Part shown: positions 1 to 58,596 of the stretch, piece after piece
Numbering within the stretch: position 1 is the first letter of the stretch
Layout: every line of letters begins with the position of its first letter
DNA from: an uncultured Bacilli bacterium
GTDB taxonomy: Bacteria > Bacillota_I > Bacilli_A > RF39 > UBA660
NCBI GenBank assembly: GCA_910587775.1
Contig: CAJUNF010000005.1
Location: 1 to 58,596 of the forward strand
Direction: 5' to 3'
Length of the DNA stretch: 58,596 bases
Position numbers and translations under genes: made by a program
The notes under the pieces: model-generated
What the model was told of the DNA's origin: nothing
Database searches by the model: none
The model's input: only the letters and a program-made list of their open reading frames with translations

Positions 1-49
1 TTAATTAATAGAAAACCCATAGAAAAAATCTATGGGTTTGTCTACACTC

Positions 50-76
50 TGAAAAACTTGATTTTTACATCAAGTT
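50..76 (-). terminator. Rho-independent terminator candidate after the wall-anchored Big_2 protein gene
   Basis: The minus strand reads AACTTGAT-gtaaaa-ATCAAGTT (arms 69-76 / 55-62) immediately after the stop at 77-79, followed by TTTTTC. A second 9-bp hairpin AACCCATAG/CTATGGGTT lies at 13-38. Confidence 0.55.
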
Positions 77-3000
77 TTATTTTAATTTTGCTTTTTTATG
101 AAATAAATATCCTACACCAATTAATGATATTACAGAAAGAATTCCATATCCAGTAACAGAAGAAATTCCTGTTTGTGGATTTTTTATTTTTCTGATTGTC
201 ATTTCATGTGTTATTTTTTGTCCATTTACATCTACTGTAAAAGTCACTTTTCCTGGGTTTAAACCAGTAATAAGACCAGATTCATCAATCGTAGCAATTG
301 TTTCATCACTTGATGAATAAGTATAAATTAAATCATCTGTAACATCGGCTGGATTTAAAGTAACATTTAATTTTGTTGTATCTCCAACATTTAATTCATT
401 TACTGGATTTTCTAAAGAAATACTTTCTAAATGAACTTCTGTTACATTTACTTCTACACTTTTTTCAATGTCTTTATAAGTTGCAGTAATTGTTACAGTT
501 CCTTCTTTTTTACCTGTTACGATACCAAATTCATTTACTATAGCTATTTCTTCATCGCTACTTGTCCATTTAATTTGGTCTTTTTCAGTTGTATTTTCAG
601 GTGTTACTAATACTTCTAATTGTTTTTCTTCTTTTCTTTTTATTTCTAATTTATCAGTAGCAAATTCCATATCTGTAATAGGAATGATTTCTACTTCTAC
701 TGTTACAGTTACTTTCATACCGTTTGATAATGATCCTGTAATCACTGAGAATCCAGCATTTTTAGCTGTTACAATACCAGAATCATTTACAGTTGCAACT
801 GATTCATTATTACTTGTCCAAGTAATTGTTTGATCTGTTGCGTTTTCTGGATTAATTTTTGTTACTATAGTAGATGTTGTACCTTTTAATACTTTGATGT
901 TATCTTTAGAAACTAAATGAAAGCTTGTTACTGGAATAACAACATTTACAGTTATTTTGTCTTCTTTGGAACCAGATTTTGCTGTAATGATTGCTGTACC
1001 AGCATTTTTCGCAGTAATCATACCTAGATTATTTACACTGACAATATTATTATCACTACTTGACCAGTTTAATGTATCTGAGTTATCACTTGGTTCTACT
1101 TTAGCTGTTAAATTATTTGTTGTATTGATATTCATTGTAATTTCTTTTTGGCTATTAATTGTAACGCTAGTGGTAGGAATGGTTACCGTAACATTTAATG
1201 AAGCAGTTAACCCATTTGAAGTTGTTGCTGTAATGGTCGCAGAACCTTTTCCAACTGATTTTACAACGCCATTATTAGTTATAGTTGCAACGCTGTTATC
1301 ACTACTTGTCCAAGTAATGGTTTTGTCACTAGAAGTTATATTAGGAGTTAATTTTACTTCTAATTTTTCTTCTTTTCCTTTTCCTTCTAATGTTAGTGAA
1401 TCTTTATTTAATTCTATTTTAGTAATTGGATCAATGACAGTAATTGTAGAAGTTACAGTTTCTTTATGTTGAGGGTTCATGTTACTAGTCCAAGTTGCCG
1501 TAATAATTGCAGTACTTGCTGAACCATCATTTGGTGAAATTGCTGTTACTTTTCCATTTTCAACACTTGCTGCAGCAGGATTACTACTTGTCCAAGTAAT
1601 CACTCCAGTTTCTTCTGCACCAGTAGTTGGTGTAGCAATTAAATCAATTGTTTCTCCCTTTTTTAAAGTTTGATTTGGAATATTGATATTTAAGCCTTCT
1701 ACTTCTTTTAGTACTTTAATTTTTCTTGTTTTTGTAATACTTCCACTTTGAATTGTTAGCGTAGTTTCTCCAGCATTTTTAGCAGTAATCAGTCCAGTAT
1801 TATCAACAGTTGCAATTGTGTTATCTAAAACTCTCCAAGTGATGGTCTTATCATTTGCATTTGCTGGTATGACACTAGCTATTACTTTTTGTGTTTGATT
1901 TGGAAGTAATGTAACCGTATCTGCAATATCAATAGAAATATCTGTAACAGGAACATTTACGTTTACTTTAACAGAATCAGAATGATTACCTACCGTTAAC
2001 GTAATAGTTGCTTCTCCACCATCTATCGCTGTTACTTTTCCAAATTGATCAACAGTAGCTACAGAAGTATTACTACTTGTCCATTTTAATGTATCTGTAG
2101 TATCTGATGGTGTTACAACTCCAGTTAGTGTTTTTGTAGTATTTTTATCTATTGTAAAATCGGTTTCATTAATGCCAACACTTGTTGCAGGTGAAGTAAC
2201 ATTAAGTACTACACTATCTGTAAATTTTTCTGATGTTTCATTTGAAGTTGCAGTTACACTAATAGTTGTAGTCCCATTTTTTAAGATGCTTACTACCCCA
2301 TTATTATTTACAGTAGCTATAGATGTATTACTACTTGTCCAAGTATAATTAATCGTATCACTTGTTGTACTTGGAGTTGTCTTAGTTGTAAGAGTAATTG
2401 GACCACTTAATGTATTTTTATTTATTTCTAGTGTATTATTTGTAATTTCATTATTACTAATATTTACACCACGCAAGTGTTCTTTTACGTTTACTACTAC
2501 TTCAAATTCTTTTTGGAAAGCAGTTACTTTGATTTTAGCAGTACCAATTTTTAAACCAGTTACTACACCATTTTCTACTTTTACTACATCTAATCCTTCG
2601 GTTATTTGATAAGTGAAATTTTTATCATCGGTTGTATCTTTTGGTGAATAATCAACCACAATATTATCATTTTTATTAGAGCTTCCTAAATCAATTTCTA
2701 GTGTTGGTGTTGTTAAATTAATACTACTTTCAATAACAGGAACTCTTATAAATACACTTTCATTCACACCATTTACGGTTACTGGTGTAAGCGTTTGTCC
2801 ACCATCTGTTATTTTATTTGCTTCAATGTTTGTTAAAGTAATATCTGTTTTACCAGAAGCAGTTTCTAGTACTTCAAAAGTAATATCTCCAATATCTAAA
2901 CTAGTATTGGTTGGAGCACCCATATACATGATTGACCAAACTAAAAGTCCGTTTCCTTCATCCATCACATTTTCACTTGGGCTTGGATTTTTTGCTGTTG

Positions 3001-3301
3001 GATTATAACTTATTAATTTTAATTTTGTAGGGTCATAATTGATGAAGAATGATAATGAACTAAATTCTTTATCGTTTTCAAAATCAAGATGGTAAGTTAC
3101 TGTTTTTTTGGAAGCAGCTTCACTACGATCAATGATTGCATCTTTATCTCCCTGCGCTTCAATTACTGGATTTGTTACACTTATTTTTAGTGTTGGAGTT
3201 GCATCTGCTACTGCATAAGCAATAACTGAAACAAAACAGATTACACTAATGATTAAACCAGTCCACTTTTGTTTTAATTTCCATTTTCTTTTTTTTGTCA
3301 T
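77..3301 (-). CDS. Cell-wall-anchored surface protein: signal peptide, N-terminal cohesin-like module, 10 Big_2 (bacterial Ig-like group 2) domains, C-terminal NPQTG sorting signal
   Basis: ORF track 77-3310. The 3310 start is a GTG inside the SD (GAGGTG, 3308-3313). The ATG at 3301 lies 6 nt downstream and gives MTKKRKWKLKQKWTGLIISVICFVSVIAYAVADA (AxA cleavage site). There are ten repeats of the Big_2 signature xWTSSxxS(I/V)ATVxxxGxVTAxxxGxAxIT. The C-terminus is KNPQTG + hydrophobic GISSVTGYGILSVISLIGVGYLF + HKKAKLK, a sortase sorting signal. Confidence 0.9.
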   Translation of the reverse strand: MTKKRKWKLKQKWTGLIISVICFVSVIAYAVADATPTLKISVTNPVIEAQGDKDAIIDRSEAASKKTVTYHLDFENDKEFSSLSFFINYDPTKLKLISYNPTAKNPSPSENVMDEGNGLLVWSIMYMGAPTNTSLDIGDITFEVLETASGKTDITLTNIEANKITDGGQTLTPVTVNGVNESVFIRVPVIESSINLTTPTLEIDLGSSNKNDNIVVDYSPKDTTDDKNFTYQITEGLDVVKVENGVVTGLKIGTAKIKVTAFQKEFEVVVNVKEHLRGVNISNNEITNNTLEINKNTLSGPITLTTKTTPSTTSDTINYTWTSSNTSIATVNNNGVVSILKNGTTTISVTATSNETSEKFTDSVVLNVTSPATSVGINETDFTIDKNTTKTLTGVVTPSDTTDTLKWTSSNTSVATVDQFGKVTAIDGGEATITLTVGNHSDSVKVNVNVPVTDISIDIADTVTLLPNQTQKVIASVIPANANDKTITWRVLDNTIATVDNTGLITAKNAGETTLTIQSGSITKTRKIKVLKEVEGLNINIPNQTLKKGETIDLIATPTTGAEETGVITWTSSNPAAASVENGKVTAISPNDGSASTAIITATWTSNMNPQHKETVTSTITVIDPITKIELNKDSLTLEGKGKEEKLEVKLTPNITSSDKTITWTSSDNSVATITNNGVVKSVGKGSATITATTSNGLTASLNVTVTIPTTSVTINSQKEITMNINTTNNLTAKVEPSDNSDTLNWSSSDNNIVSVNNLGMITAKNAGTAIITAKSGSKEDKITVNVVIPVTSFHLVSKDNIKVLKGTTSTIVTKINPENATDQTITWTSNNESVATVNDSGIVTAKNAGFSVITGSLSNGMKVTVTVEVEIIPITDMEFATDKLEIKRKEEKQLEVLVTPENTTEKDQIKWTSSDEEIAIVNEFGIVTGKKEGTVTITATYKDIEKSVEVNVTEVHLESISLENPVNELNVGDTTKLNVTLNPADVTDDLIYTYSSSDETIATIDESGLITGLNPGKVTFTVDVNGQKITHEMTIRKIKNPQTGISSVTGYGILSVISLIGVGYLFHKKAKLK
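191..2713 (-). repeat. Intragenic tandem array of 10 Big_2 domains (about 84 aa each)
   Basis: Recurrent TWTSSN/D..ATV..G.VTA.N.G.A.IT motifs in the translation; boundaries are approximate. Confidence 0.8.
2738..3199 (-). other. Cohesin-like N-terminal module of the wall-anchored protein
   Basis: About 154 aa directly after the signal peptide: ...TYHLDFENDKEFSSLSFFINYDPTKLKLISYNP...GLLVWSIMYMG...IGDITFEVLETASGKTDITLTNIEA... This follows the cohesin pattern (F.I.YD...L.....; later I..I.F.V......). Called by eye only. Confidence 0.45.
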
Positions 3302-3376
3302 AGTAAACACCTCTATTATTAAGTTTATTTTATCATTTTCTTTGATTAATTACTATCTATTTTCTTCTATTTTACA

Positions 3377-3562
3377 CTATTCACTTTTTAAGCCAAGACT
3401 TCTTCTTAAAATATAATAAACATCTCCTGCATCAATGCGATTGTTGTTATTGATATCTCCACGAATTAATTCTCCAGAATTTGGCTTATTTAATCCAAGA
3501 CTCATTCTAAGAGCTAGATAATGATCCAATGGATTTATTTTTCCATCACCATTAATATCTCC
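3377..3562 (-). other. Dockerin module (sequence class B)
   Basis: Two duplicated Ca-loop + helix segments: GDINGDGKINPLDHYLALRMSLG and GDINNNNRIDAGDVYYILRRSLG. Confidence 0.75.
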
Positions 3563-4264
3563 TTTTAAATAATCAAGAACTGTTACTTTAGTTTGTAACG
3601 TTTTCATACCATAACTTGCCGTAACGTTTGTTTCACCAGTTTGATTAGCTTTTATTTTTCCACCTTTATCTATACTTACTATTGTATTATTTTTAGAAGT
3701 AAAGGTAACTTTATTTGGAGAAATGATTAGCCCATTTGGAACATACATTTCTAATTGATAGGTTTCTCCGACACTTAGTTTTAAATCATTTACATTTAAT
3801 TTTAATTCATCATAATTTACAATATTTATTTCCTTTTCTATGTTATCAGGAGATAAAGGTGTTGAATCTGCAAATGATAATTTGGGACTCTCTAATTTTA
3901 AGTTAGCACTACAAGTGGTTTCTTTTGCTTTTAAAGTAACTTTTAACATAGTGAAATCTTTTTTCGTTCCCATTAAATTACTGTAAGCAAATTTTTTGCT
4001 TTTTTCATAATATGTAGCAAATGGATTCTGTATTTCCACTTTAACTATATCAAAACAAGTTTCATCACTTACTGAAATGATTCCACCTGCGGATATTAAT
4101 TCAGATCCTTGAATATTTCTAAATATAAGATTTTGAGTGAATTCTTCTGTTATTTCAAATAATTCATTTCCTTCCCATGCTATATTGGCTGATGAGCTTG
4201 CGTATACACACATGGGTATTGCTAAGAGCAATAAAAAGGAGATGAAAATATGATTTTTCTTCAT
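3377..4264 (-). CDS. Secreted adaptor-like protein: signal peptide, cohesin-like module, one Big_2 domain, C-terminal dockerin
   Basis: ATG at 4264 with AGGAGA SD (4271-4276). Signal peptide MKKNHIFISFLLLLAIPMCVYASSS. N-module aa 24-148 is paralogous to that of the next gene. Big_2 motif VTFTSKNNTIVSIDKGGKIKANQTGETNVTA. Dockerin tail GDINGDGKINPLDHYLALRMSL...GDINNNNRIDAGDVYYILRRSL. Confidence 0.88.
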   Translation of the reverse strand: MKKNHIFISFLLLLAIPMCVYASSSANIAWEGNELFEITEEFTQNLIFRNIQGSELISAGGIISVSDETCFDIVKVEIQNPFATYYEKSKKFAYSNLMGTKKDFTMLKVTLKAKETTCSANLKLESPKLSFADSTPLSPDNIEKEINIVNYDELKLNVNDLKLSVGETYQLEMYVPNGLIISPNKVTFTSKNNTIVSIDKGGKIKANQTGETNVTASYGMKTLQTKVTVLDYLKGDINGDGKINPLDHYLALRMSLGLNKPNSGELIRGDINNNNRIDAGDVYYILRRSLGLKSE

Positions 4265-4282
4265 ACAAACTCTCCTTTCTAA

Positions 4283-6649
4283 TTATTCATGATAGCGACT
4301 TGATCTTGATTTTCTTGCTTCTTCTTCTTTTCTTAAAGCTTCTTTTTCACGATTCAATCGTTCTTGTTCATATAATAGTTTTAATTTTTTAGAATCTTTG
4401 GTTTCAATTGCTTCATTAATAGCATCAAAGATTTCATCTTTTGTGACAATTTCATCATATGGATCATATGGAATTTCTTCATATTTTGCTTCTTTTGTAT
4501 TTTCTTTGTCTTCTTTAAATTTCGTTTCTAATTCTTTTTCTGGATAACCAGTGTATTGATTTAATACTCCTCCAGCTTCTACAACATCATCATCTGTTCC
4601 ATTTTTAGATCCAAAATTAAATTCAGGTTTAAATTCAATTACTGGTGATGATGGTGACGCTCCATGAGCATCTACTACTGGAATTTTTGGAGTTTCTTCT
4701 TCTTTTCTTTTCTTTAGTAATAAAATTAGAATAAAGGTTAATAATCCAATTAATAATAATGATCCAAAAAGCAATAGCCATTGTCCAAGAGTAAGTCCTA
4801 AAAAGGTACTTTTTCCTTCTTTTGTAACATTTAAACGGTAGTATTGAACGAATCCATTTTCATCTGTTACTTTAATTAAAATAGCATTGTTTCCTTCTCT
4901 TAAATTTTCATTTCCTATAATTTCTACTTGGGAATTTTCAAATTCAGGAATAGCAGTAATATCAAGTTTATTTACTTTTCCTGTTACAGAAACTTCATAT
5001 TCATATTTATTTGATTCAAATCTTGGAGATATTTCTCCGTTTGTAATAATTAAATCTTTTAATTTATTTTGATTTACTTTTTCACTACGATTTACATTAA
5101 TTGTATAAACTCTTAAAGAGCCATCTTCTGCTCTTACCTCAATAGTAACTACATTCATTCCAATTTTAAAATTGTCATTTCCTATAATACTAATAGAGGC
5201 ATTTTTATCTTCAGCAAATAATTTTAAATCTAGTGATTCAACATCATTTGGTACTGTGATATTATAACTATTATTATTTTTATCAAATCCTGGTTTTAAT
5301 TCTCCATCATTTACCATAATACTTTCTAAGTAATTATTAGCAGATTTTGAAGGAGCGTTTGTATTAGATGCTGATTTACGATTTACATTAACAATATAAA
5401 CTTTTTCAGAACCATCTTCTGCTGTAACTGTAATACGTACAGTATTTACTCCTTCTTTCCAACCATTGTTACCACTTATTTTTACAGTAGCTTTTTCATC
5501 GTTTGGAAGAGCTGTTACATTTAAACCAGTAATGTTATTATTTACACTAATATTATAAGATGTTACATCTTTGTTAAAAGTTGGAATTAAAGTAAATCCT
5601 GAAACATCTAAGCTTTTTAGAGTTGCATCGTTATTTTTAGCTGGAACATCTGGTTGTTCATCTCTTTTTGTTACTGCTACTTCATATGTTTTTGTTGTTC
5701 CGTCTTCTGCTTTTACGACAATACTACAAGTTGTTGTTTTATCAGTAAGATTACATGTTTCACCACTTATGAGTGTTGCTTTATCATGATTTGGAATGGC
5801 ATCAAATTTTACACTAGTCGCATTAGAAGCTGTTTCCATTGTGTAACTTGTTGTATTTGGAGTAAAGGATGGTGATAAAGTATTACCAGTAGATGTTAAA
5901 GATTTTAGGGTTGCATCATTGCTTTTTCCTGGAACAACTGGATCTGGATCTTTTTTTGTAACTACTACTTTGTAAGTTTTTGTTGTTCCGTCTTCTGCTT
6001 TTACGGTAATGTTACAAGTTGTTACTTTAGAAGATAAACTACATGTTCTACCACTTGTTACACTTGCTTTTGGATCTGTTACTGAAGTATTAAAAGTAAT
6101 ACTTCCTGTATTAGCTGGAATACTATCAATAGTATAATTAGTAGTACCAGAGTTAAAGGACGGTGAAAGTGTACCAACACTTGGTGATAATGATTTTAAA
6201 GTTGCATCACTACCAGCTGCTCTTACTGTGATTGTTTTTGAGAATGTTGCTGGAGATAATCCTGTATCATCTGCGAATGCTAATTTTGGTTTTGTAATAT
6301 TGATTGTAGCTGTACAAGGAGAGGATCCAGCTGTAAATTTAACAGTTGTAAGTTGCGTGTCATTTCTTGTACCATTTAAATCAGTCCATGCAAATTTTCT
6401 AGAACCAGTATAACTTAGACAAGTATTATCTGAAGATGATATTTCCCCACCTACAGAAATGATTTCTGATCCTTGAATACCAGTTGCCCAAATAGTCATT
6501 GTTAATTCTTGTCCAACGAGAACTGTATCATTACCACGCCATTCAAATCTTGCAGTAGTACCATCTGCAGCAAAAGATTGTGGTAATCCTGCTGCTATTA
6601 ATAAGCTTATAGCAATGGATAAGATTCCTATTCTTAATTTTCGTTTCAT
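4283..6649 (-). CDS. Type I membrane surface protein: signal peptide, cohesin-like module, 5 cadherin-like beta-sandwich repeats, TM helix, about 145-aa charged cytoplasmic tail
   Basis: ORF track 4283-6667. The first ATG overlaps the SD (ATGTTTGGAGGATTTAAAATG), so the ATG at 6649 preceded by GGAGGA is preferred, giving MKRKLRIGILSIAISLLIAAGLPQSFAADG. Five repeats of DATLKSL..G.LSP.F...T.Y.......V.....A.....A.......(C/G)...V.V.AEDG..K.Y.V.V.(K/R). TM helix GQWLLLFGSLLLIGLLTFILILLL followed by KKRKEEE and a Glu/Lys-rich tail. Confidence 0.88.
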   Translation of the reverse strand: MKRKLRIGILSIAISLLIAAGLPQSFAADGTTARFEWRGNDTVLVGQELTMTIWATGIQGSEIISVGGEISSSDNTCLSYTGSRKFAWTDLNGTRNDTQLTTVKFTAGSSPCTATINITKPKLAFADDTGLSPATFSKTITVRAAGSDATLKSLSPSVGTLSPSFNSGTTNYTIDSIPANTGSITFNTSVTDPKASVTSGRTCSLSSKVTTCNITVKAEDGTTKTYKVVVTKKDPDPVVPGKSNDATLKSLTSTGNTLSPSFTPNTTSYTMETASNATSVKFDAIPNHDKATLISGETCNLTDKTTTCSIVVKAEDGTTKTYEVAVTKRDEQPDVPAKNNDATLKSLDVSGFTLIPTFNKDVTSYNISVNNNITGLNVTALPNDEKATVKISGNNGWKEGVNTVRITVTAEDGSEKVYIVNVNRKSASNTNAPSKSANNYLESIMVNDGELKPGFDKNNNSYNITVPNDVESLDLKLFAEDKNASISIIGNDNFKIGMNVVTIEVRAEDGSLRVYTINVNRSEKVNQNKLKDLIITNGEISPRFESNKYEYEVSVTGKVNKLDITAIPEFENSQVEIIGNENLREGNNAILIKVTDENGFVQYYRLNVTKEGKSTFLGLTLGQWLLLFGSLLLIGLLTFILILLLKKRKEEETPKIPVVDAHGASPSSPVIEFKPEFNFGSKNGTDDDVVEAGGVLNQYTGYPEKELETKFKEDKENTKEAKYEEIPYDPYDEIVTKDEIFDAINEAIETKDSKKLKLLYEQERLNREKEALRKEEEARKSRSSRYHE
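4808..6211 (-). repeat. Intragenic array of 5 cadherin-like beta-sandwich repeats (about 94 aa each)
   Basis: Repeated LKSL..xG.L.P.F......Y....  ...V.VTAEDG..K.Y.V.V motif; resembles the Pfam cadherin-like beta-sandwich family (PF12733 as I recall). Confidence 0.75.
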
Positions 6650-6702
6650 TTTAAATCCTCCAAACAATATTTATAGAGCATATGCTCCTTATTATTAAAT
6701 TT

Positions 6703-6732
6703 ATTATACAACTTTTATAACATTACTGTCTA
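6703..6732 (-). promoter_or_regulatory. Sigma-A type promoter candidate for the three-gene operon 6649->77
   Basis: The minus strand reads TAGACA (6727-6732), an 18-nt spacer, then TATAAT (6703-6708), about 50 nt upstream of the ATG at 6649. It lies downstream of the terminator at 6812-6840. Confidence 0.5.
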
Positions 6733-6811
6733 CAAAATTCGACATTATTCTGCAAAATAAAAATGGGATGTTATTTCTTTTTAGTCCTTCAAATTTGGGA
6801 ATAAACTAATA

Positions 6812-6840
6812 GAAAAAATGCAGACTTATTTTAGTCTACA
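6812..6840 (-). terminator. Rho-independent terminator after the 2,410-aa protein gene
   Basis: Minus strand TGTAGAC-taaaataa-GTCTGCA (7-bp stem, one G-U pair) followed by TTTTTTC, 7 nt after the stop at 6847-6849. Confidence 0.6.
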
Positions 6841-6846
6841 TTTAAT

Positions 6847-7050
6847 TTATTCAATTGGTCTTGGATGAATAAAACTTCTCTCTAGATAATGGTTAATTAC
6901 TTTTCCTGAATCTAGTGGGTCAATCTCTCCATCAATATTTATATCACCAGCGATTGCATATGCATTTAAAAGTTCTGTTCTTTCTAGATAATGGTTAATA
7001 ATTTTTCCAGAATCTAATGGGTCAATTATTCCATCACCATTAACATCTCC
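6847..7050 (-). other. Dockerin module (sequence class A, near-perfect internal duplication)
   Basis: GDVNGDGIIDPLDSGKIINHYLER / GDINIDGEIDPLDSGKVINHYLER. These are canonical DxNxDGxIDxxD Ca loops, each followed by a helix. Confidence 0.8.
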
Positions 7051-10000
7051 AAGAACTACAATTGTTTTTGAATCTTTTTCTACTCCATCAATTATTAATT
7101 TGATAACCATTCCAGTTCCAACATATTCATCTTCTGCTATTTCTGTGATTCCATCTTCTTGATAAATGAATAGTTTGCTGTTTTCATTATCTAATTGATC
7201 TTTTAGTTCTGAAGGAGCGATTTCATCTGTAACAGATAAAATATAATCATCGTTAATTGTATGACCAAATGTTATAGAAGTAATTTTTTCTTCTACTACG
7301 TCGGCACGATTTATTTTCACCACATAAGTTTCACTATTTCCATCTTCCGCTGTGACAACGATAGTAACTGAAGTTTCTCCAACTGGTAAATTATCTAGTG
7401 TTTTGGTACTTCCTGAAACATAATCTTCACCATTTATTTTGATGAGAGCACCACTATGTTCTGAAGTGACAATGAAATCTACAGTATCTAAATCATTTGA
7501 TAAATCTACCGTATATTCATACACTTCTTTACCAAAGCTTGGAGTAAGTGTTCCTTCTGAAACCGTTATATTACTTAAGAAGGCGTTATTACTTGGTGTT
7601 TTGGTATAAGCAATTTCATAAGTTGTTTTAGTAGTGTTATCTTCTGCTGTTACTTCTACTAAAATAGTTCCACTCGTATTTGGTAGTGTCACTTCATTAC
7701 TTACTTGTTCTACTCCATTTACAAAGTATTTGATATTTGCTTTCGTATCTTTTTTGGTTGCTACAATATTTAATGAAGCTAAGTTATATGGAATTTCTCC
7801 TATACTATAGTGATTATCTAGAGCTGTACCAAAATTTGGAGTTAAAGCATATTCTTTTGAAGTATCTATTACATCAAAAACTTTTAAATCTGTAAGATCA
7901 GATTCTGTACTAGCAGTATAATCTGCTCTTTCAATATCGATAGTATATGTTTTTTCAGTCCCATTTTGAGCTGTTACTATAATCGTTACAGTTGTTTTTC
8001 CAACTGCTAAATTATTAAACATTTTAGTTAATATTTCATCCCCATTTATCGTAACAGTTGAAGTATTATCTTCTTTTGAAACATCTAAACGAACACTATC
8101 TAAATCATTTGGAATACTAATTTTATAAGATGTTACTTCAGGTTTAAAAGGTTCACTTAAACTTAATGCATTATTGAATACATCAAAAGCTTCTAGTTTT
8201 GATAAGTTATTGTTATTTGAATTTACTTTTGTGTAGTTAATTGTATAAGTTTTTGTCGTAATGTTATCTGCTGCTAATACTCTTACTTCGACATTTTTTG
8301 CACCTAGAGTATTATCAAGGGTAATATCACAAGTAGTGTTATTATGACAAGCTGTAATTTCATTATTATCATAAAAATATGTAATGGTTGCATTTGTATT
8401 TGTACTTCCAGCATTAACTACTAATTTGTTTACAGATTTTAAAATATTTCCAATGCTATAAGTATCTTTGTCACTTTCAAATGGTACTTCATTTGTTCCA
8501 TCTGTAAATGGATAATCAACTACAGATAAAGTACTTAGAGTTGCAACATTTGATGCAGCAACTTCTACAACAAAATTGTAGGTTTTAGTTGGTGCATTTT
8601 CGTCTTCTGGATGAACTGTTAATGTTACACTTGAAGTGGTATCTACTTGATAAGTATTGTTTCCATCTACATTTGCTAAACTATGGTTTGGAATACCTTC
8701 AATTGTAAACTCTGTAGTTCCAAACGGAACAATAATTGTATAGTTTTCATCATTTGGATTGAAGGTTTCTTTTAATGTAGCACCGTTTAAGTTAACTGAT
8801 TTTAATAGTGCATCTGTTGATTTAGGCTTATTAATTTCTAAGTAATAAGTAAGCTCTGTTCCATCTTCTGCTGTTACTAAAATAGTATAAGTATTTTTTC
8901 CTGATACTAAAGTTAAGTCTTCATCTAGAGTTACTGTAGAGTTTTCATCTTCGGCAGTTGCTGTTATATCACTTTTTAATATTTTTTCTGTTGTTTCAGT
9001 AACGTCTATTGTGTAATGAAATGTATTTTTTAAATCTAATGCTTCATTTATTGTTTGATTTAATACTTCTAAATTACTTAAATATGCATTACTACTCTTT
9101 TCTCTTTCGATATTAATTTGATATGTTAATTTTGTTTTTCCATCTTCTGCAAGAGTTTCAATTCCAATCACATTATTTCCTGTTTTTAAGTTATGAGTTT
9201 TAATGCCACTTACAATAGATGCATCTGTATCAGTAAGTTCTGCATTTAAAATTAATGTTTTCGTTTCATTTGAAACTTTTGGAATGGTGTATTCAAATAA
9301 ATTATCTTGTAAGGTAATTTCTGATTCAATATCTGTTTCACTAAATTTATATGTTAATTTCTTTAATGTAGCATCTGTTTTAGGTAATTTGGTTACTTCA
9401 ACATAATATTTTTGTTCTGCACCAGATTCACTTGTAATAGTAAATTCTTTTGTCACAACGCCTTTGTTTGAAATAGTGTATGTATCTAGAGTACCTGCAT
9501 CAACACCAAGATATGTAATGGTTGCTAACGCACTATCTGAGATTGCTTCAAATTTTATTTTATCCACTGTTCCAGGAATAGTTACTGAAAAACGATTTCT
9601 TTCATCTGCATGACCTGTAACAGTAAATTCATTTTCTTCTAAATCTTTTATTTTTAAAGATTTCAAACTATTGATACGACTTTGCTCTCTTATAATATTT
9701 AAAGCATAAGTTATTTGAGTTCCATCTTCTGCCATTACAACAATATTAAATGTTTCATTAGAACTTGCTAGTGTGAATGTTCCTAGTCCACTTATAATAT
9801 TTTGATGAGATTCTCCAATTTCTGCAGCAATTTTAATATCAGTAGTAGATACTGGTACACTTACACTGTAAGTAATGATGCCATCTGCAAAAGATGGTGT
9901 CCATGAACCAATATCAGTATCGTTATCTGGATTTAAAATACTAATTGATTTTAGGTATGCATTATTACTAAGTTCTCTTGTAATTTTCATTGTGTATTCT

Positions 10001-13000
10001 TTTGTTGTTCCATCTTCTGCTGTTACTGTGAATTTATGAGTGTTTACATTGTGATTTATTTCATCATCCGTTTTTAATGTGGTTTCATTCATTGAGACTT
10101 TAGCAGGTGTATCAGTTGTAGATGGAAGTGTTGGTACAGTTACTTTAACATTTGTACTGTTTGCGACATTTACTTTATTTGGAACAGTTATTTCATATAA
10201 TTCATCAGTACTATTCCAAGTAGCTATATGATCTACCCCATCATAATTCATAGAAACTGCATTATCTTTAAGTGTTACTTCACTATTTGCTTTTCTAGTG
10301 ATATTAATCGTGTAATCTTTATAAATAGTTTTGTTATGTGCAAATGATCTAATCACAAAAGTATTGGTATAGATATCTCCACTATCATAAGTAGTACCAT
10401 GATAAATTGTTTCAATTGTTTTATTTCCTGTTCCACTTATTGATCCATTTTCTGTATCCATATGAGTTGCATCAAGTAAAATGCTTGTAACATTATTTTC
10501 AAACATATTTAAATTATATACATAATTGGTATCATTAACATCTTTACTTGGATCAGCATCAAAACTTGTTCCATTTAAGTAATCATCAATTGAATTACCA
10601 TCAATTGTAATCATTGATAACCTTGGCTCAGTATTATCTTCTCTTATGATTGTTAAGTTATAAATTTTAGGTTGATTGTTTTCTGATGTAACTGTAATTG
10701 TTACTAGATTTGAACCATATTTTAAGTCTGTTACATCAAAAGTAATATCACTTGATGCAGCACCTGTATATTTATTACTTGTTATTGTTGAGGTACCATC
10801 TTGTGCTTCGGCATGAATTTTGATGGTTGTTTGAGTACTTGGTACTGTAATACTACGATTTGGATTTACTTTATCAGAACCTAAAATATCTGTTAAGGTT
10901 TCACTATTTGCATTTGTTTCTAATTTTTCTAGTAAGTTATTTGATGATTGTAAGCGTTTTACTGTTACTGTATATTTTTTTGTTGTACCATCTTCTGCTG
11001 TTACTGTTAATTCTTTTACTTGAATAGAATCTATAGATGAAGAAGACATTGTGTATTTTGTTTCATTTACTGGGCTTACTGTAGCAGATTCTGGTAATAC
11101 TGCTTCTAAGCGATATGCGCTTGTTCCTGTTGGAACCTCAATTGTACAATTCGTATTAGATTGAAATTCACAGAATCTTGTTGATACAGTATCTTCTCCT
11201 AAAAATAAATTTACACGAGTTAGAGTATTATTATTCGACTTTTTTCGCGTAATAATAATTTGATAATTTTTAGTTTCTCCTGATTCAGAAGTTACTAAAA
11301 AATCAAACGTATTATCATTTGTAGTTGAAAGATTAATTGTCCCAGTTGTAATTGGAGTAGCTAGTGATGTTGTTTCATTTAAAGTTACAGAAATATCACT
11401 CCAAGAAAGGGTTTTAACGTTATTTTCTACTTCTACTTTGTAAGTGCTATTAGTTGTATCGCTAGGATCTAGTGTTGCATTTATATTATGAACTGTTACT
11501 TTATTTGTATCAGTATTATTATTTGCTTCTTTATAAGTTTTTAAAGTATAAATTTTATTTGCACTTCCATCTTGTGGAGTTACCGTTATTTTAAATGTAT
11601 ACTCATAAACTTTTTTACCATTATCATCTGAAATTAGTTGTTTGTTTGTAAAACTTGTTAAATCAATAGTACCAATATCACCAGTAACTGTTGCAAATTC
11701 ATCAGTTTTGTCATATTCAATTGTTGCACTTGTAGTATTGTATGAAAGTGGTGAGGTTTTTGTAGTTAATTCATAACTAAATGTATCTTTATTAAATCCT
11801 GTGATAGCACTTGGAGCTGAGCCATTAAAACCAACACGAATTGCATCTAAAGATGCAATACTAGAACGTTTTCTAGTTACTGTAATTATATAATCAAGAG
11901 GTTGTCCATTTTCTGCTACAACACGAACTGTTATGGTATTAGCTCCAAATTGTAAATTAGTATTTCCACTAATTGTAATTCCTTTATTGGTTTCATCAGA
12001 TGCTTCTGCGTTTACTGTAACACTTGTTACATCAGAGTCTACTTCTGCTGTGTAAGTTGTTTTTGTAGGTTCAAATGTTTCTTTTAGACCAGTACCTGGT
12101 GTAATACTTAAACTTTTTAACATATTGTTTGATGAAGTCAAACGTGTAAAGTTCACTGTATATAAACCTGTTGTACCATCTTCTGCCGTAACAATAATTC
12201 CTACTTTTTTGGTATTTTTATTAAATGTATTTGTTGCTGTATTTAATGTTTTGGTACTATTATCTATAGTATCAGAAGTACTCATATCAATAATGCTTAC
12301 AGATGCTTTATCTGTATCTAAAACTGTTGCTTTAATGGTAATATCTCCAACATTTGCAGGATATGTATATGTATAATCATTGAAGGTATTTACAAAATTT
12401 GGAGTAAATTGACCACTTGGAGTTGATGAAATTTCTAATCCATTTATTGTTGCTAGTTTTGTTTCATTTGATAATCTATGAATGTTAATAATGTATTCTT
12501 TTTTAGTTACATTATCTTCACTTAATACAGTAACAATAATTTGATTATCACCTATTTTTATATTTTGTGTACCAGTACCAGTTGTAATACTATTTAAAGT
12601 ATCAGAAAGAGTTGCAGTTACTACAACACTTTCTTTATCTGCTGAAACATTAGGTAATGTAAATTCTTTCTTATCTGGATCATTTATAGGATCAAATCCT
12701 GGTACTGTTACACCATCTACTTCAAGTGAAGCTAAATTTACGTTTTTAGATGGAGCAGTACGAATGATTTCAAAAGGATAAGATTTTGTTGTACAATTTC
12801 CATTTCCAGGAATAGATGCATATTCTGCTTTACATTCTTCTGATTTCACTAAAATTGTATAATTGTTCGTTGTATCTGTGTTACCATTTGAGTTAATTGT
12901 CCAAGACCCAATTGGAGCATCTAAAAAAGCATTGGCATCTGTTAAAGTTACGGTGATATCAGAAGATGCTGTTTTATAAGGAACAGTAATCGAATTTGCA

Positions 13001-14079
13001 GTATCATTGATATTATTAAATGCTATTCCATTGGTTCCTGTTACACTTGTAATAGAGGTATCGTTAGACAAACGTTTTACATTTATTTTGTAAATGGTTG
13101 TATCTCCAGATTCTGCTGTAACGACAATGTTAATGGTGTTATCTCCTACGTTTAGCGCATGTGTACCTGGATTATCTCCACTTGGAGTTTCAAGTGGTCC
13201 ACTTAAGACATTCATATTGGTAATATTTTTGACACTAGCATCCGTTGGTGTACCACTTAAGACGATAGAATCGACGGCATTTGGTACAGCAAAGGAATAT
13301 TCTAAATCTGTATCTGAATCTGGAACAAAGCTAAATGGATAATCTAAATTATTACTTCCTGTTGCAGTTAATGTATTTAGTGTTCCAATTTTAGAAACGT
13401 TAGATGCTACAGTTAAAACTAAGTCATTAAATGTAGCATCACCTTTGATTTCTATATTTTCTGGATTTGATAAAGTTGCCATCGTTTTATCAAAAGAAAT
13501 GGTAATATTTTCTCCAGATGAAACATTTTCTGAGACTGTATAGTATAAAGCTAGGATAGTTCCTTCTTTTACTAGTGGTGTTTCTACTTGATCGTCCATA
13601 ATCTCTGAAACAGCACTTTCTAATCCATTTTTATTTAAGAATGTTGGATCTGATATGGTCCAAGCTGTTCTTGTTGAACTTCCACTCTTTAACGGAAAAA
13701 TGGCGTTTGGATTTTTACTTGAAGCTGGTGAATCATTTAAATTATATAAATTTGTATTTAAGCTAATTTTGGAAGGGTCTGAATCTATTTTTAGTCTCAT
13801 ATACACTAGTTCTGAGTCACTAGATGGTCTAATGTGAAGAAGAACCATTATCTTCATTCCTTTTTCAACTTGGGAATTTGTAATTAGATATTGGTCTAAA
13901 TCGCCATCTAATGCTCTTTCAAAGCATTCAAATGCAGCATCTTCTGAATCCATACAAGTTTCACTTGTTACATTGTATGGAACAAAACTATAGTCATAAC
14001 TTGCAGCATTTACATTTTTTATGCCTAAAGCCATTCCTAATATAATTCCTAATACAATTATTATTTTGTTTTTTTTCAT
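6847..14079 (-). CDS. Giant secreted protein (2,410 aa): signal peptide, about 200-aa N-terminal beta-rich module, about 22 cadherin-like repeats, X-like module, C-terminal dockerin
   Basis: ORF track 6847-14088. The 14088 start is a GTG within the SD (AGGAGTG). The ATG at 14079 gives MKKNKIIIVLGIILGMALGIKNVNAAS. The body is made of repeats of N..L.SL......L.P.F......Y...V.........A.......I.G...L..G.N...I.VTAEDG....Y.I.(I/V).R. The tail is GDVNGDGIIDPLDSGKIINHYL...GDINIDGEIDPLDSGKVINHYL. A TGtTATAAT extended -10 element lies at 14118-14126 upstream. Confidence 0.9.
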   Translation of the reverse strand: MKKNKIIIVLGIILGMALGIKNVNAASYDYSFVPYNVTSETCMDSEDAAFECFERALDGDLDQYLITNSQVEKGMKIMVLLHIRPSSDSELVYMRLKIDSDPSKISLNTNLYNLNDSPASSKNPNAIFPLKSGSSTRTAWTISDPTFLNKNGLESAVSEIMDDQVETPLVKEGTILALYYTVSENVSSGENITISFDKTMATLSNPENIEIKGDATFNDLVLTVASNVSKIGTLNTLTATGSNNLDYPFSFVPDSDTDLEYSFAVPNAVDSIVLSGTPTDASVKNITNMNVLSGPLETPSGDNPGTHALNVGDNTINIVVTAESGDTTIYKINVKRLSNDTSITSVTGTNGIAFNNINDTANSITVPYKTASSDITVTLTDANAFLDAPIGSWTINSNGNTDTTNNYTILVKSEECKAEYASIPGNGNCTTKSYPFEIIRTAPSKNVNLASLEVDGVTVPGFDPINDPDKKEFTLPNVSADKESVVVTATLSDTLNSITTGTGTQNIKIGDNQIIVTVLSEDNVTKKEYIINIHRLSNETKLATINGLEISSTPSGQFTPNFVNTFNDYTYTYPANVGDITIKATVLDTDKASVSIIDMSTSDTIDNSTKTLNTATNTFNKNTKKVGIIVTAEDGTTGLYTVNFTRLTSSNNMLKSLSITPGTGLKETFEPTKTTYTAEVDSDVTSVTVNAEASDETNKGITISGNTNLQFGANTITVRVVAENGQPLDYIITVTRKRSSIASLDAIRVGFNGSAPSAITGFNKDTFSYELTTKTSPLSYNTTSATIEYDKTDEFATVTGDIGTIDLTSFTNKQLISDDNGKKVYEYTFKITVTPQDGSANKIYTLKTYKEANNNTDTNKVTVHNINATLDPSDTTNSTYKVEVENNVKTLSWSDISVTLNETTSLATPITTGTINLSTTNDNTFDFLVTSESGETKNYQIIITRKKSNNNTLTRVNLFLGEDTVSTRFCEFQSNTNCTIEVPTGTSAYRLEAVLPESATVSPVNETKYTMSSSSIDSIQVKELTVTAEDGTTKKYTVTVKRLQSSNNLLEKLETNANSETLTDILGSDKVNPNRSITVPSTQTTIKIHAEAQDGTSTITSNKYTGAASSDITFDVTDLKYGSNLVTITVTSENNQPKIYNLTIIREDNTEPRLSMITIDGNSIDDYLNGTSFDADPSKDVNDTNYVYNLNMFENNVTSILLDATHMDTENGSISGTGNKTIETIYHGTTYDSGDIYTNTFVIRSFAHNKTIYKDYTINITRKANSEVTLKDNAVSMNYDGVDHIATWNSTDELYEITVPNKVNVANSTNVKVTVPTLPSTTDTPAKVSMNETTLKTDDEINHNVNTHKFTVTAEDGTTKEYTMKITRELSNNAYLKSISILNPDNDTDIGSWTPSFADGIITYSVSVPVSTTDIKIAAEIGESHQNIISGLGTFTLASSNETFNIVVMAEDGTQITYALNIIREQSRINSLKSLKIKDLEENEFTVTGHADERNRFSVTIPGTVDKIKFEAISDSALATITYLGVDAGTLDTYTISNKGVVTKEFTITSESGAEQKYYVEVTKLPKTDATLKKLTYKFSETDIESEITLQDNLFEYTIPKVSNETKTLILNAELTDTDASIVSGIKTHNLKTGNNVIGIETLAEDGKTKLTYQINIEREKSSNAYLSNLEVLNQTINEALDLKNTFHYTIDVTETTEKILKSDITATAEDENSTVTLDEDLTLVSGKNTYTILVTAEDGTELTYYLEINKPKSTDALLKSVNLNGATLKETFNPNDENYTIIVPFGTTEFTIEGIPNHSLANVDGNNTYQVDTTSSVTLTVHPEDENAPTKTYNFVVEVAASNVATLSTLSVVDYPFTDGTNEVPFESDKDTYSIGNILKSVNKLVVNAGSTNTNATITYFYDNNEITACHNNTTCDITLDNTLGAKNVEVRVLAADNITTKTYTINYTKVNSNNNNLSKLEAFDVFNNALSLSEPFKPEVTSYKISIPNDLDSVRLDVSKEDNTSTVTINGDEILTKMFNNLAVGKTTVTIIVTAQNGTEKTYTIDIERADYTASTESDLTDLKVFDVIDTSKEYALTPNFGTALDNHYSIGEIPYNLASLNIVATKKDTKANIKYFVNGVEQVSNEVTLPNTSGTILVEVTAEDNTTKTTYEIAYTKTPSNNAFLSNITVSEGTLTPSFGKEVYEYTVDLSNDLDTVDFIVTSEHSGALIKINGEDYVSGSTKTLDNLPVGETSVTIVVTAEDGNSETYVVKINRADVVEEKITSITFGHTINDDYILSVTDEIAPSELKDQLDNENSKLFIYQEDGITEIAEDEYVGTGMVIKLIIDGVEKDSKTIVVLGDVNGDGIIDPLDSGKIINHYLERTELLNAYAIAGDINIDGEIDPLDSGKVINHYLERSFIHPRPIE
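7305..13395 (-). repeat. Intragenic array of about 22 cadherin-like beta-sandwich repeats
   Basis: About 2,030 aa with a period of about 88-95 aa. Each unit ends ...VTAEDG(T/S)..(K/T)Y.(I/V).(I/V).R. The units are diverged from one another at the DNA level. Confidence 0.75.
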
Positions 14080-14154
14080 AATATACACTCCTATATCATA
14101 TTCACCCTATTGTCGTCATTATAACATATTTATTTTTATTATTCTATTTATTTT

Positions 14155-14346
14155 TTAATTTACTGTGTCTATTTTCATTTGCATGTATCTTTGTAGTTTT
14201 ACACGGTCTGGTCCTGTTACTTCTTTATCATTTGTTACATCTGCTGCTATCATTTCTATTTCTTCTAATTCTACTTTCATTTGCATGTATCTTTGTAGTC
14301 TTACTCGGTCTGGTCCTGTTATGTAGCCATCTCCTGTTAAGTCTCC
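14155..14346 (-). other. Dockerin module (sequence class C)
   Basis: Duplicated segments GDLTGDGYITGPDRVRLQRYMQMK / ADVTNDKEVTGPDRVKLQRYMQMK; more divergent than classes A and B. Confidence 0.6.
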
Positions 14347-14700
14347 TTTTACTACTATGATTAGTTCATCATAACAAACACCTTCTACGATGAGTTTTAT
14401 TTTCATGAATGTTGATGCTATCATAGTTTCTTTATCTACTTCGTTTCCTTCTTTATCGTAGACATATAATGTAGTAGCTTCATTTTCAAAATGATTTAGA
14501 TAGTCTTTTAGTAAAATACCTGGTTCAGACCCATAAGTATATTCTAGTTTACTTCCATCTTCTTTTTCTTTTCGCTCTATTTGATAGACACTACTTGTTA
14601 TTTTCTTTCTAATTACTTTTACTTCTATACTTGCTTTGATATTTTCATCATAATTACTTACTACATGAATGATAGTTGTTCCATAACCAACACCTGTAAT
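14155..14700 (-). repeat. 546-bp near-identical copy A (3' end of the 2,705-aa gene) of a dispersed direct repeat; partner at 22382-22927
   Basis: Hand alignment at offset 8227 finds 2 mismatches: 14203 (synonymous CGT/CGA) and 14672 (Ile/Thr). Identity drops to roughly 75-80% from 14701 to about 14865, and beyond that only protein-level similarity remains. Confidence 0.9.
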
Positions 14701-17700
14701 CTTTCCATTATTATCTACAGATGCAATTGTTTCATCTTCACTCATCCATTTTACTTCTGTAAATGAAGTATTGATTGGATTTAGAGTATAAGTAATTTGT
14801 TTTAATTCACCAACATCTAGTAAGATTCTTGTTTCATCTGGGATGATACTTTCTAAATCAAAGTTATTATCAATTGTAATATTTAAAGTATATTCTTTCG
14901 AAGTAGCGCCATCTTCGCTTGTCACTTTGATAATAAATTTATTTTCTCCACCACTTATTTCTACTGTTGCATTTATATCTTGCGGTGTAGGCAAAATATC
15001 ACTTGCAGTTACCGTCATGGTATTTGGAATCATCCAATTATAGGTGAAGTTTTCAGAGGCAAAACTATTTTCTAATTTACCTTGTTTTACTTCTAAGTTA
15101 TCTAATAGAGCATTACTTCCCTTTTCTCTTGTTACCAGTATTTTATAAGTTTGTTTGGTAAATCCATCTTTCGCTGTTACAGTGATGATAAATTCATTGG
15201 TATTAGTCGTTGATAATTTTAAGCTTTCACTTAATTTAATCGTTGCAGATTCATCTTGTGGTGTTGCAATGATTTCACTTGGTAAGAGAACTTTTTTACT
15301 ATTTGGTACTGTTAGGTGATATTCGAAAGTATCTGCATCAAAGTCTTCTATAAATGGATAATCTGTTACTTCTAGGAAAGATAATTTTGCATTGTCTTCT
15401 CTATTTTTATTGATTGTAATCGTAATCGTTCTAGTATCGCCATTTTCTGCTTCAATTACAATTTCTCTTGTACTGGTACCATCTGGTACTATTTTGGCAT
15501 CTACTCCTGTTACTTTCGCAAATTCTTGTTCGGTAATAACATCAAAGGATAACACAGAAGCAGAACTATCTAAATTGATTGTATAGGAAGTTTCTTCATA
15601 AGAAAAAGATGGTTCTAACTCTCCAATACTTGGAATTAAGCTAATTAAATGATTGTTATCACTAGATTCTCTGGTAATATGAATCGTAATATTTTTTGTT
15701 TCTCCAGCTTCACTGGTTACAGTTAGAACAAAGTCATTTAATCCTGCGTGAAGGTCTTTTTCTCCATCACCAGTAACGGTGGTTGGTTCAGTGATTTCTG
15801 CATCAATCGTAACATTCGTTGTTCCAATTGGAACATTTACATTGTATTCTAAGGTATCAGGATTAAATGTTGGATCTAATTCATAAGTGGTCATACCACT
15901 TCGAACTACTAAATTATTTAAAGATAATATATCACTAGGTGCACGATTTACGGTGACATAATATTTTCTTATGACTCCAGTAGTAGAAGTGACTGTAATT
16001 ACTATCTTGTTCTCCCCTACATTTAGTTCATATTCTCCAAGTCCTGTTACGGTGGCACTGGTATCACTAGACTCTCCAAAGATCTCTATGTTGCGAATGT
16101 TATTTGTAACATCAAGAGAATACTCTAGTGTTTTCTTGTCAAAGCTAGGAGTTACATCTCCTTCTGAGGTATATAAGTAATCTAAGAAGGTTGTAGCATA
16201 TTTTTGTTTTGTAACATTTAAGGTATAGATTTCTTTTGTTTGATTATCGGAAGCAGTAACTTCAATAGTGATGGTATTATCCCCTACTACTAAACTTTCA
16301 TTTCCTGTCACTTTGTAAGTTGCATTTGCATCTTTGGGAATGATTGTTAAGTCTAGAGTATCGGTTTCATAATTCACTAATAAATCATAGTGATTGATAT
16401 ATGGGTTAAATTCAAAAGGATAATTTTTTATTTTTAAGTCTTCTAGTAAAGCACTCGAAATACTTTTTCTAGTTACATTTAGGGTAATGGTGTTTGTTGT
16501 ACCATCTTCGGCTGTAACAATAATGAAAACAGTATTATTTCCTACTTCTAAATGATTCTCTTTGATTTCATAAGTAGAAGAATCACTTTCTAACATCACT
16601 GTTACATCTAACTCTTCTTCTTCGTTTTCTACCACTACATCATAAGTACTTACGTGAGTATTGAATTCTGGGGTCATGGTACCATTATGAACGATTAAAT
16701 CTGATAAATTATTGATATTATTTTCTTCTTTGGTTAGTAAAATGGTATAAGCTTTTTTGGTTCCCATTTCACTAGTAACCTCAACAATTAACTGATTTAA
16801 TCCGACATTTATTGTTTTCGTACCAGTTCCTGTTATCACTGCAGTATCACTTTCTGCAGTAGCTTCAATCATCACACTATTTACATCATTTGGAACTGTT
16901 AAGGTATATAAAGTTACTCCTTTATTAAATTCTGGAGAAAGTGTGTATCCTAGTACTTCTAAGGATGCTAAGTTGTTATTTTTATTCGGATTTTTCGTAA
17001 CATGAATGGTGTAATCTTTTTTCGAAATTCCATCTGGTGCAGTTACTTCGATTATTACTTCATAATCTTTATTTTCTGTAAATTGATTGCCGATAATTTG
17101 ATAGTTCGCATCTTTTTCCATTGGAAGAATGGATTCAAAATCTAATTCTTTTTTGGTCGTTGTCGTTGTGTAAGAATAAGTATCTGTATCAAAGTTTGGA
17201 CTTAGCATATCATCTTTTAGAGATAAATTTTTTAATCTAGCATCATCACTTGGCGCACGTGTTACAACAATTTGATAGTCTCTTATTTTTCCTTCGGTAC
17301 TTAATACACGAATTAAAATGGTATTTTTGCCAACTTCTAGATGATAATCACCATTTCCACTTACTACTGCTTCGGTATCTTCACTCGTTGCAGTAACATG
17401 AATCGTAGTTGTTTGATATGGAACTGATACTTCATAATATTGCAGTTCTTTTTTGAATTCAGGATCTAATGAGCCATGATCTATTATTAAGCTAGCTAGG
17501 TAATCACTACCACTCACACTTTCTTGACGAGTTACAATTACAGTATAATCTTTGGTTTTTTGTGATTCACTCGTAACTCGAATGGTAACGGTGTTTTCTC
17601 CTACTTCAAAGGAATCGTTATTGATGATTTCAAAGGTAGCGTTTTCATCTTCTGTTTCAATATGGAAAGACCCTTTTAATACTTCGTATGGAACTGAAAC

Positions 17701-20700
17701 GGTATAATCTGTGATAGAAGATGAGAACTCTGGTGAAATTTCTCCTTCTTCTAATAGTAAATATTTTAAATTCGCATTGTCTGATTTTTGCTTTTCGATT
17801 GTCAAAGTATAAGTAAGTGAGGTGGTATTATCTTCTGCTACTGTTGTGATAGTAATATCAGTTGTAGAGTCCGTTAATTCATATTCACCATTTCCCATTA
17901 CTTTTGTAGTTTTCATTTCTGGAGTTGCCATCACGGAAATCTTCTTGGTCGTACTTGGTACTGTTAAAGTATATGTAAATTCTTGATGGTTGGTATTTGG
18001 TACCCAAACTCCTTCTGTGGTAGTTACTAAAATTAAGTAAGCATTATCCGATGGTTTTCGAATCACATTTAATTCATATAATTTAATATCTCCTGTTTCT
18101 GAGATTACTGATAAAGAAATATTATTATTTCCAACTGCTAAAGCATATTTTCCATTCCCATTTATTTTGGATAATGGATTACTTTTTACACCTGTTACTG
18201 TAATAGATGAAATTTCATACGGAACTTCTACGGTATAAGATGTTTTTTCTCGGTCGAATTCAGGATTTAATGTACCTTCTGATAATATAATATCTTCTAA
18301 GTAATTATCGTTATTAGCTGGACGATTTATAACAACGTTATAGACTTTACTACTACCATCTTCTGCAATTGTCATAATTCTTTTTAGATTTGGTCCCACT
18401 TTTAATTTATTATTGTCTAATAATTTATAAGTTGTGGTACTTACTTCAGTAGTTGCTGAGATAGTAATTTCATTTACCCCTTCTTCTACATCTACAGAAT
18501 ACATTAGGGTATCTTTATCAAATTCTGGATCTAAAGAATAAGTTGTATCTCCATTTATTATAGAAATACTCTCTAAGTTGGTATTGTTATTTTTCTCTCT
18601 GGTAATTTCTAAGTAGTAAGTTTCAGTTGTTCCTGTTTCACTTGTTGTAATAATCTGAACATAATTCACACCAACAGATAATGTTTTTGTGCCTGTTCCA
18701 GTAATCTTAGTTGTATTTACCTCTGCAGCAGCTAAAATATCTACCGAATCAATATGATTTGGAACGGTTACTTGATAGGTTCCAGTATTAATATTTTGAA
18801 ATTCTGGCATTAATTCATAGGTAATTGCATCTTTTTTTACTTGTAAGTTACTTAAATAAACGTTTTCATTTTTTTCACGATATACTTTTAAGGTATAAAT
18901 TCCTGTTTCTCCATTTGGAGAAGTAATTGTGATACTAACTTCATTTAGACCAACTTCAAAATTTTCATTACCTGAAACGAAATAGGTTGCGTCTTCATCT
19001 TCTGTTTCAATATTCATTTGTTTAATTTTTGTATATTCATTTGGCACAGAGAAATAGTATTCGGTAATACTTGGATTAAAGTTTATTTCTCTTTCAGGAT
19101 CAATAATCTCTAATTTTTTTAAATCAGTATTTCCAGCCATACTTCTTGTCACTTTATAATGATATTCTGTTGTTTCGCTTTTATCTTCGCTAGTTACAGT
19201 GATAACAATGTCATTTTCACCTGCGTTTAGAGTTACTTTTCCATTTCCTGTTACGGTTTGATAAGGATGTCCTTTGGTTACTGTAAACCATACTTGTTTG
19301 ATATTTGAGGGAACAGTCACTTCATAAACGAAATGATCTGGATCAAAGTTTAGAGGATTTAAGACGCAGAAGTTCGAATTTTTAGAACATAGGGAATCTA
19401 CTAAGCCATTTAGTTCAATATTCATTGGTTTAGCATTGTTACTAGCAGGTCTTGTAACATGGATGGTAATTGTTCTTACTACTCCAGATTCTGCCATTAC
19501 TTTGATTGGAAAATCGGTAGTACCAGCAGGAACATCAAAGGTTCCAAGTCCATCGATTTTCGCAAAGTTATCTTCTGCTTTGGCAAGGAAGGTAATGCTG
19601 GTTTCTAGTTCATCTAACGTTACTGAGTATTCTAACCCTTCTAAATCAAAGGTTGGAGTGTAGTTTTTAATATTGGTTTCATTGGTAATTTCATTGGTTG
19701 CTGTAATATTTAGAGATGATAAAAAGTTGTTTTCACTTGGGAAACGAAGTGTTGAAATTCTAGCATGACCAGAACCTTTTTTAGCATAGTTACGAGTTGG
19801 ACTACTGCTTACATTATTAGTTGAAACGGTTTTGGTTTTTGTATCATTTGATACAGCACACCCATAACAATAAGTTGATTTTGTCACTGTATCATATGAT
19901 ATTAGTTTGTCAGAACCGATGTAGGAAGAACCTCCTCCACCTGCTCCATGACCACGGTTTCCGCCACCGCCACCAAAGTAGCCAGCACCTCCACCAGGTC
20001 CTCCATAAGTCATGTTACAGAAATTTCCTCCCTGACCAAAGTATCCGCGTCCACAATTATTATTGTTTCCTGTCTTACAATATCCACCTACGGTAAGACT
20101 TGCACCTGTTCCGTTGTAACCGTTATATCCAAGCGTATAGGTGTCATATCCGCTATTTCCAAGGTATCCTCCACCATGGCCATTTAAGTTTGAGGTAGAA
20201 GAACCACCTCCTCCTCCACCAGAGGCAACAATCACAATGGCATCTTTATCACTTGATAGATTAGAGAGTAAACTTGGAATGGTAGAAATATGAGTAGCTC
20301 CTCCGCCACCATATCCCCATTGACTAGAGTGCCCTGGAGTTCCTCCTCCATTGTAACCACCTTTTATAGTGTCTCCAGTACCTCCTACAGTGATATATAA
20401 TTTTGTTCCTTCTTTTAAATAAACAACACCAGTTGAATATGCACCATATCCACCGTTTCCTCCACCTTGTGAACCCCAAGTTTCTAAACGGTAATATCCG
20501 TTTGCAGGGGCTGTGAATGTTTCAATATTTCCAGTATAAGGATAATCATAGTTTAATACTAAATCAGAACTTTGTTTTTCTAAGATTATTTCATAAACTG
20601 TTGTTTTAGAATTTGGTTCTGTCACCGTAATTTTTCCAGTTGAAGTTGCTTTGATATAACCAAATCCTTCTAATTTAATAGATGCTTCTTCATCAAACGC

Positions 20701-22272
20701 AGTGGCATTTACGTTAACACTCATGGTATTCGCCATTATTTTTGCTGTATAAGTTAAAGTCTCTGGATTAAAAACAGGGTCTAGTTCAAAGTTATTGATG
20801 GATAAGGATTTTAGTTTTGAACTATGTTCTCTATTTACAATAATTTCATAAATGGTTGTAGAACTTCCATCTTCTGCAACTACAGTAATATCAAATTTAT
20901 TTTTGCCAGTATGTAAGTTGAAATTGCTTGGAAGATAAACTTCTTGGCTAAATCTTCCTTTTACTATTTCTAAATCTAAAACTTCTTTGTCATAAGGAAC
21001 ATTGATTTCGTATTTCGTTTTTTGTGGGGTGAAGTTTTCTAACCCTACTTGATCGATTAAGATGTCATCTAAATATGGATAACTTGATGGAGATCTTGTG
21101 GTATGAATCGTGTAGGTAAAAACAGTACCTGCTTCACTTGTTGAAGTAATATAAATATCATTGGTCCCTTTTAAAATACCAATGGTACCCGCCCCACTCA
21201 CTGTACTTTCTTGAAACATTGGAGATGCTATAACATCAACAAATGAAGTTTCTGAATCAAAGGAGATACTATAGTTATAAATATCTGGATCAAAGTTTGG
21301 AACTAAAGCGCTTTTAGAAAAATTTAAACTTTCTAATCGACCATCGTCATTCGCTACTAAAGAAATTCTAGCATGACCATGACCTTTTTTTGGGGTGTTT
21401 TCAAGTGGTTTTTCACTGGCACTTGAAACAGAGATTGTTTTTGTGTTTGCTACATTTGAAGTAGTACAGTCGACACAGTACATGGCTTTTGTAAATTCTT
21501 TATAAGAAATCAAACTAGAAGAACCAATATAGGAAGAACCTCCTCCAGCACCACCGTGACTTCGGTTGGAACCACCACCACCAAACCAGCCACCGCCACC
21601 GCCGTGACCGCCAATTTTATCATTATAATAGCAGTAATCTCCACCTCGACCGAATGATCCTACTCCACAACCAGACGCTCCTTTAATGGAATGTCCTCCA
21701 GCTGTTTGGGTTGCTCCAGAACCAGAATATCCATTGTATCCTTGGGTTTGAGGGTATGTGTCGTATCCATTTTTTCCTTGAATTCCACCACCTTGACTAC
21801 CATAAGGCTGAGCAGTATTTCCACCACCTGCCGCAACAATTAAAACAGAAGCTTTGTTAGATACTAAGCTTGATAATACACCTGGTATTTTAGCAATATG
21901 GGTAGCTCCGCCGCCACCATAACCAGCTTGTCCTCCGGCATTTCCACCAGTTCCACCACCGTTATATCCTCCTGCATAACGATTTCTTGGATTTTCTCCT
22001 ACATTGATATATATGGTTTGATCTTTATCTAAATAAATTACACCAGTTGCATAAGCTCCAAATCCGCCACTACTTCCTCCTTGTGCTCCCCAGGTATCTA
22101 TTTTGTAATATCCTGACACTGGAGCGGTGAAAGTTTGTTCTCCACCCGTGTATGCAAAGTTTTTTACTTTTTCAATTTCAACACTCGCACTTGGAGTTAT
22201 CATAAAAACGCAAAAAAGAATTAATGCTGTAATTAATTCAAAACAAAATAAACTGTTATTCTTTTTCTTCAT
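14155..22272 (-). CDS. Giant secreted protein (2,705 aa): signal peptide, 2 Cys-containing glycine-rich domains, about 21 cadherin-like repeats, Big_2, X-like module, C-terminal dockerin
   Basis: ORF track 14155-22368. The first 32 codons would run through the promoter and the upstream terminator. The ATG at 22272 gives a proper signal peptide, MKKKNNSLFCFELITALILFCVFMITPSASVEI. GRDs lie at 21355-22170 and 19744-20562. Big_2 motif VKWMSEDETIASVDNNGKITGVGYGTTIIHV. Tail GDLTGDGYITGPDRVRLQRYM...ADVTNDKEVTGPDRVKLQRYM. Confidence 0.9.
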   Translation of the reverse strand: MKKKNNSLFCFELITALILFCVFMITPSASVEIEKVKNFAYTGGEQTFTAPVSGYYKIDTWGAQGGSSGGFGAYATGVIYLDKDQTIYINVGENPRNRYAGGYNGGGTGGNAGGQAGYGGGGATHIAKIPGVLSSLVSNKASVLIVAAGGGNTAQPYGSQGGGIQGKNGYDTYPQTQGYNGYSGSGATQTAGGHSIKGASGCGVGSFGRGGDYCYYNDKIGGHGGGGGWFGGGGSNRSHGGAGGGSSYIGSSSLISYKEFTKAMYCVDCTTSNVANTKTISVSSASEKPLENTPKKGHGHARISLVANDDGRLESLNFSKSALVPNFDPDIYNYSISFDSETSFVDVIASPMFQESTVSGAGTIGILKGTNDIYITSTSEAGTVFTYTIHTTRSPSSYPYLDDILIDQVGLENFTPQKTKYEINVPYDKEVLDLEIVKGRFSQEVYLPSNFNLHTGKNKFDITVVAEDGSSTTIYEIIVNREHSSKLKSLSINNFELDPVFNPETLTYTAKIMANTMSVNVNATAFDEEASIKLEGFGYIKATSTGKITVTEPNSKTTVYEIILEKQSSDLVLNYDYPYTGNIETFTAPANGYYRLETWGSQGGGNGGYGAYSTGVVYLKEGTKLYITVGGTGDTIKGGYNGGGTPGHSSQWGYGGGGATHISTIPSLLSNLSSDKDAIVIVASGGGGGGSSTSNLNGHGGGYLGNSGYDTYTLGYNGYNGTGASLTVGGYCKTGNNNNCGRGYFGQGGNFCNMTYGGPGGGAGYFGGGGGNRGHGAGGGGSSYIGSDKLISYDTVTKSTYCYGCAVSNDTKTKTVSTNNVSSSPTRNYAKKGSGHARISTLRFPSENNFLSSLNITATNEITNETNIKNYTPTFDLEGLEYSVTLDELETSITFLAKAEDNFAKIDGLGTFDVPAGTTDFPIKVMAESGVVRTITIHVTRPASNNAKPMNIELNGLVDSLCSKNSNFCVLNPLNFDPDHFVYEVTVPSNIKQVWFTVTKGHPYQTVTGNGKVTLNAGENDIVITVTSEDKSETTEYHYKVTRSMAGNTDLKKLEIIDPEREINFNPSITEYYFSVPNEYTKIKQMNIETEDEDATYFVSGNENFEVGLNEVSITITSPNGETGIYTLKVYREKNENVYLSNLQVKKDAITYELMPEFQNINTGTYQVTVPNHIDSVDILAAAEVNTTKITGTGTKTLSVGVNYVQIITTSETGTTETYYLEITREKNNNTNLESISIINGDTTYSLDPEFDKDTLMYSVDVEEGVNEITISATTEVSTTTYKLLDNNKLKVGPNLKRIMTIAEDGSSKVYNVVINRPANNDNYLEDIILSEGTLNPEFDREKTSYTVEVPYEISSITVTGVKSNPLSKINGNGKYALAVGNNNISLSVISETGDIKLYELNVIRKPSDNAYLILVTTTEGVWVPNTNHQEFTYTLTVPSTTKKISVMATPEMKTTKVMGNGEYELTDSTTDITITTVAEDNTTSLTYTLTIEKQKSDNANLKYLLLEEGEISPEFSSSITDYTVSVPYEVLKGSFHIETEDENATFEIINNDSFEVGENTVTIRVTSESQKTKDYTVIVTRQESVSGSDYLASLIIDHGSLDPEFKKELQYYEVSVPYQTTTIHVTATSEDTEAVVSGNGDYHLEVGKNTILIRVLSTEGKIRDYQIVVTRAPSDDARLKNLSLKDDMLSPNFDTDTYSYTTTTTKKELDFESILPMEKDANYQIIGNQFTENKDYEVIIEVTAPDGISKKDYTIHVTKNPNKNNNLASLEVLGYTLSPEFNKGVTLYTLTVPNDVNSVMIEATAESDTAVITGTGTKTINVGLNQLIVEVTSEMGTKKAYTILLTKEENNINNLSDLIVHNGTMTPEFNTHVSTYDVVVENEEEELDVTVMLESDSSTYEIKENHLEVGNNTVFIIVTAEDGTTNTITLNVTRKSISSALLEDLKIKNYPFEFNPYINHYDLLVNYETDTLDLTIIPKDANATYKVTGNESLVVGDNTITIEVTASDNQTKEIYTLNVTKQKYATTFLDYLYTSEGDVTPSFDKKTLEYSLDVTNNIRNIEIFGESSDTSATVTGLGEYELNVGENKIVITVTSTTGVIRKYYVTVNRAPSDILSLNNLVVRSGMTTYELDPTFNPDTLEYNVNVPIGTTNVTIDAEITEPTTVTGDGEKDLHAGLNDFVLTVTSEAGETKNITIHITRESSDNNHLISLIPSIGELEPSFSYEETSYTINLDSSASVLSFDVITEQEFAKVTGVDAKIVPDGTSTREIVIEAENGDTRTITITINKNREDNAKLSFLEVTDYPFIEDFDADTFEYHLTVPNSKKVLLPSEIIATPQDESATIKLSESLKLSTTNTNEFIITVTAKDGFTKQTYKILVTREKGSNALLDNLEVKQGKLENSFASENFTYNWMIPNTMTVTASDILPTPQDINATVEISGGENKFIIKVTSEDGATSKEYTLNITIDNNFDLESIIPDETRILLDVGELKQITYTLNPINTSFTEVKWMSEDETIASVDNNGKITGVGYGTTIIHVVSNYDENIKASIEVKVIRKKITSSVYQIERKEKEDGSKLEYTYGSEPGILLKDYLNHFENEATTLYVYDKEGNEVDKETMIASTFMKIKLIVEGVCYDELIIVVKGDLTGDGYITGPDRVRLQRYMQMKVELEEIEMIAADVTNDKEVTGPDRVKLQRYMQMKIDTVN
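19744..20562 (-). other. Glycine-rich domain (GRD) copy 2 of the 2,705-aa protein
   Basis: LVLNYDYPYTGNIETFTAPANGYYRLETWGSQGGGNGGYGAYSTGVVYL..LYITVGG...GGYNGGG...GGGGATHIS...IVIVASGGGGGG...GHGGGYLG...GGPGGGAGYFGGGGGNRGHGAGGGGSSYIGS...CYGC...KKGSGHARIS. Confidence 0.7.
21355..22170 (-). other. Glycine-rich domain (GRD) copy 1 of the 2,705-aa protein
   Basis: KNFAYTGGEQTFTAPVSGYYKIDTWGAQGGSSGGFGAYATGVIYL..IYINVG...GGYNGGGTGG...GGGGATHIA...LIVAAGGG...GGGIQG...GGHGGGGGWFGGGGSNRSHGGAGGGSSYIGS...CVDC...KKGHGHARIS. Confidence 0.7.
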
Positions 22273-22301
22273 AACAATCACTACTATCTCTACTATATAG
22301 A

Positions 22302-22331
22302 AGTATATCACCTTTTGTCGTATTTTGTCAT
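22302..22331 (-). promoter_or_regulatory. Sigma-A promoter candidate for the 2,705-aa gene (paralogue of the promoter at 31715-31744)
   Basis: The minus strand reads ATGACA (22326-22331), an 18-nt spacer ending in TGa, then TATACT (22302-22307). The same ATGACAAAA..CGACAAAA.GTG.TATACT string occurs upstream of the next giant gene. Confidence 0.6.
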
Positions 22332-22350
22332 TCAAAATATCATCAAAAAT

Positions 22351-22381
22351 AAAAGAAAAAAAAAGCAAGTGACTAACTTGC
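22351..22381 (-). terminator. Rho-independent terminator after the 3,094-aa gene
   Basis: Minus strand GCAAGT-tagtc-ACTTGC (22365-22381) abuts the TAA stop at 22382-22384 and is followed by TTTTTTTTTCTTTT. Confidence 0.7.
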
Positions 22382-22573
22382 TTAATTTACTGTGTCTATT
22401 TTCATTTGCATGTATCTTTGTAGTTTTACTCGGTCTGGTCCTGTTACTTCTTTATCATTTGTTACATCTGCTGCTATCATTTCTATTTCTTCTAATTCTA
22501 CTTTCATTTGCATGTATCTTTGTAGTCTTACTCGGTCTGGTCCTGTTATGTAGCCATCTCCTGTTAAGTCTCC
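22382..22573 (-). other. Dockerin module (sequence class C, identical to 14155-14346)
   Basis: Same GDLTGDGYITGPDRVRLQRYM / ADVTNDKEVTGPDRVKLQRYM tail. Confidence 0.6.
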
Positions 22574-22927
22574 TTTTACTACTATGATTAGTTCATCATA
22601 ACAAACACCTTCTACGATGAGTTTTATTTTCATGAATGTTGATGCTATCATAGTTTCTTTATCTACTTCGTTTCCTTCTTTATCGTAGACATATAATGTA
22701 GTAGCTTCATTTTCAAAATGATTTAGATAGTCTTTTAGTAAAATACCTGGTTCAGACCCATAAGTATATTCTAGTTTACTTCCATCTTCTTTTTCTTTTC
22801 GCTCTATTTGATAGACACTACTTGTTATTTTCTTTCTAATTACTTTTACTTCTATACTTGCTTTGATATTTTCATCATAATTACTTACTACATGAATGGT
22901 AGTTGTTCCATAACCAACACCTGTAAT
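22382..22927 (-). repeat. 546-bp near-identical copy B of the direct repeat (partner at 14155-14700)
   Basis: See copy A. Offset is 8227 bp, with 2 mismatches found by eye. Confidence 0.9.
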
Positions 22928-25900
22928 ATTACCAAATTCATCAACACTTGCAATTGTTTCATCATCACTCATCCATTTTACTTCTGTAAAACTTGTTATT
23001 TCTGGAGTAAAAGTATATGTGATTTGTTTGGTTTCAGCAATATCTAGTAAGATACTTGTTTCACTTGGTGTTATACTTTCTAAATCAAATTTTGCTCGTT
23101 TTATGATAATTTTATATTCTTGGGTTGTATAACCATCTCTTGCAATTACTTCAATAATATATTCGGTACTTGCACCTGCATAAAGATTTAAATCCCCCAT
23201 CAAATTTACTGTCGCATTTGGATCCATTGGAATGGCTGTTATTTCATTTTGATAAAGGATATCTTTGCTATGTGGTACTTCAATAGTATAAGTAAACGTA
23301 TCGGAATCAAAGGTAATTGGATAATCAATAATTGCTAGTTCTTTTAGTCTTACTTCACTTGCAGTTTCTTTATTAATATTGATTTTATAAACTCTTACAC
23401 TTCCATCTTCTGCAGTCACAGTTATTTCTCTAACACTTAAGCCTTCTGGAACAATTTTATTTTCTAATCCTTTTACAGAGGCTAAATTACTTTCTAATGT
23501 AGCATTAAAACTTAATTCAGATATTTCATAAGATAGATCTAAATTATATTCTAATAATTCTTTATTAAATTCTGGAGATAATACCCCAGTACTTGGAATT
23601 AAACTAGAAAGATAATTGTTACTTGATACTTCTTTTGTGACATTTAAAATGTATGTATTTATAGTACCATCTTCTGCTTTTACTTCGATTTCAAAGCGAT
23701 TTAATCCTGTAACTAGTTCTTTCGTTCCAGTGTTAGTTACTGTGGCAAATTCACTTTCTGCTTCTGCTTTGATTTGAATAAAGTTTAAATCACTTGGAAC
23801 TGTTAGTGAGTATTCATTTGTTTCTTTTTGAAATTCTGGATTAAGTGGTAAGTCTTCTTTGATGTGCATTACTTTTAAGTTTTTTAAATAGTTATTATTT
23901 GCTGGAGTTCTTATAACATTTACTTTATAAGTTCTAGTAATACCTATTGCTGATTTTACTTTAATAACTATTAAATTCGAACCAATATTTAATTCATGTT
24001 CTCCTAGACCACTTATAATTTTAGAGCCTACATCTTGGGTGGTAGCATTTATTGTGATGTTTTGTGTTTCTCTTGGTACTTCAATCGTATAATCCATTAC
24101 AGTTGGATCAAAGATAGGATCAAGATTTCCAATAGATGGAATTAAACTACTTAAATAATTATTCGTTGACATTTCCTTGTTTACATAAATTATGTATTCT
24201 AAAGTAGTTGTGGAATCACTTGCTGTTACTTTAATATGAATTTCATTCATTCCAATTTCTAATGAATCCTGGCCAGTTATTTCAACATTAGCATTTTTAT
24301 CTTCTGCAATAGCAGTTATGTTTAATTGTTCTGTATCATTTGGAACTGTAATAAAATATTCTAATATTTCTTTATTAAATTCAGTATCTAGTGCAAAATT
24401 TGTAACATTTAATTCTTTTAAGAATGCACTTATTATACTTTCACGAATTATTGTTATGTTGTAGCTTCTTACTAAACCTGATTCGCTTGTTACAAGGATG
24501 GTAATATTATTTTCTCCTTCGTTTAAATTATAATTTCCAAACCCTGTAATGGTTGCATTTACATCTTCTGCTTTTCCATTTAAAGAAATCGATTCAATTT
24601 TATGTGAAACATTTATGGTATAATCTGTAGTTTCTTTTTGAAATATTGGATTTAGTGTACCTTCATTTGTATTTAAGCTTGCTAAATAATTGTTATCACT
24701 TGCTTCTTTGGTAATTAAAACGGTATACACTTTTTTATCTTCTGTTTCACTTGTTACTACTATTTCAAAATAATTTTCTCCAGTTTCTATCTTTTTTAAA
24801 CCAGTCCCCGTAATAGTTGCATTAGTATCTTCTGGGTTTGCACTAATTACGACACTATTTACATCATTATTTACTTCGGTAGCATAGAAAGTTACACCTT
24901 TATGGAAGTCAGGTGTTAGATTATATCCAACTACTTCTAAAGATGCTAGATTATTATTTTTACTTCCTGTTTTTTCTACAATAATCTTATACTCTTTGGT
25001 CGTTTCTCCATCTGGTGCTGTCACTTTTATGGTAACTATATTTTCTCCTGTTTGAAAATTTTGATTACCAATGATTTCATAAGTAGCATCTGTTTCAGTT
25101 GGGTTTATCATGGTAAATTCTAAATTCGTTTTACTTGTTGTTAGATGATATTCCGTTACGTCTTTAGAAAAACTTGGGGATAATACATGATTTTTAACAA
25201 CTAAATTTGTTAAAGATGCATCACTACTTTTCTTTCTTGTAATTATTATTTGATAATCCTTTTGAATTTGAGAGTTTCCAACTACAAAGATTGGAATCGA
25301 GTTTTTTCCTACTTTTAATGGGTAGGTTCCTAGTCCTTTTATGGTAGCTGACTCATCAAAAGCACTCGCAGTAATGGTAATATCTTCAATATCATGTTCT
25401 ACCGTCAGTTCATAATTTAGAATAGTTGGATTAAAGGTAGGTGTTAGTTCTCCTCTATTGGTATCAAGAGAACTAAGAGTTAAATCTTCATTTGTACTCT
25501 CTTGTTTTATGATATGAGTCGTATAAATTTTAACATTACCATTTTGAGCAGTAACCACGATATCAATATCTTTTGTGTCGTTTGGATTTAAACTACTTAC
25601 GTCAATGGTAAATTTGTAAGTATCAATATTATTACTATCAGTAACATCTACAAAAGCATAAGGACTTTCTGGAATTGCTGTCATATGTAATATATTGGTA
25701 TTAAACGGAACTTTTACTTCATAATAGATGGTTGTTTCATTGAAAATCGGAGATAGTCCCCCTTCTTCAATATATAAGAAATCTAAGTCATCGTTATCTG
25801 ATTTATCTCTTACTACTTTAATTACATAGTCTTTAGCCGAACCATCTTCCGCTGTAACTCGTAATGTTATTTTATTTTCTTCTCCTGGAATTAAGTTATA

Positions 25901-28900
25901 GGTTCCATTTCCAGTAACATTTGAGGTTTTGGATTTTGGTGACCCTGTAATATCAATACTACTAATTTCATATTGAACGTTTATTAAGTAATCATAATTT
26001 TTGGTAGGGTCTATATTTTCTATTACGACACTACCGCGATTGTTGGTAATAGATTCTAATTCAGTATTATCATCAAGTCTTTTATTTACTTTGATGGTAT
26101 AAACTCTATCTACTCCATCTTCACTAGTAACAGTTATTGTAATTATATTTTCACCTTTTACTAATGCATGCGTTCCATTTCCACTAATTGTTGAAGCATC
26201 ATCTTCCTTGATTCCTTTTAAAGTAATTTCATTTACAGATCCATCTACATCAATGGTATATGATAGATTTTCTTTATTAAATTCTTCGTTTAGTGTTCCA
26301 CCTGTTACTTCAATATTTTGAAGATAATTATTAGTACTTGATTCTTTTAAGACAACAATTTGATAAACCTGATAGGTTTTATCTTCTGCAATACTAGTTA
26401 TAACAATAATATTTGATTTTTCTGTTAGATTATTATTTCCTCTTATTGTATAAGTAGTGGTATTTTCTTCTGGTGTTACCTTAACATTTAATTTATCTAC
26501 ACTTTTAGGAATTGTCACAGTATAATTTTTGATATCTTTTGAAAATTCAGGACTTATTTCATAGCCTTCAATTTCAATATTTAATAAAGAGCTATTATTA
26601 TTACGAGATTTCATAATAACTATTTCATAAATGTTAGTGTCTCCAGATTCACTTGTAACTGTAATTGGGAAGCTATTTTTACCACTTACTAGTTCAAAAA
26701 CACCTGTTCCAGTTACTGATCCAGCTTCTGAAGCGGCATTAATCGTAATTTTTTTGGTAGTTGCATCAACAACAGCAGTATAGTCATTTAAAAGTTTATT
26801 AAATGTTGGAGTAAGTTCTACTTTTTCTTGGTTTTCTTTTATAACTTCTAAATTACTTAAGAACGTATTGGTACTTTGCTCTTTGTAAGTATATAAAATA
26901 TAAGTTTTTTGATTTTTATTTGGAGCAGTTACTAAAATACGAATTTCATTTAATCCAGTTACTAAATTTTCATTTCCAGAAATTGTAACTGTTGCATCAG
27001 GATTTTCTGGAATCGCTTCTAATTCTATTTGATTAAATTCTGCTGGAATTGTAATGTAATACTCATAAGTAGATGGGTTAAATGTTATTTCTGTTTTTTC
27101 ATTTTGAGGATTGGTAATATTTAAAATAGCAAGATTATTGTTACCTGAATCATCTTTTCTTATTTTATAAGTATATGTAGTAGTATGAAGTCCATCTTCG
27201 CTTGTTATATCAATTTCAATGATATTGATACCACTATGAATTTCAAAGGTATCACTTGTTTGTTCTATACGATTTTCTTCTGCATTTTCTGGTTCGTTAC
27301 GATAATATTTTATCGTTTGATAATCACTTTTTAAGATAGGTGTTAAAGATATTTTTTCTGTCAGAAATGGAAGTAAGATTTCATAACTTGTAATGTCACT
27401 ATCAAATGTATAGTTACAGTAAGAAGGACTTAAACCACATAAATAAGCTACAGGATTTTTTAAGACGATATCTTTTGATTTACTATCATCAGATGGTTCG
27501 CGATTTATTTTTAAGGTGTAGGTTTTATTTGCTCCATCTTTTGTAGAAACAACAATTTTATGTTCATTTAATCCTGGGTGTAATGTAATATCACCATTTC
27601 CTAAAATGTTTGCTTCTTGAGATTTTGGAACTGCTAATATGTCGATTGAATTGTATTCTTTTGGTAAATCGATTTCATAAGTATAAGTCCATGGTTCAAA
27701 AGGAATGGTTACATTTCCATGATCTATTATAATGTTATCTAAGAAGGTATCTCCGACAATACCTGGAGTGGCTGTAATTTTAGCATATCCATTTCCACGG
27801 TTTCCATCCATTAAATTGGTTCCATCGTAGTTTGGCATTTTTTGATTACCAGAAATCATTTCTGTATCATTTAAATAATATTTTTGATCTACTGAATAAC
27901 CGTTTGGAACGTTGTTTTTAGAATTAGATGTCCAGATAAAGCCTGAACCTCCTCCAGCACCATGCCATCCAGAGCCACGAGAATTATATCCGCCATACCA
28001 GCCCCCTCCTGCTCCTGGTCCGCCATATCTTGCACTGATGTAACTAATGGTAGAAGCACTTGCGTTAAATCCTCCACCAAAAGACCAACCAGTAGTTTGC
28101 GTTCCTGGTGCACCATAAGAAGTTGAATAAGAGTAGCCAGATAATCCGCCACCATCTCCTCCGCGTTCACCGTCCATTCCGCCGCCACCTCCGCCGCCAG
28201 CGACAATAAGACGTGATAAAAGAGATGTTTGGTCATTCCAAGGACCACTTACAAGACGAATATCGGTAGACCCTCCACCACTTGCAGCAGGATCATTACT
28301 GGTGTTGATAGCTTTGTAACCTGAACCTCCACCATTAAAGCTTTGGGCTGTTGTACATATTTTTCCACCACACCAAGTACCTTCTTTTCCAACGTAAATA
28401 TAGAGAGTATCTCCCTTATTTAAATAAACAGAACCTTTGGCGTATCCTCCAAGTCCGCCAATACCTAGTTCACTATTTTGATGATGTCCTCCACCACCAG
28501 CACCCCATACTTCTAAAGTATAAAGTGCTGGAGATGGGGCAATAAATGTTTGATAATCACCTGTGTATGTAAATCCTTCGTTTACAGGGTCTAATAGTGG
28601 TTCTATTCGTTTTAGATTTAAAGTATAAACTGTACTACTAACTCCATCTAAATCAACATTTATAGTAATTTGTTTTTCTTTTTCTGAAACATATCGATTT
28701 TCTACAATTGTTACTTTGGCTTCTTCAAAAAATGGTGTTGCAATCATTGGGACTTCTCTTGTAAAGTTTAAAATTTCTAGAGTGTAATCTTTTTTATTAG
28801 GTGAAAAAGCACTTGTTAAAACACCACCATCAATTTCTAAACTTTTTAATAGACTAGCTCTTTTTCTTTTAAAGGTAAAAGTATATGGTTGATTTTGTAA

Positions 28901-31666
28901 ATCTCCTTCACTTGAAACTACAATATTAATTACTAATTCATTTTCTGTAAATTCATAAATTGTATTTTCTGGTATTTTTTGTCCTGGATATAATTTTAAT
29001 AGTTCTAAATTAATTTTTGTTATTTCTGTTGGTAATTCCATTTCGTAATCAAACTTAGTTGGGTCAAAATTCTCATAAAGTAGACCATTTACTTTAAAGC
29101 CTTTTAACTGAGCACTAGCGCTTGCTGGTCTTGTTACATGTATTGTATAAATAGAGATTTCTCCATTTAAATTTGTAAATGTAATGGTAAAGTCTTGGTT
29201 TCCTGCTGGAACATTAAATGTATCTAGACCTGTTATTAAAGCTTGTTGTTTTTTCGTGATAGCATCAAAAGTAATTGTAGTATCTTCAACATTTAAAGAA
29301 AGATCATAATCAAATGTACCTTCATGAAATTCTGGAGTTAACACGCCTTTATCTACTGTTATTTCTAATAGTTCATCTAAATCCTCTGTGGAATAATAAG
29401 AAATTTTAGCATATCCTGCGGCATTATTTCCTTGCATGACACTACTTCCATCATAAGTTGGTATGTATTGATTTCCTGCTAAAGTTTCGGTTTCTTTTAA
29501 ATAATATTTGTTTGTTGCTATATATCCGTCTGGAACATTTTTAGAAGAAGATTCATTTAAAACAAATCCGGATCCTCCTCCAGCACTATGGAATCCTCTT
29601 CCCAAAGAGTTTTTTCCACCATACCAGCCGCCACCGCCACCAGATCCACCATATTGGGAACTAATGTATCCGATGGTACTTGCATTAGCGTTAAAGCCTC
29701 CACCAAAAGACCAACCTGTAGTTTGGGTTCCGGGTGCACCATAAGAGGTAGAATAAGAGTATCCAGATAATCCTCCGCCATCTCCTCCACGTTCGCCATC
29801 CATACCAGATCCACCACCACCGCCTGCAACGATGATACGTGATAGAAGTGAGGTTTCATTGTCCCAAGGACCAGGAACAAGACGAATATCGGTAGCCCCT
29901 CCACCACTGGCAACAGGATCTCTAGTTGAATTCATAGTTTTGTAACCAGTTCCTCCACCATTAAAGCTTGGAGATGAAATACAAATAGAATTGCCACACC
30001 AAGAACCTTCTGCTCCAACATAAATATACAATTTATCTCCCGCATTTAAATATAGCTTTCCTTTGGAATATCCTCCTAGTCCAGCTATTCCTAATTCTGA
30101 ATTTTGGTGAGATCCACCACTTCTTGCTCCCCATACTTCTAAGGTATAATAAGTGGAGTATGGAGCAATAAATTCTTGATAATCTCCAGTATAATTAAAT
30201 GTTGTTTCTAGTGGTTTACTATTTACCGTTTGTTCAAATTCTCTATTAATATTAAACTTATAAGTTGTATTCTCACAATTTGGTTTACTTACATTAATAG
30301 TGACTATATTTTTTCCTACACTCAAATCATTTGAGGATATGGTGTAAGTTGTTTCTTCATCAGTTTCAATCAGTGGATTAAATTTAGTTGTAGTATGATT
30401 TACTGTAATATCGTATTCATAAACATTACTTTCAAACGAAGTAAAGTTTTCAAATGTTACATTATTTAATTTAGCTTTAGCAATTACGGGATAAATATTG
30501 TAGATCAAGATATTTCCTTCTAAATCCATTAATATTACTTGATGAATCTTATCTTTTTCTAAAGTTGTTTCTCCTACATTGTACGCCCACATAAATTTTG
30601 TTTCATCATAGGTTATAGTAGTTTTAAAAGGAGATGCTGGTAAAATTGTTTCATAATTTAAAGTGTTATTTTCAAAAAAAGGAGTTAGTTCTAAATCAGT
30701 TAAAGATATCGGTGGCATTTCTCCATCTAAAGGAGATGTTTTTTCTAATAAGGTTATTTTGGCATATCCATCCGCTTTATTTCCAATCATCGTACTTTTT
30801 CCATCATGAGTTGGCATGGATGCATTTCCAGCTATTGTTTTTGCATCGGTTAAAAAATACTGTTCACTAACATGATAACCTTTTGGGACATTTAAAACAG
30901 ACTCTGGAGTCCATATAAAACCAGACCCTCCACCAGATCCTTCCCATTTACTAGGACCAGCTGAGTAATATCCGCCATACCAGCCGCCGCCTCCACCATT
31001 TCCACCATAAGTAGAATTAATGTAAGAAAGGGTATTTACATTGGCGCTAAATCCTTCTCCAAATTTCCATCCAGTAGTTTGAGTTCCACCATAACCAGAT
31101 TCAGCATTAACAAGAATTCCTTCTAAACCACCACCGTGGCCACCAGGTTCGCCATTATCTACACCGCCTCCTCCACCACCGCCTGCAACGATGATACGTG
31201 ATAAAAGAGAAGATGAATCATTCCATTCTCCTTTTGTAAAACGAATGTCTGTAGCTCCTCCACCACTGGCAACAGGATTCCAAATATCACTAGCAGCAGT
31301 TCTTTTCCAGCCAGAGCCACCACCATTATATCCTCCAGCAACGGTACAATATCCACCTTGGCAAAACGTACCTTTTCCACCAACATAGACATATAATTTC
31401 TCACTTGTTTTTAATTGTATTACACCTGCCGAGTAACCGCCTTTACCACTTGGTCCAAGATAGCTTTGTTGATGGTCTCCTCCGCCTTCTGCTCCCCAAA
31501 CTTCTAATTTATATTTTCCTTGAACAGGGGCAATAAATTCTTGTGAGTCACCTGTATATGAAAAAACAAATTCTTCATTAATTTCTACAGCCTTAATTTT
31601 TAGTGGAAAAAAAAGGAATAAAAAAAGAAAAATAAAGAAATTTTTTTGATATTTATTGATACTCAT
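22382..31666 (-). CDS. Giant secreted protein (3,094 aa): signal peptide, 3 glycine-rich domains interleaved with cadherin-like repeats (about 22 in total), Big_2, X-like module, C-terminal dockerin
   Basis: ORF track 22382-31681 (TTG start). The ATG at 31666 preceded by GGGAAGTG gives MSINKYQKNFFIFLFLFLFFPLKIKAVEI. GRDs lie at 30746-31576, 29393-30208 and 27770-28582. The last 170 aa or so are identical to the neighbouring giant protein. Confidence 0.9.
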   Translation of the reverse strand: MSINKYQKNFFIFLFLFLFFPLKIKAVEINEEFVFSYTGDSQEFIAPVQGKYKLEVWGAEGGGDHQQSYLGPSGKGGYSAGVIQLKTSEKLYVYVGGKGTFCQGGYCTVAGGYNGGGSGWKRTAASDIWNPVASGGGATDIRFTKGEWNDSSSLLSRIIVAGGGGGGGVDNGEPGGHGGGLEGILVNAESGYGGTQTTGWKFGEGFSANVNTLSYINSTYGGNGGGGGWYGGYYSAGPSKWEGSGGGSGFIWTPESVLNVPKGYHVSEQYFLTDAKTIAGNASMPTHDGKSTMIGNKADGYAKITLLEKTSPLDGEMPPISLTDLELTPFFENNTLNYETILPASPFKTTITYDETKFMWAYNVGETTLEKDKIHQVILMDLEGNILIYNIYPVIAKAKLNNVTFENFTSFESNVYEYDITVNHTTTKFNPLIETDEETTYTISSNDLSVGKNIVTINVSKPNCENTTYKFNINREFEQTVNSKPLETTFNYTGDYQEFIAPYSTYYTLEVWGARSGGSHQNSELGIAGLGGYSKGKLYLNAGDKLYIYVGAEGSWCGNSICISSPSFNGGGTGYKTMNSTRDPVASGGGATDIRLVPGPWDNETSLLSRIIVAGGGGGSGMDGERGGDGGGLSGYSYSTSYGAPGTQTTGWSFGGGFNANASTIGYISSQYGGSGGGGGWYGGKNSLGRGFHSAGGGSGFVLNESSSKNVPDGYIATNKYYLKETETLAGNQYIPTYDGSSVMQGNNAAGYAKISYYSTEDLDELLEITVDKGVLTPEFHEGTFDYDLSLNVEDTTITFDAITKKQQALITGLDTFNVPAGNQDFTITFTNLNGEISIYTIHVTRPASASAQLKGFKVNGLLYENFDPTKFDYEMELPTEITKINLELLKLYPGQKIPENTIYEFTENELVINIVVSSEGDLQNQPYTFTFKRKRASLLKSLEIDGGVLTSAFSPNKKDYTLEILNFTREVPMIATPFFEEAKVTIVENRYVSEKEKQITINVDLDGVSSTVYTLNLKRIEPLLDPVNEGFTYTGDYQTFIAPSPALYTLEVWGAGGGGHHQNSELGIGGLGGYAKGSVYLNKGDTLYIYVGKEGTWCGGKICTTAQSFNGGGSGYKAINTSNDPAASGGGSTDIRLVSGPWNDQTSLLSRLIVAGGGGGGGMDGERGGDGGGLSGYSYSTSYGAPGTQTTGWSFGGGFNASASTISYISARYGGPGAGGGWYGGYNSRGSGWHGAGGGSGFIWTSNSKNNVPNGYSVDQKYYLNDTEMISGNQKMPNYDGTNLMDGNRGNGYAKITATPGIVGDTFLDNIIIDHGNVTIPFEPWTYTYEIDLPKEYNSIDILAVPKSQEANILGNGDITLHPGLNEHKIVVSTKDGANKTYTLKINREPSDDSKSKDIVLKNPVAYLCGLSPSYCNYTFDSDITSYEILLPFLTEKISLTPILKSDYQTIKYYRNEPENAEENRIEQTSDTFEIHSGINIIEIDITSEDGLHTTTYTYKIRKDDSGNNNLAILNITNPQNEKTEITFNPSTYEYYITIPAEFNQIELEAIPENPDATVTISGNENLVTGLNEIRILVTAPNKNQKTYILYTYKEQSTNTFLSNLEVIKENQEKVELTPTFNKLLNDYTAVVDATTKKITINAASEAGSVTGTGVFELVSGKNSFPITVTSESGDTNIYEIVIMKSRNNNSSLLNIEIEGYEISPEFSKDIKNYTVTIPKSVDKLNVKVTPEENTTTYTIRGNNNLTEKSNIIVITSIAEDKTYQVYQIVVLKESSTNNYLQNIEVTGGTLNEEFNKENLSYTIDVDGSVNEITLKGIKEDDASTISGNGTHALVKGENIITITVTSEDGVDRVYTIKVNKRLDDNTELESITNNRGSVVIENIDPTKNYDYLINVQYEISSIDITGSPKSKTSNVTGNGTYNLIPGEENKITLRVTAEDGSAKDYVIKVVRDKSDNDDLDFLYIEEGGLSPIFNETTIYYEVKVPFNTNILHMTAIPESPYAFVDVTDSNNIDTYKFTIDVSSLNPNDTKDIDIVVTAQNGNVKIYTTHIIKQESTNEDLTLSSLDTNRGELTPTFNPTILNYELTVEHDIEDITITASAFDESATIKGLGTYPLKVGKNSIPIFVVGNSQIQKDYQIIITRKKSSDASLTNLVVKNHVLSPSFSKDVTEYHLTTSKTNLEFTMINPTETDATYEIIGNQNFQTGENIVTIKVTAPDGETTKEYKIIVEKTGSKNNNLASLEVVGYNLTPDFHKGVTFYATEVNNDVNSVVISANPEDTNATITGTGLKKIETGENYFEIVVTSETEDKKVYTVLITKEASDNNYLASLNTNEGTLNPIFQKETTDYTINVSHKIESISLNGKAEDVNATITGFGNYNLNEGENNITILVTSESGLVRSYNITIIRESIISAFLKELNVTNFALDTEFNKEILEYFITVPNDTEQLNITAIAEDKNANVEITGQDSLEIGMNEIHIKVTASDSTTTLEYIIYVNKEMSTNNYLSSLIPSIGNLDPIFDPTVMDYTIEVPRETQNITINATTQDVGSKIISGLGEHELNIGSNLIVIKVKSAIGITRTYKVNVIRTPANNNYLKNLKVMHIKEDLPLNPEFQKETNEYSLTVPSDLNFIQIKAEAESEFATVTNTGTKELVTGLNRFEIEVKAEDGTINTYILNVTKEVSSNNYLSSLIPSTGVLSPEFNKELLEYNLDLSYEISELSFNATLESNLASVKGLENKIVPEGLSVREITVTAEDGSVRVYKININKETASEVRLKELAIIDYPITFDSDTFTYTIEVPHSKDILYQNEITAIPMDPNATVNLMGDLNLYAGASTEYIIEVIARDGYTTQEYKIIIKRAKFDLESITPSETSILLDIAETKQITYTFTPEITSFTEVKWMSDDETIASVDEFGNITGVGYGTTTIHVVSNYDENIKASIEVKVIRKKITSSVYQIERKEKEDGSKLEYTYGSEPGILLKDYLNHFENEATTLYVYDKEGNEVDKETMIASTFMKIKLIVEGVCYDELIIVVKGDLTGDGYITGPDRVRLQRYMQMKVELEEIEMIAADVTNDKEVTGPDRVKLQRYMQMKIDTVN
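27770..28582 (-). other. Glycine-rich domain (GRD) copy 3 of the 3,094-aa protein
   Basis: NEGFTYTGDYQTFIAPSPALYTLEVWGAGGGGHHQNSELGIGGLGGYAKGSVYL..LYIYVG...FNGGGSGY...ASGGGSTDIRL...SRLIVAGGGGGGGMDGERGGDGGGLSGY...GTQTTGWSFGGGFNA...GGPGAGGGWYGG...GAGGGSGFIW...GNGYAKIT. Confidence 0.75.
29393..30208 (-). other. Glycine-rich domain (GRD) copy 2 of the 3,094-aa protein
   Basis: TTFNYTGDYQEFIAPYSTYYTLEVWGARSGG...GLGGYSKGKLYL..LYIYVG...FNGGGTGY...ASGGGATDIRL...SRIIVAGGGGGSGMDGERGGDGGGLSGY...GTQTTGWSFGGGFNA...GGSGGGGGWYGG...AGGGSGFV...AAGYAKIS. By eye, about 80% DNA identity to copy 3 in the core. Confidence 0.75.
30746..31576 (-). other. Glycine-rich domain (GRD) copy 1 of the 3,094-aa protein
   Basis: EEFVFSYTGDSQEFIAPVQGKYKLEVWGAEGGG...GKGGYSAGVIQL..LYVYVGG...GGYNGGGSGW...ASGGGATDIRF...SRIIVAGGGGGGGVDNGEPGGHGGGLEG...GTQTTGWKFGEGFSA...GGNGGGGGWYGG...GSGGGSGFIW...ADGYAKIT. 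Confidence 0.75.
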
Positions 31667-31714
31667 AATAACACTTCCCAATATTTATTAACCAGACTAT
31701 TCTACTATAAATAG

Positions 31715-31744
31715 AGTATAACACTTTTTGTCGACTTTTGTCAT
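31715..31744 (-). promoter_or_regulatory. Sigma-A promoter candidate for the 3,094-aa gene
   Basis: The minus strand reads ATGACA (31739-31744), an 18-nt spacer ending in TGt, then TATACT (31715-31720). It lies downstream of the terminator at 31784-31810 and 48 nt upstream of the ATG at 31666. Confidence 0.6.
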
Positions 31745-31783
31745 TTTAATTTGCTCAGTATGGGAAGATTTTTCAAAGAACGC

Positions 31784-31810
31784 AAAAAAAATACCCACTT
31801 TCGTAAGTAT
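31784..31810 (-). terminator. Rho-independent terminator after the 152-aa membrane protein gene
   Basis: Minus strand ATACTTAC-gaaa-GTGGGTAT (8-bp stem with 2 G-U pairs and a GAAA loop) followed by TTTTTTTT. Confidence 0.65.
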
Positions 31811-31848
31811 TTTTGATATTTACCCATTTTAAGATCAAGAACTAAAAA

Positions 31849-32307
31849 TTATTTTTCTTCAAAACCACATTCTAAAACGATTTCCATACGATAGTCTTTT
31901 TTGCCATATGGTTCTTGTGGATAAATAATTACTTTTGTATCTTTATTATTACATGCTTCATTTGTTTTAGGATTTTTAAAAGCATCTAGCTTTTCTTTAT
32001 TTTCTTCTTCCTTATATCTAGATAATCCATCTAAATTAATTTTAATTCCTAACTCTGTATAGTTTTTTAAAAATTTTGCTCTTTCCTCATCATTTTTACC
32101 AATTTGTTCATAGTATAAATCTTCATAGAAAGATACGCCCATTTCCTTCATATATTTTTTTAGTGTTTCTTCTTTACTATTTCCACTTAATAATACAATT
32201 ACTAAAATAATGATTGCTACTAGTGCAATTAAGCCAATTCCGGCAATCAAACATTTCTTTTTATCTTTTTTTAATTCTTCAATCCATAATTTTATTTTGT
32301 TTTTCAT
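31849..32307 (-). CDS. Hypothetical membrane-anchored protein (N-terminal TM helix, 152 aa), co-oriented directly downstream of srtB
   Basis: ATG at 32307. Contains KKCLIAGIGLIALVAIIILVIVLLSG as a TM anchor. The Lys/Glu-rich ectodomain has two Cys. No recognised family. Confidence 0.7.
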   Translation of the reverse strand: MKNKIKLWIEELKKDKKKCLIAGIGLIALVAIIILVIVLLSGNSKEETLKKYMKEMGVSFYEDLYYEQIGKNDEERAKFLKNYTELGIKINLDGLSRYKEEENKEKLDAFKNPKTNEACNNKDTKVIIYPQEPYGKKDYRMEIVLECGFEEK

Positions 32308-32348
32308 ATATATTACTCCTTTACTTGCAATTATTATAGCATATTCTT

Positions 32349-33062
32349 TTATAATTCATCAAATATTCCTGCATGAATAATAACTCTTTTGGTTTTGTCA
32401 TAATAACAAGTCGATAATGTTAATGTTTTTTTGGGAATTTGATTCATAACAAATGATGAATCATTTTTTTGAAAGTATTTTTCTTGTTTATTCAAAGGAT
32501 TTTCATCCGATTCTTCTGTAATATATGCTGCATAAACTTGATATTCTTGTTTTTCAAATTCAGTATGAATTATGATTTTAATATCATTTCCTAATTTACC
32601 TTCTTGTAATTTTATAAGTTCTCCAAAAATAGTATCTTTATAAGTGTTATGTCCAAATAAAATAGTATTGTTATCCGTAAAATCCGATTTATTTTGATAA
32701 TTCATAAATATAGATCCATAAATATTATAATTTTTTAGGACATCATGATTTAGATAAAAGGTATTGTTTATTCCTTTTACAATCGCATAATTAATGTTTG
32801 TTTTAGGAATCTCAATCCAGCCTATGATATCTGGATTTAATTCTTTTAATTTGGAAAAGTTTATTTTTTCTTCCAACGCTCCATCCGTCTCATCTATTTG
32901 AATTACTTGATTATAAATGATTTGTTCTACTTCTTCTGATTTTTTTTCATAATATTTTTTCTTTCCTATTTGATAGATGGATATACCAAATATTATGAAT
33001 AAGATACAAATGGAAATATTAATTATTAATTTTTTATATTTTAATTTTAATTTTTTTTTCAT
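32349..33062 (-). CDS. srtB: Class B sortase
   Basis: N-terminal TM anchor (LIINISICILFIIFGISIY). Motifs: IGWIEIPKTNINYAIV, NTILFGHN (catalytic His), TLTLSTCYY (TLxTC Cys), KRVIIHAG (Arg). The ORF track starts at a TTG at 33086 that lacks an SD; the ATG at 33062 (MKKKLKLKYKK...) is preferred, but the start remains uncertain. Confidence 0.85.
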   Translation of the reverse strand: MKKKLKLKYKKLIINISICILFIIFGISIYQIGKKKYYEKKSEEVEQIIYNQVIQIDETDGALEEKINFSKLKELNPDIIGWIEIPKTNINYAIVKGINNTFYLNHDVLKNYNIYGSIFMNYQNKSDFTDNNTILFGHNTYKDTIFGELIKLQEGKLGNDIKIIIHTEFEKQEYQVYAAYITEESDENPLNKQEKYFQKNDSSFVMNQIPKKTLTLSTCYYDKTKRVIIHAGIFDEL

Positions 33063-33110
33063 ATAGTCATTGTAACATTCTTTCAAAAAAAAAAGAAGAT
33101 TGATCCTCTT

Positions 33111-35423
33111 TTAGTCTTTAAATAAATTCTTATAAATTTCTTTATAATTACTTACTTCTATGATGTTTATATTTTTTTTTACAAAATCAGGAACTTCTTC
33201 TAAATCAGAATGGTTCTTCTTTGGAATAAACACCGTTTTTATTTTTTCGTTATAGGCACCAATTAGTTTTTCTTTTAATCCACCAATTGCTAGAATATCT
33301 CCTCTTAATGACATTTCTCCTGTCATGGCAATTTCACTTGATATCTCTTCATTTCTAATCAAACTAATTAACGAAGTAGTTATCGTTACTCCAGCACTTG
33401 GTCCATCTTTTGGAATAGCTCCTTCTAGAGCATGTAAATGAATATCTTTTTTGTGAAAATAGAAATCATTTACTTTTAATTCTTTACAATGTGATTTAAT
33501 ATAACTAATTGCTACATCTATACTCTCTTGCATTACTTTTCCTAAAGATCCAGTATATGTAATTTTTCCTGAGCCTTCATAAAGGCATGATTCTAATGGA
33601 AGAACTACTCCTCCTAAAGGCGTATATGCAAGTCCATAAACTAATCCAGGAGTCATACGTTTTGTTACATTATCTTCTACAAACTTTCTTTCTCCTAAAT
33701 ATGTTGTAATATCTTTTTTGGTAATTGTTTTTTTCAATATACTTTCTTCTTCATTCTCTGTAATTACTTTTCTTACTATACTTTCCAATACTCTTTTTAA
33801 ATCACGTACTCCAGCTTCTTTTGTATAATGTTTAATAATGTATTCTAATATAGAATCTGTTATTTTTATTTCTTCTTTATGTACTTTATGTTCTTCTAAA
33901 ACTTGAGGTAGTAAATGATTTTTAGCAATATCCATTTTTTCAAATAAGGTATAACTAGATAATTCAATTATTTCTAAACGATCTCGTAATTCTGTTGGAA
34001 TATTGTATTGATTATTAGCAGTCAAGATAAAGAAGATATGAGATAAATCAAATGGTTCTTCTATATAGTTATCTGTAAAAATTTTATTTTGTTCTGGATC
34101 TAATATATCTAGTAAGACACTTGCTGGATCTCCTTTATAATCTTTTACCATTTTATCAATTTCATCTATTAGGAATAAAGGATTTTTTGTTTCACACTTT
34201 TTTAGTCCTTGAATAATTTTACCAGGAGAGGATCCAATATAAGTTCTTCTGTGTCCATTTAATTCAGTTGAATCATTTAATCCACCAACACTAATTTTAT
34301 AAAACTCTTTTTTTAAACTTTTGGCAATAGATGATGCAACCGAAGTTTTTCCTACTCCTGGAGGACCAACTAAGCAAATGATTGGACTACGCATTTCTGG
34401 ATTTCTTTTTTTAATAGCAACATATTCAATCATTCTCTTTTTTAAGTCTTCTAATCCATAGTGAGATTTATTTAAACTATCTTTGATTTTTGTTAAATCT
34501 GTTTCATCTATACTTTCTGAATTCCAAGGAAGTGATAATATCCAATCTAAATAATTACGTATATTAGAAGAATCTGGGCTCATTTCTGGTGTTAAATCAT
34601 AGTTCTTGATTTCACGTTCTATCTTATTTTTAGTTTTTTCGCTAATATTTAAAGATTCTAATTTTTGATAGAAATTTTCAACATCTTGTTTTTTTGGATC
34701 ATCATATCCAAGTTCTTTTTCTATTTCTCTTAATTTTTCGCGAAGAATAAATTCTTTGTGATTTTCTTCTATTTCTTTTTGAATCGTTTTTTCTAATTTA
34801 TGATCAATTTTTATTGCTTGAAGTTCAATTTCTAAATCATGAATTAAACTTTCAGCACGTTTTATAGGATTTACTTCTTCCATATAGTTAATCTTTTTTT
34901 CAAAAGATAGTGGAATAAATGAAGATACCATGTCTGTAAGGACCATTAATGAATCAATGTCTTCGATTGTTGTTAAGATACTGTTAGAAATGTTCGGATT
35001 TAATTTGATAAAGCGTTTTAGTAATGAGTGTAATTTTCTTTTAAGTGCAACTTCCTCTGCTTCTTTCATCTTTTGTTTTGGTAATTCTTTATAATGACAC
35101 TTTAACATCTCATCGTTTTTTGTACTAAAATACTTTTCTATTTTTACACGTCGAATTCCTAATAATTTTATACGCAAATGGCCATTTGGTAATTCTATTG
35201 GATTTATGATCTTTCCAATCACACCAATTAAAGGTAAGTCATCAACATCAGGAATTTCTTCTAGTTCATTTTTGGGACAAACAATTAATACTTCATTATT
35301 AAATTTTTTTCCAGAAAGTAAGATTACTTCTTTTGTTAAATCATTATTTAATTCTAGTTTTACTTCTTGATTTGGGAGCAAAATTAATTTTTTCAGTAAC
35401 ATGACTGGTAAAGTATTTAACAT
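33111..35423 (-). CDS. lon: ATP-dependent Lon protease
   Basis: 770 aa. N-terminal LON domain (LPVMLLKKLILLPNQEV). Walker A GPPGVGKTS. Proteolytic Ser in KDGPSAGVT and Lys in GGLKEKL. SD AAGGGGGG lies before the ATG. Confidence 0.95.
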   Translation of the reverse strand: MLNTLPVMLLKKLILLPNQEVKLELNNDLTKEVILLSGKKFNNEVLIVCPKNELEEIPDVDDLPLIGVIGKIINPIELPNGHLRIKLLGIRRVKIEKYFSTKNDEMLKCHYKELPKQKMKEAEEVALKRKLHSLLKRFIKLNPNISNSILTTIEDIDSLMVLTDMVSSFIPLSFEKKINYMEEVNPIKRAESLIHDLEIELQAIKIDHKLEKTIQKEIEENHKEFILREKLREIEKELGYDDPKKQDVENFYQKLESLNISEKTKNKIEREIKNYDLTPEMSPDSSNIRNYLDWILSLPWNSESIDETDLTKIKDSLNKSHYGLEDLKKRMIEYVAIKKRNPEMRSPIICLVGPPGVGKTSVASSIAKSLKKEFYKISVGGLNDSTELNGHRRTYIGSSPGKIIQGLKKCETKNPLFLIDEIDKMVKDYKGDPASVLLDILDPEQNKIFTDNYIEEPFDLSHIFFILTANNQYNIPTELRDRLEIIELSSYTLFEKMDIAKNHLLPQVLEEHKVHKEEIKITDSILEYIIKHYTKEAGVRDLKRVLESIVRKVITENEEESILKKTITKKDITTYLGERKFVEDNVTKRMTPGLVYGLAYTPLGGVVLPLESCLYEGSGKITYTGSLGKVMQESIDVAISYIKSHCKELKVNDFYFHKKDIHLHALEGAIPKDGPSAGVTITTSLISLIRNEEISSEIAMTGEMSLRGDILAIGGLKEKLIGAYNEKIKTVFIPKKNHSDLEEVPDFVKKNINIIEVSNYKEIYKNLFKD

Positions 35424-35452
35424 AAATTCCCCCCTTTTTTATAAACGTTTTT

Positions 35453-35481
35453 ATTATAACGATAGTTTCATAGAAAGTAAA
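35453..35481 (-). promoter_or_regulatory. Sigma-A promoter candidate for lon
   Basis: The minus strand reads TTTACT (35476-35481), a 17-nt spacer, then TATAAT (35453-35458). It sits between the tig terminator and the lon ATG. Confidence 0.4.
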
Positions 35482-35514
35482 TGTTTTTTTCAATATTTTC
35501 CTTTGATTTTTGAA

Positions 35515-35543
35515 TTAAAAAAAGCTGGATTTATTTTCCAGCT
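35515..35543 (-). terminator. Rho-independent terminator of tig (the stem overlaps the last codons)
   Basis: Minus strand AGCTGGA-aaataaa-TCCAGCT (35537-35543 / 35523-29), a perfect 7-bp stem followed by TTTTTTTAATT. Confidence 0.7.
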
Positions 35544-36778
35544 CTAATGATTTCCATAGCTTCACGCATTTTCATATCATATTTTACAACTTCTATTGAT
35601 CCATAAGCTTGTAGCAATTCTTCTTTAGAAATACCATAGTTCTCTGCCATTTCATTTGCTTTCTTTTCTACTTCTTCATCTTTAAAGTCAATCTTTTCTT
35701 TTTCTGCTACTTCTTCTAGTAAATATCTATATTTTACACGTTTTGTTGCTTCTGGCTCCATTTGTTCATGTAATTTTTCATGAGTTACTCCAGTAAACTG
35801 TGCATATTGTTCTAGATTTAGACCTTGCATTTTTAGTTGTTCTTCAAATTGATGAATCATACGGTGTACTTCATCATCAATGATTTCTTTGTTTAATTCA
35901 ACTGTCATATTTTCAGTTGCTTTTTCTAAACAACTTTCTAAATATTTATCATCAATGTCTTTTTCTTTTCTTTCTTTAATTACATTTTCAATTTCAGTTT
36001 CTAGTTCTTCTTTTGTTGTAACTTTATCATATCCTAAATCTTTAAAGAAATCTTCGTTTATTTCAGGTAATACGCGTGTTTTAATTTCCATAACCTCAAC
36101 ATCAAATTTTACATCTTTTCCACCAAGGTCTTGAGCATAATTTTCTGGGAATTTTAATTCAAGTGTTTTTTTGTCACCTTTTTTTAGACCAATTAAACCA
36201 CTTTCAAATCCTGGAATAAATGTGTTAGATCCAATTTCTAATGGGAAGTTTTCTCCACTTCCACCTTCTAATTCTTTTGAATCTACATATCCCTTAAAAT
36301 TAATAACAGCTGTATCTTTATCTTCTATTTTTCCACTTTCTTTTACAGTAATTTCTGCAAATTTAGATCTTAAATTTTCAATTTCTTCTTTAATTTCTTC
36401 TTTTGTTACTTTAGCAGTTTCTTTTTGAATTTTTAAATTTTTATATTCTCCTAATTTAATTTCAGGTTTTGTAATAATTGTAAATAGGAAAGTAACTGAT
36501 TTGTCATCGATGTTTTTTACATCTAATTTTGGTTCAATAACTGGAACTAAACTATTATCTTTTAATAACTTATCATAAGCAATTGATACCGCATCATCTA
36601 CAGCATCCATATAAAGTGATTCTATTCCAAATTTTTTTAAATACATTTCTTTTGGAGCAGTTCCTTTTCTAAATCCATCAATTTTTACTTCTTTGTTTTT
36701 CTTCTTAAAAGATTTATCTAAGCAATTTTCCCATTCTTTTCCTTCAATTTTTATTTCAATTTCATGTACGTTTTTCAT
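35531..36778 (-). CDS. tig: Trigger factor (ribosome-associated PPIase chaperone)
   Basis: 415 aa. Motifs: GFRKGTAPKEMYLKKFG (ribosome-binding GFRxGxxP motif), FKBP-type central domain (FIPGFESGLIGLKKGD), C-terminal helical arm. Confidence 0.95.
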   Translation of the reverse strand: MKNVHEIEIKIEGKEWENCLDKSFKKKNKEVKIDGFRKGTAPKEMYLKKFGIESLYMDAVDDAVSIAYDKLLKDNSLVPVIEPKLDVKNIDDKSVTFLFTIITKPEIKLGEYKNLKIQKETAKVTKEEIKEEIENLRSKFAEITVKESGKIEDKDTAVINFKGYVDSKELEGGSGENFPLEIGSNTFIPGFESGLIGLKKGDKKTLELKFPENYAQDLGGKDVKFDVEVMEIKTRVLPEINEDFFKDLGYDKVTTKEELETEIENVIKERKEKDIDDKYLESCLEKATENMTVELNKEIIDDEVHRMIHQFEEQLKMQGLNLEQYAQFTGVTHEKLHEQMEPEATKRVKYRYLLEEVAEKEKIDFKDEEVEKKANEMAENYGISKEELLQAYGSIEVVKYDMKMREAMEIIRAGK

Positions 36779-36818
36779 AATCTAGATTTTCCTTTCAAAC
36801 ATGATTATTATATCTGGT

Positions 36819-37865
36819 TTATTCTTCGTTTGCAAGCCTTTTATTTAGGGATAAACCTCTTGCAGAATCTAAATAATTTACAACATCTTCAATTCTCTTA
36901 TGATCTATTTTGGATGGCAAATTATATATTTTTGTATTACTAATATCATTATTTTCTATATAAATTAATTGTTTATCATTAAGTGGTGTCCCTATTTTTA
37001 AAACTGCTGGATTTATGTTTGACAATAAATCCATTCGATACCAATCAGCTTTATCTTTATAAATCGTATAAGAATGGAAATTATTATAATACTTTGTTAA
37101 TCTTACTATATTTGGATATTTCATTTCTTTTAAAAGATAAGCACAAACTCTTGATATGTCTACACAACATCCATAATGATTTTCTAAAACTTCTTCTACG
37201 CTTTGAATTACATATTCTTTGTACCAAAAGGAATTAACTGAATCTATAACTGTGCCATCTGTTCTTTTCCAACCATATTTTACATTTTGCCAGACAAATT
37301 CTGAGACATCTATCGGATCTTTTAAGTTATCTCTTGATTTTTTAAAATGATAGATCATAAATGAAAATGCCGAAAGAATTAAATCTTTTTCTTCCATTTT
37401 ATGGTATTTTAAAAGGGAAAATAAGTCGATAGAACCATTTAAAAAGAGATATGCAACTTGTAATTTTATTAAATCACATTGAGAAACTTTTGAAATATCA
37501 TCATTCGGATAAATAATTTCTCTCGATAAATATTCTTTCCATTGTGATATTGGATAGTCTAGTTGATATTTTAGTAATATATTTGCAATTTCTGGCACTA
37601 AGGTATCATAACATGCATTTATATTTTCTTTTAATATAGTAGTTAATACATAAAGGGCTTTTTTTACTATTTCATTAGATTTTGAAGATACTTTATCGTT
37701 TTTAATTACATTGATAAATAAAGTTAAGTTAACTTTTTTATATGGGTAAAGTCCTTGTTTTAAAACTTCTAAAGCAGGTATGAGTATTACACCCAATTCT
37801 AATATTTCTTTTTCATCTTCAAAATCATAATTAATTTTTACGATATCTAAATCTAGTACTTTCAT
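36819..37865 (-). CDS. Hypothetical protein, possible transglutaminase-like cysteine peptidase fold
   Basis: ORF track start is 37910. The ATG at 37865 preceded by AAGAGGAA is preferred (MKVLDLDIV...). The C-terminal segment HYGCCVDISRVCAYLL...NNFHSYTIY...WYRMD fits a Cys-His-Asp transglutaminase-core spacing. This is a weak call. Confidence 0.6.
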   Translation of the reverse strand: MKVLDLDIVKINYDFEDEKEILELGVILIPALEVLKQGLYPYKKVNLTLFINVIKNDKVSSKSNEIVKKALYVLTTILKENINACYDTLVPEIANILLKYQLDYPISQWKEYLSREIIYPNDDISKVSQCDLIKLQVAYLFLNGSIDLFSLLKYHKMEEKDLILSAFSFMIYHFKKSRDNLKDPIDVSEFVWQNVKYGWKRTDGTVIDSVNSFWYKEYVIQSVEEVLENHYGCCVDISRVCAYLLKEMKYPNIVRLTKYYNNFHSYTIYKDKADWYRMDLLSNINPAVLKIGTPLNDKQLIYIENNDISNTKIYNLPSKIDHKRIEDVVNYLDSARGLSLNKRLANEE

Positions 37866-37900
37866 AATATTTCCTCTTTTCAAGGAAAATATTATACACC

Positions 37901-37929
37901 AAAAAAGCAAAAAAACGAATTAATTCGTT
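37901..37929 (-). terminator. Rho-independent terminator of greA
   Basis: Minus strand AACGAA-ttaa-TTCGTT directly after the stop at 37930-37932, followed by TTTTTGCTTTTTT. Confidence 0.65.
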
Positions 37930-38397
37930 TTATGCTAAAGCTTTTATTACAACTTTGTATGATCCATTTGGACTTTCTACTTCGATTTCTTCGCCGACTT
38001 TTTTTCCAACGATTGCTTTTCCAATTGGAGATTCATTTGATACTTTATTATCAAATGGATCAGCTTCTAAAGATCCAACAATTTTATAAGTATCTTCTTC
38101 TCCATCATCATAAATTAATGTTACAGTAGATCCTACACAAACTGTGTCACTACCAAGTTGTTCTGCAATAGTACAATGTTCTAATTTATATTCTAATTCT
38201 TTAATACGTCCTTCTAATTTAGCTTGAGCATCTCTTGCTGCATCATAATCAGAATTCTCAGATAAATCACCTTGAGCTCTTGCTTCTTTTAATTCTTTAA
38301 TAATTTGTGGACGCGTTACTGTTTTTAATTCTTTTAATTCAGTTTCTAATTCTAGATAACCTTCCGCAGTCAACATTATTTTTTCATTTTCGTTCAT
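37930..38397 (-). CDS. greA: Transcription elongation factor GreA
   Basis: The ATG at 38397 gives a 155-aa protein, MNENEKIMLTAEGYLELETELKELK...ARAQGDLSENSDYDAARDAQ (acidic coiled-coil tip), with a C-terminal FKBP-like domain. The ORF-track start at 38430 adds 11 unlikely residues. Confidence 0.92.
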   Translation of the reverse strand: MNENEKIMLTAEGYLELETELKELKTVTRPQIIKELKEARAQGDLSENSDYDAARDAQAKLEGRIKELEYKLEHCTIAEQLGSDTVCVGSTVTLIYDDGEEDTYKIVGSLEADPFDNKVSNESPIGKAIVGKKVGEEIEVESPNGSYKVVIKALA

Positions 38398-38435
38398 TAT
38401 TTCATCATTTCCTTTAAAACATCCTCTCAAGGATA

Positions 38436-39635
38436 CTACACATAATCTGCTTTGTCAAACACTTTAAGACGCATCATGTCAAATTCATGTAGCTTAATTT
38501 CTACTGGAATTTTGACAATCATACCTGGGTGATTGGCAACATCTAGTGAATTATCCTCTTCGTCATATATTTTACTCAATTTCATGGAAAAAGTTTCCAT
38601 ATTTGGTCCAAAAAATTCGACGGTATCTCCTATATGAAAAATATTTCGTTCTTCTATTATTACCATCTTCTTTTGCTCATCATATTCTTTTACTAGTCCT
38701 AAAAAATCTTGATTTGATATTTCGTCTCTTCCTAAAAAATATTGTTCTTTATTTGTTGGGAGAGCTTCAAAAAATTGTGGAGTTGAATCACGATTTGCAC
38801 ATCGATTTAAAACATCAAGAGAATATGCCACATCAGAACTTTTAAGTGTATTATTTTGTATTTTATCAACCAAACGGCGATAAGTTAAAATTACTGTAGC
38901 AATGTAATATATGCCTCTCATTCTTCCTTCTACTTTAAAAGAATTTACTCCTATATCAATCATTTCCTTAATATGAGGAATCATATTTAAGTCTTTACTT
39001 GTCATTTGAAATGGCGTATTTGATAATTCTGTTTCAAACATCCAACGACAGATTTGAGCACATCCTCCACGATTGGCATCGCGATTGGTACAATAATTAG
39101 ATAGAACACACTTACCGCTAATACTCGTACACATTGCTCCATGAATAAAGCATTCTAATTCAAGTCCTGTAGCTTTCTTGATTTTTTTTATATCTTCTTT
39201 ACTTGCTTCTCTTGCTAAGACAATTCTTGTTACCCCAAGATTTTGATAAAATTTAGCTGCTCCAACATTTAAAACACTACTTTGAGTAGATAGGTGTATT
39301 TCATATTTTGCTTTTATCTCTTTTGATAGACGAATTACAACAATATCACTAGCAATGATAGCATCTACACCAATATTACTTAATTCTTGTAAGTATTCTT
39401 TTAAACCATTTAAATCTGATTCATGAAAAACAATATTTACAGTAACATAAACTCTTTTTCCTAAACTATGTGCATATTCTGTTGCCTTTTTAATCTCTTC
39501 TAAAGAAAAGTTTTTAGCATTAGCTCGTAAGGAGAAGTTTTGTCCACCAAAATAAACGGCATCTGCTCCATACAAAAGAGCAATTTTTAATTTTTCAAAA
39601 TCTCCTGCTGGAGATAAAATTTCAATTTTCGGCAC
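38436..39635 (-). CDS. Peptidase U32 family protein, YrrO/TrhP-like (tRNA 5-hydroxyuridine formation)
   Basis: 399 aa. U32 signature ECFIHGAMCTSISGKCVLSNY and RDANRGGCAQICRW. Sits in the B. subtilis yrrM-yrrN-yrrO-like arrangement. Confidence 0.88.
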   Translation of the reverse strand: MPKIEILSPAGDFEKLKIALLYGADAVYFGGQNFSLRANAKNFSLEEIKKATEYAHSLGKRVYVTVNIVFHESDLNGLKEYLQELSNIGVDAIIASDIVVIRLSKEIKAKYEIHLSTQSSVLNVGAAKFYQNLGVTRIVLAREASKEDIKKIKKATGLELECFIHGAMCTSISGKCVLSNYCTNRDANRGGCAQICRWMFETELSNTPFQMTSKDLNMIPHIKEMIDIGVNSFKVEGRMRGIYYIATVILTYRRLVDKIQNNTLKSSDVAYSLDVLNRCANRDSTPQFFEALPTNKEQYFLGRDEISNQDFLGLVKEYDEQKKMVIIEERNIFHIGDTVEFFGPNMETFSMKLSKIYDEEDNSLDVANHPGMIVKIPVEIKLHEFDMMRLKVFDKADYV

Positions 39636-40443
39636 GACGTACCTCCTTTAAACGATAAATGGTTTCTTGATCTAAAAAACCTCTATTTTCATCTAATTCT
39701 AATTTTTTTGTTCCATTACAATAATCATTTAAAATAGACTCTACTTTATCATTTGAGCATAAAACAGGATTTATTAAATAAAATTTAATCTTAGAATCAT
39801 CAAAAGAATCCATTCCATTTAAATATTTATCATGATATAGCATTGTACCATGTTCACTTTCAACTGCTATAAAATTGTTTATAGAAGTCTTTTCTTCTAA
39901 TGTTACAACATTTTTTTTATCTGTTTGAAATTCTGTTTCAAAGTTAGTTAAAAGTGTTCTTCTTGAATACATTGCTGGTATTAAACTATATAAAACATAT
40001 ACAAGTGGCTTTGTAGTATGAGATAAGATTTTCTCAATTTCTTTTTTTGTTATATCTGTACTTATTACAACACTATTTACAAATGAAAGATTTTCATTAA
40101 TGCTTTGGTAATTCGTAGCAAAATGAGTTTGATATAGTATTAGTTCAATTTGAAGATTCAGTTCTTTTACTAAAGTAATAATCCCTAAGTCTTCAAATAC
40201 TAAACCTTTAATATTATTTGGAAGATTTTTTAAAATATTACGTAATTCTTCGTAAGTTTTATTATCTAAAATACGATTTAAGTAAAGATAAGCTGGCTCT
40301 TTTATTTCACTTAGTAAAAAAGATGATGGATAACCTACACAGTAGTCTTTTAATGGAAAAAGAAAGTTAGTAATCCTAGCTTTCTTACAAATTTCGATTT
40401 GTTTTAAATCGGTTATGGTTACTAAAAATTTATTTTTATCCAC
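39622..40443 (-). CDS. U32-family-like protein, YrrN-like partner subunit
   Basis: 273 aa, overlapping both neighbours (translational coupling). TIM-barrel-like N-terminal half without the Cys signature. Assignment rests mainly on synteny with B. subtilis yrrN. Confidence 0.6.
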   Translation of the reverse strand: MDKNKFLVTITDLKQIEICKKARITNFLFPLKDYCVGYPSSFLLSEIKEPAYLYLNRILDNKTYEELRNILKNLPNNIKGLVFEDLGIITLVKELNLQIELILYQTHFATNYQSINENLSFVNSVVISTDITKKEIEKILSHTTKPLVYVLYSLIPAMYSRRTLLTNFETEFQTDKKNVVTLEEKTSINNFIAVESEHGTMLYHDKYLNGMDSFDDSKIKFYLINPVLCSNDKVESILNDYCNGTKKLELDENRGFLDQETIYRLKEVRRAEN

Positions 40444-41023
40444 GACGTTTGCTTATAGAGATTCCGTCTCCAAGTTTTAAAAACTCGGTTTCAAACTCTT
40501 CATTTTCCTTTAAAAATTCAATGTATTTTTCAATTTTATCCACTAATCCTCGTAGGTTTTTACTTTCAATTTCATCTTTTTTTCCAACATAGCCATGAAA
40601 ATTTAAATTATCAGTAATAATTACTCCATCAGGTGCTAAAAAATATTGGAATTTTTCAAAAAACTTTGTATATTGTCCTTTTGCTGCATCAATAAATATC
40701 ATATCATATTTTACATCACTTAAATTTACTTCTAAAGCATCTTGAAATACAACTGTAATTTTTTTCTCTAATCCTGCTTTTTTCACATTTTTTAAGCATT
40801 CCATGTATCTTTCATTATCTCTTTCAATCGTTGTTACTTTTGTTTCGGCATTACTAGAGGCCATTAAAATAGCTGAATACCCAATCGCACTTCCTATTTC
40901 TAAAATATTTTTTATATTGTTATTTTTTATATATTTCATAATGAAAGCAATGCTTTCTTTCTCTATAATGGGAACGTTTTTTTCTTTCGCATAGTTCTCC
41001 ATTTCTATGATAAGTTCTTTCAT
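40436..41023 (-). CDS. trmR: Class I SAM-dependent O-methyltransferase, YrrM/TrmR-like (tRNA mo5U34)
   Basis: 195 aa. SAM motif ILEIGSAIGYSAILMA, then DMIFIDAAKGQY. Conserved position between mltG and the U32 pair. Confidence 0.75.
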   Translation of the reverse strand: MKELIIEMENYAKEKNVPIIEKESIAFIMKYIKNNNIKNILEIGSAIGYSAILMASSNAETKVTTIERDNERYMECLKNVKKAGLEKKITVVFQDALEVNLSDVKYDMIFIDAAKGQYTKFFEKFQYFLAPDGVIITDNLNFHGYVGKKDEIESKNLRGLVDKIEKYIEFLKENEEFETEFLKLGDGISISKRRG

Positions 41024-41027
41024 AACC

Positions 41028-42074
41028 TCACCCTATTTCTTTTTGAACATTAACATGTTCTTCAAATGTTTTAGAAAAATATACTTTTCCAGTTTTAATA
41101 TCTGCATAAAAATATAAGTAGTCTGTCTGTGTTGGATTTAATACTGCTTTTATACTCATAAGAGATGGATTACAGATTGGTCCTACTGGTAATTTTCCTG
41201 CCATAGTTGCATTCATTTCACTTGTATTATAAGGACTAATTGTTTTTAAATCTGTAAGTGTAAGACTTTCACCCATTTCCTTTTTTACAGCATAATATGT
41301 GGTAACATCCATACCAAGGCCCATTTTTTTCTCTAAACGCCTTTGAATTACTTGGCTTACTGTATTGCGATCATTTTCTGTTACGGCTTCTAATTCAATG
41401 ATTGCTGCTGCACTTAAAACTTCATGAACACTATAATTTGAATTTTCTATTACTTCTTTTAATGGATTTAATTTTTGCTCAGTATGATTTAGTATTTTTT
41501 CTATTACTTCTATAATTGTGCTATTTTCTTTAAATTCATAAGTATCTGGAAAAAGATATCCTTCTAGTGGCTCATATAGTTCTTTATTCAAAATGGATTC
41601 ATCTAAGAACCAGTATTTTTCTATTAAAGATTTTAAATAAGTCTCATCACTTAGTTTTGTTTGAAGCTCTGTGTGATCAATATTTAATTTATCTGAGATT
41701 ATCAGAAGATATTCTTTTAAACGTCTACCTTCCACTAAAGTTACAGTAACACTGTTATTTTTAATCTCACCTTTTTCCATCTTTTTTAAAATTTCTTTGG
41801 GAGACATACTGCTATTTAACTCATAAGTTCCTGCTTGTAAGTTCATATTATTATGAAGCAATAAATATGCCTTTAAGACAAAAGCACTACGTATTAATCC
41901 AGAAGATTCTAAATCACTTGCTAAAGTTATTTTAGATGTACCAGACTTTAAAGTAAAAATAACATTTTCTGAATTTTTATCTTTTGGACTTAGACCATAG
42001 AAAAAAAAGGATCCAAAACCAATGAATAAAACTAGTAAAATACAAAGGATTGTTAAAAAAATTCTTTTATTCAT
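41028..42074 (-). CDS. mltG: Endolytic murein transglycosylase MltG (YceG family)
   Basis: 348 aa. N-terminal TM anchor. Motifs: LQAGTYEL, LVEG, YLFPDTYEF, LASIIE-like AAAIIELEA, LPVGPICNPS. Confidence 0.9.
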   Translation of the reverse strand: MNKRIFLTILCILLVLFIGFGSFFFYGLSPKDKNSENVIFTLKSGTSKITLASDLESSGLIRSAFVLKAYLLLHNNMNLQAGTYELNSSMSPKEILKKMEKGEIKNNSVTVTLVEGRRLKEYLLIISDKLNIDHTELQTKLSDETYLKSLIEKYWFLDESILNKELYEPLEGYLFPDTYEFKENSTIIEVIEKILNHTEQKLNPLKEVIENSNYSVHEVLSAAAIIELEAVTENDRNTVSQVIQRRLEKKMGLGMDVTTYYAVKKEMGESLTLTDLKTISPYNTSEMNATMAGKLPVGPICNPSLMSIKAVLNPTQTDYLYFYADIKTGKVYFSKTFEEHVNVQKEIG

Positions 42075-42354
42075 TTTTATCCCTCGACTCTTCTAGTTTA
42101 CTTAATATTGCTTCAATTGTATTCCATTCTTCTTCTGTTTCAATAGGAAGCAAATTCATAGATGACCCACTTGGATCATAAGTATTTGCATAAACTTTAA
42201 GAGATCCCATCTCATCTTTTGTATTATCAGTATAAATTAAATAACTCTTTTTTGTTTGTTCTGAATCAAATGTAAATAATATTTCACATTCTACTTCTAG
42301 CCCATTTGCATTTTTCATGGTAAACACACTATTATTTTTCGGATTCTCGCTCAT
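42067..42354 (-). CDS. DUF1292 family protein (YrzB-like)
   Basis: 95 aa. Motif: NGLEVECEILFTFDSEQTKKSYLIYTDN. GAAGGA SD lies before the ATG at 42354. Same position as B. subtilis yrzB. Confidence 0.8.
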   Translation of the reverse strand: MSENPKNNSVFTMKNANGLEVECEILFTFDSEQTKKSYLIYTDNTKDEMGSLKVYANTYDPSGSSMNLLPIETEEEWNTIEAILSKLEESRDKNE

Positions 42355-42775
42355 TATTTATCCTTCTTTCTTTTAAGTACGTATCTAATATAATAGCAGA
42401 TGCTACATTATCAACGACCTTTTTCCTTTTTATTCTACTCATATCTGTACTTAATAGTATTTTTTCTGCTTCCATACTAGAAAGACGTTCATCTACTAAA
42501 TGAACTGGTAATTTTATATGACTGTCTAGTAATTCTTTAAATTTGATGGAACGTTGTGCTGCAAACCCACATGAATTATCCATATTTTTTGGAAGTCCTA
42601 ATATTAGGTCTGTTATTTGCTTTTCTTCAATGATCTTTTGTAATTCAGGAATTACAGATGCATACGACTCACTTTTAAATGTTAAAGTTTTTAGTGGTGT
42701 TGCAATTGTATTTGTACGATCACTTAAAGATATACCTAATGTTTTTGTCCCTAAATCTAACCCTAAATACCGCAT
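42332..42775 (-). CDS. ruvX: Holliday-junction-resolvase-like pre-16S rRNA nuclease RuvX/YqgF
   Basis: 147 aa. Motifs: MRYLGLDLGTKTLGISLSD, VDERLSS. Confidence 0.92.
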   Translation of the reverse strand: MRYLGLDLGTKTLGISLSDRTNTIATPLKTLTFKSESYASVIPELQKIIEEKQITDLILGLPKNMDNSCGFAAQRSIKFKELLDSHIKLPVHLVDERLSSMEAEKILLSTDMSRIKRKKVVDNVASAIILDTYLKERRINNERESEK

Positions 42776-43017
42776 TATTTCATACTTTCTTCTAATAAGT
42801 ATTCCAGTATTTCTGCACGATCTAATTCTAATATTTTTTCACGAGCATTATTAAAGTTTGAAATATAGTTTGCATCTCCACTCATTAAATAGCCAATGAT
42901 TTGATTTTTAGGGTTATACCCTTTTACTTTCAAACTTTCAAATACTTCATTTAAGGTTGTTTTAATATTCTCTTTTTTTACGACAGATAAGTCAAAAAGA
43001 GTTGTTTTCTCGGTCAT
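42775..43017 (-). CDS. ireB: IreB family regulatory phosphoprotein (UPF0297, YrzL-like)
   Basis: 80 aa. Motif: KGYNPKNQIIGYLMSGDANYISNFNNAREKI. Stop/start overlap with ruvX. Confidence 0.85.
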   Translation of the reverse strand: MTEKTTLFDLSVVKKENIKTTLNEVFESLKVKGYNPKNQIIGYLMSGDANYISNFNNAREKILELDRAEILEYLLEESMK

Positions 43018-43041
43018 ATTTCACACTCCAAGTACATGGAT

Positions 43042-43070
43042 ATTTTATCAAACTATTCTAATCTTTACAA
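43042..43070 (-). promoter_or_regulatory. Sigma-A promoter candidate for the ireB-ruvX-mltG-trmR-U32-greA gene string
   Basis: The minus strand reads TTGTAA (43065-43070), a 17-nt spacer, then TAAAAT (43042-43047), with a GGAGTG SD before the ATG at 43017. Confidence 0.45.
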
Positions 43071-43090
43071 GTAGCTCACTTTTCCTCTTT

Positions 43091-43990
43091 TTATGAGGAT
43101 TTCTCATATTGCCAATCAAAGTATTTGATATCTTCTTTGGAAGAGAAAATGGTACGCGATAATACTCTAGCTTTTTGGTTATCTGGTTGTCTATTTTCAT
43201 TTCCGTTTAATTCTTTCCATTTATAATATAAATTCTTCCATTCATTATCGTAAAAACAATATTCGATAATTTTTAATAGTGTGTAAATATTATTTTCTAA
43301 AATAACAGGATTTAAAGAACCGTTTGGACTTCTTAGTTCTACTGTATTTCTAGTTAAAATTTTAAGCATACTTGCATGAGAAAAGTTAAGTAAGCGTGTA
43401 CGATCTAATGCATTCATTTCTTTCACAAAAGCTGTTTCATCGTTTATTTCAAACAATTGATTACGATAATCTAAAGAATTTAAAAAACGTGTAATATTTC
43501 TTGCGTAAACAAAAGCGTTTTTTCTAATTGCTTCTTGTTCTCCAGCAAAGAAGCGATTTAACTCTGGTTCAAAATAAGACATTATTAAAATAAATTTTTT
43601 TAAAGCATTTAAATTATTATGAAAAATTTGAAAATCAACGTGAATATGAGCGGCACAATATTCATTAATATAACCACCATATTTTTTTAAAAACTCACAT
43701 ACAGTATATAATTCATTTAAAAGTTGAGGATTTAGAAGACTAATTGGAGAAATAACTTCTGCTCCTTTTTTATTTTGCATAATACTACTATCATAAGTAA
43801 ATATCCATTTAGAGTAATCAGAACCTTTATGAGATTCATGCTTTGTATCAATTTTATAAGGAAATGGGAAATTCTTAAAATCTCTTTTTAAATATCTTTT
43901 TAGTATTTCAAAACCAGCAACTTCTATTTCAGTTCCTAAAAATATTTTTTTATTTATATTTAAATCACGTCGATAATTTAAATCGTACAT
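43091..43990 (-). CDS. Amidoligase-like protein (glutamine-synthetase-fold carboxylate-amine ligase family, Amidoligase_2-like)
   Basis: 299 aa. Motif series: LGTEIEV (GxExE strand), TYDSSI....GAEVISPI, CAAHIHVD (HxH). AAGGGG SD lies before the ATG. The gene immediately follows the XRE gene. Confidence 0.55.
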   Translation of the reverse strand: MYDLNYRRDLNINKKIFLGTEIEVAGFEILKRYLKRDFKNFPFPYKIDTKHESHKGSDYSKWIFTYDSSIMQNKKGAEVISPISLLNPQLLNELYTVCEFLKKYGGYINEYCAAHIHVDFQIFHNNLNALKKFILIMSYFEPELNRFFAGEQEAIRKNAFVYARNITRFLNSLDYRNQLFEINDETAFVKEMNALDRTRLLNFSHASMLKILTRNTVELRSPNGSLNPVILENNIYTLLKIIEYCFYDNEWKNLYYKWKELNGNENRQPDNQKARVLSRTIFSSKEDIKYFDWQYEKSS

Positions 43991-44020
43991 AAAAAAACCC
44001 CTTTTTTAGGCGTTATAATA

Positions 44021-44260
44021 TCAAATTTTGTCTGAATCGTCAATTTTGGTAATAGAAATAGTTAGTCCAAGGGGCTCTAGTATTTTTAATAAGGTATTTA
44101 ATTGTGGAGAAATTGTACCATTTTCAATTTTCACAAGAGATGGTTGTTGCATATTTAATATGGCACATAATCCACGTTGACTAAAACCATGTTTAATCCT
44201 AGCTAATTTAATTTGTGATAGTATTTCTAATTCTTTTTCTTTTAGAGTAAAGTCTTTCAT
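44021..44260 (-). CDS. XRE-family helix-turn-helix transcriptional regulator
   Basis: The ATG at 44260 (GGTGA SD) gives a 79-aa protein. HTH segment: LARIKHGFSQRGLCAILNMQQPSLVKIENGTISPQLNTLLKILEPLGL. Confidence 0.85.
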   Translation of the reverse strand: MKDFTLKEKELEILSQIKLARIKHGFSQRGLCAILNMQQPSLVKIENGTISPQLNTLLKILEPLGLTISITKIDDSDKI

Positions 44261-44313
44261 TTTATCACCAATTTCATTATAATACATCTTTCTATCTAAA
44301 GATTTAATTTTTT

Positions 44314-44342
44314 TTGCATTTTTGCTTCTCTTTTTTTATAAT
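44314..44342 (+). promoter_or_regulatory. Sigma-A promoter candidate for the plus-strand 268-aa gene (divergent from the XRE gene)
   Basis: TTGCAT (44314-44319), a 17-nt spacer, then TATAAT (44337-44342). AAGAGG SD and ATG at 44364. Confidence 0.55.
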
Positions 44343-44363
44343 ATACGTTTAAGAGGTAATACT

Positions 44364-45170
44364 ATGGAGAAAATGCAAACGGATAACAATCTTTTTGATC
44401 TATTATATAAGATGTATTATCAATTTAATAATGATATAACGGTTTTAGAATTATGTGAATTTTTAAATCATTATCCTTTCATTTTTCATCAAATTGGTAT
44501 TCGAGACAAAATAAATTTAAAGCTATTTTTAATTCAAATATTTGTGATAGAAAAACAAGATCTTTGGAATGCTTATACTAAGTTATCTAAAATGAGATCT
44601 TGCATTTTTCAAATTAATGAAAGTGAAAAGAAAAAGTATCAAGTTTTTTATATTTATTTATCTAATATAGTACAGGAACTACAACAATTTATTTTTTATA
44701 ATGGATATCAAAAAACAAGAGAAGCGATTATATTTGGACTACAAAAGAAGACTAATTTACAACATGCCTTTTTTCTTGATACAACGCACTTGCCATTTGA
44801 TAAATTATGTGGTTTTGATACTTATTTTAATCCAATTCTTTCTTTAGTGTTTGCTCAGGATGAAAATCAAAAAGATTTTTTGCTATATGATGCAATGTGT
44901 AAGGAGATTAGTGATACAAAAGATATTATTATAAAGAAGTGCCGACAAATTTGTAGTATTGAAAGTGACGTCATTCTTAAACAAATGAAAAGGATTATAT
45001 GGAATATTTTAGAACAAGATTATCCGTTTGCTAATATATATTATGAGAGTTATTATATCATCATTTCTAAAATGCTACAAAATATCAAAAAAATGAAAGA
45101 AACTGGAAAAAAAAGAAATCGCACTATTTCTAGTTGCGATTATGATTATTATAGTACGCTATTAGATTAA
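44364..45170 (+). CDS. Hypothetical protein (268 aa, probably all-helical, no recognised family)
   Basis: The ORF track starts at a TTG at 44322. The ATG at 44364 has a good SD (AAGAGGTAATACT). Its stop codon (45168-45170) overlaps the alaS stop (45167-45169) on the other strand. Confidence 0.7.
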   Translation: MEKMQTDNNLFDLLYKMYYQFNNDITVLELCEFLNHYPFIFHQIGIRDKINLKLFLIQIFVIEKQDLWNAYTKLSKMRSCIFQINESEKKKYQVFYIYLSNIVQELQQFIFYNGYQKTREAIIFGLQKKTNLQHAFFLDTTHLPFDKLCGFDTYFNPILSLVFAQDENQKDFLLYDAMCKEISDTKDIIIKKCRQICSIESDVILKQMKRIIWNILEQDYPFANIYYESYYIIISKMLQNIKKMKETGKKRNRTISSCDYDYYSTLLD

Positions 45171-46915
45171 TCTAATATAGCTTTAATTCTTCTAACTCCT
45201 GCACTTGATGCTTCTTCTTTTTTTATCTTGAAATGTCCTAATTCGCTTGTTTTTGTTACATGTGGTCCTCCACATATTTCTTTTGATATATTCCCAATAA
45301 AATAAACATTAACAATATCAGGATATTTTTCAATAAACATAGCTTCAGCTCCTAATTCTAGGGCTTTTTGTTTGCTCATTTCTTCTTTTGTTACAGTTAG
45401 ATCTTCTTTTATCCATTGATTTACTAAGTTTTCTACTTTTTCTTTTTCTTCTTCTGTTAGTTTGTGATCACAGTTAAAATCAAAACGCATACGATCTACT
45501 GTAATGTTACTTCCTTTTTGATGTGTATCAGGACCAATAACAATTTTTAATGCAGCGTTTAGTAAATGAGTTGCTGTATGATATTTGGTTTCTATTTCTC
45601 CATCTCCTGCTAAACCACCTTTAAATTTTCCTGCTGATGCAGTTCTAGATTTTTCTTGGTGATCTAGAAAATGCTTTTTAAATCCTTCTTCATCTACTTT
45701 CATTTTTCTTTCTGTTGCAAGTTCTATTGTAAGTTCAATTGGGAATCCATAAGTATCATAAAGATGAAAAGCATTTAAACCATCTATTTCATTCGTTTTG
45801 GTAACAATTTTTTCAAACTCTTTTAAGCCTTTTTCTAATGTTCGATTAAATTTATTTTTCTCATCTACTAAAATTTTTAAAACATTATTAGCATTTTCTT
45901 TTATTTCAAGGTAATAGTTTTGATATAAAGATATAATTTCTTTTGCAATCTCTTGTTCCCAATTACTATTTATATCAATTCCTAGTTGTTTTGCATAACG
46001 AATAGCACGACGAATTAATCTTCTTAAAATGTAGCCTTGATCTGTGTTACTTGGAACAATACCAGCTGGGTCTGCAGCAATAAAGACACTTGTTCTTATA
46101 TGATCAGCAATAATTCGCATTGCTTTTTCATTTCCTTTGTAAGGAAGAGATGATATCTCTTCTATTTTTTTTATAACTGGAATCCATACTGATGAAGCAT
46201 AATTATCCGTTACGCCTTCTACAACAGCAACAATTCTTTCATAACCCATTCCTGTATCTACGTTTTTCTTTGGAAGCATTTTGATAGTACCATCTGCTTC
46301 ACGATTAAACTCCATAAAAACATTATTCCAAATTTCTACCCAACGATCGTCTTCTTTATCAAACTTTTCTGGAATTTCATCATCACTACGCCAATAAAAT
46401 ATTTCTGTATCAGATCCGCAAGGACCAGTTTCACCTGCTGCCCAAAAGTTATCCTCTACTCCTAAATATGCAATTCTTTCTTTTGGTATTCCATGCATAT
46501 TCCAAAGATTAGCACTTTCTTCATCTCTTGGAATTTGATCATTTCCTTCAAATACAGTAACAGCTAATCGTTCCAATGGAATATTTAAAATACTCGTTAA
46601 AAACTCAAAACTAAAGGCAATACTTTCCTTTTTAAAATAGTCTCCTAAGCTCCAATTTCCTAACATTTCAAAGAAAGTATGATGTGTTTTATCCCCAACT
46701 TCTTCTAAATCAGTTAATCGAACACATTTTTGATAATCACAAAGTCTAGTTCCACTTGGATGTGTTTGACCCATTAAATAAGGAATTAATGGTTGCATGC
46801 CAGCTGTATTAAATAATACAGATGGATCATTTTCTGGAACAATTGGAGCACTAGGAATTTTCGTGTGTCCTTTACTTACAAAATAGTTTATATATAAATC
46901 TTTTAAATTTTTCAT
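45167..46915 (-). CDS. alaS: Alanine--tRNA ligase, short form (582 aa: catalytic + tRNA-recognition domains + minimal AlaX-like editing core; no C-Ala domain)
   Basis: N-terminus FNTAGMQPLIPYLMG, KCVRLTDLEEVGDKTHHTFFEMLGNWSLGDYFK, WAAGETGPCGSDTEIF, DTGMGYERI. Editing motifs HTATHLL (HxxxH) and CGGPHV (CxxxH). The protein ends at GVRRIKAILD. Confidence 0.9.
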   Translation of the reverse strand: MKNLKDLYINYFVSKGHTKIPSAPIVPENDPSVLFNTAGMQPLIPYLMGQTHPSGTRLCDYQKCVRLTDLEEVGDKTHHTFFEMLGNWSLGDYFKKESIAFSFEFLTSILNIPLERLAVTVFEGNDQIPRDEESANLWNMHGIPKERIAYLGVEDNFWAAGETGPCGSDTEIFYWRSDDEIPEKFDKEDDRWVEIWNNVFMEFNREADGTIKMLPKKNVDTGMGYERIVAVVEGVTDNYASSVWIPVIKKIEEISSLPYKGNEKAMRIIADHIRTSVFIAADPAGIVPSNTDQGYILRRLIRRAIRYAKQLGIDINSNWEQEIAKEIISLYQNYYLEIKENANNVLKILVDEKNKFNRTLEKGLKEFEKIVTKTNEIDGLNAFHLYDTYGFPIELTIELATERKMKVDEEGFKKHFLDHQEKSRTASAGKFKGGLAGDGEIETKYHTATHLLNAALKIVIGPDTHQKGSNITVDRMRFDFNCDHKLTEEEKEKVENLVNQWIKEDLTVTKEEMSKQKALELGAEAMFIEKYPDIVNVYFIGNISKEICGGPHVTKTSELGHFKIKKEEASSAGVRRIKAILD

Positions 46916-46932
46916 TTTTATTCCTCCATTTT

Positions 46933-47463
46933 TTATTTTATATCTTCTAGCATCTCGCTCATTTTTTTATTTAGTTCTTTTTTATTATCATTTACAATAA
47001 TAAAATCAAAATCATCATATTGATCTAAGGCATGTTCTGTTTCATGCTCTTGTTCTTCTTTATTTAAATCATAATGACCATGTTCATTTATTACATAAAA
47101 GGAATATACTTCCAAATACTTCTTTTTTAATATTTCGATTTCTTGTGGAAACCGTACATCAGCAATTACAATATTATCAAAAAATTTTTCATAAACTTTG
47201 ATATCTTCTAACATTCTATTTATAAGAAAATCTGGATCATTTAAATTTTTTCGGATAAAAGAACCCATATTTTGTAAAAATTTACGTGGTTTTGGTTCTG
47301 TGTTCCATTCCCAATCAGTCATTTCAGTAGCAAATAATTTAATATATTTACTATATTCTGTAATTACTGTTTTTTCATTTTTTTGATTATAGTAATCTTT
47401 AATGCTTTGTCCTACACTAAATTTTCCACTTCTGGCTTTTCCTGATATTAAAAATATACGCAT
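46933..47463 (-). CDS. P-loop kinase, dNMP-kinase-like (phage T4 gp1-type family)
   Basis: 176 aa. MRIFLISGKARSGKFSV matches the LIFLSGxKRSGK P-loop of T4 dNMP kinase. IVIADVRFPQEIE matches its DxR segment. It is the first gene behind the T-box leader. Confidence 0.5.
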   Translation of the reverse strand: MRIFLISGKARSGKFSVGQSIKDYYNQKNEKTVITEYSKYIKLFATEMTDWEWNTEPKPRKFLQNMGSFIRKNLNDPDFLINRMLEDIKVYEKFFDNIVIADVRFPQEIEILKKKYLEVYSFYVINEHGHYDLNKEEQEHETEHALDQYDDFDFIIVNDNKKELNKKMSEMLEDIK

Positions 47464-47469
47464 TTCTCA

Positions 47470-47640
47470 CTTCCTTTTCCAATAAAAAAGATACCACAAA
47501 TTTTAAGGAGCAATTCTGCGGTACCATCCTTTATATTACTTAATTTTGATAACGGCATGGCCGGTTAATCTCTAAAGGTAGCAATAAAAGAATTTTCTTA
47601 TAAGTTTTCACCAAACACTTACTCTCTAAAAAGAAATAGT
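47470..47640 (-). promoter_or_regulatory. T-box riboswitch leader (candidate Ala specifier GCU) with intrinsic terminator
   Basis: Minus-strand elements: stem I AGAGAGTAAGTG...GGTGAAA (47616-47627); candidate specifier GCT followed by A (47580-47582); T-box sequence AAAGGATGGTACCGCAG (47516-47532); terminator GGTACCGCA/TGTGGTATC (47517-47525 / 47490-47498) followed by TTTTTTATT. The downstream genes include alaS. Confidence 0.8.
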
Positions 47641-47643
47641 TCT

Positions 47644-48813
47644 TTATTTTCCTTCTTCATCGATTAATATGTATTTTTTGTCTTCAAATAAATTATATTT
47701 TTCTACAAAAAATTTAAATACGACTTTCGCTAATGCAATACATGGAGTAGCTAAAATCATTCCTAATATACCAAAGAAATGTTCAAAAATCAATAACCCT
47801 AAAATAATGGTTACTGGATGAAGTTTCATCGTTTTACTCATTACTACAGGTTGCAGAATAAAATTTTCTACTAATTGGACAATTACTGCTACAATGATTG
47901 CCATTATTCCAATTAAATTACTTTGACTAAAACCAATAATTACAGCTGCAGCTCCACCAATATATGGACCAACATAAGGAATTAAATCCGTAAGTCCACA
48001 GAAGAAACCAAATAATAAAGGAGCCTGAAGACCTATTGCAGCAAAACCAATTGAATCACAAGCAAAAACCATTGTTGCAACCAAAAGAGTTCCATTTACG
48101 CATTTTCTTACTTCTGTACTAATATTTGTAATTAAAAGTGATAATTCAAAACGATTTTTCTTAGGGAATAAATGTAACAAATGAGTATTGATTGAATCAA
48201 AATCAAAAAGCATATATAATCCAATAATTAATCCAAATCCAATGGTTAACAGACTTGAAAAGAAATTACCTACAAAATTGATCACAGAAGCGGGCAAGTT
48301 GGTTGTAAAATCTACAAAGAAACTATTCATGGTTTCCATTAAATTTTGTTTTACATTACTTAAATCTATTCCTTTACCTGTGCTGATATTATCAAGTAAG
48401 GTAGTAATGTAATCCTCTACACTTTGAAATATCTCTGGTAAATTATTTAATAGTTCATTTAATTGAGTATAAATTGTTGGTATTAAAATACGAATAAAAA
48501 CAATTAGGAATACAATTAATATTGTATAAAGAAGTAAAGAACTTATTATTCTTGGTATTCCTTTTTGCTCCATTTTTTTTACTAAAGGATTTAGAATCCA
48601 TGCTATTATAAATCCAATAAACAAAGGCGATAAAACTTTTAGTACGCTTAGAACAAAAGAAATAATCCCCCATTCTCTAGCTATAATCGTTATGATCAAA
48701 ATAATTGCTATCATCATTACTACATAAAATAAGTGTAGTATTTTTTTGGATAAGCTTACAACCTCATTTACTTCATTTATATCTAATTTTTCTTTTGGTT
48801 TGCGGAAATTCAT
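47644..48813 (-). CDS. AI-2E family transporter (PerM/UPF0118, YrrI-like)
   Basis: 389 aa, about 8 TM helices. C-terminal motif FFGILGMILATPCIA. AAGGAGG SD. Confidence 0.88.
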   Translation of the reverse strand: MNFRKPKEKLDINEVNEVVSLSKKILHLFYVVMMIAIILIITIIAREWGIISFVLSVLKVLSPLFIGFIIAWILNPLVKKMEQKGIPRIISSLLLYTILIVFLIVFIRILIPTIYTQLNELLNNLPEIFQSVEDYITTLLDNISTGKGIDLSNVKQNLMETMNSFFVDFTTNLPASVINFVGNFFSSLLTIGFGLIIGLYMLFDFDSINTHLLHLFPKKNRFELSLLITNISTEVRKCVNGTLLVATMVFACDSIGFAAIGLQAPLLFGFFCGLTDLIPYVGPYIGGAAAVIIGFSQSNLIGIMAIIVAVIVQLVENFILQPVVMSKTMKLHPVTIILGLLIFEHFFGILGMILATPCIALAKVVFKFFVEKYNLFEDKKYILIDEEGK

Positions 48814-48888
48814 TGTACATCCTCCTTATTTTTATTATACCATTATTAAGAGAAAAAATTGCAAATTTTAAATAAAAAAACAGAATTA

Positions 48889-49815
48889 TTACATTCCGTT
48901 TCCATTATTTCTTGGATAATTTTCAATATCACTTTCTAAACTTGAAAATACAATGTTTGAGTGATTTGTTTCTCCTTGATTCGAATTTAATTTTGGTAGG
49001 TCAATAGTCTTTGGTAATTCAATCTTTGGTTTTGCTGGTGTAGTTTCAGTTACTACTGGTGTAACCTCTTCTGTAATTGGTTTCATTTGTTCTATTGGTT
49101 CTTCATTCTTTTTATTTACAAACACAGAGCTAAATTGAGTTGGACTAGGCATTTTTGGTTTTTCAGTTGGTTCAAACTGTACAATTCTTTCTGGTTCTTC
49201 TTCAATTACAGGTTTCATTTCACTTTGATCAACCATGTTTAATGGATTTAGTTCTTTATCTTCTTTTATAATTGGTTCTACAAAAGAAAGTGGCTCATCT
49301 TCTATAATTGGAGATTTTTCTATATTAATTTTTTCTTCTTGTTCTGTAATGCTTTCTAATTCTTTAGAAATAGAATCTGCCAAAGCATCAAAATCAAAAT
49401 TCATTTTTGGAGGCTCATAATTTTCTTCAACTGGTTGTGTAAATTCTGGAGTTGGAACCTCACTCATTAGATTATCTTCTACTTCTACTAGATTATCTAA
49501 AGAAGGTACTTCATTCATTACAGTATTATTTATTAAAGGAGAATCTTGATGTATTTCTGTTTCCTCTGTAGATGTTGGCCTTTCAAAAATCTTTGGATCA
49601 ATATTTAACTGAACTGTTGGTTGTTCATCTCTAAAGGCATTTTGTGCCAGTGTATTATTTACTTCTAAGCTTTTTGTTTCTGCTAGTTTTCTCTCTTTTT
49701 GGTCCTTTTTTCCAAAAAATAGGACAATTAAAAACGCTAGCACTAAAATGGATATTACTATGAATAAGATAATTCCAAAATTATCATTACTATATAGAGT
49801 ATTTAGAAAATCCAT
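48889..49815 (-). CDS. Hypothetical membrane-anchored protein with acidic Pro/Glu-rich low-complexity ectodomain
   Basis: The ATG at 49815 after GGTGGTGAG is preferred; the ORF-track GTG at 49827 lies in the SD. TM helix FGIILFIVISILVLAFLIVLFF, then about 270 aa rich in E, P and T. Confidence 0.7.
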   Translation of the reverse strand: MDFLNTLYSNDNFGIILFIVISILVLAFLIVLFFGKKDQKERKLAETKSLEVNNTLAQNAFRDEQPTVQLNIDPKIFERPTSTEETEIHQDSPLINNTVMNEVPSLDNLVEVEDNLMSEVPTPEFTQPVEENYEPPKMNFDFDALADSISKELESITEQEEKINIEKSPIIEDEPLSFVEPIIKEDKELNPLNMVDQSEMKPVIEEEPERIVQFEPTEKPKMPSPTQFSSVFVNKKNEEPIEQMKPITEEVTPVVTETTPAKPKIELPKTIDLPKLNSNQGETNHSNIVFSSLESDIENYPRNNGNGM

Positions 49816-49949
49816 TTTACTCACCACCTTTTTTATTCTATTGATAGAATATCATAAAATTCTTGTGAAAGTCAATAGGAGTACTTCTAACTTTCATTTC
49901 TTTTCTAGGAATCATATTTTTTCCAAAAAAAACATCTAATATTTTCTTA

Positions 49950-50159
49950 TTACATGTTTTTTGTCATTTGATTCATTACTTGTCTAACTTGTTTTTGACT
50001 TGGCTTTCTTCCCATACTCGTCATCATTGCTTCAATCATTTTTTCATTGATTGGCGGATTTTTTTTCATATATTTTTTCGTAACAGTTCGTGCTATTAGA
50101 AAACCAATTACTGCACCTATGACAAGCCCTAATAAAACTAATAAAATGTCTCCTATCAT
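49950..50159 (-). CDS. yneF: UPF0154 family membrane protein YneF
   Basis: 69 aa. Motif: LLVLLGLVIGAVIGFLIAR...NPPINEKMIEAMMTSMGRKPSQKQVRQVM. Confidence 0.85.
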   Translation of the reverse strand: MIGDILLVLLGLVIGAVIGFLIARTVTKKYMKKNPPINEKMIEAMMTSMGRKPSQKQVRQVMNQMTKNM

Positions 50160-50209
50160 AAAGCCTCCTTAGTTCTTTTATTGTACTAAAACTTTTTTAT
50201 AAACTCAAG

Positions 50210-50626
50210 TTATAATGCTATTTTTTCAAGCCAAAAGTAGTCTTTGTTTTCAAAATCACAAAAAAATAAATTATTTTCTTTTTCTAATTCTTTTAAAAAT
50301 GTAGGTCTTGGAACAGAACTTTCTAATTCTAAATATGTTTTATTTACAATTAATTTTGTTTGCTCACTACGATATACATCACAAATTTGATGAACATTAC
50401 GGTATTTTGTATAAAAATAATTTTCTTTATACTTTTTAAAAAGAGCCACATCAATTTGCTTTGGATTTAGTTTTTCAATAATTCTTTCAAATAAATCTAT
50501 TCCTAATTCTAAATCATTTTTATCTACATAATAAATTTGTTCCAGAGTACGGTATAAATGATGTGGATTTTTTTTAGTTAAAATGGCAAATTCTTCTTTT
50601 ATTTTAAAAATAAAAAATTGTCTCAT
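50210..50626 (-). CDS. Sporulation inhibitor of replication SirA-like protein (YneE family)
   Basis: 138 aa from the ATG at 50626. FFIFKIKEEFAILT resembles the B. subtilis SirA N-terminus (YTYLIKEEFANHY). The position between tkt and yneF matches B. subtilis yneE. Confidence 0.55.
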   Translation of the reverse strand: MRQFFIFKIKEEFAILTKKNPHHLYRTLEQIYYVDKNDLELGIDLFERIIEKLNPKQIDVALFKKYKENYFYTKYRNVHQICDVYRSEQTKLIVNKTYLELESSVPRPTFLKELEKENNLFFCDFENKDYFWLEKIAL

Positions 50627-50674
50627 AAACTTCACCCACTGTTACTTTAACAGATGAAGAAAGAAAAAAATGTC

Positions 50675-50697
50675 GAAAAAAAAGAGATGACTCTCTT
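50675..50697 (-). terminator. Weak Rho-independent terminator candidate after the transketolase-like gene
   Basis: Minus strand AAGAGA-gtca-TCTCTT (6-bp stem) abutting the stop, followed by TTTTTTCG. Confidence 0.4.
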
Positions 50698-52677
50698 TTA
50701 TTTTAATAAAGTTTCTACTTTTAATTTTAAACTTTGATAGTCAAAGCCCATCTTTTTGGCTACTTCATTTGGATGAGCACTGTACCCAAATTCATTAATA
50801 CCAATTACATAATCCTTATTTGTAGCAAATTGAGTCCAAATAAGAGGATTTTCTGCTGAAATTACAATACGTTTTACTATAGAAGGAAGAATTTCATTTT
50901 GGTATTCTTTTCCTTCACTTAAGAATAGTTCCATAGATACTACAGAAACGACACGAATATCTAATCCTATTTGTTCAAAATCATAAGACATTTGTAAGGC
51001 ATATAGTAGTTCACTACCAGAGCTAATTATTATTCCATCTAATTTTGACTTTTCCTTTTTTATAATATAAGCTCCTCTTTCTACTAATTTCGCATTACTA
51101 CCTGGTAATTTTGGTGTATCATTTTTGGTAATAATTAAAGCAGATGGTAAATTCTTTTTTAAAATACATTCCCATGATCCCATAACTTCCATTATGTCTC
51201 CTGGACGGTAACAGATTAAATTAGGTGTAGTATGAAGCATTGCAAGTTGTTCTACTGGTTGCATAATTGGTCCATCTTCACCAATGTGTATTGAGTCATG
51301 AGTAAAAATATAAGTTATAGGTAAATTCATAAAAGCCGATAATCTTAATGATGGTTTTAAATAATCTGCGTATACTAATTTACAACTTCCATAAACTTTC
51401 AAACCCACTAAAGACATACCATTTAATATACCTGCCATCGCTCTTTCTCTAGATCCGAAACGTATATTTCGACCTAACTTATTTTTATAACTTTGTTCTC
51501 CTGTATTATTTAAATAGGTTTGACATGAAGAAGAGGACTCAGCACTACCACCTAAAAATAAATTCGTTTTTCCCCCAATAATATTAAGTATTTTTAAATT
51601 TGTTTCTCTTAAAGATTCACGATAGTTATCATTTATTTTATAGTTATCACTATTAAAATCTATATATAATTGTTTTCTTTCTAATGTTTGTATTAATTCC
51701 ATTAAACGTGGATTTTGATTACTCTCTAATCTTTTATATAATTCTAGCCACTTACGATATTTCTTTTCTGTTCGGTCATTTATGCTTTTTTGAAAAAATA
51801 TAATACTATCTTTCGAAATTTCAAATGGTGGTAAAAATAAATTCCATTTTTTTCTTAAATTAGCAACATCATCGGTTGTTAAAGGTTTATTGTATACAAT
51901 ATTTTTATTTTCATTAAATGACTCTTTTCCCAACACTGTTTTAAAAATAAGTAAAGATGGTTTTCCACTTCTTTTGGCAGAAGATATAGCTTTATCAATA
52001 TCACGGACATTAGAGCCATCTTTTAAATAATCTACATAAAAACCTAGGGCTTGATATTTTCTAATTACATCTTCTTGAAATATCTCGTTAGTTGGTCCAT
52101 CTTCTGTAATTTGTGTAGAGTTATATAAAATTATTAAATTATCTAATTGTTGTGATCCTGCAAATGATAACGCTTCATTTGTAATGCCTTCCATAAAATC
52201 TGAGTCACTACATAAACAATAAACATAGTAATCTATTAGACGTAAACGATCGTCTTCGCTTTCTAAGACAGATTTAGTGTATCTCCTTGCAAGACTTAAA
52301 CCTACAGCACAAGAAATTCCTTCTCCACGTAATCCAGTAGTTGCATCAATTCCTGGAGTAAGGCCAAATTCTGGATGAGCTGGTGTAATACTGTCAATAG
52401 AACGATACTTCATTAAGTCTTCTTTTTTTATTTGATATCCAGCCATGTGTAGTACTGCATAAATCAAACTAGAAGCTTCTGCACATGAAACAACAACACG
52501 ATCATGATTTATCCAATTAGGATCATTTGGTCTTATATGAAGGTGTCTATGGTATAGCGCATACACAATGGGAGCCATGCTAAGAGCAATTCCAGGTGAC
52601 CCACTTCCTGCTCTAGTAATCATATCTATGCTTAATATTTTTAGTTCATTTAATGCACGAATATCATCCTGATTCAT
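50698..52677 (-). CDS. tkt: Transketolase-family protein with degenerate cofactor and catalytic motifs
   Basis: 659 aa, colinear with one-piece transketolases (TPAHPE, GSRERAM, THDSIHIGEDGP, C-terminal domain). However, SGHPG reads GSGSPG, GDG...DDN reads SDS...NST, and DGPTHQ reads DGPIMQ. Confidence 0.85.
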   Translation of the reverse strand: MNQDDIRALNELKILSIDMITRAGSGSPGIALSMAPIVYALYHRHLHIRPNDPNWINHDRVVVSCAEASSLIYAVLHMAGYQIKKEDLMKYRSIDSITPAHPEFGLTPGIDATTGLRGEGISCAVGLSLARRYTKSVLESEDDRLRLIDYYVYCLCSDSDFMEGITNEALSFAGSQQLDNLIILYNSTQITEDGPTNEIFQEDVIRKYQALGFYVDYLKDGSNVRDIDKAISSAKRSGKPSLLIFKTVLGKESFNENKNIVYNKPLTTDDVANLRKKWNLFLPPFEISKDSIIFFQKSINDRTEKKYRKWLELYKRLESNQNPRLMELIQTLERKQLYIDFNSDNYKINDNYRESLRETNLKILNIIGGKTNLFLGGSAESSSSCQTYLNNTGEQSYKNKLGRNIRFGSRERAMAGILNGMSLVGLKVYGSCKLVYADYLKPSLRLSAFMNLPITYIFTHDSIHIGEDGPIMQPVEQLAMLHTTPNLICYRPGDIMEVMGSWECILKKNLPSALIITKNDTPKLPGSNAKLVERGAYIIKKEKSKLDGIIISSGSELLYALQMSYDFEQIGLDIRVVSVVSMELFLSEGKEYQNEILPSIVKRIVISAENPLIWTQFATNKDYVIGINEFGYSAHPNEVAKKMGFDYQSLKLKVETLLK

Positions 52678-52734
52678 AATACACCTTCTTATTCTTTTAT
52701 AAGTATATCAAATTTTCAAAAATACTCCAATAAC

Positions 52735-53040
52735 TTATGCGTAATGTTGTGTCAGCATTTGATGATTTTCGTCTAAAAAGGCATCAAATATATTAATTTC
52801 TAATTTATAGCAAAGTGATAAGAGGACGGAAAAAATATTGGTTACATCTATTTTTTGAGAAATTTTATCTTCTTCAAACATATCTTTTGCTAAATCTATT
52901 ACTTTTTCAAATAATGAAAAAATTTCATCATCTAATAAACTATCATGATATTTTTCTTTCATAATATCTTCTACATATTTTTGAATAATCACTAAACTTC
53001 CTTTTGTTTTAATTTTCTTTAATAATTCTTTCTTGCACAT
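52735..53040 (-). CDS. Hypothetical small helical protein (101 aa; faint MazG-like pattern)
   Basis: ATG at 53040 after AAAGGGATGA, 15 nt downstream of the small membrane ORF, so probably co-transcribed with it. Confidence 0.65.
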   Translation of the reverse strand: MCKKELLKKIKTKGSLVIIQKYVEDIMKEKYHDSLLDDEIFSLFEKVIDLAKDMFEEDKISQKIDVTNIFSVLLSLCYKLEINIFDAFLDENHQMLTQHYA

Positions 53041-53054
53041 ATTATCATCCCTTT

Positions 53055-53210
53055 CTAATTTTGAAATGCAATTTCACTTTCTAAATAATTGATGGTAGTT
53101 TTATTTTGATTATTTAAATAACGACACCGTTCATTTAACATTAATACTCCTAAAATTATTATTCCGTAGAATAAAATTAATCCGCCATATTTTTTCATTA
53201 ATTCATTCAT
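53055..53210 (-). CDS. Small membrane protein (51 aa) in an SOS-box-controlled operon divergent from lexA; candidate YneA/SosA-type division inhibitor analogue
   Basis: Not in the ORF track because it is under 60 aa. The ATG at 53210 is preceded by AGAGGGAGTAAAA. Translation: MNELMKKYGGLILFYGIIILGVLMLNERCRYLNNQNKTTINYLESEIAFQN (one TM helix). The promoter contains a LexA box. Confidence 0.55.
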   Translation of the reverse strand: MNELMKKYGGLILFYGIIILGVLMLNERCRYLNNQNKTTINYLESEIAFQN

Positions 53211-53233
53211 TTTTACTCCCTCTTTCCAAATTC

Positions 53234-53262
53234 ATTTTATAACATACATGTGTTCGCGTCAA
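53234..53262 (-). promoter_or_regulatory. Sigma-A promoter with embedded LexA (Cheo) box for the small-ORF operon
   Basis: The minus strand reads TTGACG (53257-53262), a 17-nt spacer, then TAAAAT (53234-53239). The spacer holds CGAACACATGTATG (53243-53256), compared with the Firmicute consensus CGAAC-N4-GTTCG (left half perfect, right half 3/5). Confidence 0.6.
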
Positions 53263-53270
53263 TATATTTT

Positions 53271-53310
53271 TGAACAAATGTTTGACACTGTTTACAAACT
53301 ATGTTAAGAT
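53271..53310 (+). promoter_or_regulatory. lexA promoter with overlapping LexA box (autoregulation)
   Basis: TTGACA (53282-53287), a 17-nt spacer, then TGtTAAGAT (53302-53310). The box TGAACAAATGTTTG (53271-53284) has a GAAC-N4-GTTT core and overlaps the -35 element. Confidence 0.65.
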
Positions 53311-53328
53311 GTTAATGGGTGATTATAT

Positions 53329-53961
53329 ATGATTATAAATTCTGAAAAAACGCTTACCAAAAAGCAATCAGAAGTTTTAGATTATATCAAAAAATACACT
53401 GCTGAACACGGATACCCTCCAGCTATTCGAGAAATTGGTGCTGGGCTTGGTTTATCTAGTCCTGCTACAGTTCATACACATGTAAAAAAATTGGAAGAAG
53501 CTGGTGTTATTAAAACATCAAGTAATAAATTTCGTACCATTGAAATTTTAGTTGAGAATGAATATGAAAATAATGAGGACGATGTTATTAAAGTTCCACT
53601 ACTTGGAAAAGTAACTGCAGGCAATCCAATTGAAGCAATTGAACGTCCTAACGAATTTTTTGATTTACCAGCCACTTTAATTCCTTCAAAAGAAATTGTT
53701 TTCACTTTAGAAGTTAGTGGTGAATCTATGATTAATGCTGGTATATTTGATGGAGATTATGTTATTGTACAAAAGCAAAATACAGCAAGAAATGGCGATA
53801 TTGTTGTGGCTATGACCGAGGAAAACGAAGTTACTTTAAAAACATTTTATAAAGAAGATGGTCATATACGTCTTCAACCAGAAAATGATACTATGGCTCC
53901 TTTTATTTTTGAAAATGTTACCATATTAGGTAAAGCAATTGGTCTTTATCGAAAATTATAA
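53329..53961 (+). CDS. lexA: SOS repressor LexA
   Basis: 210 aa. Winged-HTH N-terminus (GYPPAIREIGAGLGLSSPATVHTHVKKLE), cleavage site AGNP, catalytic Ser in SGESM and Lys in VTLKTF. Confidence 0.95.
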   Translation: MIINSEKTLTKKQSEVLDYIKKYTAEHGYPPAIREIGAGLGLSSPATVHTHVKKLEEAGVIKTSSNKFRTIEILVENEYENNEDDVIKVPLLGKVTAGNPIEAIERPNEFFDLPATLIPSKEIVFTLEVSGESMINAGIFDGDYVIVQKQNTARNGDIVVAMTEENEVTLKTFYKEDGHIRLQPENDTMAPFIFENVTILGKAIGLYRKL

Positions 53962-53962
53962 G

Positions 53963-54000
53963 CAAAAAAAAATTAGTAAGCAAAATTACTAATTTTTTTT
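53963..54000. terminator. Bidirectional Rho-independent terminator between convergent lexA and the rhomboid gene
   Basis: AAAAAAAA-ATTAGTAA-gcaaa-TTACTAAT-TTTTTTTT (perfect 8-bp stem at 53972-53979 / 53985-53992), flanked by A and T runs. Confidence 0.75.
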
Positions 54001-55147
54001 ATCGAAAGAAAATGACATAACTTAAAAATAATAAGTAAATCGATAAAACAATACCTCCATTTAAACGGTCAGTTTTATTTGTTTTTCCATTTATTCCAAA
54101 GGTCATCATTGCTAAATAACCACCAATTAAACCACCTATGTGAGCAGCATTATCTACTCCTGTCATCATAAATCCTAAAATTAAATTGAATATAATTAAA
54201 GGTATGATCTGATTTTTTAAGACACTTCCTAAATATAAACGATAATGGTATCCAAAATATAATAATGCACCAAGGAGCCCAAATATAGCACCTGAAGCTC
54301 CTACACTTACATTAGTACTAAATACACAAGACATTAAATTTCCACTAATGGTACTAATGATATATATTCCTATAAACTTTCCTTTTCCAATATAATTTTC
54401 TACTTGTGTTCCAATTACAAATAAGGCATACATATTAAAAAGTAAATGAACAATACCTCCATGTAAGAACGCACTTGTTACAAGTCTTAAAATATTAATT
54501 CCCCCACTTTTTATAAGAGGTGCATAATTTGCTCCATATTTTAAAAGTGATAAAGCATCAAATTTTCCATTACTTCCTATAAATGTAATAAAAAATACTG
54601 TAATACATATTGCGATAATAATATTTGTAATAATGATTTTTTTTGGTTTAAATGTACTTTCGTATACTTTGTTTTCTTTTTCTGTTTTCTCATTAATATC
54701 TTTTGTAACATTTAAGATAAGATCCATTCCTGATGATTCATCTAATAACTTTAAATCAATATCTGGAAATGATTCTCCTTTTAATTTCTTTTTGGCATCT
54801 TTCACATTCTTAATTATAACTGAATTAATATGCTTTTCTTCTTTAATTTGTATGTTATCATTTACATCCAATAAAATATTTAATGTATTCATTGAAAATG
54901 AAACGGTTTTTCTCTTTATTTGACGCATTACATTGTTTATTTTAAAAACATCAAACTTATATTGTTCTTCATTATGAATATAATTTGCGTTAATTCGGAC
55001 TATTTTATAAGGACCATCCTGATTTTCTAACCAAATTTCATCTTTAACACCGTTTACAACAATTGGTGTATAATTTTTTTCTGTTACAAAATAATGGACT
55101 AAACGCATAATGATTTCATCTTTTTTATTCATTACAATTGTACTCAC
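53999..55147 (-). CDS. Rhomboid family intramembrane serine protease with about 170-aa cytoplasmic N-terminal domain (GluP/YqgP-like)
   Basis: HLLFNMYALF (H..xN), GASGAIFGLLGA (GxSG) and AHIGGLIGG (catalytic His). The start is taken as the GTG at 55147, 6 nt after AGGAGGG. The ORF-track extension to 55210 would cover the promoter (TTTACT-17-TAAAAT) and a hairpin. Confidence 0.88.
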   Translation of the reverse strand: MSTIVMNKKDEIIMRLVHYFVTEKNYTPIVVNGVKDEIWLENQDGPYKIVRINANYIHNEEQYKFDVFKINNVMRQIKRKTVSFSMNTLNILLDVNDNIQIKEEKHINSVIIKNVKDAKKKLKGESFPDIDLKLLDESSGMDLILNVTKDINEKTEKENKVYESTFKPKKIIITNIIIAICITVFFITFIGSNGKFDALSLLKYGANYAPLIKSGGINILRLVTSAFLHGGIVHLLFNMYALFVIGTQVENYIGKGKFIGIYIISTISGNLMSCVFSTNVSVGASGAIFGLLGALLYFGYHYRLYLGSVLKNQIIPLIIFNLILGFMMTGVDNAAHIGGLIGGYLAMMTFGINGKTNKTDRLNGGIVLSIYLLFLSYVIFFR

Positions 55148-55203
55148 GAAAGTCCCTCCTGTCAGTATTATTATTTTAATACATTTCATAAAATTAGTAA
55201 AGA

Positions 55204-55229
55204 GGAGCACTTAGTGCCATCCTTTTTTT
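55204..55229 (-). terminator. Hairpin between rluD and the rhomboid gene (terminator candidate; the T-run is better on the plus strand)
   Basis: GGAGCAC-tta-GTGC(ca)TCC at 55204-55222 with T7 at 55223-55229 on the plus strand. On the minus strand it is preceded by A7 and followed by TCTTTACT. Confidence 0.35.
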
Positions 55230-55277
55230 CATTAAAAGAAAAAAGAAATATTACTTTCTTTTATCACTTAAATTATT

Positions 55278-56189
55278 TTATTCTTGTAATCCTGTATCTT
55301 TTTCTTCTAAAGAATCCAAAAAGTCTTGAAAATATTTTGGTAAGTCAGAGGTAAAATGCATTTTTTCTTTAGTAATTGGATGAAGAAAGTCCAAATCTTT
55401 AGAATGAAGAAACTGACCAAATTCAGTACACTTTTTGTTTGTATACACAGGATCATTATAAACTGGGTAACCAATATATTTCATGTGAACTCTAATTTGG
55501 TGTGTTCTACCTGTTTCTAATTTTAATTCTACTAATGTATAATCAACAAATCTTTTTAAAACCGTTAAATGTGTTACAGCATGTTTTGAGTTATTTGCTG
55601 TTACAGTCATTCTTTTTCTATTTTCTGTATCTCTTCCGATTGGTGCATCAATTAATGCTTTACGATTTGGAAATTCTCCACTAATTAAAGCAATGTATTT
55701 TCGAACTACTTTTTTTTCTTTAAAATCTTGCGCTAATATTTGATGAGCTTGATTCGTTTTCGCAATCAACAGTAACCCACTGGTATCTTTATCAATTCGG
55801 TGAACAATACCTGGTCTTTCTGTTCCATTCATATCACTTAAATTTTCAGTATAATATAAAAGACCGTTTGCAAGTGTATTATTTAAATTTCCACTTCCTG
55901 GATGAACTACTAGTCCACTTGGCTTATCAACAACAATAATATCATTATCTTCATAAACAATATTTAAGTCCATTTTAACAGGTACTACTTTTGTTTCTGT
56001 TACAAGCTCTTTTACTATTTCAATTACGTCTTGTTCTTTTACTTGGTAACTAGCTTTTTCATGTTTTTTATTTACTAAAATACAGTCTTGATCTAGCATT
56101 TTTTCTATCCTACTTCTTGAGTAGTCTGTTACACTTGCTAAGTATTTATCTAAACGTATTCCATTATTTTCTACAATCCATGTTTTCAT
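55278..56189 (-). CDS. rluD: RluA/RluD-family 23S rRNA pseudouridine synthase
   Basis: 303 aa. S4 domain (RLDKYLA). Catalytic HRIDKDTSGLLL. Motif GRTHQIRVH. Overlaps lspA by 26 nt, as in the Bacillus lspA-ylyB arrangement. Confidence 0.9.
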   Translation of the reverse strand: MKTWIVENNGIRLDKYLASVTDYSRSRIEKMLDQDCILVNKKHEKASYQVKEQDVIEIVKELVTETKVVPVKMDLNIVYEDNDIIVVDKPSGLVVHPGSGNLNNTLANGLLYYTENLSDMNGTERPGIVHRIDKDTSGLLLIAKTNQAHQILAQDFKEKKVVRKYIALISGEFPNRKALIDAPIGRDTENRKRMTVTANNSKHAVTHLTVLKRFVDYTLVELKLETGRTHQIRVHMKYIGYPVYNDPVYTNKKCTEFGQFLHSKDLDFLHPITKEKMHFTSDLPKYFQDFLDSLEEKDTGLQE

Positions 56190-56640
56190 GATGATCTTCC
56201 CCCTTTAATATTGCAATCATTAATAAAATAATTCCTATAACTACTCCAATATCAGCTATATTAAAAATCGGATAATCGTATCCAAAAATTTTAAAATCTA
56301 AAAAGTCTCTTACATATCCAAATAACCAACGATCCATTAAATTTCCAATCATTCCACCTACTACTAATCCAAAGGCAAGGTTGTTTCTTTTATTAGAAAC
56401 AAATTGATACATAAAATGATAAATTACTGCAAGAGCTATTAGCGTAATTCCTATAATTAAAGGAATTTTATTATCTAACATGCTCCAAGCAATTCCATAA
56501 TTATTCATATAATGAATGGAAAAAAAATCTTTAAATATTATTAGTTCTTGATTTAATGTTAAAAATATTTCTACACAAACTTTAGATAACTGATCAAGAA
56601 AAAGCGTAATAGCTGCAATAATTAGAATTTTTCGATTCAT
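56164..56640 (-). CDS. lspA: Lipoprotein signal peptidase II
   Basis: 158 aa, 4 TM helices. Motifs: NYGIAWSM, GNLMDR, FNIADIGVVIG (catalytic Asp pair). Confidence 0.92.
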   Translation of the reverse strand: MNRKILIIAAITLFLDQLSKVCVEIFLTLNQELIIFKDFFSIHYMNNYGIAWSMLDNKIPLIIGITLIALAVIYHFMYQFVSNKRNNLAFGLVVGGMIGNLMDRWLFGYVRDFLDFKIFGYDYPIFNIADIGVVIGIILLMIAILKGEDHHENMDCRK

Positions 56641-56663
56641 AAGAAAACCTCTTGTTCATTATA

Positions 56664-56885
56664 TCATATTTCTACTAAGATAACATCTTCTCCAATTTTA
56701 TTTATTTGTTTAAATGTAACTGTTGTCTCTTCTGTACTAGTAAAGAAACGAAAAAAACGTTTTGGCTCTATTACTAGATATTCTATATTTCCAAGGCCAT
56801 CAATTTCTACATCGATAATTCTTCCTAATCTTCTACCATCTTTTAGGCTTACAACATCTTTTCTTTGTAAATCTGCAAGTCGCAT
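56664..56885 (-). CDS. ylmC: YlmC/YmxH family sporulation protein (PRC-barrel)
   Basis: 73 aa. Motif: MRLADLQRKDVVSLKDGRRLGRIIDVEID. Directly downstream of sigG. Confidence 0.85.
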   Translation of the reverse strand: MRLADLQRKDVVSLKDGRRLGRIIDVEIDGLGNIEYLVIEPKRFFRFFTSTEETTVTFKQINKIGEDVILVEI

Positions 56886-56919
56886 ATAACCACCTCTATA
56901 AACTATATGTATAGAGGTT

Positions 56920-57696
56920 TTATTTGATTAGCCTACGAATATTATTCATTGCACTTTTTTCAATTCTAGAAACTTGTGCTTGACTAATTCCTAAGCGATC
57001 TGCAATTTCCATTTGTGTTTTTCCAACAAGAAATCGTTCCATTAAAATATTTCTTTCACGTTCTTTTAATTTTTGGATTGCTCGATTCATTGAAATAATC
57101 ATATCACGATCTTTATTTTTTTCTTTTTTATCTGCTAATTGATCAAGTAAATATATTGTATCTCCTCCATCGTTATAAATAGGTTCAAAAATACTCATTG
57201 GTTCTTTTAACGAATCAAGTGCATAGGAAATTTTATATTCTTCAATATCTAATATTTTGGCTATTTCTGCATTCGTTGGTTCAAGTCCTTTTTCACTTAT
57301 ATAATCCTCTTTGCATTTTAATATTTGATAGGCAAGATCTTTAATACTTCTACTAACTCTTACACTTGTATTATCTCTAATGTATCTTTTTATTTCACCT
57401 AAAATTAATGGACAAGCATAAGTACTTAATTTTAAATTATAAGATAAATCAAAATTATCAATTGCTTTAATTAGTCCTATTACACCTACTTGAAATAAAT
57501 CATCTAAATTATATTTTGAATTATTAAATCGTTTTAAAATACTTAATACTAATTTTAGATTTCCATTTACTAATTGTTCTTTTGCATTTAAATCTCCATT
57601 TTGGTATTTTTTAAATAATTCTAATGTTTCACTACTTTTTAAGACTTTAATATTATTTGTATTTAATCCTGTTATATCTACTTTATATCGTGCCAC
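56920..57696 (-). CDS. sigG: Forespore-specific RNA polymerase sigma factor SigG
   Basis: 258 aa with a GTG start 7 nt after AAGGAGA. Matches B. subtilis SigG along its length (LVNGNLKLVLSILKRFNN, DDLFQVGVIGLIKAIDNFDL, IRVSRS, FEPIYNDGGD, GKTQMEIADRLGISQAQVSRIEK). Confidence 0.88.
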   Translation of the reverse strand: MARYKVDITGLNTNNIKVLKSSETLELFKKYQNGDLNAKEQLVNGNLKLVLSILKRFNNSKYNLDDLFQVGVIGLIKAIDNFDLSYNLKLSTYACPLILGEIKRYIRDNTSVRVSRSIKDLAYQILKCKEDYISEKGLEPTNAEIAKILDIEEYKISYALDSLKEPMSIFEPIYNDGGDTIYLLDQLADKKEKNKDRDMIISMNRAIQKLKERERNILMERFLVGKTQMEIADRLGISQAQVSRIEKSAMNNIRRLIK

Positions 57697-57823
57697 TAGT
57701 TAATCTCCTTTCAACTATCTGTTGGTTGAAAAAAGATTAATTTATTCAAAAAATTATTAATCTGATATAAAAAGTAGCTTTATTCGACTACATTTTCTTA
57801 TTTTTGCTATTTTTTTATGATAA

Positions 57824-57878
57824 AAATAAATAACCACGTCTAAAAGGCGTGGTATTCACACAGCCTATAAGGCTGAAA
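57824..57878. repeat. 55-bp direct repeat, copy 1 (contains two hairpins)
   Basis: AAATAAATAACCACGTCTAAAAGGCGTGGTATTCACACAGCCTATAAGGCTGAAA, with hairpins CCACG(c)C..GGCGTGG and CAGCC-tataa-GGCTG. Identical to 58542-58596. Confidence 0.9.
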
Positions 57879-57936
57879 TATTAGCCAGTCCACAAATGGA
57901 GACTGGCTTTTACTTCGTTCAAGCCCTATGCTATGA

Positions 57937-58392
57937 CTACTTCAATAAACCTTTAAAAGGGTTTATATATTCTTTCTTCGTTATTTTATCTTGCATCATA
58001 TCTTCATTTTCTTGTTCTTTTATATATTTCTTTATTGTTGCTTCATTTAACCCAACTGTGCTTACATAATATCCGGTAGCCCAGAAATTTCTACTTCCAA
58101 ACTTATATTTTAAATTGGTATGATTTTCAAAAATCATTAAAGAACTTTTACCTTTTAGATATCCCATAAAATATGACACACTCATTTTTGGTGGTATTTC
58201 TAACAATAGATGTACATGATCTGGCATCATGTGTCCTTCTATTATTTCTACACCTTTCCACTTACATAAATCTTTTATGTATTTTTGAATATCTTCTCTT
58301 AATTTATTATAAATTGCTTTTCTTCTAAATTTTGGAATGAAAACAATATGATACTTGCACATATATTTTGTATGTGCTAAACTTTTAGCCAT
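57937..58392 (-). CDS. tnpA: IS200/IS605 family Y1 (HUH) transposase TnpA
   Basis: 151 aa. Motifs: YHIVFIPKFRRK, HMMPDHVHLLLEIPP (HUH motif), GYYVSTVG (catalytic Tyr region). Confidence 0.92.
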   Translation of the reverse strand: MAKSLAHTKYMCKYHIVFIPKFRRKAIYNKLREDIQKYIKDLCKWKGVEIIEGHMMPDHVHLLLEIPPKMSVSYFMGYLKGKSSLMIFENHTNLKYKFGSRNFWATGYYVSTVGLNEATIKKYIKEQENEDMMQDKITKKEYINPFKGLLK

Positions 58393-58541
58393 GACATCTC
58401 TCCTTTCATGCTTAATATGGGCTTGAACAGCGACATATTATAGCATGCGAGATGTCATATTTGCTCTAAGCATTTTAATACCACTCGAATATCGAGTGGT
58501 TTTTTGATTATCTGCTACCGCAGATAACATCCTTAAAGGTT

Positions 58542-58596
58542 AAATAAATAACCACGTCTAAAAGGCGTGGTATTCACACAGCCTATAAGGCTGAAA
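58542..58596. repeat. 55-bp direct repeat, copy 2 (runs into the window end)
   Basis: Identical to 57824-57878 at an offset of 718 bp. It may continue beyond the window. Confidence 0.9.

Follow-up and report, generated by a model that had tools for sequence, protein, structure and literature searches.

Outside plant cell wall degradation, cohesin–dockerin pairing is known from the low-GC Firmicute Clostridium perfringens, in which non-cellulosomal modules join secreted enzymes and toxins (toxin, sialidase, GH84) to each other. The anchoring systems of Ruminococcus flavefaciens and R. champanellensis (ScaE, ScaB, CttA), as far as they are outlined in PMC5429695 and PMC7456326, comprise a sortase-anchored single cohesin, adaptors with both cohesin and dockerin (ScaB), a non-enzymatic dockerin adhesion protein docked at the surface (CttA X-dockerin) and a conserved module ahead of the dockerin. 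In the multi-tier cellulosomes of Acetivibrio cellulolyticus (ScaB/ScaC), several orthogonal specificities arranged in tiers extend away from the cell, according to the sections of PMC4959524 on this system, and the tiers amplify enzyme number. The Ruminococcus bromii amylosome, in the outline given by PMC4611034, belongs to a gut Firmicute and combines non-cellulose cohesin–dockerin use with a sortase-anchored cohesin protein; its cargo consists of GH13 amylases.

The locus analysed here resembles these systems in having a sortase-type signal on a single-cohesin protein, adaptors with cohesin and dockerin, non-enzymatic dockerin proteins, a conserved module ahead of the dockerin and, as predicted, several specificities in tiers, and it probably encodes an enzyme-free multi-tier cell-surface fibre held by three different cohesin–dockerin pairs. 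Unlike the Ruminococcus anchoring system, it has neither enzymes nor CBMs, it has one cohesin per scaffold, which would give a linear chain and not a branched enzyme tree, its cargo is a set of 2,700–3,100-aa cadherin-like stalks with glycine-rich tips, it uses NPQTG and a class-B-like sortase instead of LPXTG, it has a parallel membrane anchor (C), and it belongs to a lineage of uncultured Bacilli from the gut. Unlike in C. perfringens, the partners are non-catalytic, clustered head to tail in one locus and cell-anchored; compared with multi-tier cellulosomes, the tiers would add length, one protein per tier, and no amylases are present as they are in R. bromii.

Within the window (the whole 58.6-kb stretch of DNA analysed), six consecutive open reading frames, A to F, occupy the minus strand at 77-31666, with coordinates that agree with the first-pass annotation; this 31-kb block holds about 10,400 codons in all, and not about 9,400 as first given. 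The features are as follows.

77-3310, minus strand: gene A, wall-anchoring scaffoldin with signal peptide, one cohesin, about 10 Big_2 domains and NPQTG signal (ORF and Pfam)
80-181, minus strand: sorting signal of A, NPQTG, hydrophobic stretch and HKKAKLK (six-frame scan of the window)
2768-3136, minus strand: cohesin of A (extent of the Pfam match, PF00963)
3377-4264, minus strand: gene B, 295-aa adaptor (Pfam, AlphaFold2)
3380-3565, minus strand: dockerin of B (Pfam Dockerin_1)
3578-3778, minus strand: Big_2 domain of B (Pfam)
3815-4195, minus strand: cohesin fold of B (AlphaFold2, pLDDT about 90; best single-domain PDB matches are cohesins)
4283-6667, minus strand: gene C, type I membrane anchor (Pfam, repeat map)
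4286-4714, minus strand: conserved cytoplasmic tail of C
4715-4804, minus strand: transmembrane segment of C
4811-6172, minus strand: five cadherin-like domains of C (repeat map)
6218-6568, minus strand: cohesin-like module of C (homology to B and Pfam-positive orthologues)
6703-6732, minus strand: best promoter-like site before C (consensus scan only)
6816-6843, minus strand: terminator-like hairpin after D (consensus scan only)
6847-14088, minus strand: gene D, extension scaffoldin (Pfam, repeat map)
6850-7053, minus strand: dockerin of D (Pfam Dockerin_1)
7054-7296, minus strand: X module of D (repeat map)
7297-13332, minus strand: 20 cadherin-like domains of D (repeat map)
13369-14004, minus strand: cohesin of D (AlphaFold2 model, family relatives)
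14155-22272, minus strand: gene E, putative tip protein (Pfam, repeat map), with 21 cadherin-like domains (Pfam Cadherin-like, E 3.5e-137; repeat map)
14158-14349, minus strand: dockerin of E (Dockerin_1, 28.8 bits)
14350-14862, minus strand: Big_2 and X of E (repeat map)
19666-20565 and 21310-22179, minus strand: two glycine-rich domains of E (Pfam ALK_LTK_GRD, E 5.5e-57)
22382-31666, minus strand: gene F, putative tip protein (Pfam, repeat map), with 21 cadherin-like domains (repeat map)
22385-22576, minus strand: dockerin of F (Pfam Dockerin_1)
22577-23089, minus strand: Big_2 and X of F (repeat map)
27716-28597, 29345-30232 and 30707-31585, minus strand: three glycine-rich domains of F (ALK_LTK_GRD, E 5.2e-128, three stretches)
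31849-32307, minus strand: 152-aa single-pass membrane protein, probable accessory component (no Pfam family)
32349-33086, minus strand: class-B-like sortase with its probable start codon (ATG) at 33062 (PF04203, 67.7 bits)

All six proteins begin, as first proposed, with a predicted Sec-type signal, judged by eye: the n-region is basic, the core hydrophobic and the cleavage site A-x-A-like. Besides Dockerin_1 and Cohesin, the Pfam domains in the locus are Cadherin-like, Big_2 (10 stretches in A, E 2e-91) and ALK_LTK_GRD, the last borne by the giant cadherin-like stalks of E and F that the first reading had described. With a repeat HMM derived from the sequences of this locus, 5 cadherin-like units are counted in C, 20 in D and 21 in each of E and F. 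Nearly all remaining segments can be assigned to signal peptides, cohesins, glycine-rich domains, Big_2, X modules, dockerins or a transmembrane segment plus tail. The repeat map leaves too little sequence for a hidden enzyme in the six proteins, the unassigned stretch of roughly 85 residues past the first glycine-rich domain of F being too short. The six consist only of beta-sandwich repeats, as first read. Since neither Pfam nor the repeat map reveals an enzyme, CBM or SLH domain in them, the view that this is not a cellulosome is correct. It should be noted that the window also contains the sporulation gene SirA.

The four C-terminal tails recognized earlier all exceed the Pfam Dockerin_1 gathering threshold of 22.9 bits (B 28.1, D 34.0, E 28.8, F 28.1; as isolated tails, E 33.1 and D 38.3). 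Their profile matches dockerins of known structure with E-values from 1e-14 to 1e-7, with R. bromii Amy16 and Amy12 among the matches, and calmodulins only at about 1e-3, so the tails are not generic EF-hands. The dockerin of B is poorly modelled (AlphaFold2 pLDDT <50).

The four N-terminal modules, described at first as cohesin-like, are cohesins. Scanned alone, the module of A scores 42.6 bits against Pfam Cohesin PF00963 (cut-off 24.1, E 9e-11). The modules that B, C and D carry in the window stay below this threshold; orthologous C and D modules that exceed it occur in other lineages. The best single-domain PDB matches of the B model (2vo8, 2jh2, 2xdh, 4dh2_A and 6kgf_C; TM 0.65–0.72) are all cohesins, and the C. 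perfringens cohesins 2vo8, 2jh2 and 2w1n are its best structural matches. The top 50 matches of the D model (pLDDT 83.6) are likewise all cohesins, the nearest being Coh3 of ScaC, complexed with the dockerin of ScaB (4uyp); in the D family, with 25 relatives, Pfam Cohesin is matched by 6 of 17 modules. The C module is 36% identical to that of B, and C is colinear with and 41% identical to its orthologue at locus L015, whose module scores 33.7 bits as Pfam Cohesin. When the three cohesin classes are compared as profiles, they show no significant similarity to one another.

Two of the cohesin proteins carry anchors of their own, as the first-pass annotation had read them: A ends in a sorting signal, and C combines its module with a transmembrane segment and a cytoplasmic tail. 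The single adaptor it recognized is B, with module and dockerin, but D has both too, so there are two adaptor-type proteins. A scan of all six frames of the 58.6-kb window found no sorting signal besides the NPQTG of A, which makes A the only substrate in the window, although not necessarily in the genome. The sortase, whose translation shows LFGHN, TLSTC and KRVIIH motifs, has the class B family TIGR03064 as its best NCBIfam match over its full length (122.6 bits), which makes it most like class B but lies below the equivalog cut-off of 153.75. Homologues of the 152-aa membrane protein (53% identical) adjoin the cassette at varying positions in at least five other loci.

At the gene junctions E–D, D–C and B–A, a dockerin-coding 3' end stands directly before the cohesin-coding 5' end of the next gene; gene F, followed by E, is the exception. 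The 3' 713 nt of E and F are 95% identical, against an identity of about 35% over the remainder of both proteins, and so E and F should have the same partner. The hairpin and promoter-like region at 6703-6843 fits a separately conserved C-B-A block.

The core of the cassette, a glycine-rich giant with dockerin followed by cohesin-D-dockerin and cohesin-C-transmembrane proteins, recurs in divergent lineages; the loci that contain it number at least 25 and come from gut metagenomes of mouse, human and other origin. This core is membrane-anchored, and the sortase, A and B are a lineage-specific add-on to it. One protein at L020 amounts to A and B combined, with a B/C-type cohesin borne directly by a Big_2 stalk that ends in HPKTG.

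In two pairs of loci (L022 and L024; L035 and L037), the DNA is 99–100% identical but for one sharply bounded tract of about 1.3 kb, which runs from about 120 aa ahead of the stop codon of the giant to about residue 216 of D, the exact junction of the cohesin and the first cadherin-like repeat. Within the tract, the dockerin is 49–53% and the cohesin 40–41% identical, whereas the D dockerin, the C and C2 cohesins and the stalks remain 98–100% identical. The dockerin alleles differ mainly in the helices, with the Ca-loop scaffold kept. Across 25 loci, each of the 8 dockerin types occurs with one cohesin type only, and each of the 8 cohesin types with one dockerin type. This joint replacement points to the D cohesin as the probable partner of the E/F dockerin, and the partnership of tails and modules is supported by covariation. 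A dependence of the E/F dockerin on the C/C2 cohesins, or of the D cohesin on the dockerin of D itself, was rejected because these remained constant in the swaps. An objection to the pairing is that the dockerin and the cohesin of the tract are neighbours on the DNA, and such linkage would by itself lead them to co-vary. The pattern is analogous to toxin–immunity and CDI CT/CdiI cassettes, in which neighbouring interacting modules are replaced together with sharp boundaries between near-identical strains, but the modules here are structural connectors and not toxin and antidote. In the literature on cohesin–dockerin systems that we searched, polymorphism of pairs of this kind was not found.

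On this basis, E and F would expose glycine-rich domains as tips at their far N-terminal ends, each on about 21 cadherin-like domains, and their common dockerin would plug into the N-terminal cohesin of D, which would add about 20 more domains to the fibre. The D dockerin may then plug into a B/C-type cohesin, either on C, with a stalk of five domains that could reach across the wall, or on adaptor B, whose dockerin would plug into the A cohesin; A, on its ten-domain Big_2 stalk, would be joined covalently to peptidoglycan through NPQTG by the adjacent sortase. We infer the D to C/B and B to A joints from gene order, elimination and co-conservation. For B to A, the B dockerin is nearly invariant in homologues only 55–60% identical overall, and the cohesin is the best-conserved part of A (85–90% against about 73%) in comparison with the L001 lineage. 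Sortase-assembled Gram-positive pili and giant repetitive adhesins offer a functional analogy in their long fibre, tip adhesin and dedicated-sortase wall anchor; their subunits are joined covalently by pilin sortases, whereas the joints here are predicted to be non-covalent and Ca-dependent, and basal protein A is the only sortase substrate in the window.

The same assembly could serve a structural purpose, as a fibrous coat or spacer, a cell-to-cell chain linkage or a sporulation-associated surface structure, which we consider unlikely but worth weighing. Cadherin-like and Big_2 arrays are generic spacers, sporulation genes lie nearby (SirA here; CotE adjoins the cassette in L015 and L018), and to our knowledge no ligand of bacterial ALK-type glycine-rich domains is known; the sporulation-gene adjacency, however, is not conserved across loci, and the glycine-rich domains are distal and multiplied, like a binding tip. 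In ALK ectodomain structures, the region homologous to this domain takes part in ligand binding, which also argues against a purely structural role.

Somewhat less probable still is an enzyme-recruiting scaffold, cellulosome- or amylosome-like, whose cohesins mainly capture dockerin enzymes encoded elsewhere, the giants being only some of the cargo. Our evidence comes from one 58.6-kb contig, four cohesin classes face only three dockerin classes in the locus, and in Ruminococcus systems, as outlined in PMC2930009 and PMC4611034, the majority of dockerin proteins are encoded at dispersed sites in the genome. Yet every cohesin class can be matched to a dockerin in the locus, the cassette is a closed enzyme-free set in at least 25 loci, the six proteins have no CBM, and each scaffold protein has a single cohesin in place of the multi-cohesin arrays typical of enzyme-integrating scaffoldins. 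That the six are independent giant adhesins, with tails as Ca-dependent folding or stability modules, N-terminal modules as Ig-like caps and swaps between recombination-hotspot neighbours, is very improbable: the swapped modules are indeed no more than about 1.3 kb apart, and dockerins that lack a known partner occur commonly outside cellulosomes (Peer et al. 2009, as cited in PMC6487960), but D, E and F are without anchors, which are confined to proteins that bear a cohesin, the tract begins and ends at a module edge in each of two independent events, the allele differences spare the Ca-loop scaffold, and the B dockerin is far more constrained than the rest of B.

Taken together, the data on the predicted multi-tier fibre indicate, at the level of sequence comparison, that its connector pairs are polymorphic and that one matched pair passes as a unit between related strains of the human gut; its putative function would be long-reach adhesion through the glycine-rich tips.

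The six genes A–F are consecutive minus-strand open reading frames between positions 77 and 31666, in a window with a GC content of 29%, and two further genes lie upstream of them on the same strand. The features of the locus are as follows.

77–3310, minus strand: gene A, putative wall-anchored scaffoldin
3377–4264, minus strand: gene B, 295-aa putative adaptor
4283–6667, minus strand: gene C, type I membrane protein
6847–14088, minus strand: gene D, putative extension scaffoldin
14155–22272, minus strand: gene E, putative giant tip protein
22382–31666, minus strand: gene F, putative giant tip protein
31849–32307, minus strand: 152-aa single-pass membrane protein, no Pfam family
32349–33086, minus strand: sortase
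7054–7296 (D), ~14350–14600 (E) and ~22577–22830 (F), minus strand: X, the module preceding the dockerin, pattern …GTGMxIKLIxxG…D…IVVKGD

The first-pass annotation had given the six genes about 9,400 codons; the actual total is ~10,400, and the rest of its description of the locus agrees with the ORFs, the Pfam scan and the repeat map. The Pfam scan assigns ten Big_2 domains to A and Cadherin-like repeats to each of C–F, where a repeat HMM trained on the locus counts 5, 20, 21 and 21 cadherin-like units, respectively. The rest of C–F is made up of signal peptide, N-terminal module, glycine-rich domain, Big_2, the ~85-aa X module, and a dockerin or a transmembrane segment with tail. Since the ~85 residues past the first glycine-rich domain of F that the repeat map leaves unassigned are too short for an enzyme, nothing enzyme-sized is hidden, and no GH, CE, PL, CBM, SLH or protease family was found by Pfam at E ≤ 0.01 in the six proteins. 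The earlier description of the locus as enzyme-free and "not a cellulosome" is thus borne out: cellulosomes and amylosomes are defined by dockerin-bearing enzymes and a scaffoldin CBM, neither of which occurs in A–F of the window; the locus would work like a scaffoldin chain. A 171-aa ORF antisense within A (957–1472, plus strand) is hydrophobic and of low complexity; most likely it is no real gene but a shadow ORF of the Big_2 repeats.

The N-terminal modules of A, B, C and D had been read as cohesin-like. We conclude that all four are cohesins, in three very divergent classes (A, B/C and D), because A matches Pfam, B and D match known cohesin folds, and C has orthologues above the Pfam threshold. 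In the window, only the A module is recognized as Pfam Cohesin (PF00963, 42.6 bits; gathering score 24.1 bits), with the B, C and D modules below the gathering score and those of B and C without any Pfam hit. PDB sequence searches with the A module, the D module and the D-family profile gave no significant cohesin match, so a fold comparison was needed; the cohesin jelly-roll fold, a beta-sandwich of nine strands, was judged on AlphaFold2 models of B and D, and C was linked through its 36% identity to the B module. The B module is modelled with a pLDDT of ~90 from a six-sequence alignment, and its closest single-domain PDB matches are cohesins with TM 0.65–0.72 (C. perfringens 2vo8 and 2jh2, Archaeoglobus 2xdh, OlpC 4dh2 and CaCohA2 6kgf). 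For the D module (pLDDT 83.6, pTM 0.81), all 50 of the top 50 PDB matches are cohesins, with TM up to 0.72. Orthologues of the C module exceed the Pfam threshold in related metagenomic loci (33.7 and 31.4 bits in L015, 30.8 bits in L022), and one Cohesin-positive orthologue is colinear with C at 41% identity.

Similarly, 6 of 17 D-family modules match Pfam Cohesin, two of them above threshold (P0011, 36.2 bits; P0007, 27.4 bits). An exhaustive HMMER search returned 25 relatives of the D module, nearly all just behind the signal peptide of cadherin-like, dockerin-ending proteins of 2,000–2,900 aa; two are short adaptors of module plus dockerin. A word-indexed homologue search with D-module and A-cohesin fragments gave no matches, although near-identical proteins exist (locus L007), and is not a sign of absence. 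Compared profile to profile, the D family showed no significant similarity either to the A cohesin or to the B/C modules, which places the three classes very far from each other.

The Dockerin_1 gathering score (PF00404, 22.9 bits) is passed by all four proteins with the expected tails, namely B (28.1 bits), D (34.0 bits), E (28.8 bits) and F (28.1 bits), and isolated tails score 33.1 and 38.3 bits in Pfam. Each tail contains two segments of ~22 residues, consisting of a Ca-binding loop (D/N/T at positions 1, 3, 5, 9 and 12) and a helix. The X-dockerin tail profile of the family matches solved dockerins, including XynY (2ccl_B and 1ohz_B), the ScaB dockerin (4uyp_B) and R. bromii Amy16, with E values of 1e-14 to 1e-7, and calmodulin-type EF-hands only at ~1e-3. 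The AF2 model of the B dockerin is of low confidence. Judged by sequence, the four tails are dockerins rather than generic EF-hands, as first proposed. In D, E, F and related proteins, but not in B, the dockerin directly follows the conserved X module of ~85 aa, which matches no Pfam family and no PDB sequence.

The sortase, originally called "sortase B", is predicted to be closest to class B, with the class B equivalog model TIGR03064 scoring best of all sortase classes over nearly full length (122.6 bits, E 1.6e-35, aligned 8–234 of 235); this is a best match only, below the NCBIfam equivalog cut-off of 153.75. The C-terminus of A reads NPQTG-ISSVTGYGILSVISLIGVGYLF-HKKAKLK, that is, an NPxTx motif, a hydrophobic segment and a basic tail, and this sorting signal is indeed unique within the window. 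The related lineage of locus L020 has HPKTG.

The predicted pairing of the modules is best seen in two independent comparisons of related loci, L022 with L024 and L035 with L037/L038, which share 99–100% DNA identity over ~12 kb, interrupted only by a single tract of ~1.3 kb with sharp boundaries. The tract starts ~120 codons ahead of the stop codon of the giant (the E/F-type protein), taking the end of X and the entire dockerin, crosses the intergenic region and the D signal peptide, and ends at D residue ~216, the junction of the cohesin and the first cadherin-like repeat. Within it, dockerins are 49–53% and cohesins 40–41% identical, the dockerin alleles keeping the Ca-loop scaffold GDxxGDGYxTVxD and differing in their helices; outside it, the D dockerin, the cohesins of C and of C2 (a second membrane-anchored cohesin protein of the related loci), the stalks and the tail are all 98–100% identical. 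Since the giant's dockerin changed with the C and C2 cohesins constant, and the D cohesin changed with the D dockerin constant, the pattern indicates that the E/F dockerin and the D cohesin are each other's predicted partners; by elimination, we infer that the D dockerin would have to serve C and/or C2.

Across 25 loci, with dockerins called by phmmer, eight dockerin types and eight cohesin types always occur in the same 1:1 pairs. It should be noted that the swapped modules adjoin in the DNA, and linkage contributes to the co-replacement pattern; even so, the tract boundaries coincide with module edges in both of the independent events, which speaks for a pair that is maintained as a unit. 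A mirror-tree style correlation over 7 loci gave r = 0.90 for the E/F dockerin and the D cohesin, and only this signal, with the two swaps, is informative, as the 7-locus correlation cannot separate D dockerin–C pairing from shared phylogeny.

At their 3' ends, E and F share a direct repeat of 711–713 nt (14155–14865 and 22382–23092, minus strand, ~8.2 kb apart, 95% identity) that encodes Big_2, X and dockerin, with the two proteins ~35% identical elsewhere. A shared end would fit one common partner, D, and indicates gene conversion or a recent duplication of the Big_2–X–dockerin end. The repeat could also give rise to deletions or to assembly errors.

Among homologues with only ~40% identity in the cohesin, the B dockerin hardly varies, the A cohesin is the best-conserved stretch of A, and the two are encoded back to back; from this conservation and adjacency, we infer that the B dockerin would bind the A cohesin. 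Compared with the L001 lineage, the window has a nucleotide identity of ~78–88% over C-B-A, with a fall to 37–60% precisely over the C and B cohesins (6263–6584 and 3900–4316, minus strand); this would be consistent with one fast-changing D dockerin as the common partner of both. This divergence is itself a case of module-localized hypervariability, at a second interface.

In the proposed assembly, E and F would be the tips, with their glycine-rich domains distal, and would dock on D; D in turn would dock either on the membrane protein C or on B, B would dock on A, and the class-B-like sortase would fix A to the wall at NPQTG. With one cohesin per protein, the tiers would form a linear chain. 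A beta-sandwich domain is ~4 nm long, from which the reach of A-B-D-E may be estimated at a few hundred nanometres. C-B-A may be transcribed separately, as D is followed by a hairpin resembling a terminator and C is preceded by the site most like a promoter, both of them consensus matches only.

ALK_LTK_GRD (PF12810, gathering score 24.5 bits) is found by Pfam in two copies in E (194 bits) and three in F (426.5 bits); a direct sequence search of the F domain against PDB chains gave no match. The ALK glycine-rich region takes part in ligand binding, and by this analogy, together with the tip position and multiplication of the domains, adhesion is the most likely role of the proposed fibre. A purely structural role, as a coat, in chaining or in a spore-related structure, seems to us less likely. 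A phage or mobile-element origin was rejected, the flanks being housekeeping genes (Lon, trigger factor, GreA, MltG, RuvX, AlaRS, transketolase and LexA), with Lon, trigger factor and others beyond the sortase upstream.

Some neighbours deserve mention. Sporulation-related genes lie near the cassette, namely two in the window, for a SirA-like protein (50210–50635, minus strand) and for a sigma factor (56920–57696, minus strand), and CotE directly after the cassette in L015/L018 (L015 15628–16173), so that the hosts are likely spore-forming Bacilli. The alanyl-tRNA synthetase ORF (45167–46915, minus strand) has only 582 aa, with catalytic core and tRNA_SAD, below the typical bacterial length, and may reflect a compact enzyme or truncation of the call.

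Homologues of B form only four clusters in 5.8 billion proteins. The closest genome is an uncultured Bacilli MAG of the mouse gut catalogue (MGBC163973, 94% identity), and C-B-A synteny is kept in a ~60%-identical lineage. In that lineage, a RelB/YafQ-ParE toxin–antitoxin pair lies directly downstream of the A homologue (L001 7465–8044); it is absent there in the window. A metagenome scan with the transmembrane segment and cytoplasmic tail of C gave 80 loci, many labelled human gut. By local annotation, they share a recurring cassette: a giant ending in Big_2-X-dockerin, a D-like cohesin-stalk-X-dockerin protein, a C-like cohesin-stalk-TM-tail protein and usually C2. The giants carry glycine-rich domains wherever the 5' end is visible.

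The survey for co-occurrence of the six genes, suggested in the first-pass annotation, finds the core (giant, D-like, C-like) recurring far more widely than B and the C-B-A synteny. The third gene of L020 (5172–7112, plus strand) encodes a B/C-type cohesin, three Big_2, HPKTG and a hydrophobic tail, which predicts the functions of A and B in one sortase substrate. It looks like an evolutionary intermediate between the membrane-anchored C2 and the split B-plus-A of the window. From the wider membrane-anchored core and this single-protein arrangement, the sortase/A/B branch looks like a lineage-specific wall-anchoring addition.

The cytoplasmic tail of C (4286–4714, minus strand) contains VIEFKPEFNFGSKNGTDDDVV as a motif, has a C-terminus that is charged and helix-like, and gives no Pfam match. 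It is the best-conserved part of the whole system, with 48–69% identity across lineages whose cohesins are 25–40% identical, which suggests a cytoplasmic partner. A metagenome scan with the 152-aa membrane protein gave no loci; its homologues (53% identity) adjoin the cassette in at least five other loci (L015/L018, L034, L049, L050 and L051), in varying relative positions and sometimes in two copies, and it is probably an accessory or assembly factor.

Several of these elements have precedents. Single cohesins anchored by sortase exist as ScaE in Ruminococcus (PMC5429695, PMC7456326) and as Sca2 in R. bromii (PMC4611034); adaptor scaffoldins, X-dockerins and the non-enzymatic docked adhesion protein CttA have been described as well (PMC5429695, PMC7456326, PMC4959524). 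Pairs outside cellulosomes are reported from C. perfringens and from all three domains of life (Peer et al. 2009, as cited in PMC6487960). The literature searched held no description of an enzyme-free cohesin–dockerin fibre, of PF12810 with dockerin, or of such systems in Erysipelotrichales. What sets the locus apart is the combination: a closed enzyme-free set, one cohesin per protein giving a linear chain, giant cadherin-like stalks with glycine-rich tips, a membrane anchor and a class-B-type sortase anchor, an uncultured Bacilli host and a strain-level polymorphic connector pair.

To our knowledge, cohesin–dockerin pairs are known almost entirely as organizers of enzymes. In the present case, mouse and human gut bacteria of the uncultured Bacilli type carry a closed and conserved set of genes that seems to employ such pairs purely as mechanical joints, by which giant stalks are stacked into a surface fibre on two alternative anchors. 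Tentatively, and as a possibility that we hold to be less than even, orthogonal cohesin–dockerin plugs may link giant subunits secreted by gut Bacilli into a pilus-like, non-covalent fibre that extends over hundreds of nanometres. The tip–stalk plug would then be a strain-polymorphic lock-and-key cassette, and its swapping would privatize the secreted tip adhesins, leaving them to be captured only by the stalks of the cell itself. If confirmed, the fibre would be a third Gram-positive route to long surface fibres, beside sortase-polymerized pili and single giant adhesins, and would give bacterial ALK-type glycine-rich domains a candidate role. For protein engineers, the natural allele swaps would be a ready source of orthogonal connector pairs, and they would offer a way to study the evolution of binding specificity. 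If true, plug swapping would amount to strain-level self-recognition, a function not previously attributed to cohesin–dockerin pairs.

Follow-up and report, generated by a model that had tools for sequence, protein, structure and literature searches.

Three ALK/LTK-type glycine-rich domains on a 3,094-residue dockerin-bearing surface protein of an uncultured mouse-gut bacterium

In a stretch of DNA of 58,596 nucleotides from an uncultured mouse-gut bacterium (hereafter the window), gene A encodes a 3,094-residue surface protein that carries three glycine-rich domains (GRDs) of the ALK/LTK type. We propose, with a probability of roughly 0.6, that this protein is a surface fibril displayed through a cohesin-dockerin contact, whose distal GRDs would be binding heads. 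The GRD family is catalogued and very common, and PF12810 already stands on the exact gene A protein in public precomputed annotation; the gene is a good example of the family and not a discovery.

Gene A and its three glycine-rich domains

From the N to the C terminus, the protein consists of a signal peptide, then three GRDs with about 22 cadherin-like domains between and after them, a Big_2 domain, a pre-dockerin module and a dockerin (Table 1). The Pfam scan detected GRD, cadherin-like, Big_2 and dockerin domains only; EGF-like, transmembrane and kinase domains were absent from it, and therefore the protein is not a receptor kinase. NCBIfam has no model matching this giant protein. The original prediction had placed the three GRDs at the distal end of a dockerin-bearing stalk. 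They do lie within the N-terminal 1,300 residues, but they are not stacked at the tip, being separated by about two and then about three cadherin-like domains, with the 16-domain stalk following (domain map). In the first spacer, one cadherin-like domain was detected by an iterated HMM search (aa 405-473), and the degenerate one preceding it was read from the sequence pattern. The C-terminal dockerin is real, yet near the threshold of PF00404, and both of its calcium-loop repeats are visible. The module of about 88 residues that precedes it is possibly X-module-like, its function being putative.

Table 1. Features of gene A and of the island around it; all positions are those of the window
Feature	Position	Strand	Basis and details
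Gene A, 3,094 aa from ATG	22382..31666	-	ORF and translation; Pfam
A: signal peptide, aa 1-27, MSINKYQKNFFIFLFLFLFFPLKIKA followed by VE	31586..31666	-	Sequence; putative cleavage site
A: GRD copy 1, aa 31-307 (277 aa), D/R subtype	30746..31576	-	PF12810; AF2; Foldseek
A: spacer, aa 308-486, one detected and one degenerate cadherin-like domain	30209..30745	-	Iterated HMM; sequence pattern
A: GRD copy 2, aa 487-758 (272 aa)	29393..30208	-	PF12810 stretch; alignment
A: three cadherin-like domains, aa 774-1018	28583..29392	-	Domain map
A: GRD copy 3, aa 1029-1299 (271 aa)	27770..28582	-	PF12810 stretch; alignment
A: stalk, 16 cadherin-like beta-sandwich domains, aa 1317-2855	23087..27769	-	PF12733 E=2.5e-127; domain map
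A: Big_2 domain, aa 2864-2930	22877..23077	-	PF02368 E=1.5e-8
A: pre-dockerin module, about 88 aa	22592..22858	-	No Pfam match; same in genes A and B
A: dockerin, aa 3031-3086, two calcium-loop repeats	22409..22576	-	PF00404, 28.1 bits vs 22.9 cut-off; sequence
Gene B, 2,705-aa paralogue of A	14155..22272	-	Two GRDs, 21 cadherin-like domains, Big_2, dockerin
B: GRDs, H subtype	19747-20553, 21355-22167	-	PF12810 193.9 bits, two stretches
Gene C, 2,410 aa	6847..14079	-	20 cadherin-like domains and dockerin; no GRD
Gene D	4283..6649	-	5 cadherin-like domains, transmembrane helix, cytoplasmic tail
Gene E, small	3377..4264	-	Big_2 and dockerin
Gene F, candidate anchoring scaffold	77..3301	-	Cohesin, 8 Big_2 repeats, NPQTG sorting signal
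F: cohesin, N-terminal	2768-3136	-	PF00963 E=8.7e-11, 42.6 bits, fragment scan
F: C-terminus with NPQTG, hydrophobic segment and KKAKLK tail	80-181	-	Sorting signal in sequence
Sortase, class-B-like	32349..33086	-	PF04203 E=1e-18
152-aa single-pass membrane protein, between sortase gene and gene A	31849..32307	-	No family match

All three GRD segments are in frame in one minus-strand ORF, and the alignment showed that the predicted series of motifs occurs in the same order in 3/3 of them, invariant Gly motifs alternating with variable, indel-rich loops. In copy 1, variable loops lie at positions 34-42, 90-102, 154-160 and 206-212 of the domain. Glycine accounts for 22-25% of the segments (24% overall) as compared to 5% of the remainder of the protein. 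Pairwise amino-acid identity is 55% between copies 1 and 2, 59% between copies 1 and 3, and 70% between copies 2 and 3 (63, 64 and 73% at the DNA level, respectively), so that copy 1 is indeed the more distant one. The figure of about 80% DNA identity given beforehand for the cores of copies 2 and 3 was roughly right, since values of 80-90% are reached only in some 60-nt core windows (e.g. 28070-28190). The predicted membership of the Pfam family PF12810 was confirmed for all three copies far above threshold (E=5.2e-128, 426.5 bits, with a gathering cut-off of 24.5 bits); the match falls in three stretches, the best of which spans positions 7-243 of the 243 of the model, and it bears out the view that the segments are not random low complexity. 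This family, formerly Gly_rich, is now named ALK_LTK_GRD.

The exact gene A protein is present in public MAGs together with 8 further 3,094-aa variants showing no frame disruption, and 9 assemblies carry an intact gene of 3,094 aa. In related MAGs, the orthologues are colinear with gene A and likewise have three GRDs. Phage receptor-binding tips are often hypervariable, and diversifying selection of this kind was considered for the heads of gene A and rejected, as hypervariability is absent both in the 9 alleles and in the orthologues. Variable sites among the 9 strain alleles amount to 3.2% in the heads vs. 4.3% in the stalk, and also between orthologues of other species the heads are no more variable than the stalk. 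Therefore, nothing points to an arms race or a switch of specificity, and this weighs against the binding heads proposed below.

Fold and relatives of the glycine-rich domains

The AF2 model of GRD copy 1 has a pLDDT of 94.8 and a pTM of 0.93; residue pLDDT is at least 90 in 235/277 positions, and according to DSSP the majority of residues are neither helix nor strand. When this model was compared to the PDB with Foldseek, the best 21 matches were all ALK/LTK GRD or TG domains (E 1.7e-10 to 5e-7, probability 1.0, identity 14-18%), although the global superposition is moderate only, with TM values of 0.34-0.49 and thus below 0.5. By sequence, ALK was reached only with a profile of 57 relatives and with marginal significance (E about 4e-4), the profile matching ALK-family chains only in the PDB; phmmer with GRD1 as a single sequence gave no ALK match among PDB sequences. 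The profile alignment is colinear along WGAxGG, LYiyVG, GGGGAT, iiVAGGGG, FGxGG, GGGGGwYGG and GGSGF. The parallel with ALK/LTK drawn in the original prediction was therefore upheld by the Pfam and PDB profile searches and the AlphaFold model that had been set beforehand as checks, with both profile and fold matches present and a model that is not disordered. Nevertheless, nothing leads us to expect a cytokine of the ALKAL type as the ligand of these GRDs, and an ALKAL-like gene was absent from the scanned ORFs of the window. The name 'receptor protein-tyrosine kinase' attached to phage and protist relatives looks like over-annotation.

The GRD family counts 6,706 cluster representatives, and the number of full-length GRDs per protein ranges among relatives from 1 to 9 (with as many as 14 matched stretches). 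Three as a constant copy number, which would point to a single-chain TNF-like trimer, was rejected as a rule because of this range. Consistent with the earlier statement that no bacterial member has an assigned function, no paper on one was found in the literature, and NCBIfam is without a model. Among the 120 best GRD homologues, 19 are type IV pilin-like, with a prepilin N-terminus (KGFTL[VI]E, PF07963) and a C-terminal GRD. Phage relatives comprise PHROGs 1589, 5811 and 7388 (E=1e-46 to 5e-32); the copy 1 model matches gut-phage proteins with a TM of 0.76-0.85 and 36-39% identity, and also cyanophage virion or short-tail-fibre proteins. In C. difficile phages, a protein with an N-terminal GRD is encoded between the tail-fibre gene, which it follows directly, and the lysis genes; in tail fibres the N terminus is not usually the distal end, and this position of the GRD counts against the analogy with binding heads. 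A weak fold match of the copy 1 model (Foldseek, E=0.02) is the gp24 fibre of cyanophage Pam3, a tail fibre whose tip combines a TNF-like and a glycine-rich domain, which resembles C. elegans ALK and which its authors credit with host receptor recognition (PMC9608196). S16 gp38 was absent from the fold matches of the model.

The relationship with TNF-like sandwiches, which are trimeric in Pam3 gp24 (PMC9608196), raises another explanation, namely that the GRDs are not receptor binders and pair or trimerise with neighbouring GRDs, as TNF-like domains do, so that fibrils or cells would associate in aggregates, a biofilm or a surface mesh. The wide variation of GRD number, from 1 to 9 full-length copies like beads on a string, would fit such modules, and the heads are conserved and not diversified, as a homophilic interface would be. 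On the other hand, with copy numbers of 1, 2, 3, 4 and 10 or more, a fixed trimer is not the favoured arrangement, and the GRDs fused to pilins and those of phages suggest binding to foreign surfaces. We consider self-association an unlikely explanation for gene A.

The surface-protein island and its probable anchoring parts

Gene A lies inside a 33-kb island of surface-protein genes that also encodes a sortase, three more dockerin proteins and a cohesin protein. The flanks of the island contain housekeeping genes (Lon, trigger factor, GreA, AlaRS and transketolase) and no phage genes, and a prophage origin of the island is ruled out on these grounds. Dockerins (PF00404) are found on genes A, B, C and E, and calcium-loop sequences are visible (DLTGDGYITGPD and DVTNDKEVTGPD). 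The dockerin of gene B is identical to that of gene A; those of C and E are unlike them in sequence. The 3' ends of genes A and B are the same over 550 nt, and the apparent lack of gene B in MAG GCA_951801145.1 may be genuine or may come from a collapse of the assembly across these ends.

The cohesin at the N terminus of F was missed by the whole-protein Pfam scan and by the precomputed annotation, and it was found in a fragment scan, where its score of 42.6 bits exceeds the PF00963 cut-off of 24.1 bits. A word-index homology search with it found nothing. Its single-sequence AF2 model is of low confidence (pLDDT 46), and the best 50 Foldseek matches of this model are cohesins in 50/50 cases; the best of them belong to type II, the cohesin class to which X-dockerins bind. 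In related loci, the 6-kb flanks yielded no cohesin with phmmer, a result that is uninformative as these flanks are short. The best match of the sortase is TIGR03064 (srtB), with 122.6 bits under a cut-off of 153.75. Class B sortases recognise a motif of the NP(Q/K)(T/S)(N/G/S) type, which is followed by a hydrophobic segment and a basic tail.

The presence in the same island of a sortase and of a cohesin protein with a sortase signal gives the surface topology a better grounding, and protein A appears to be plugged by its tail dockerin into a wall-anchored docking protein. As F has one cohesin for four dockerin proteins, and the dockerin sequences of C and E are unlike those of A and B, the pairing of F with A is uncertain.

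No glycoside hydrolase, lyase catalytic domain or known carbohydrate-binding module (CBM) was detected by Pfam in the six island proteins A-F. With no catalytic domain in A-F, the island is a display system and not a cellulosome in the strict sense. This result bears on the idea of a cellulosome-like nutrient capture, according to which the GRDs would bind insoluble dietary or host polysaccharide as CBMs do and would keep the cell on its food source, with no adhesion to another organism. The closest system of a dockerin-bearing binder and a cell-anchored cohesin serves adhesion to cellulose in gut Ruminococcus, and F shows a weak match to the N-terminal beta domain of hyaluronate lyase. Given the lack of such enzymes and CBMs in the six proteins, and since relatives of the GRD are found on phages and pilins, which target cell surfaces, nutrient capture seems to us improbable.

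Proposed fibril and comparison with known systems

According to the fibril model that we prefer, protein A would be secreted as a cell-surface fibril and held non-covalently, through its C-terminal dockerin, by a cohesin. The best candidate partner would be F, encoded 19 kb downstream, with its single cohesin at the N terminus, and the class-B-like sortase encoded just upstream of gene A would link F covalently to peptidoglycan via NPQTG. The approximately 22 cadherin-like domains and the Big_2 beta-sandwich would form an extended stalk, and for this reason the N-terminal 1,300 residues are proposed to be distal. This distal part would bear the three GRDs, each made of a beta-sandwich and a rigid glycine lattice, in the role of the outward-facing, ligand-binding head suggested by the original prediction; binding heads are our best reading of the analyses taken together. 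The variable, indel-prone loops are the proposed binding surface, in analogy with phage tail-fibre tips, and three non-identical heads might allow the fibril to attach multivalently, in the gut, to a ligand exposed on the surface of a host, microbe or particle. Support for the heads as binders is by analogy only, with the same domain being displayed on other fibres, namely on type IV pilins and at the tail-fibre position in phages.

It is very unlikely that the fibrils are a passive protective or spacing coat, or decoys for GRD-using phages, with no specific ligand. The protein is certainly very long and repetitive, and phages of Firmicutes use the same fold, but three distinct GRDs whose position is kept across species argue for a specific function, and the window is without any defence-system context. 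Finally, the Gly-rich sequence has a locally higher GC (0.38 vs. 0.29) and yields spurious overlapping ORFs (27889-28248 and 29557-29913), but the reading of it as compositional low complexity, or as a gene that is decaying or chimeric and lacks a folded domain, is refuted by the match to a curated family (E=5e-128), the confident model, the nine intact alleles and the thousands of related cluster representatives.

Beyond the fibril model, a joint wider reading can be put forward tentatively, and it is rather doubtful. The island may be a non-enzymatic 'adhesion-some', in which F, a sortase-anchored stalk with a single cohesin, displays giant fibrils (A, B, C and E) that are tagged with dockerins and can replace one another. 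More broadly, phage tail fibres, type IV pili, dockerin-anchored fibrils, gut protists and metazoan ALK/LTK may all share the GRD as one universal head for receptor binding. Two of the fibrils, A and B, carry GRDs of two subtypes, D/R and H, that co-vary perfectly at one residue pair. If the head is universal, these abundant gut-bacterial proteins would be a tractable route to the target of the fold and to the origin of the ligand-binding domain of ALK. The GRD of ALK/LTK is medically important and structurally unusual, and the prokaryotic and phage family is much larger. The gene A locus leaves the existing knowledge of the family unchanged; it offers, in a commensal of the mouse gut, an example that is clean, well delimited and conserved, and its three distinct heads, defined stalk and co-encoded probable anchoring parts make it a practical start for GRD expression and ligand screens.

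Among known systems, the extracellular TNF-like/glycine-rich (TG) supradomain of human ALK and LTK and of C. elegans SCD-2 (7NX1, 7MZY, 7N00, 7LS0, 7LIR) has the same fold and the same order of motifs, and it is through this domain that ALK binds its ligand (bioRxiv 10.1101/2023.11.25.568672). With respect to these receptors, gene A is without EGF-like, transmembrane-helix and tyrosine-kinase parts, and the D110/R127 pair, usual in most bacterial GRD copies, is replaced in ALK. Modular type IV pilins with a C-terminal binding module represent the same head on a different fibre; unlike them, gene A has a Sec signal peptide and dockerin anchoring, and no pilus assembly. The fibre Pam3 gp24 and gp38 of Salmonella phage S16 share with gene A the logic of a rigid Gly platform whose variable segments are the proposed recognition surface. 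However, these are trimeric virion fibres of 250-600 aa, whereas gene A is one cellular protein of 3,094 aa that repeats the GRD three times, is not hypervariable between strains as opposed to phage fibre tips, and lies outside any virion or tail gene cluster, so that only the domain is shared.

The arrangement proposed for the anchoring parts is like that of CttA of Ruminococcus flavefaciens and R. champanellensis (PDB 4IU3), in which a binder with a C-terminal dockerin is combined with a cell-bound cohesin. The cohesin partner of CttA, ScaE, is sortase-anchored. That system uses an X-dockerin, for which an XMod-Doc:CohE complex exists (PMC7456326), and the module without a Pfam match that precedes the dockerin of gene A may be comparable. 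Unlike CttA, gene A has GRDs and not cellulose-binding modules as heads, and unlike the Ruminococcus system the island is without enzymes and without a multi-cohesin scaffoldin, the F-A pairing being a prediction. With respect to the other PF12810 proteins, that is the bacterial, phage and protist 'glycine-rich (family) proteins', nothing is different at the domain level; what is particular to gene A is the combination of three copies, a dockerin-bearing stalk of about 22 domains, and a cohesin gene with a sortase signal in the same island.

Glycine-rich domains of gene A

Gene A encodes the giant dockerin-bearing protein and carries three glycine-rich domains of ALK/LTK type (GRDs; copies A1 to A3), which are listed with the other features in the table. 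Alignment of the three segments shows the previously described motif series in the same order in each of them. Glycine accounts for 22-25% of the residues in the GRD segments, as compared to 5% in the remaining protein. Pairwise identity among the copies is 55%, 59% and 70% at the amino acid level and 63%, 64% and 73% at the DNA level; the value of about 80% given by the original prediction for the cores of copies 2 and 3 holds in some core windows (80-90%), but not overall (73%). All copies lie towards the N-terminus, as had been claimed, but they are spread out along the first 1,300 residues and not stacked at the tip. With iterated HMM searches 21 cadherin-like domains were detected, and a further, degenerate one can be seen in the first spacer; the module of about 88 aa between Big_2 and dockerin has no family assignment. 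The window is AT-rich (GC about 29%) and its local GC rises at 28-32 kb and 20-22 kb. In the GRD region of gene A this rise is due to GGN codons, and the two short overlapping ORFs found there are by-products of the same Gly-rich composition. An artefact in this region was excluded.

Features of the 58,596-nt window of contig CAJUNF010000005.1 (nucleotide positions on the forward strand unless marked as residues)
Feature	Position	Strand	Description
Gene A	22382..31666	minus	3,094 aa counted from ATG; order GRD1, about 2 cadherin-like, GRD2, 3 cadherin-like, GRD3, 16 cadherin-like, Big_2, module of about 88 aa, dockerin
Signal peptide of A			typical Sec type, N-terminal to GRD1, read from sequence
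GRDs of A (copies 1, 2, 3)	residues 31-307, 487-758, 1029-1299	minus	in frame
Sortase	32349-33086		upstream of gene A; best match class B, below curated cut-off
Membrane protein			152 aa, upstream of gene A
Gene B	14155-22272	minus	2,705 aa; two GRDs, 21 cadherin-like domains, Big_2, same dockerin as A
GRDs of B	21355-22167 and 19747-20553	minus	second subtype, 36-38% identical to the A copies
Gene C			2,410 aa; cadherin-like domains and dockerin, no GRD
Gene D	4283-6649	minus	five cadherin-like domains, C-terminal transmembrane helix, charged cytoplasmic tail
Gene E	3377-4264	minus	Big_2 and dockerin
Gene F	77-3301	minus	N-terminal cohesin (about 2768-3136), eight Big_2 repeats, sorting signal (80-181)
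Alanyl-tRNA synthetase ORF	45167-46915	minus	582 aa, catalytic and SAD domains
LexA repressor gene	53329-53961	plus	near right end of window, unconnected to GRDs
IS200-type (Y1) transposase gene	57937-58392	minus	near right end of window, unconnected to GRDs

The three segments match the Pfam family Gly_rich, PF12810 (now ALK_LTK_GRD), with an E value of 5.2e-128. When the PDB was searched with a single GRD sequence no match was obtained, and a profile of 57 homologues gave ALK-family chains only (E about 4e-4). The profile alignment is colinear along the strand and glycine motifs, in agreement with the parallel in motif order to ALK/LTK that had been drawn. From sequence the link to solved structures is weak; the link from predicted structure is stronger. 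The AlphaFold2 model of copy 1, built from the alignment of the 57 homologues, has a mean pLDDT of 94.8 and a pTM of 0.93, and in the comparison with solved structures glycine-rich (TG) domains of ALK or LTK take all of the first 21 places (E 1.7e-10 to 5e-7, probability 1.0), with a moderate superposition (TM 0.34-0.49, 14-18% identity). A tail-tip chain of Mycobacteriophage Bxb1 and the fibre of cyanophage Pam3 rank after them. The majority of residues were placed confidently, yet outside helix and strand, which would be an indirect sign of polyglycine-II geometry. Neither of the refuting outcomes named in the original prediction (no profile or fold match, or a disordered model) was obtained; the finding is real and its original interpretation correct.

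Two GRD subtypes can be told apart by residues 110 and 127 (A1 numbering). Among 634 domains, taken from the homologues and the full scan of cluster representatives, 504 combine Asp110 with Arg127, the other 130 lack both residues (position 110 being mostly His), and there is no domain with just a single one of them. Both subtypes occur in the window, A1 to A3 being of the D/R type and the two gene B copies of the H type. This perfect co-occurrence would fit an interacting structural pair, or it could simply reflect two clades.

The surface-protein island

Gene A belongs to a group of surface-protein genes, all on one strand, that form an island of 33 kb. The genes on either side are of the housekeeping kind (Lon, trigger factor, GreA, U32 peptidases, YceG, AlaRS and transketolase), on which ground a prophage origin was rejected; the island is not a plasmid either. 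The AlaRS ORF looks short relative to bacterial AlaRS and may be a truncated, split or naturally short form. The original prediction was limited to gene A, and the GRDs of gene B lie outside its scope; they have 'GGGGATHI' in place of 'GGGATDIR' and extra Cys-containing insertions. The 3' ends of A (22382-22930) and B (14155-14700), which code for the pre-dockerin module and the dockerin, are about 100% identical along about 550 nt. In MAG GCA_951801145.1, which contains an identical copy of the gene A protein, gene C directly follows gene A and B is absent, either by recombination between the 3' repeats or by assembly collapse. An N-terminal domain of about 125 aa, containing cysteines and without a Pfam match, is common to the membrane-anchored protein D and to protein E.

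The C-terminus of F consists of NPQTG, a hydrophobic segment and KKAKLK, that is, a sortase sorting signal. Its N-terminal 163 residues, scanned alone, match the Pfam cohesin model (42.6 bits), although this cohesin was missed by the whole-protein Pfam scan and by public precomputed annotation. The single-sequence model of the fragment was poor (pLDDT 46); the 50 best PDB matches of this low-confidence model are all cohesins, type II first. Together with the sortase, F likely serves to anchor the island's dockerin proteins in the wall. With the dockerins, the cohesin and sorting signal of F and the sortase, the island therefore contains everything that cohesin-dockerin display requires, and lacks enzymes.

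Distribution of the family and clues to its function

The 90% cluster of the gene A protein has 23 members, eight further full-length 3,094-aa alleles among them; one member bears the name 'Bacilli bacterium' only. In species-representative genomes, the closest GRDs (55-59% identical) belong to MAGs of uncultured Bacilli from the guts of mouse, rabbit, human (Hadza) and ruminants; several of these MAGs contain colinear orthologues of A with three GRDs in the same positions; in related MAG loci one neighbouring gene likewise has a C-terminal dockerin. When all 1.84 billion cluster representatives were scanned, 6,706 GRD proteins had an E value of 1e-3 or lower and 3,460 one of 1e-10 or lower; their sizes reach 7,663 aa, and as many as 14 GRD stretches were matched in a protein. 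In species-representative genomes more than 507 GRD loci could be confirmed, distributed over Bacillota, Bacteroidota, Spirochaetota and Proteobacteria. That giant proteins carry several GRDs is an established pattern; short single-GRD proteins frequently form tandem arrays. Three loci, L035 (MAG Bacillales, CAMNEE010000002.1), L032 and L026, show 9-11 GRD matches in one open frame that extends past both ends of the fetched DNA. The family also includes phage proteins (PHROGs 1589, 5811 and 7388, all 'unknown function'), 133 viral structure predictions and members in the mouse-gut protist Tritrichomonas musculus. GRD proteins of phages, giant viruses and Tritrichomonas are named 'receptor protein-tyrosine kinase' though they have just 300-880 aa; the name appears to have spread from the GRD alone and is probably an annotation error.

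Our literature search yielded no paper that describes what any bacterial GRD does. Clues come by analogy from three independent contexts that put the GRD on a fibre. In 19 of the 120 best homologues a type IV prepilin N-terminus (KGFTL[VI]E, PF07963) is fused to a C-terminal GRD, so that the same head is carried by pilus subunits; many short GRD proteins are of this pilin-like kind, among homologues P0014-P0114 and at loci L011, L016, L056, L066 and L070. In C. difficile phages such as phiCDHM11 (gp21, L082, locus 6992-8272) and phiCD27 (gp26, L083, locus 6992-8725), the GRD (35-45% identity) is N-terminal in a protein that bears the annotation hypothetical or 'glycine rich family protein'; its gene lies between the annotated tail-fibre gene, which it directly follows, and the downstream genes for holin and endolysin. 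Finally, the solved tail fibre Pam3 gp24 terminates in a TNF-like plus glycine-rich unit, likened by its authors to C. elegans ALK and S16 gp38; they assign it to host-receptor recognition and describe a conserved glycine stem with a variable distal tip (PMC9608196). In ALK the glycine-rich domain binds the activating ligand (bioRxiv 10.1101/2023.11.25.568672). The family alignment shows eight variable, indel-prone segments between invariant glycine motifs; some of the variable segments coincide with lower-confidence parts of the AlphaFold2 model.

Possible mechanism and comparison with known systems

The inventory of parts, their folds and their conservation are shown by the data; pairing, orientation, binding and ligand are inferred. 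In the proposed mechanism, sortase would attach F to the cell wall, the dockerin of A would dock on a cohesin, as B, C and E would through theirs, the beta-sandwich stalk would keep the GRDs at a distance from the cell, and the variable loops of the GRDs may bind a surface ligand. Three observations count against this mechanism. The heads do not exceed the stalk in variability, whether strains (3.2% vs. 4.3% variable sites) or species are compared; the four dockerin proteins, with at least three dockerin sequence types, are matched by only one visible cohesin; and the GRD of the C. difficile phage proteins is N-terminal. Rival explanations are that the GRDs mediate homophilic association, that the apparatus captures polysaccharide in a cellulosome-like manner, or that the fibrils form a passive coat.

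A phage element was rejected as an explanation of gene A. Neither is gene A an ALK/LTK receptor, since the Pfam search gave no EGF-like, transmembrane or kinase part, nor the island a cellulosome, because enzymes are missing. At the domain level the GRDs of gene A are members of PF12810, with which public annotation already tags the exact protein; gene A adds a well-organised new member to a large family that is already catalogued. Its anchoring logic resembles that of the CttA-type X-dockerin adhesin of ruminococci, whose partner is anchored by sortase.
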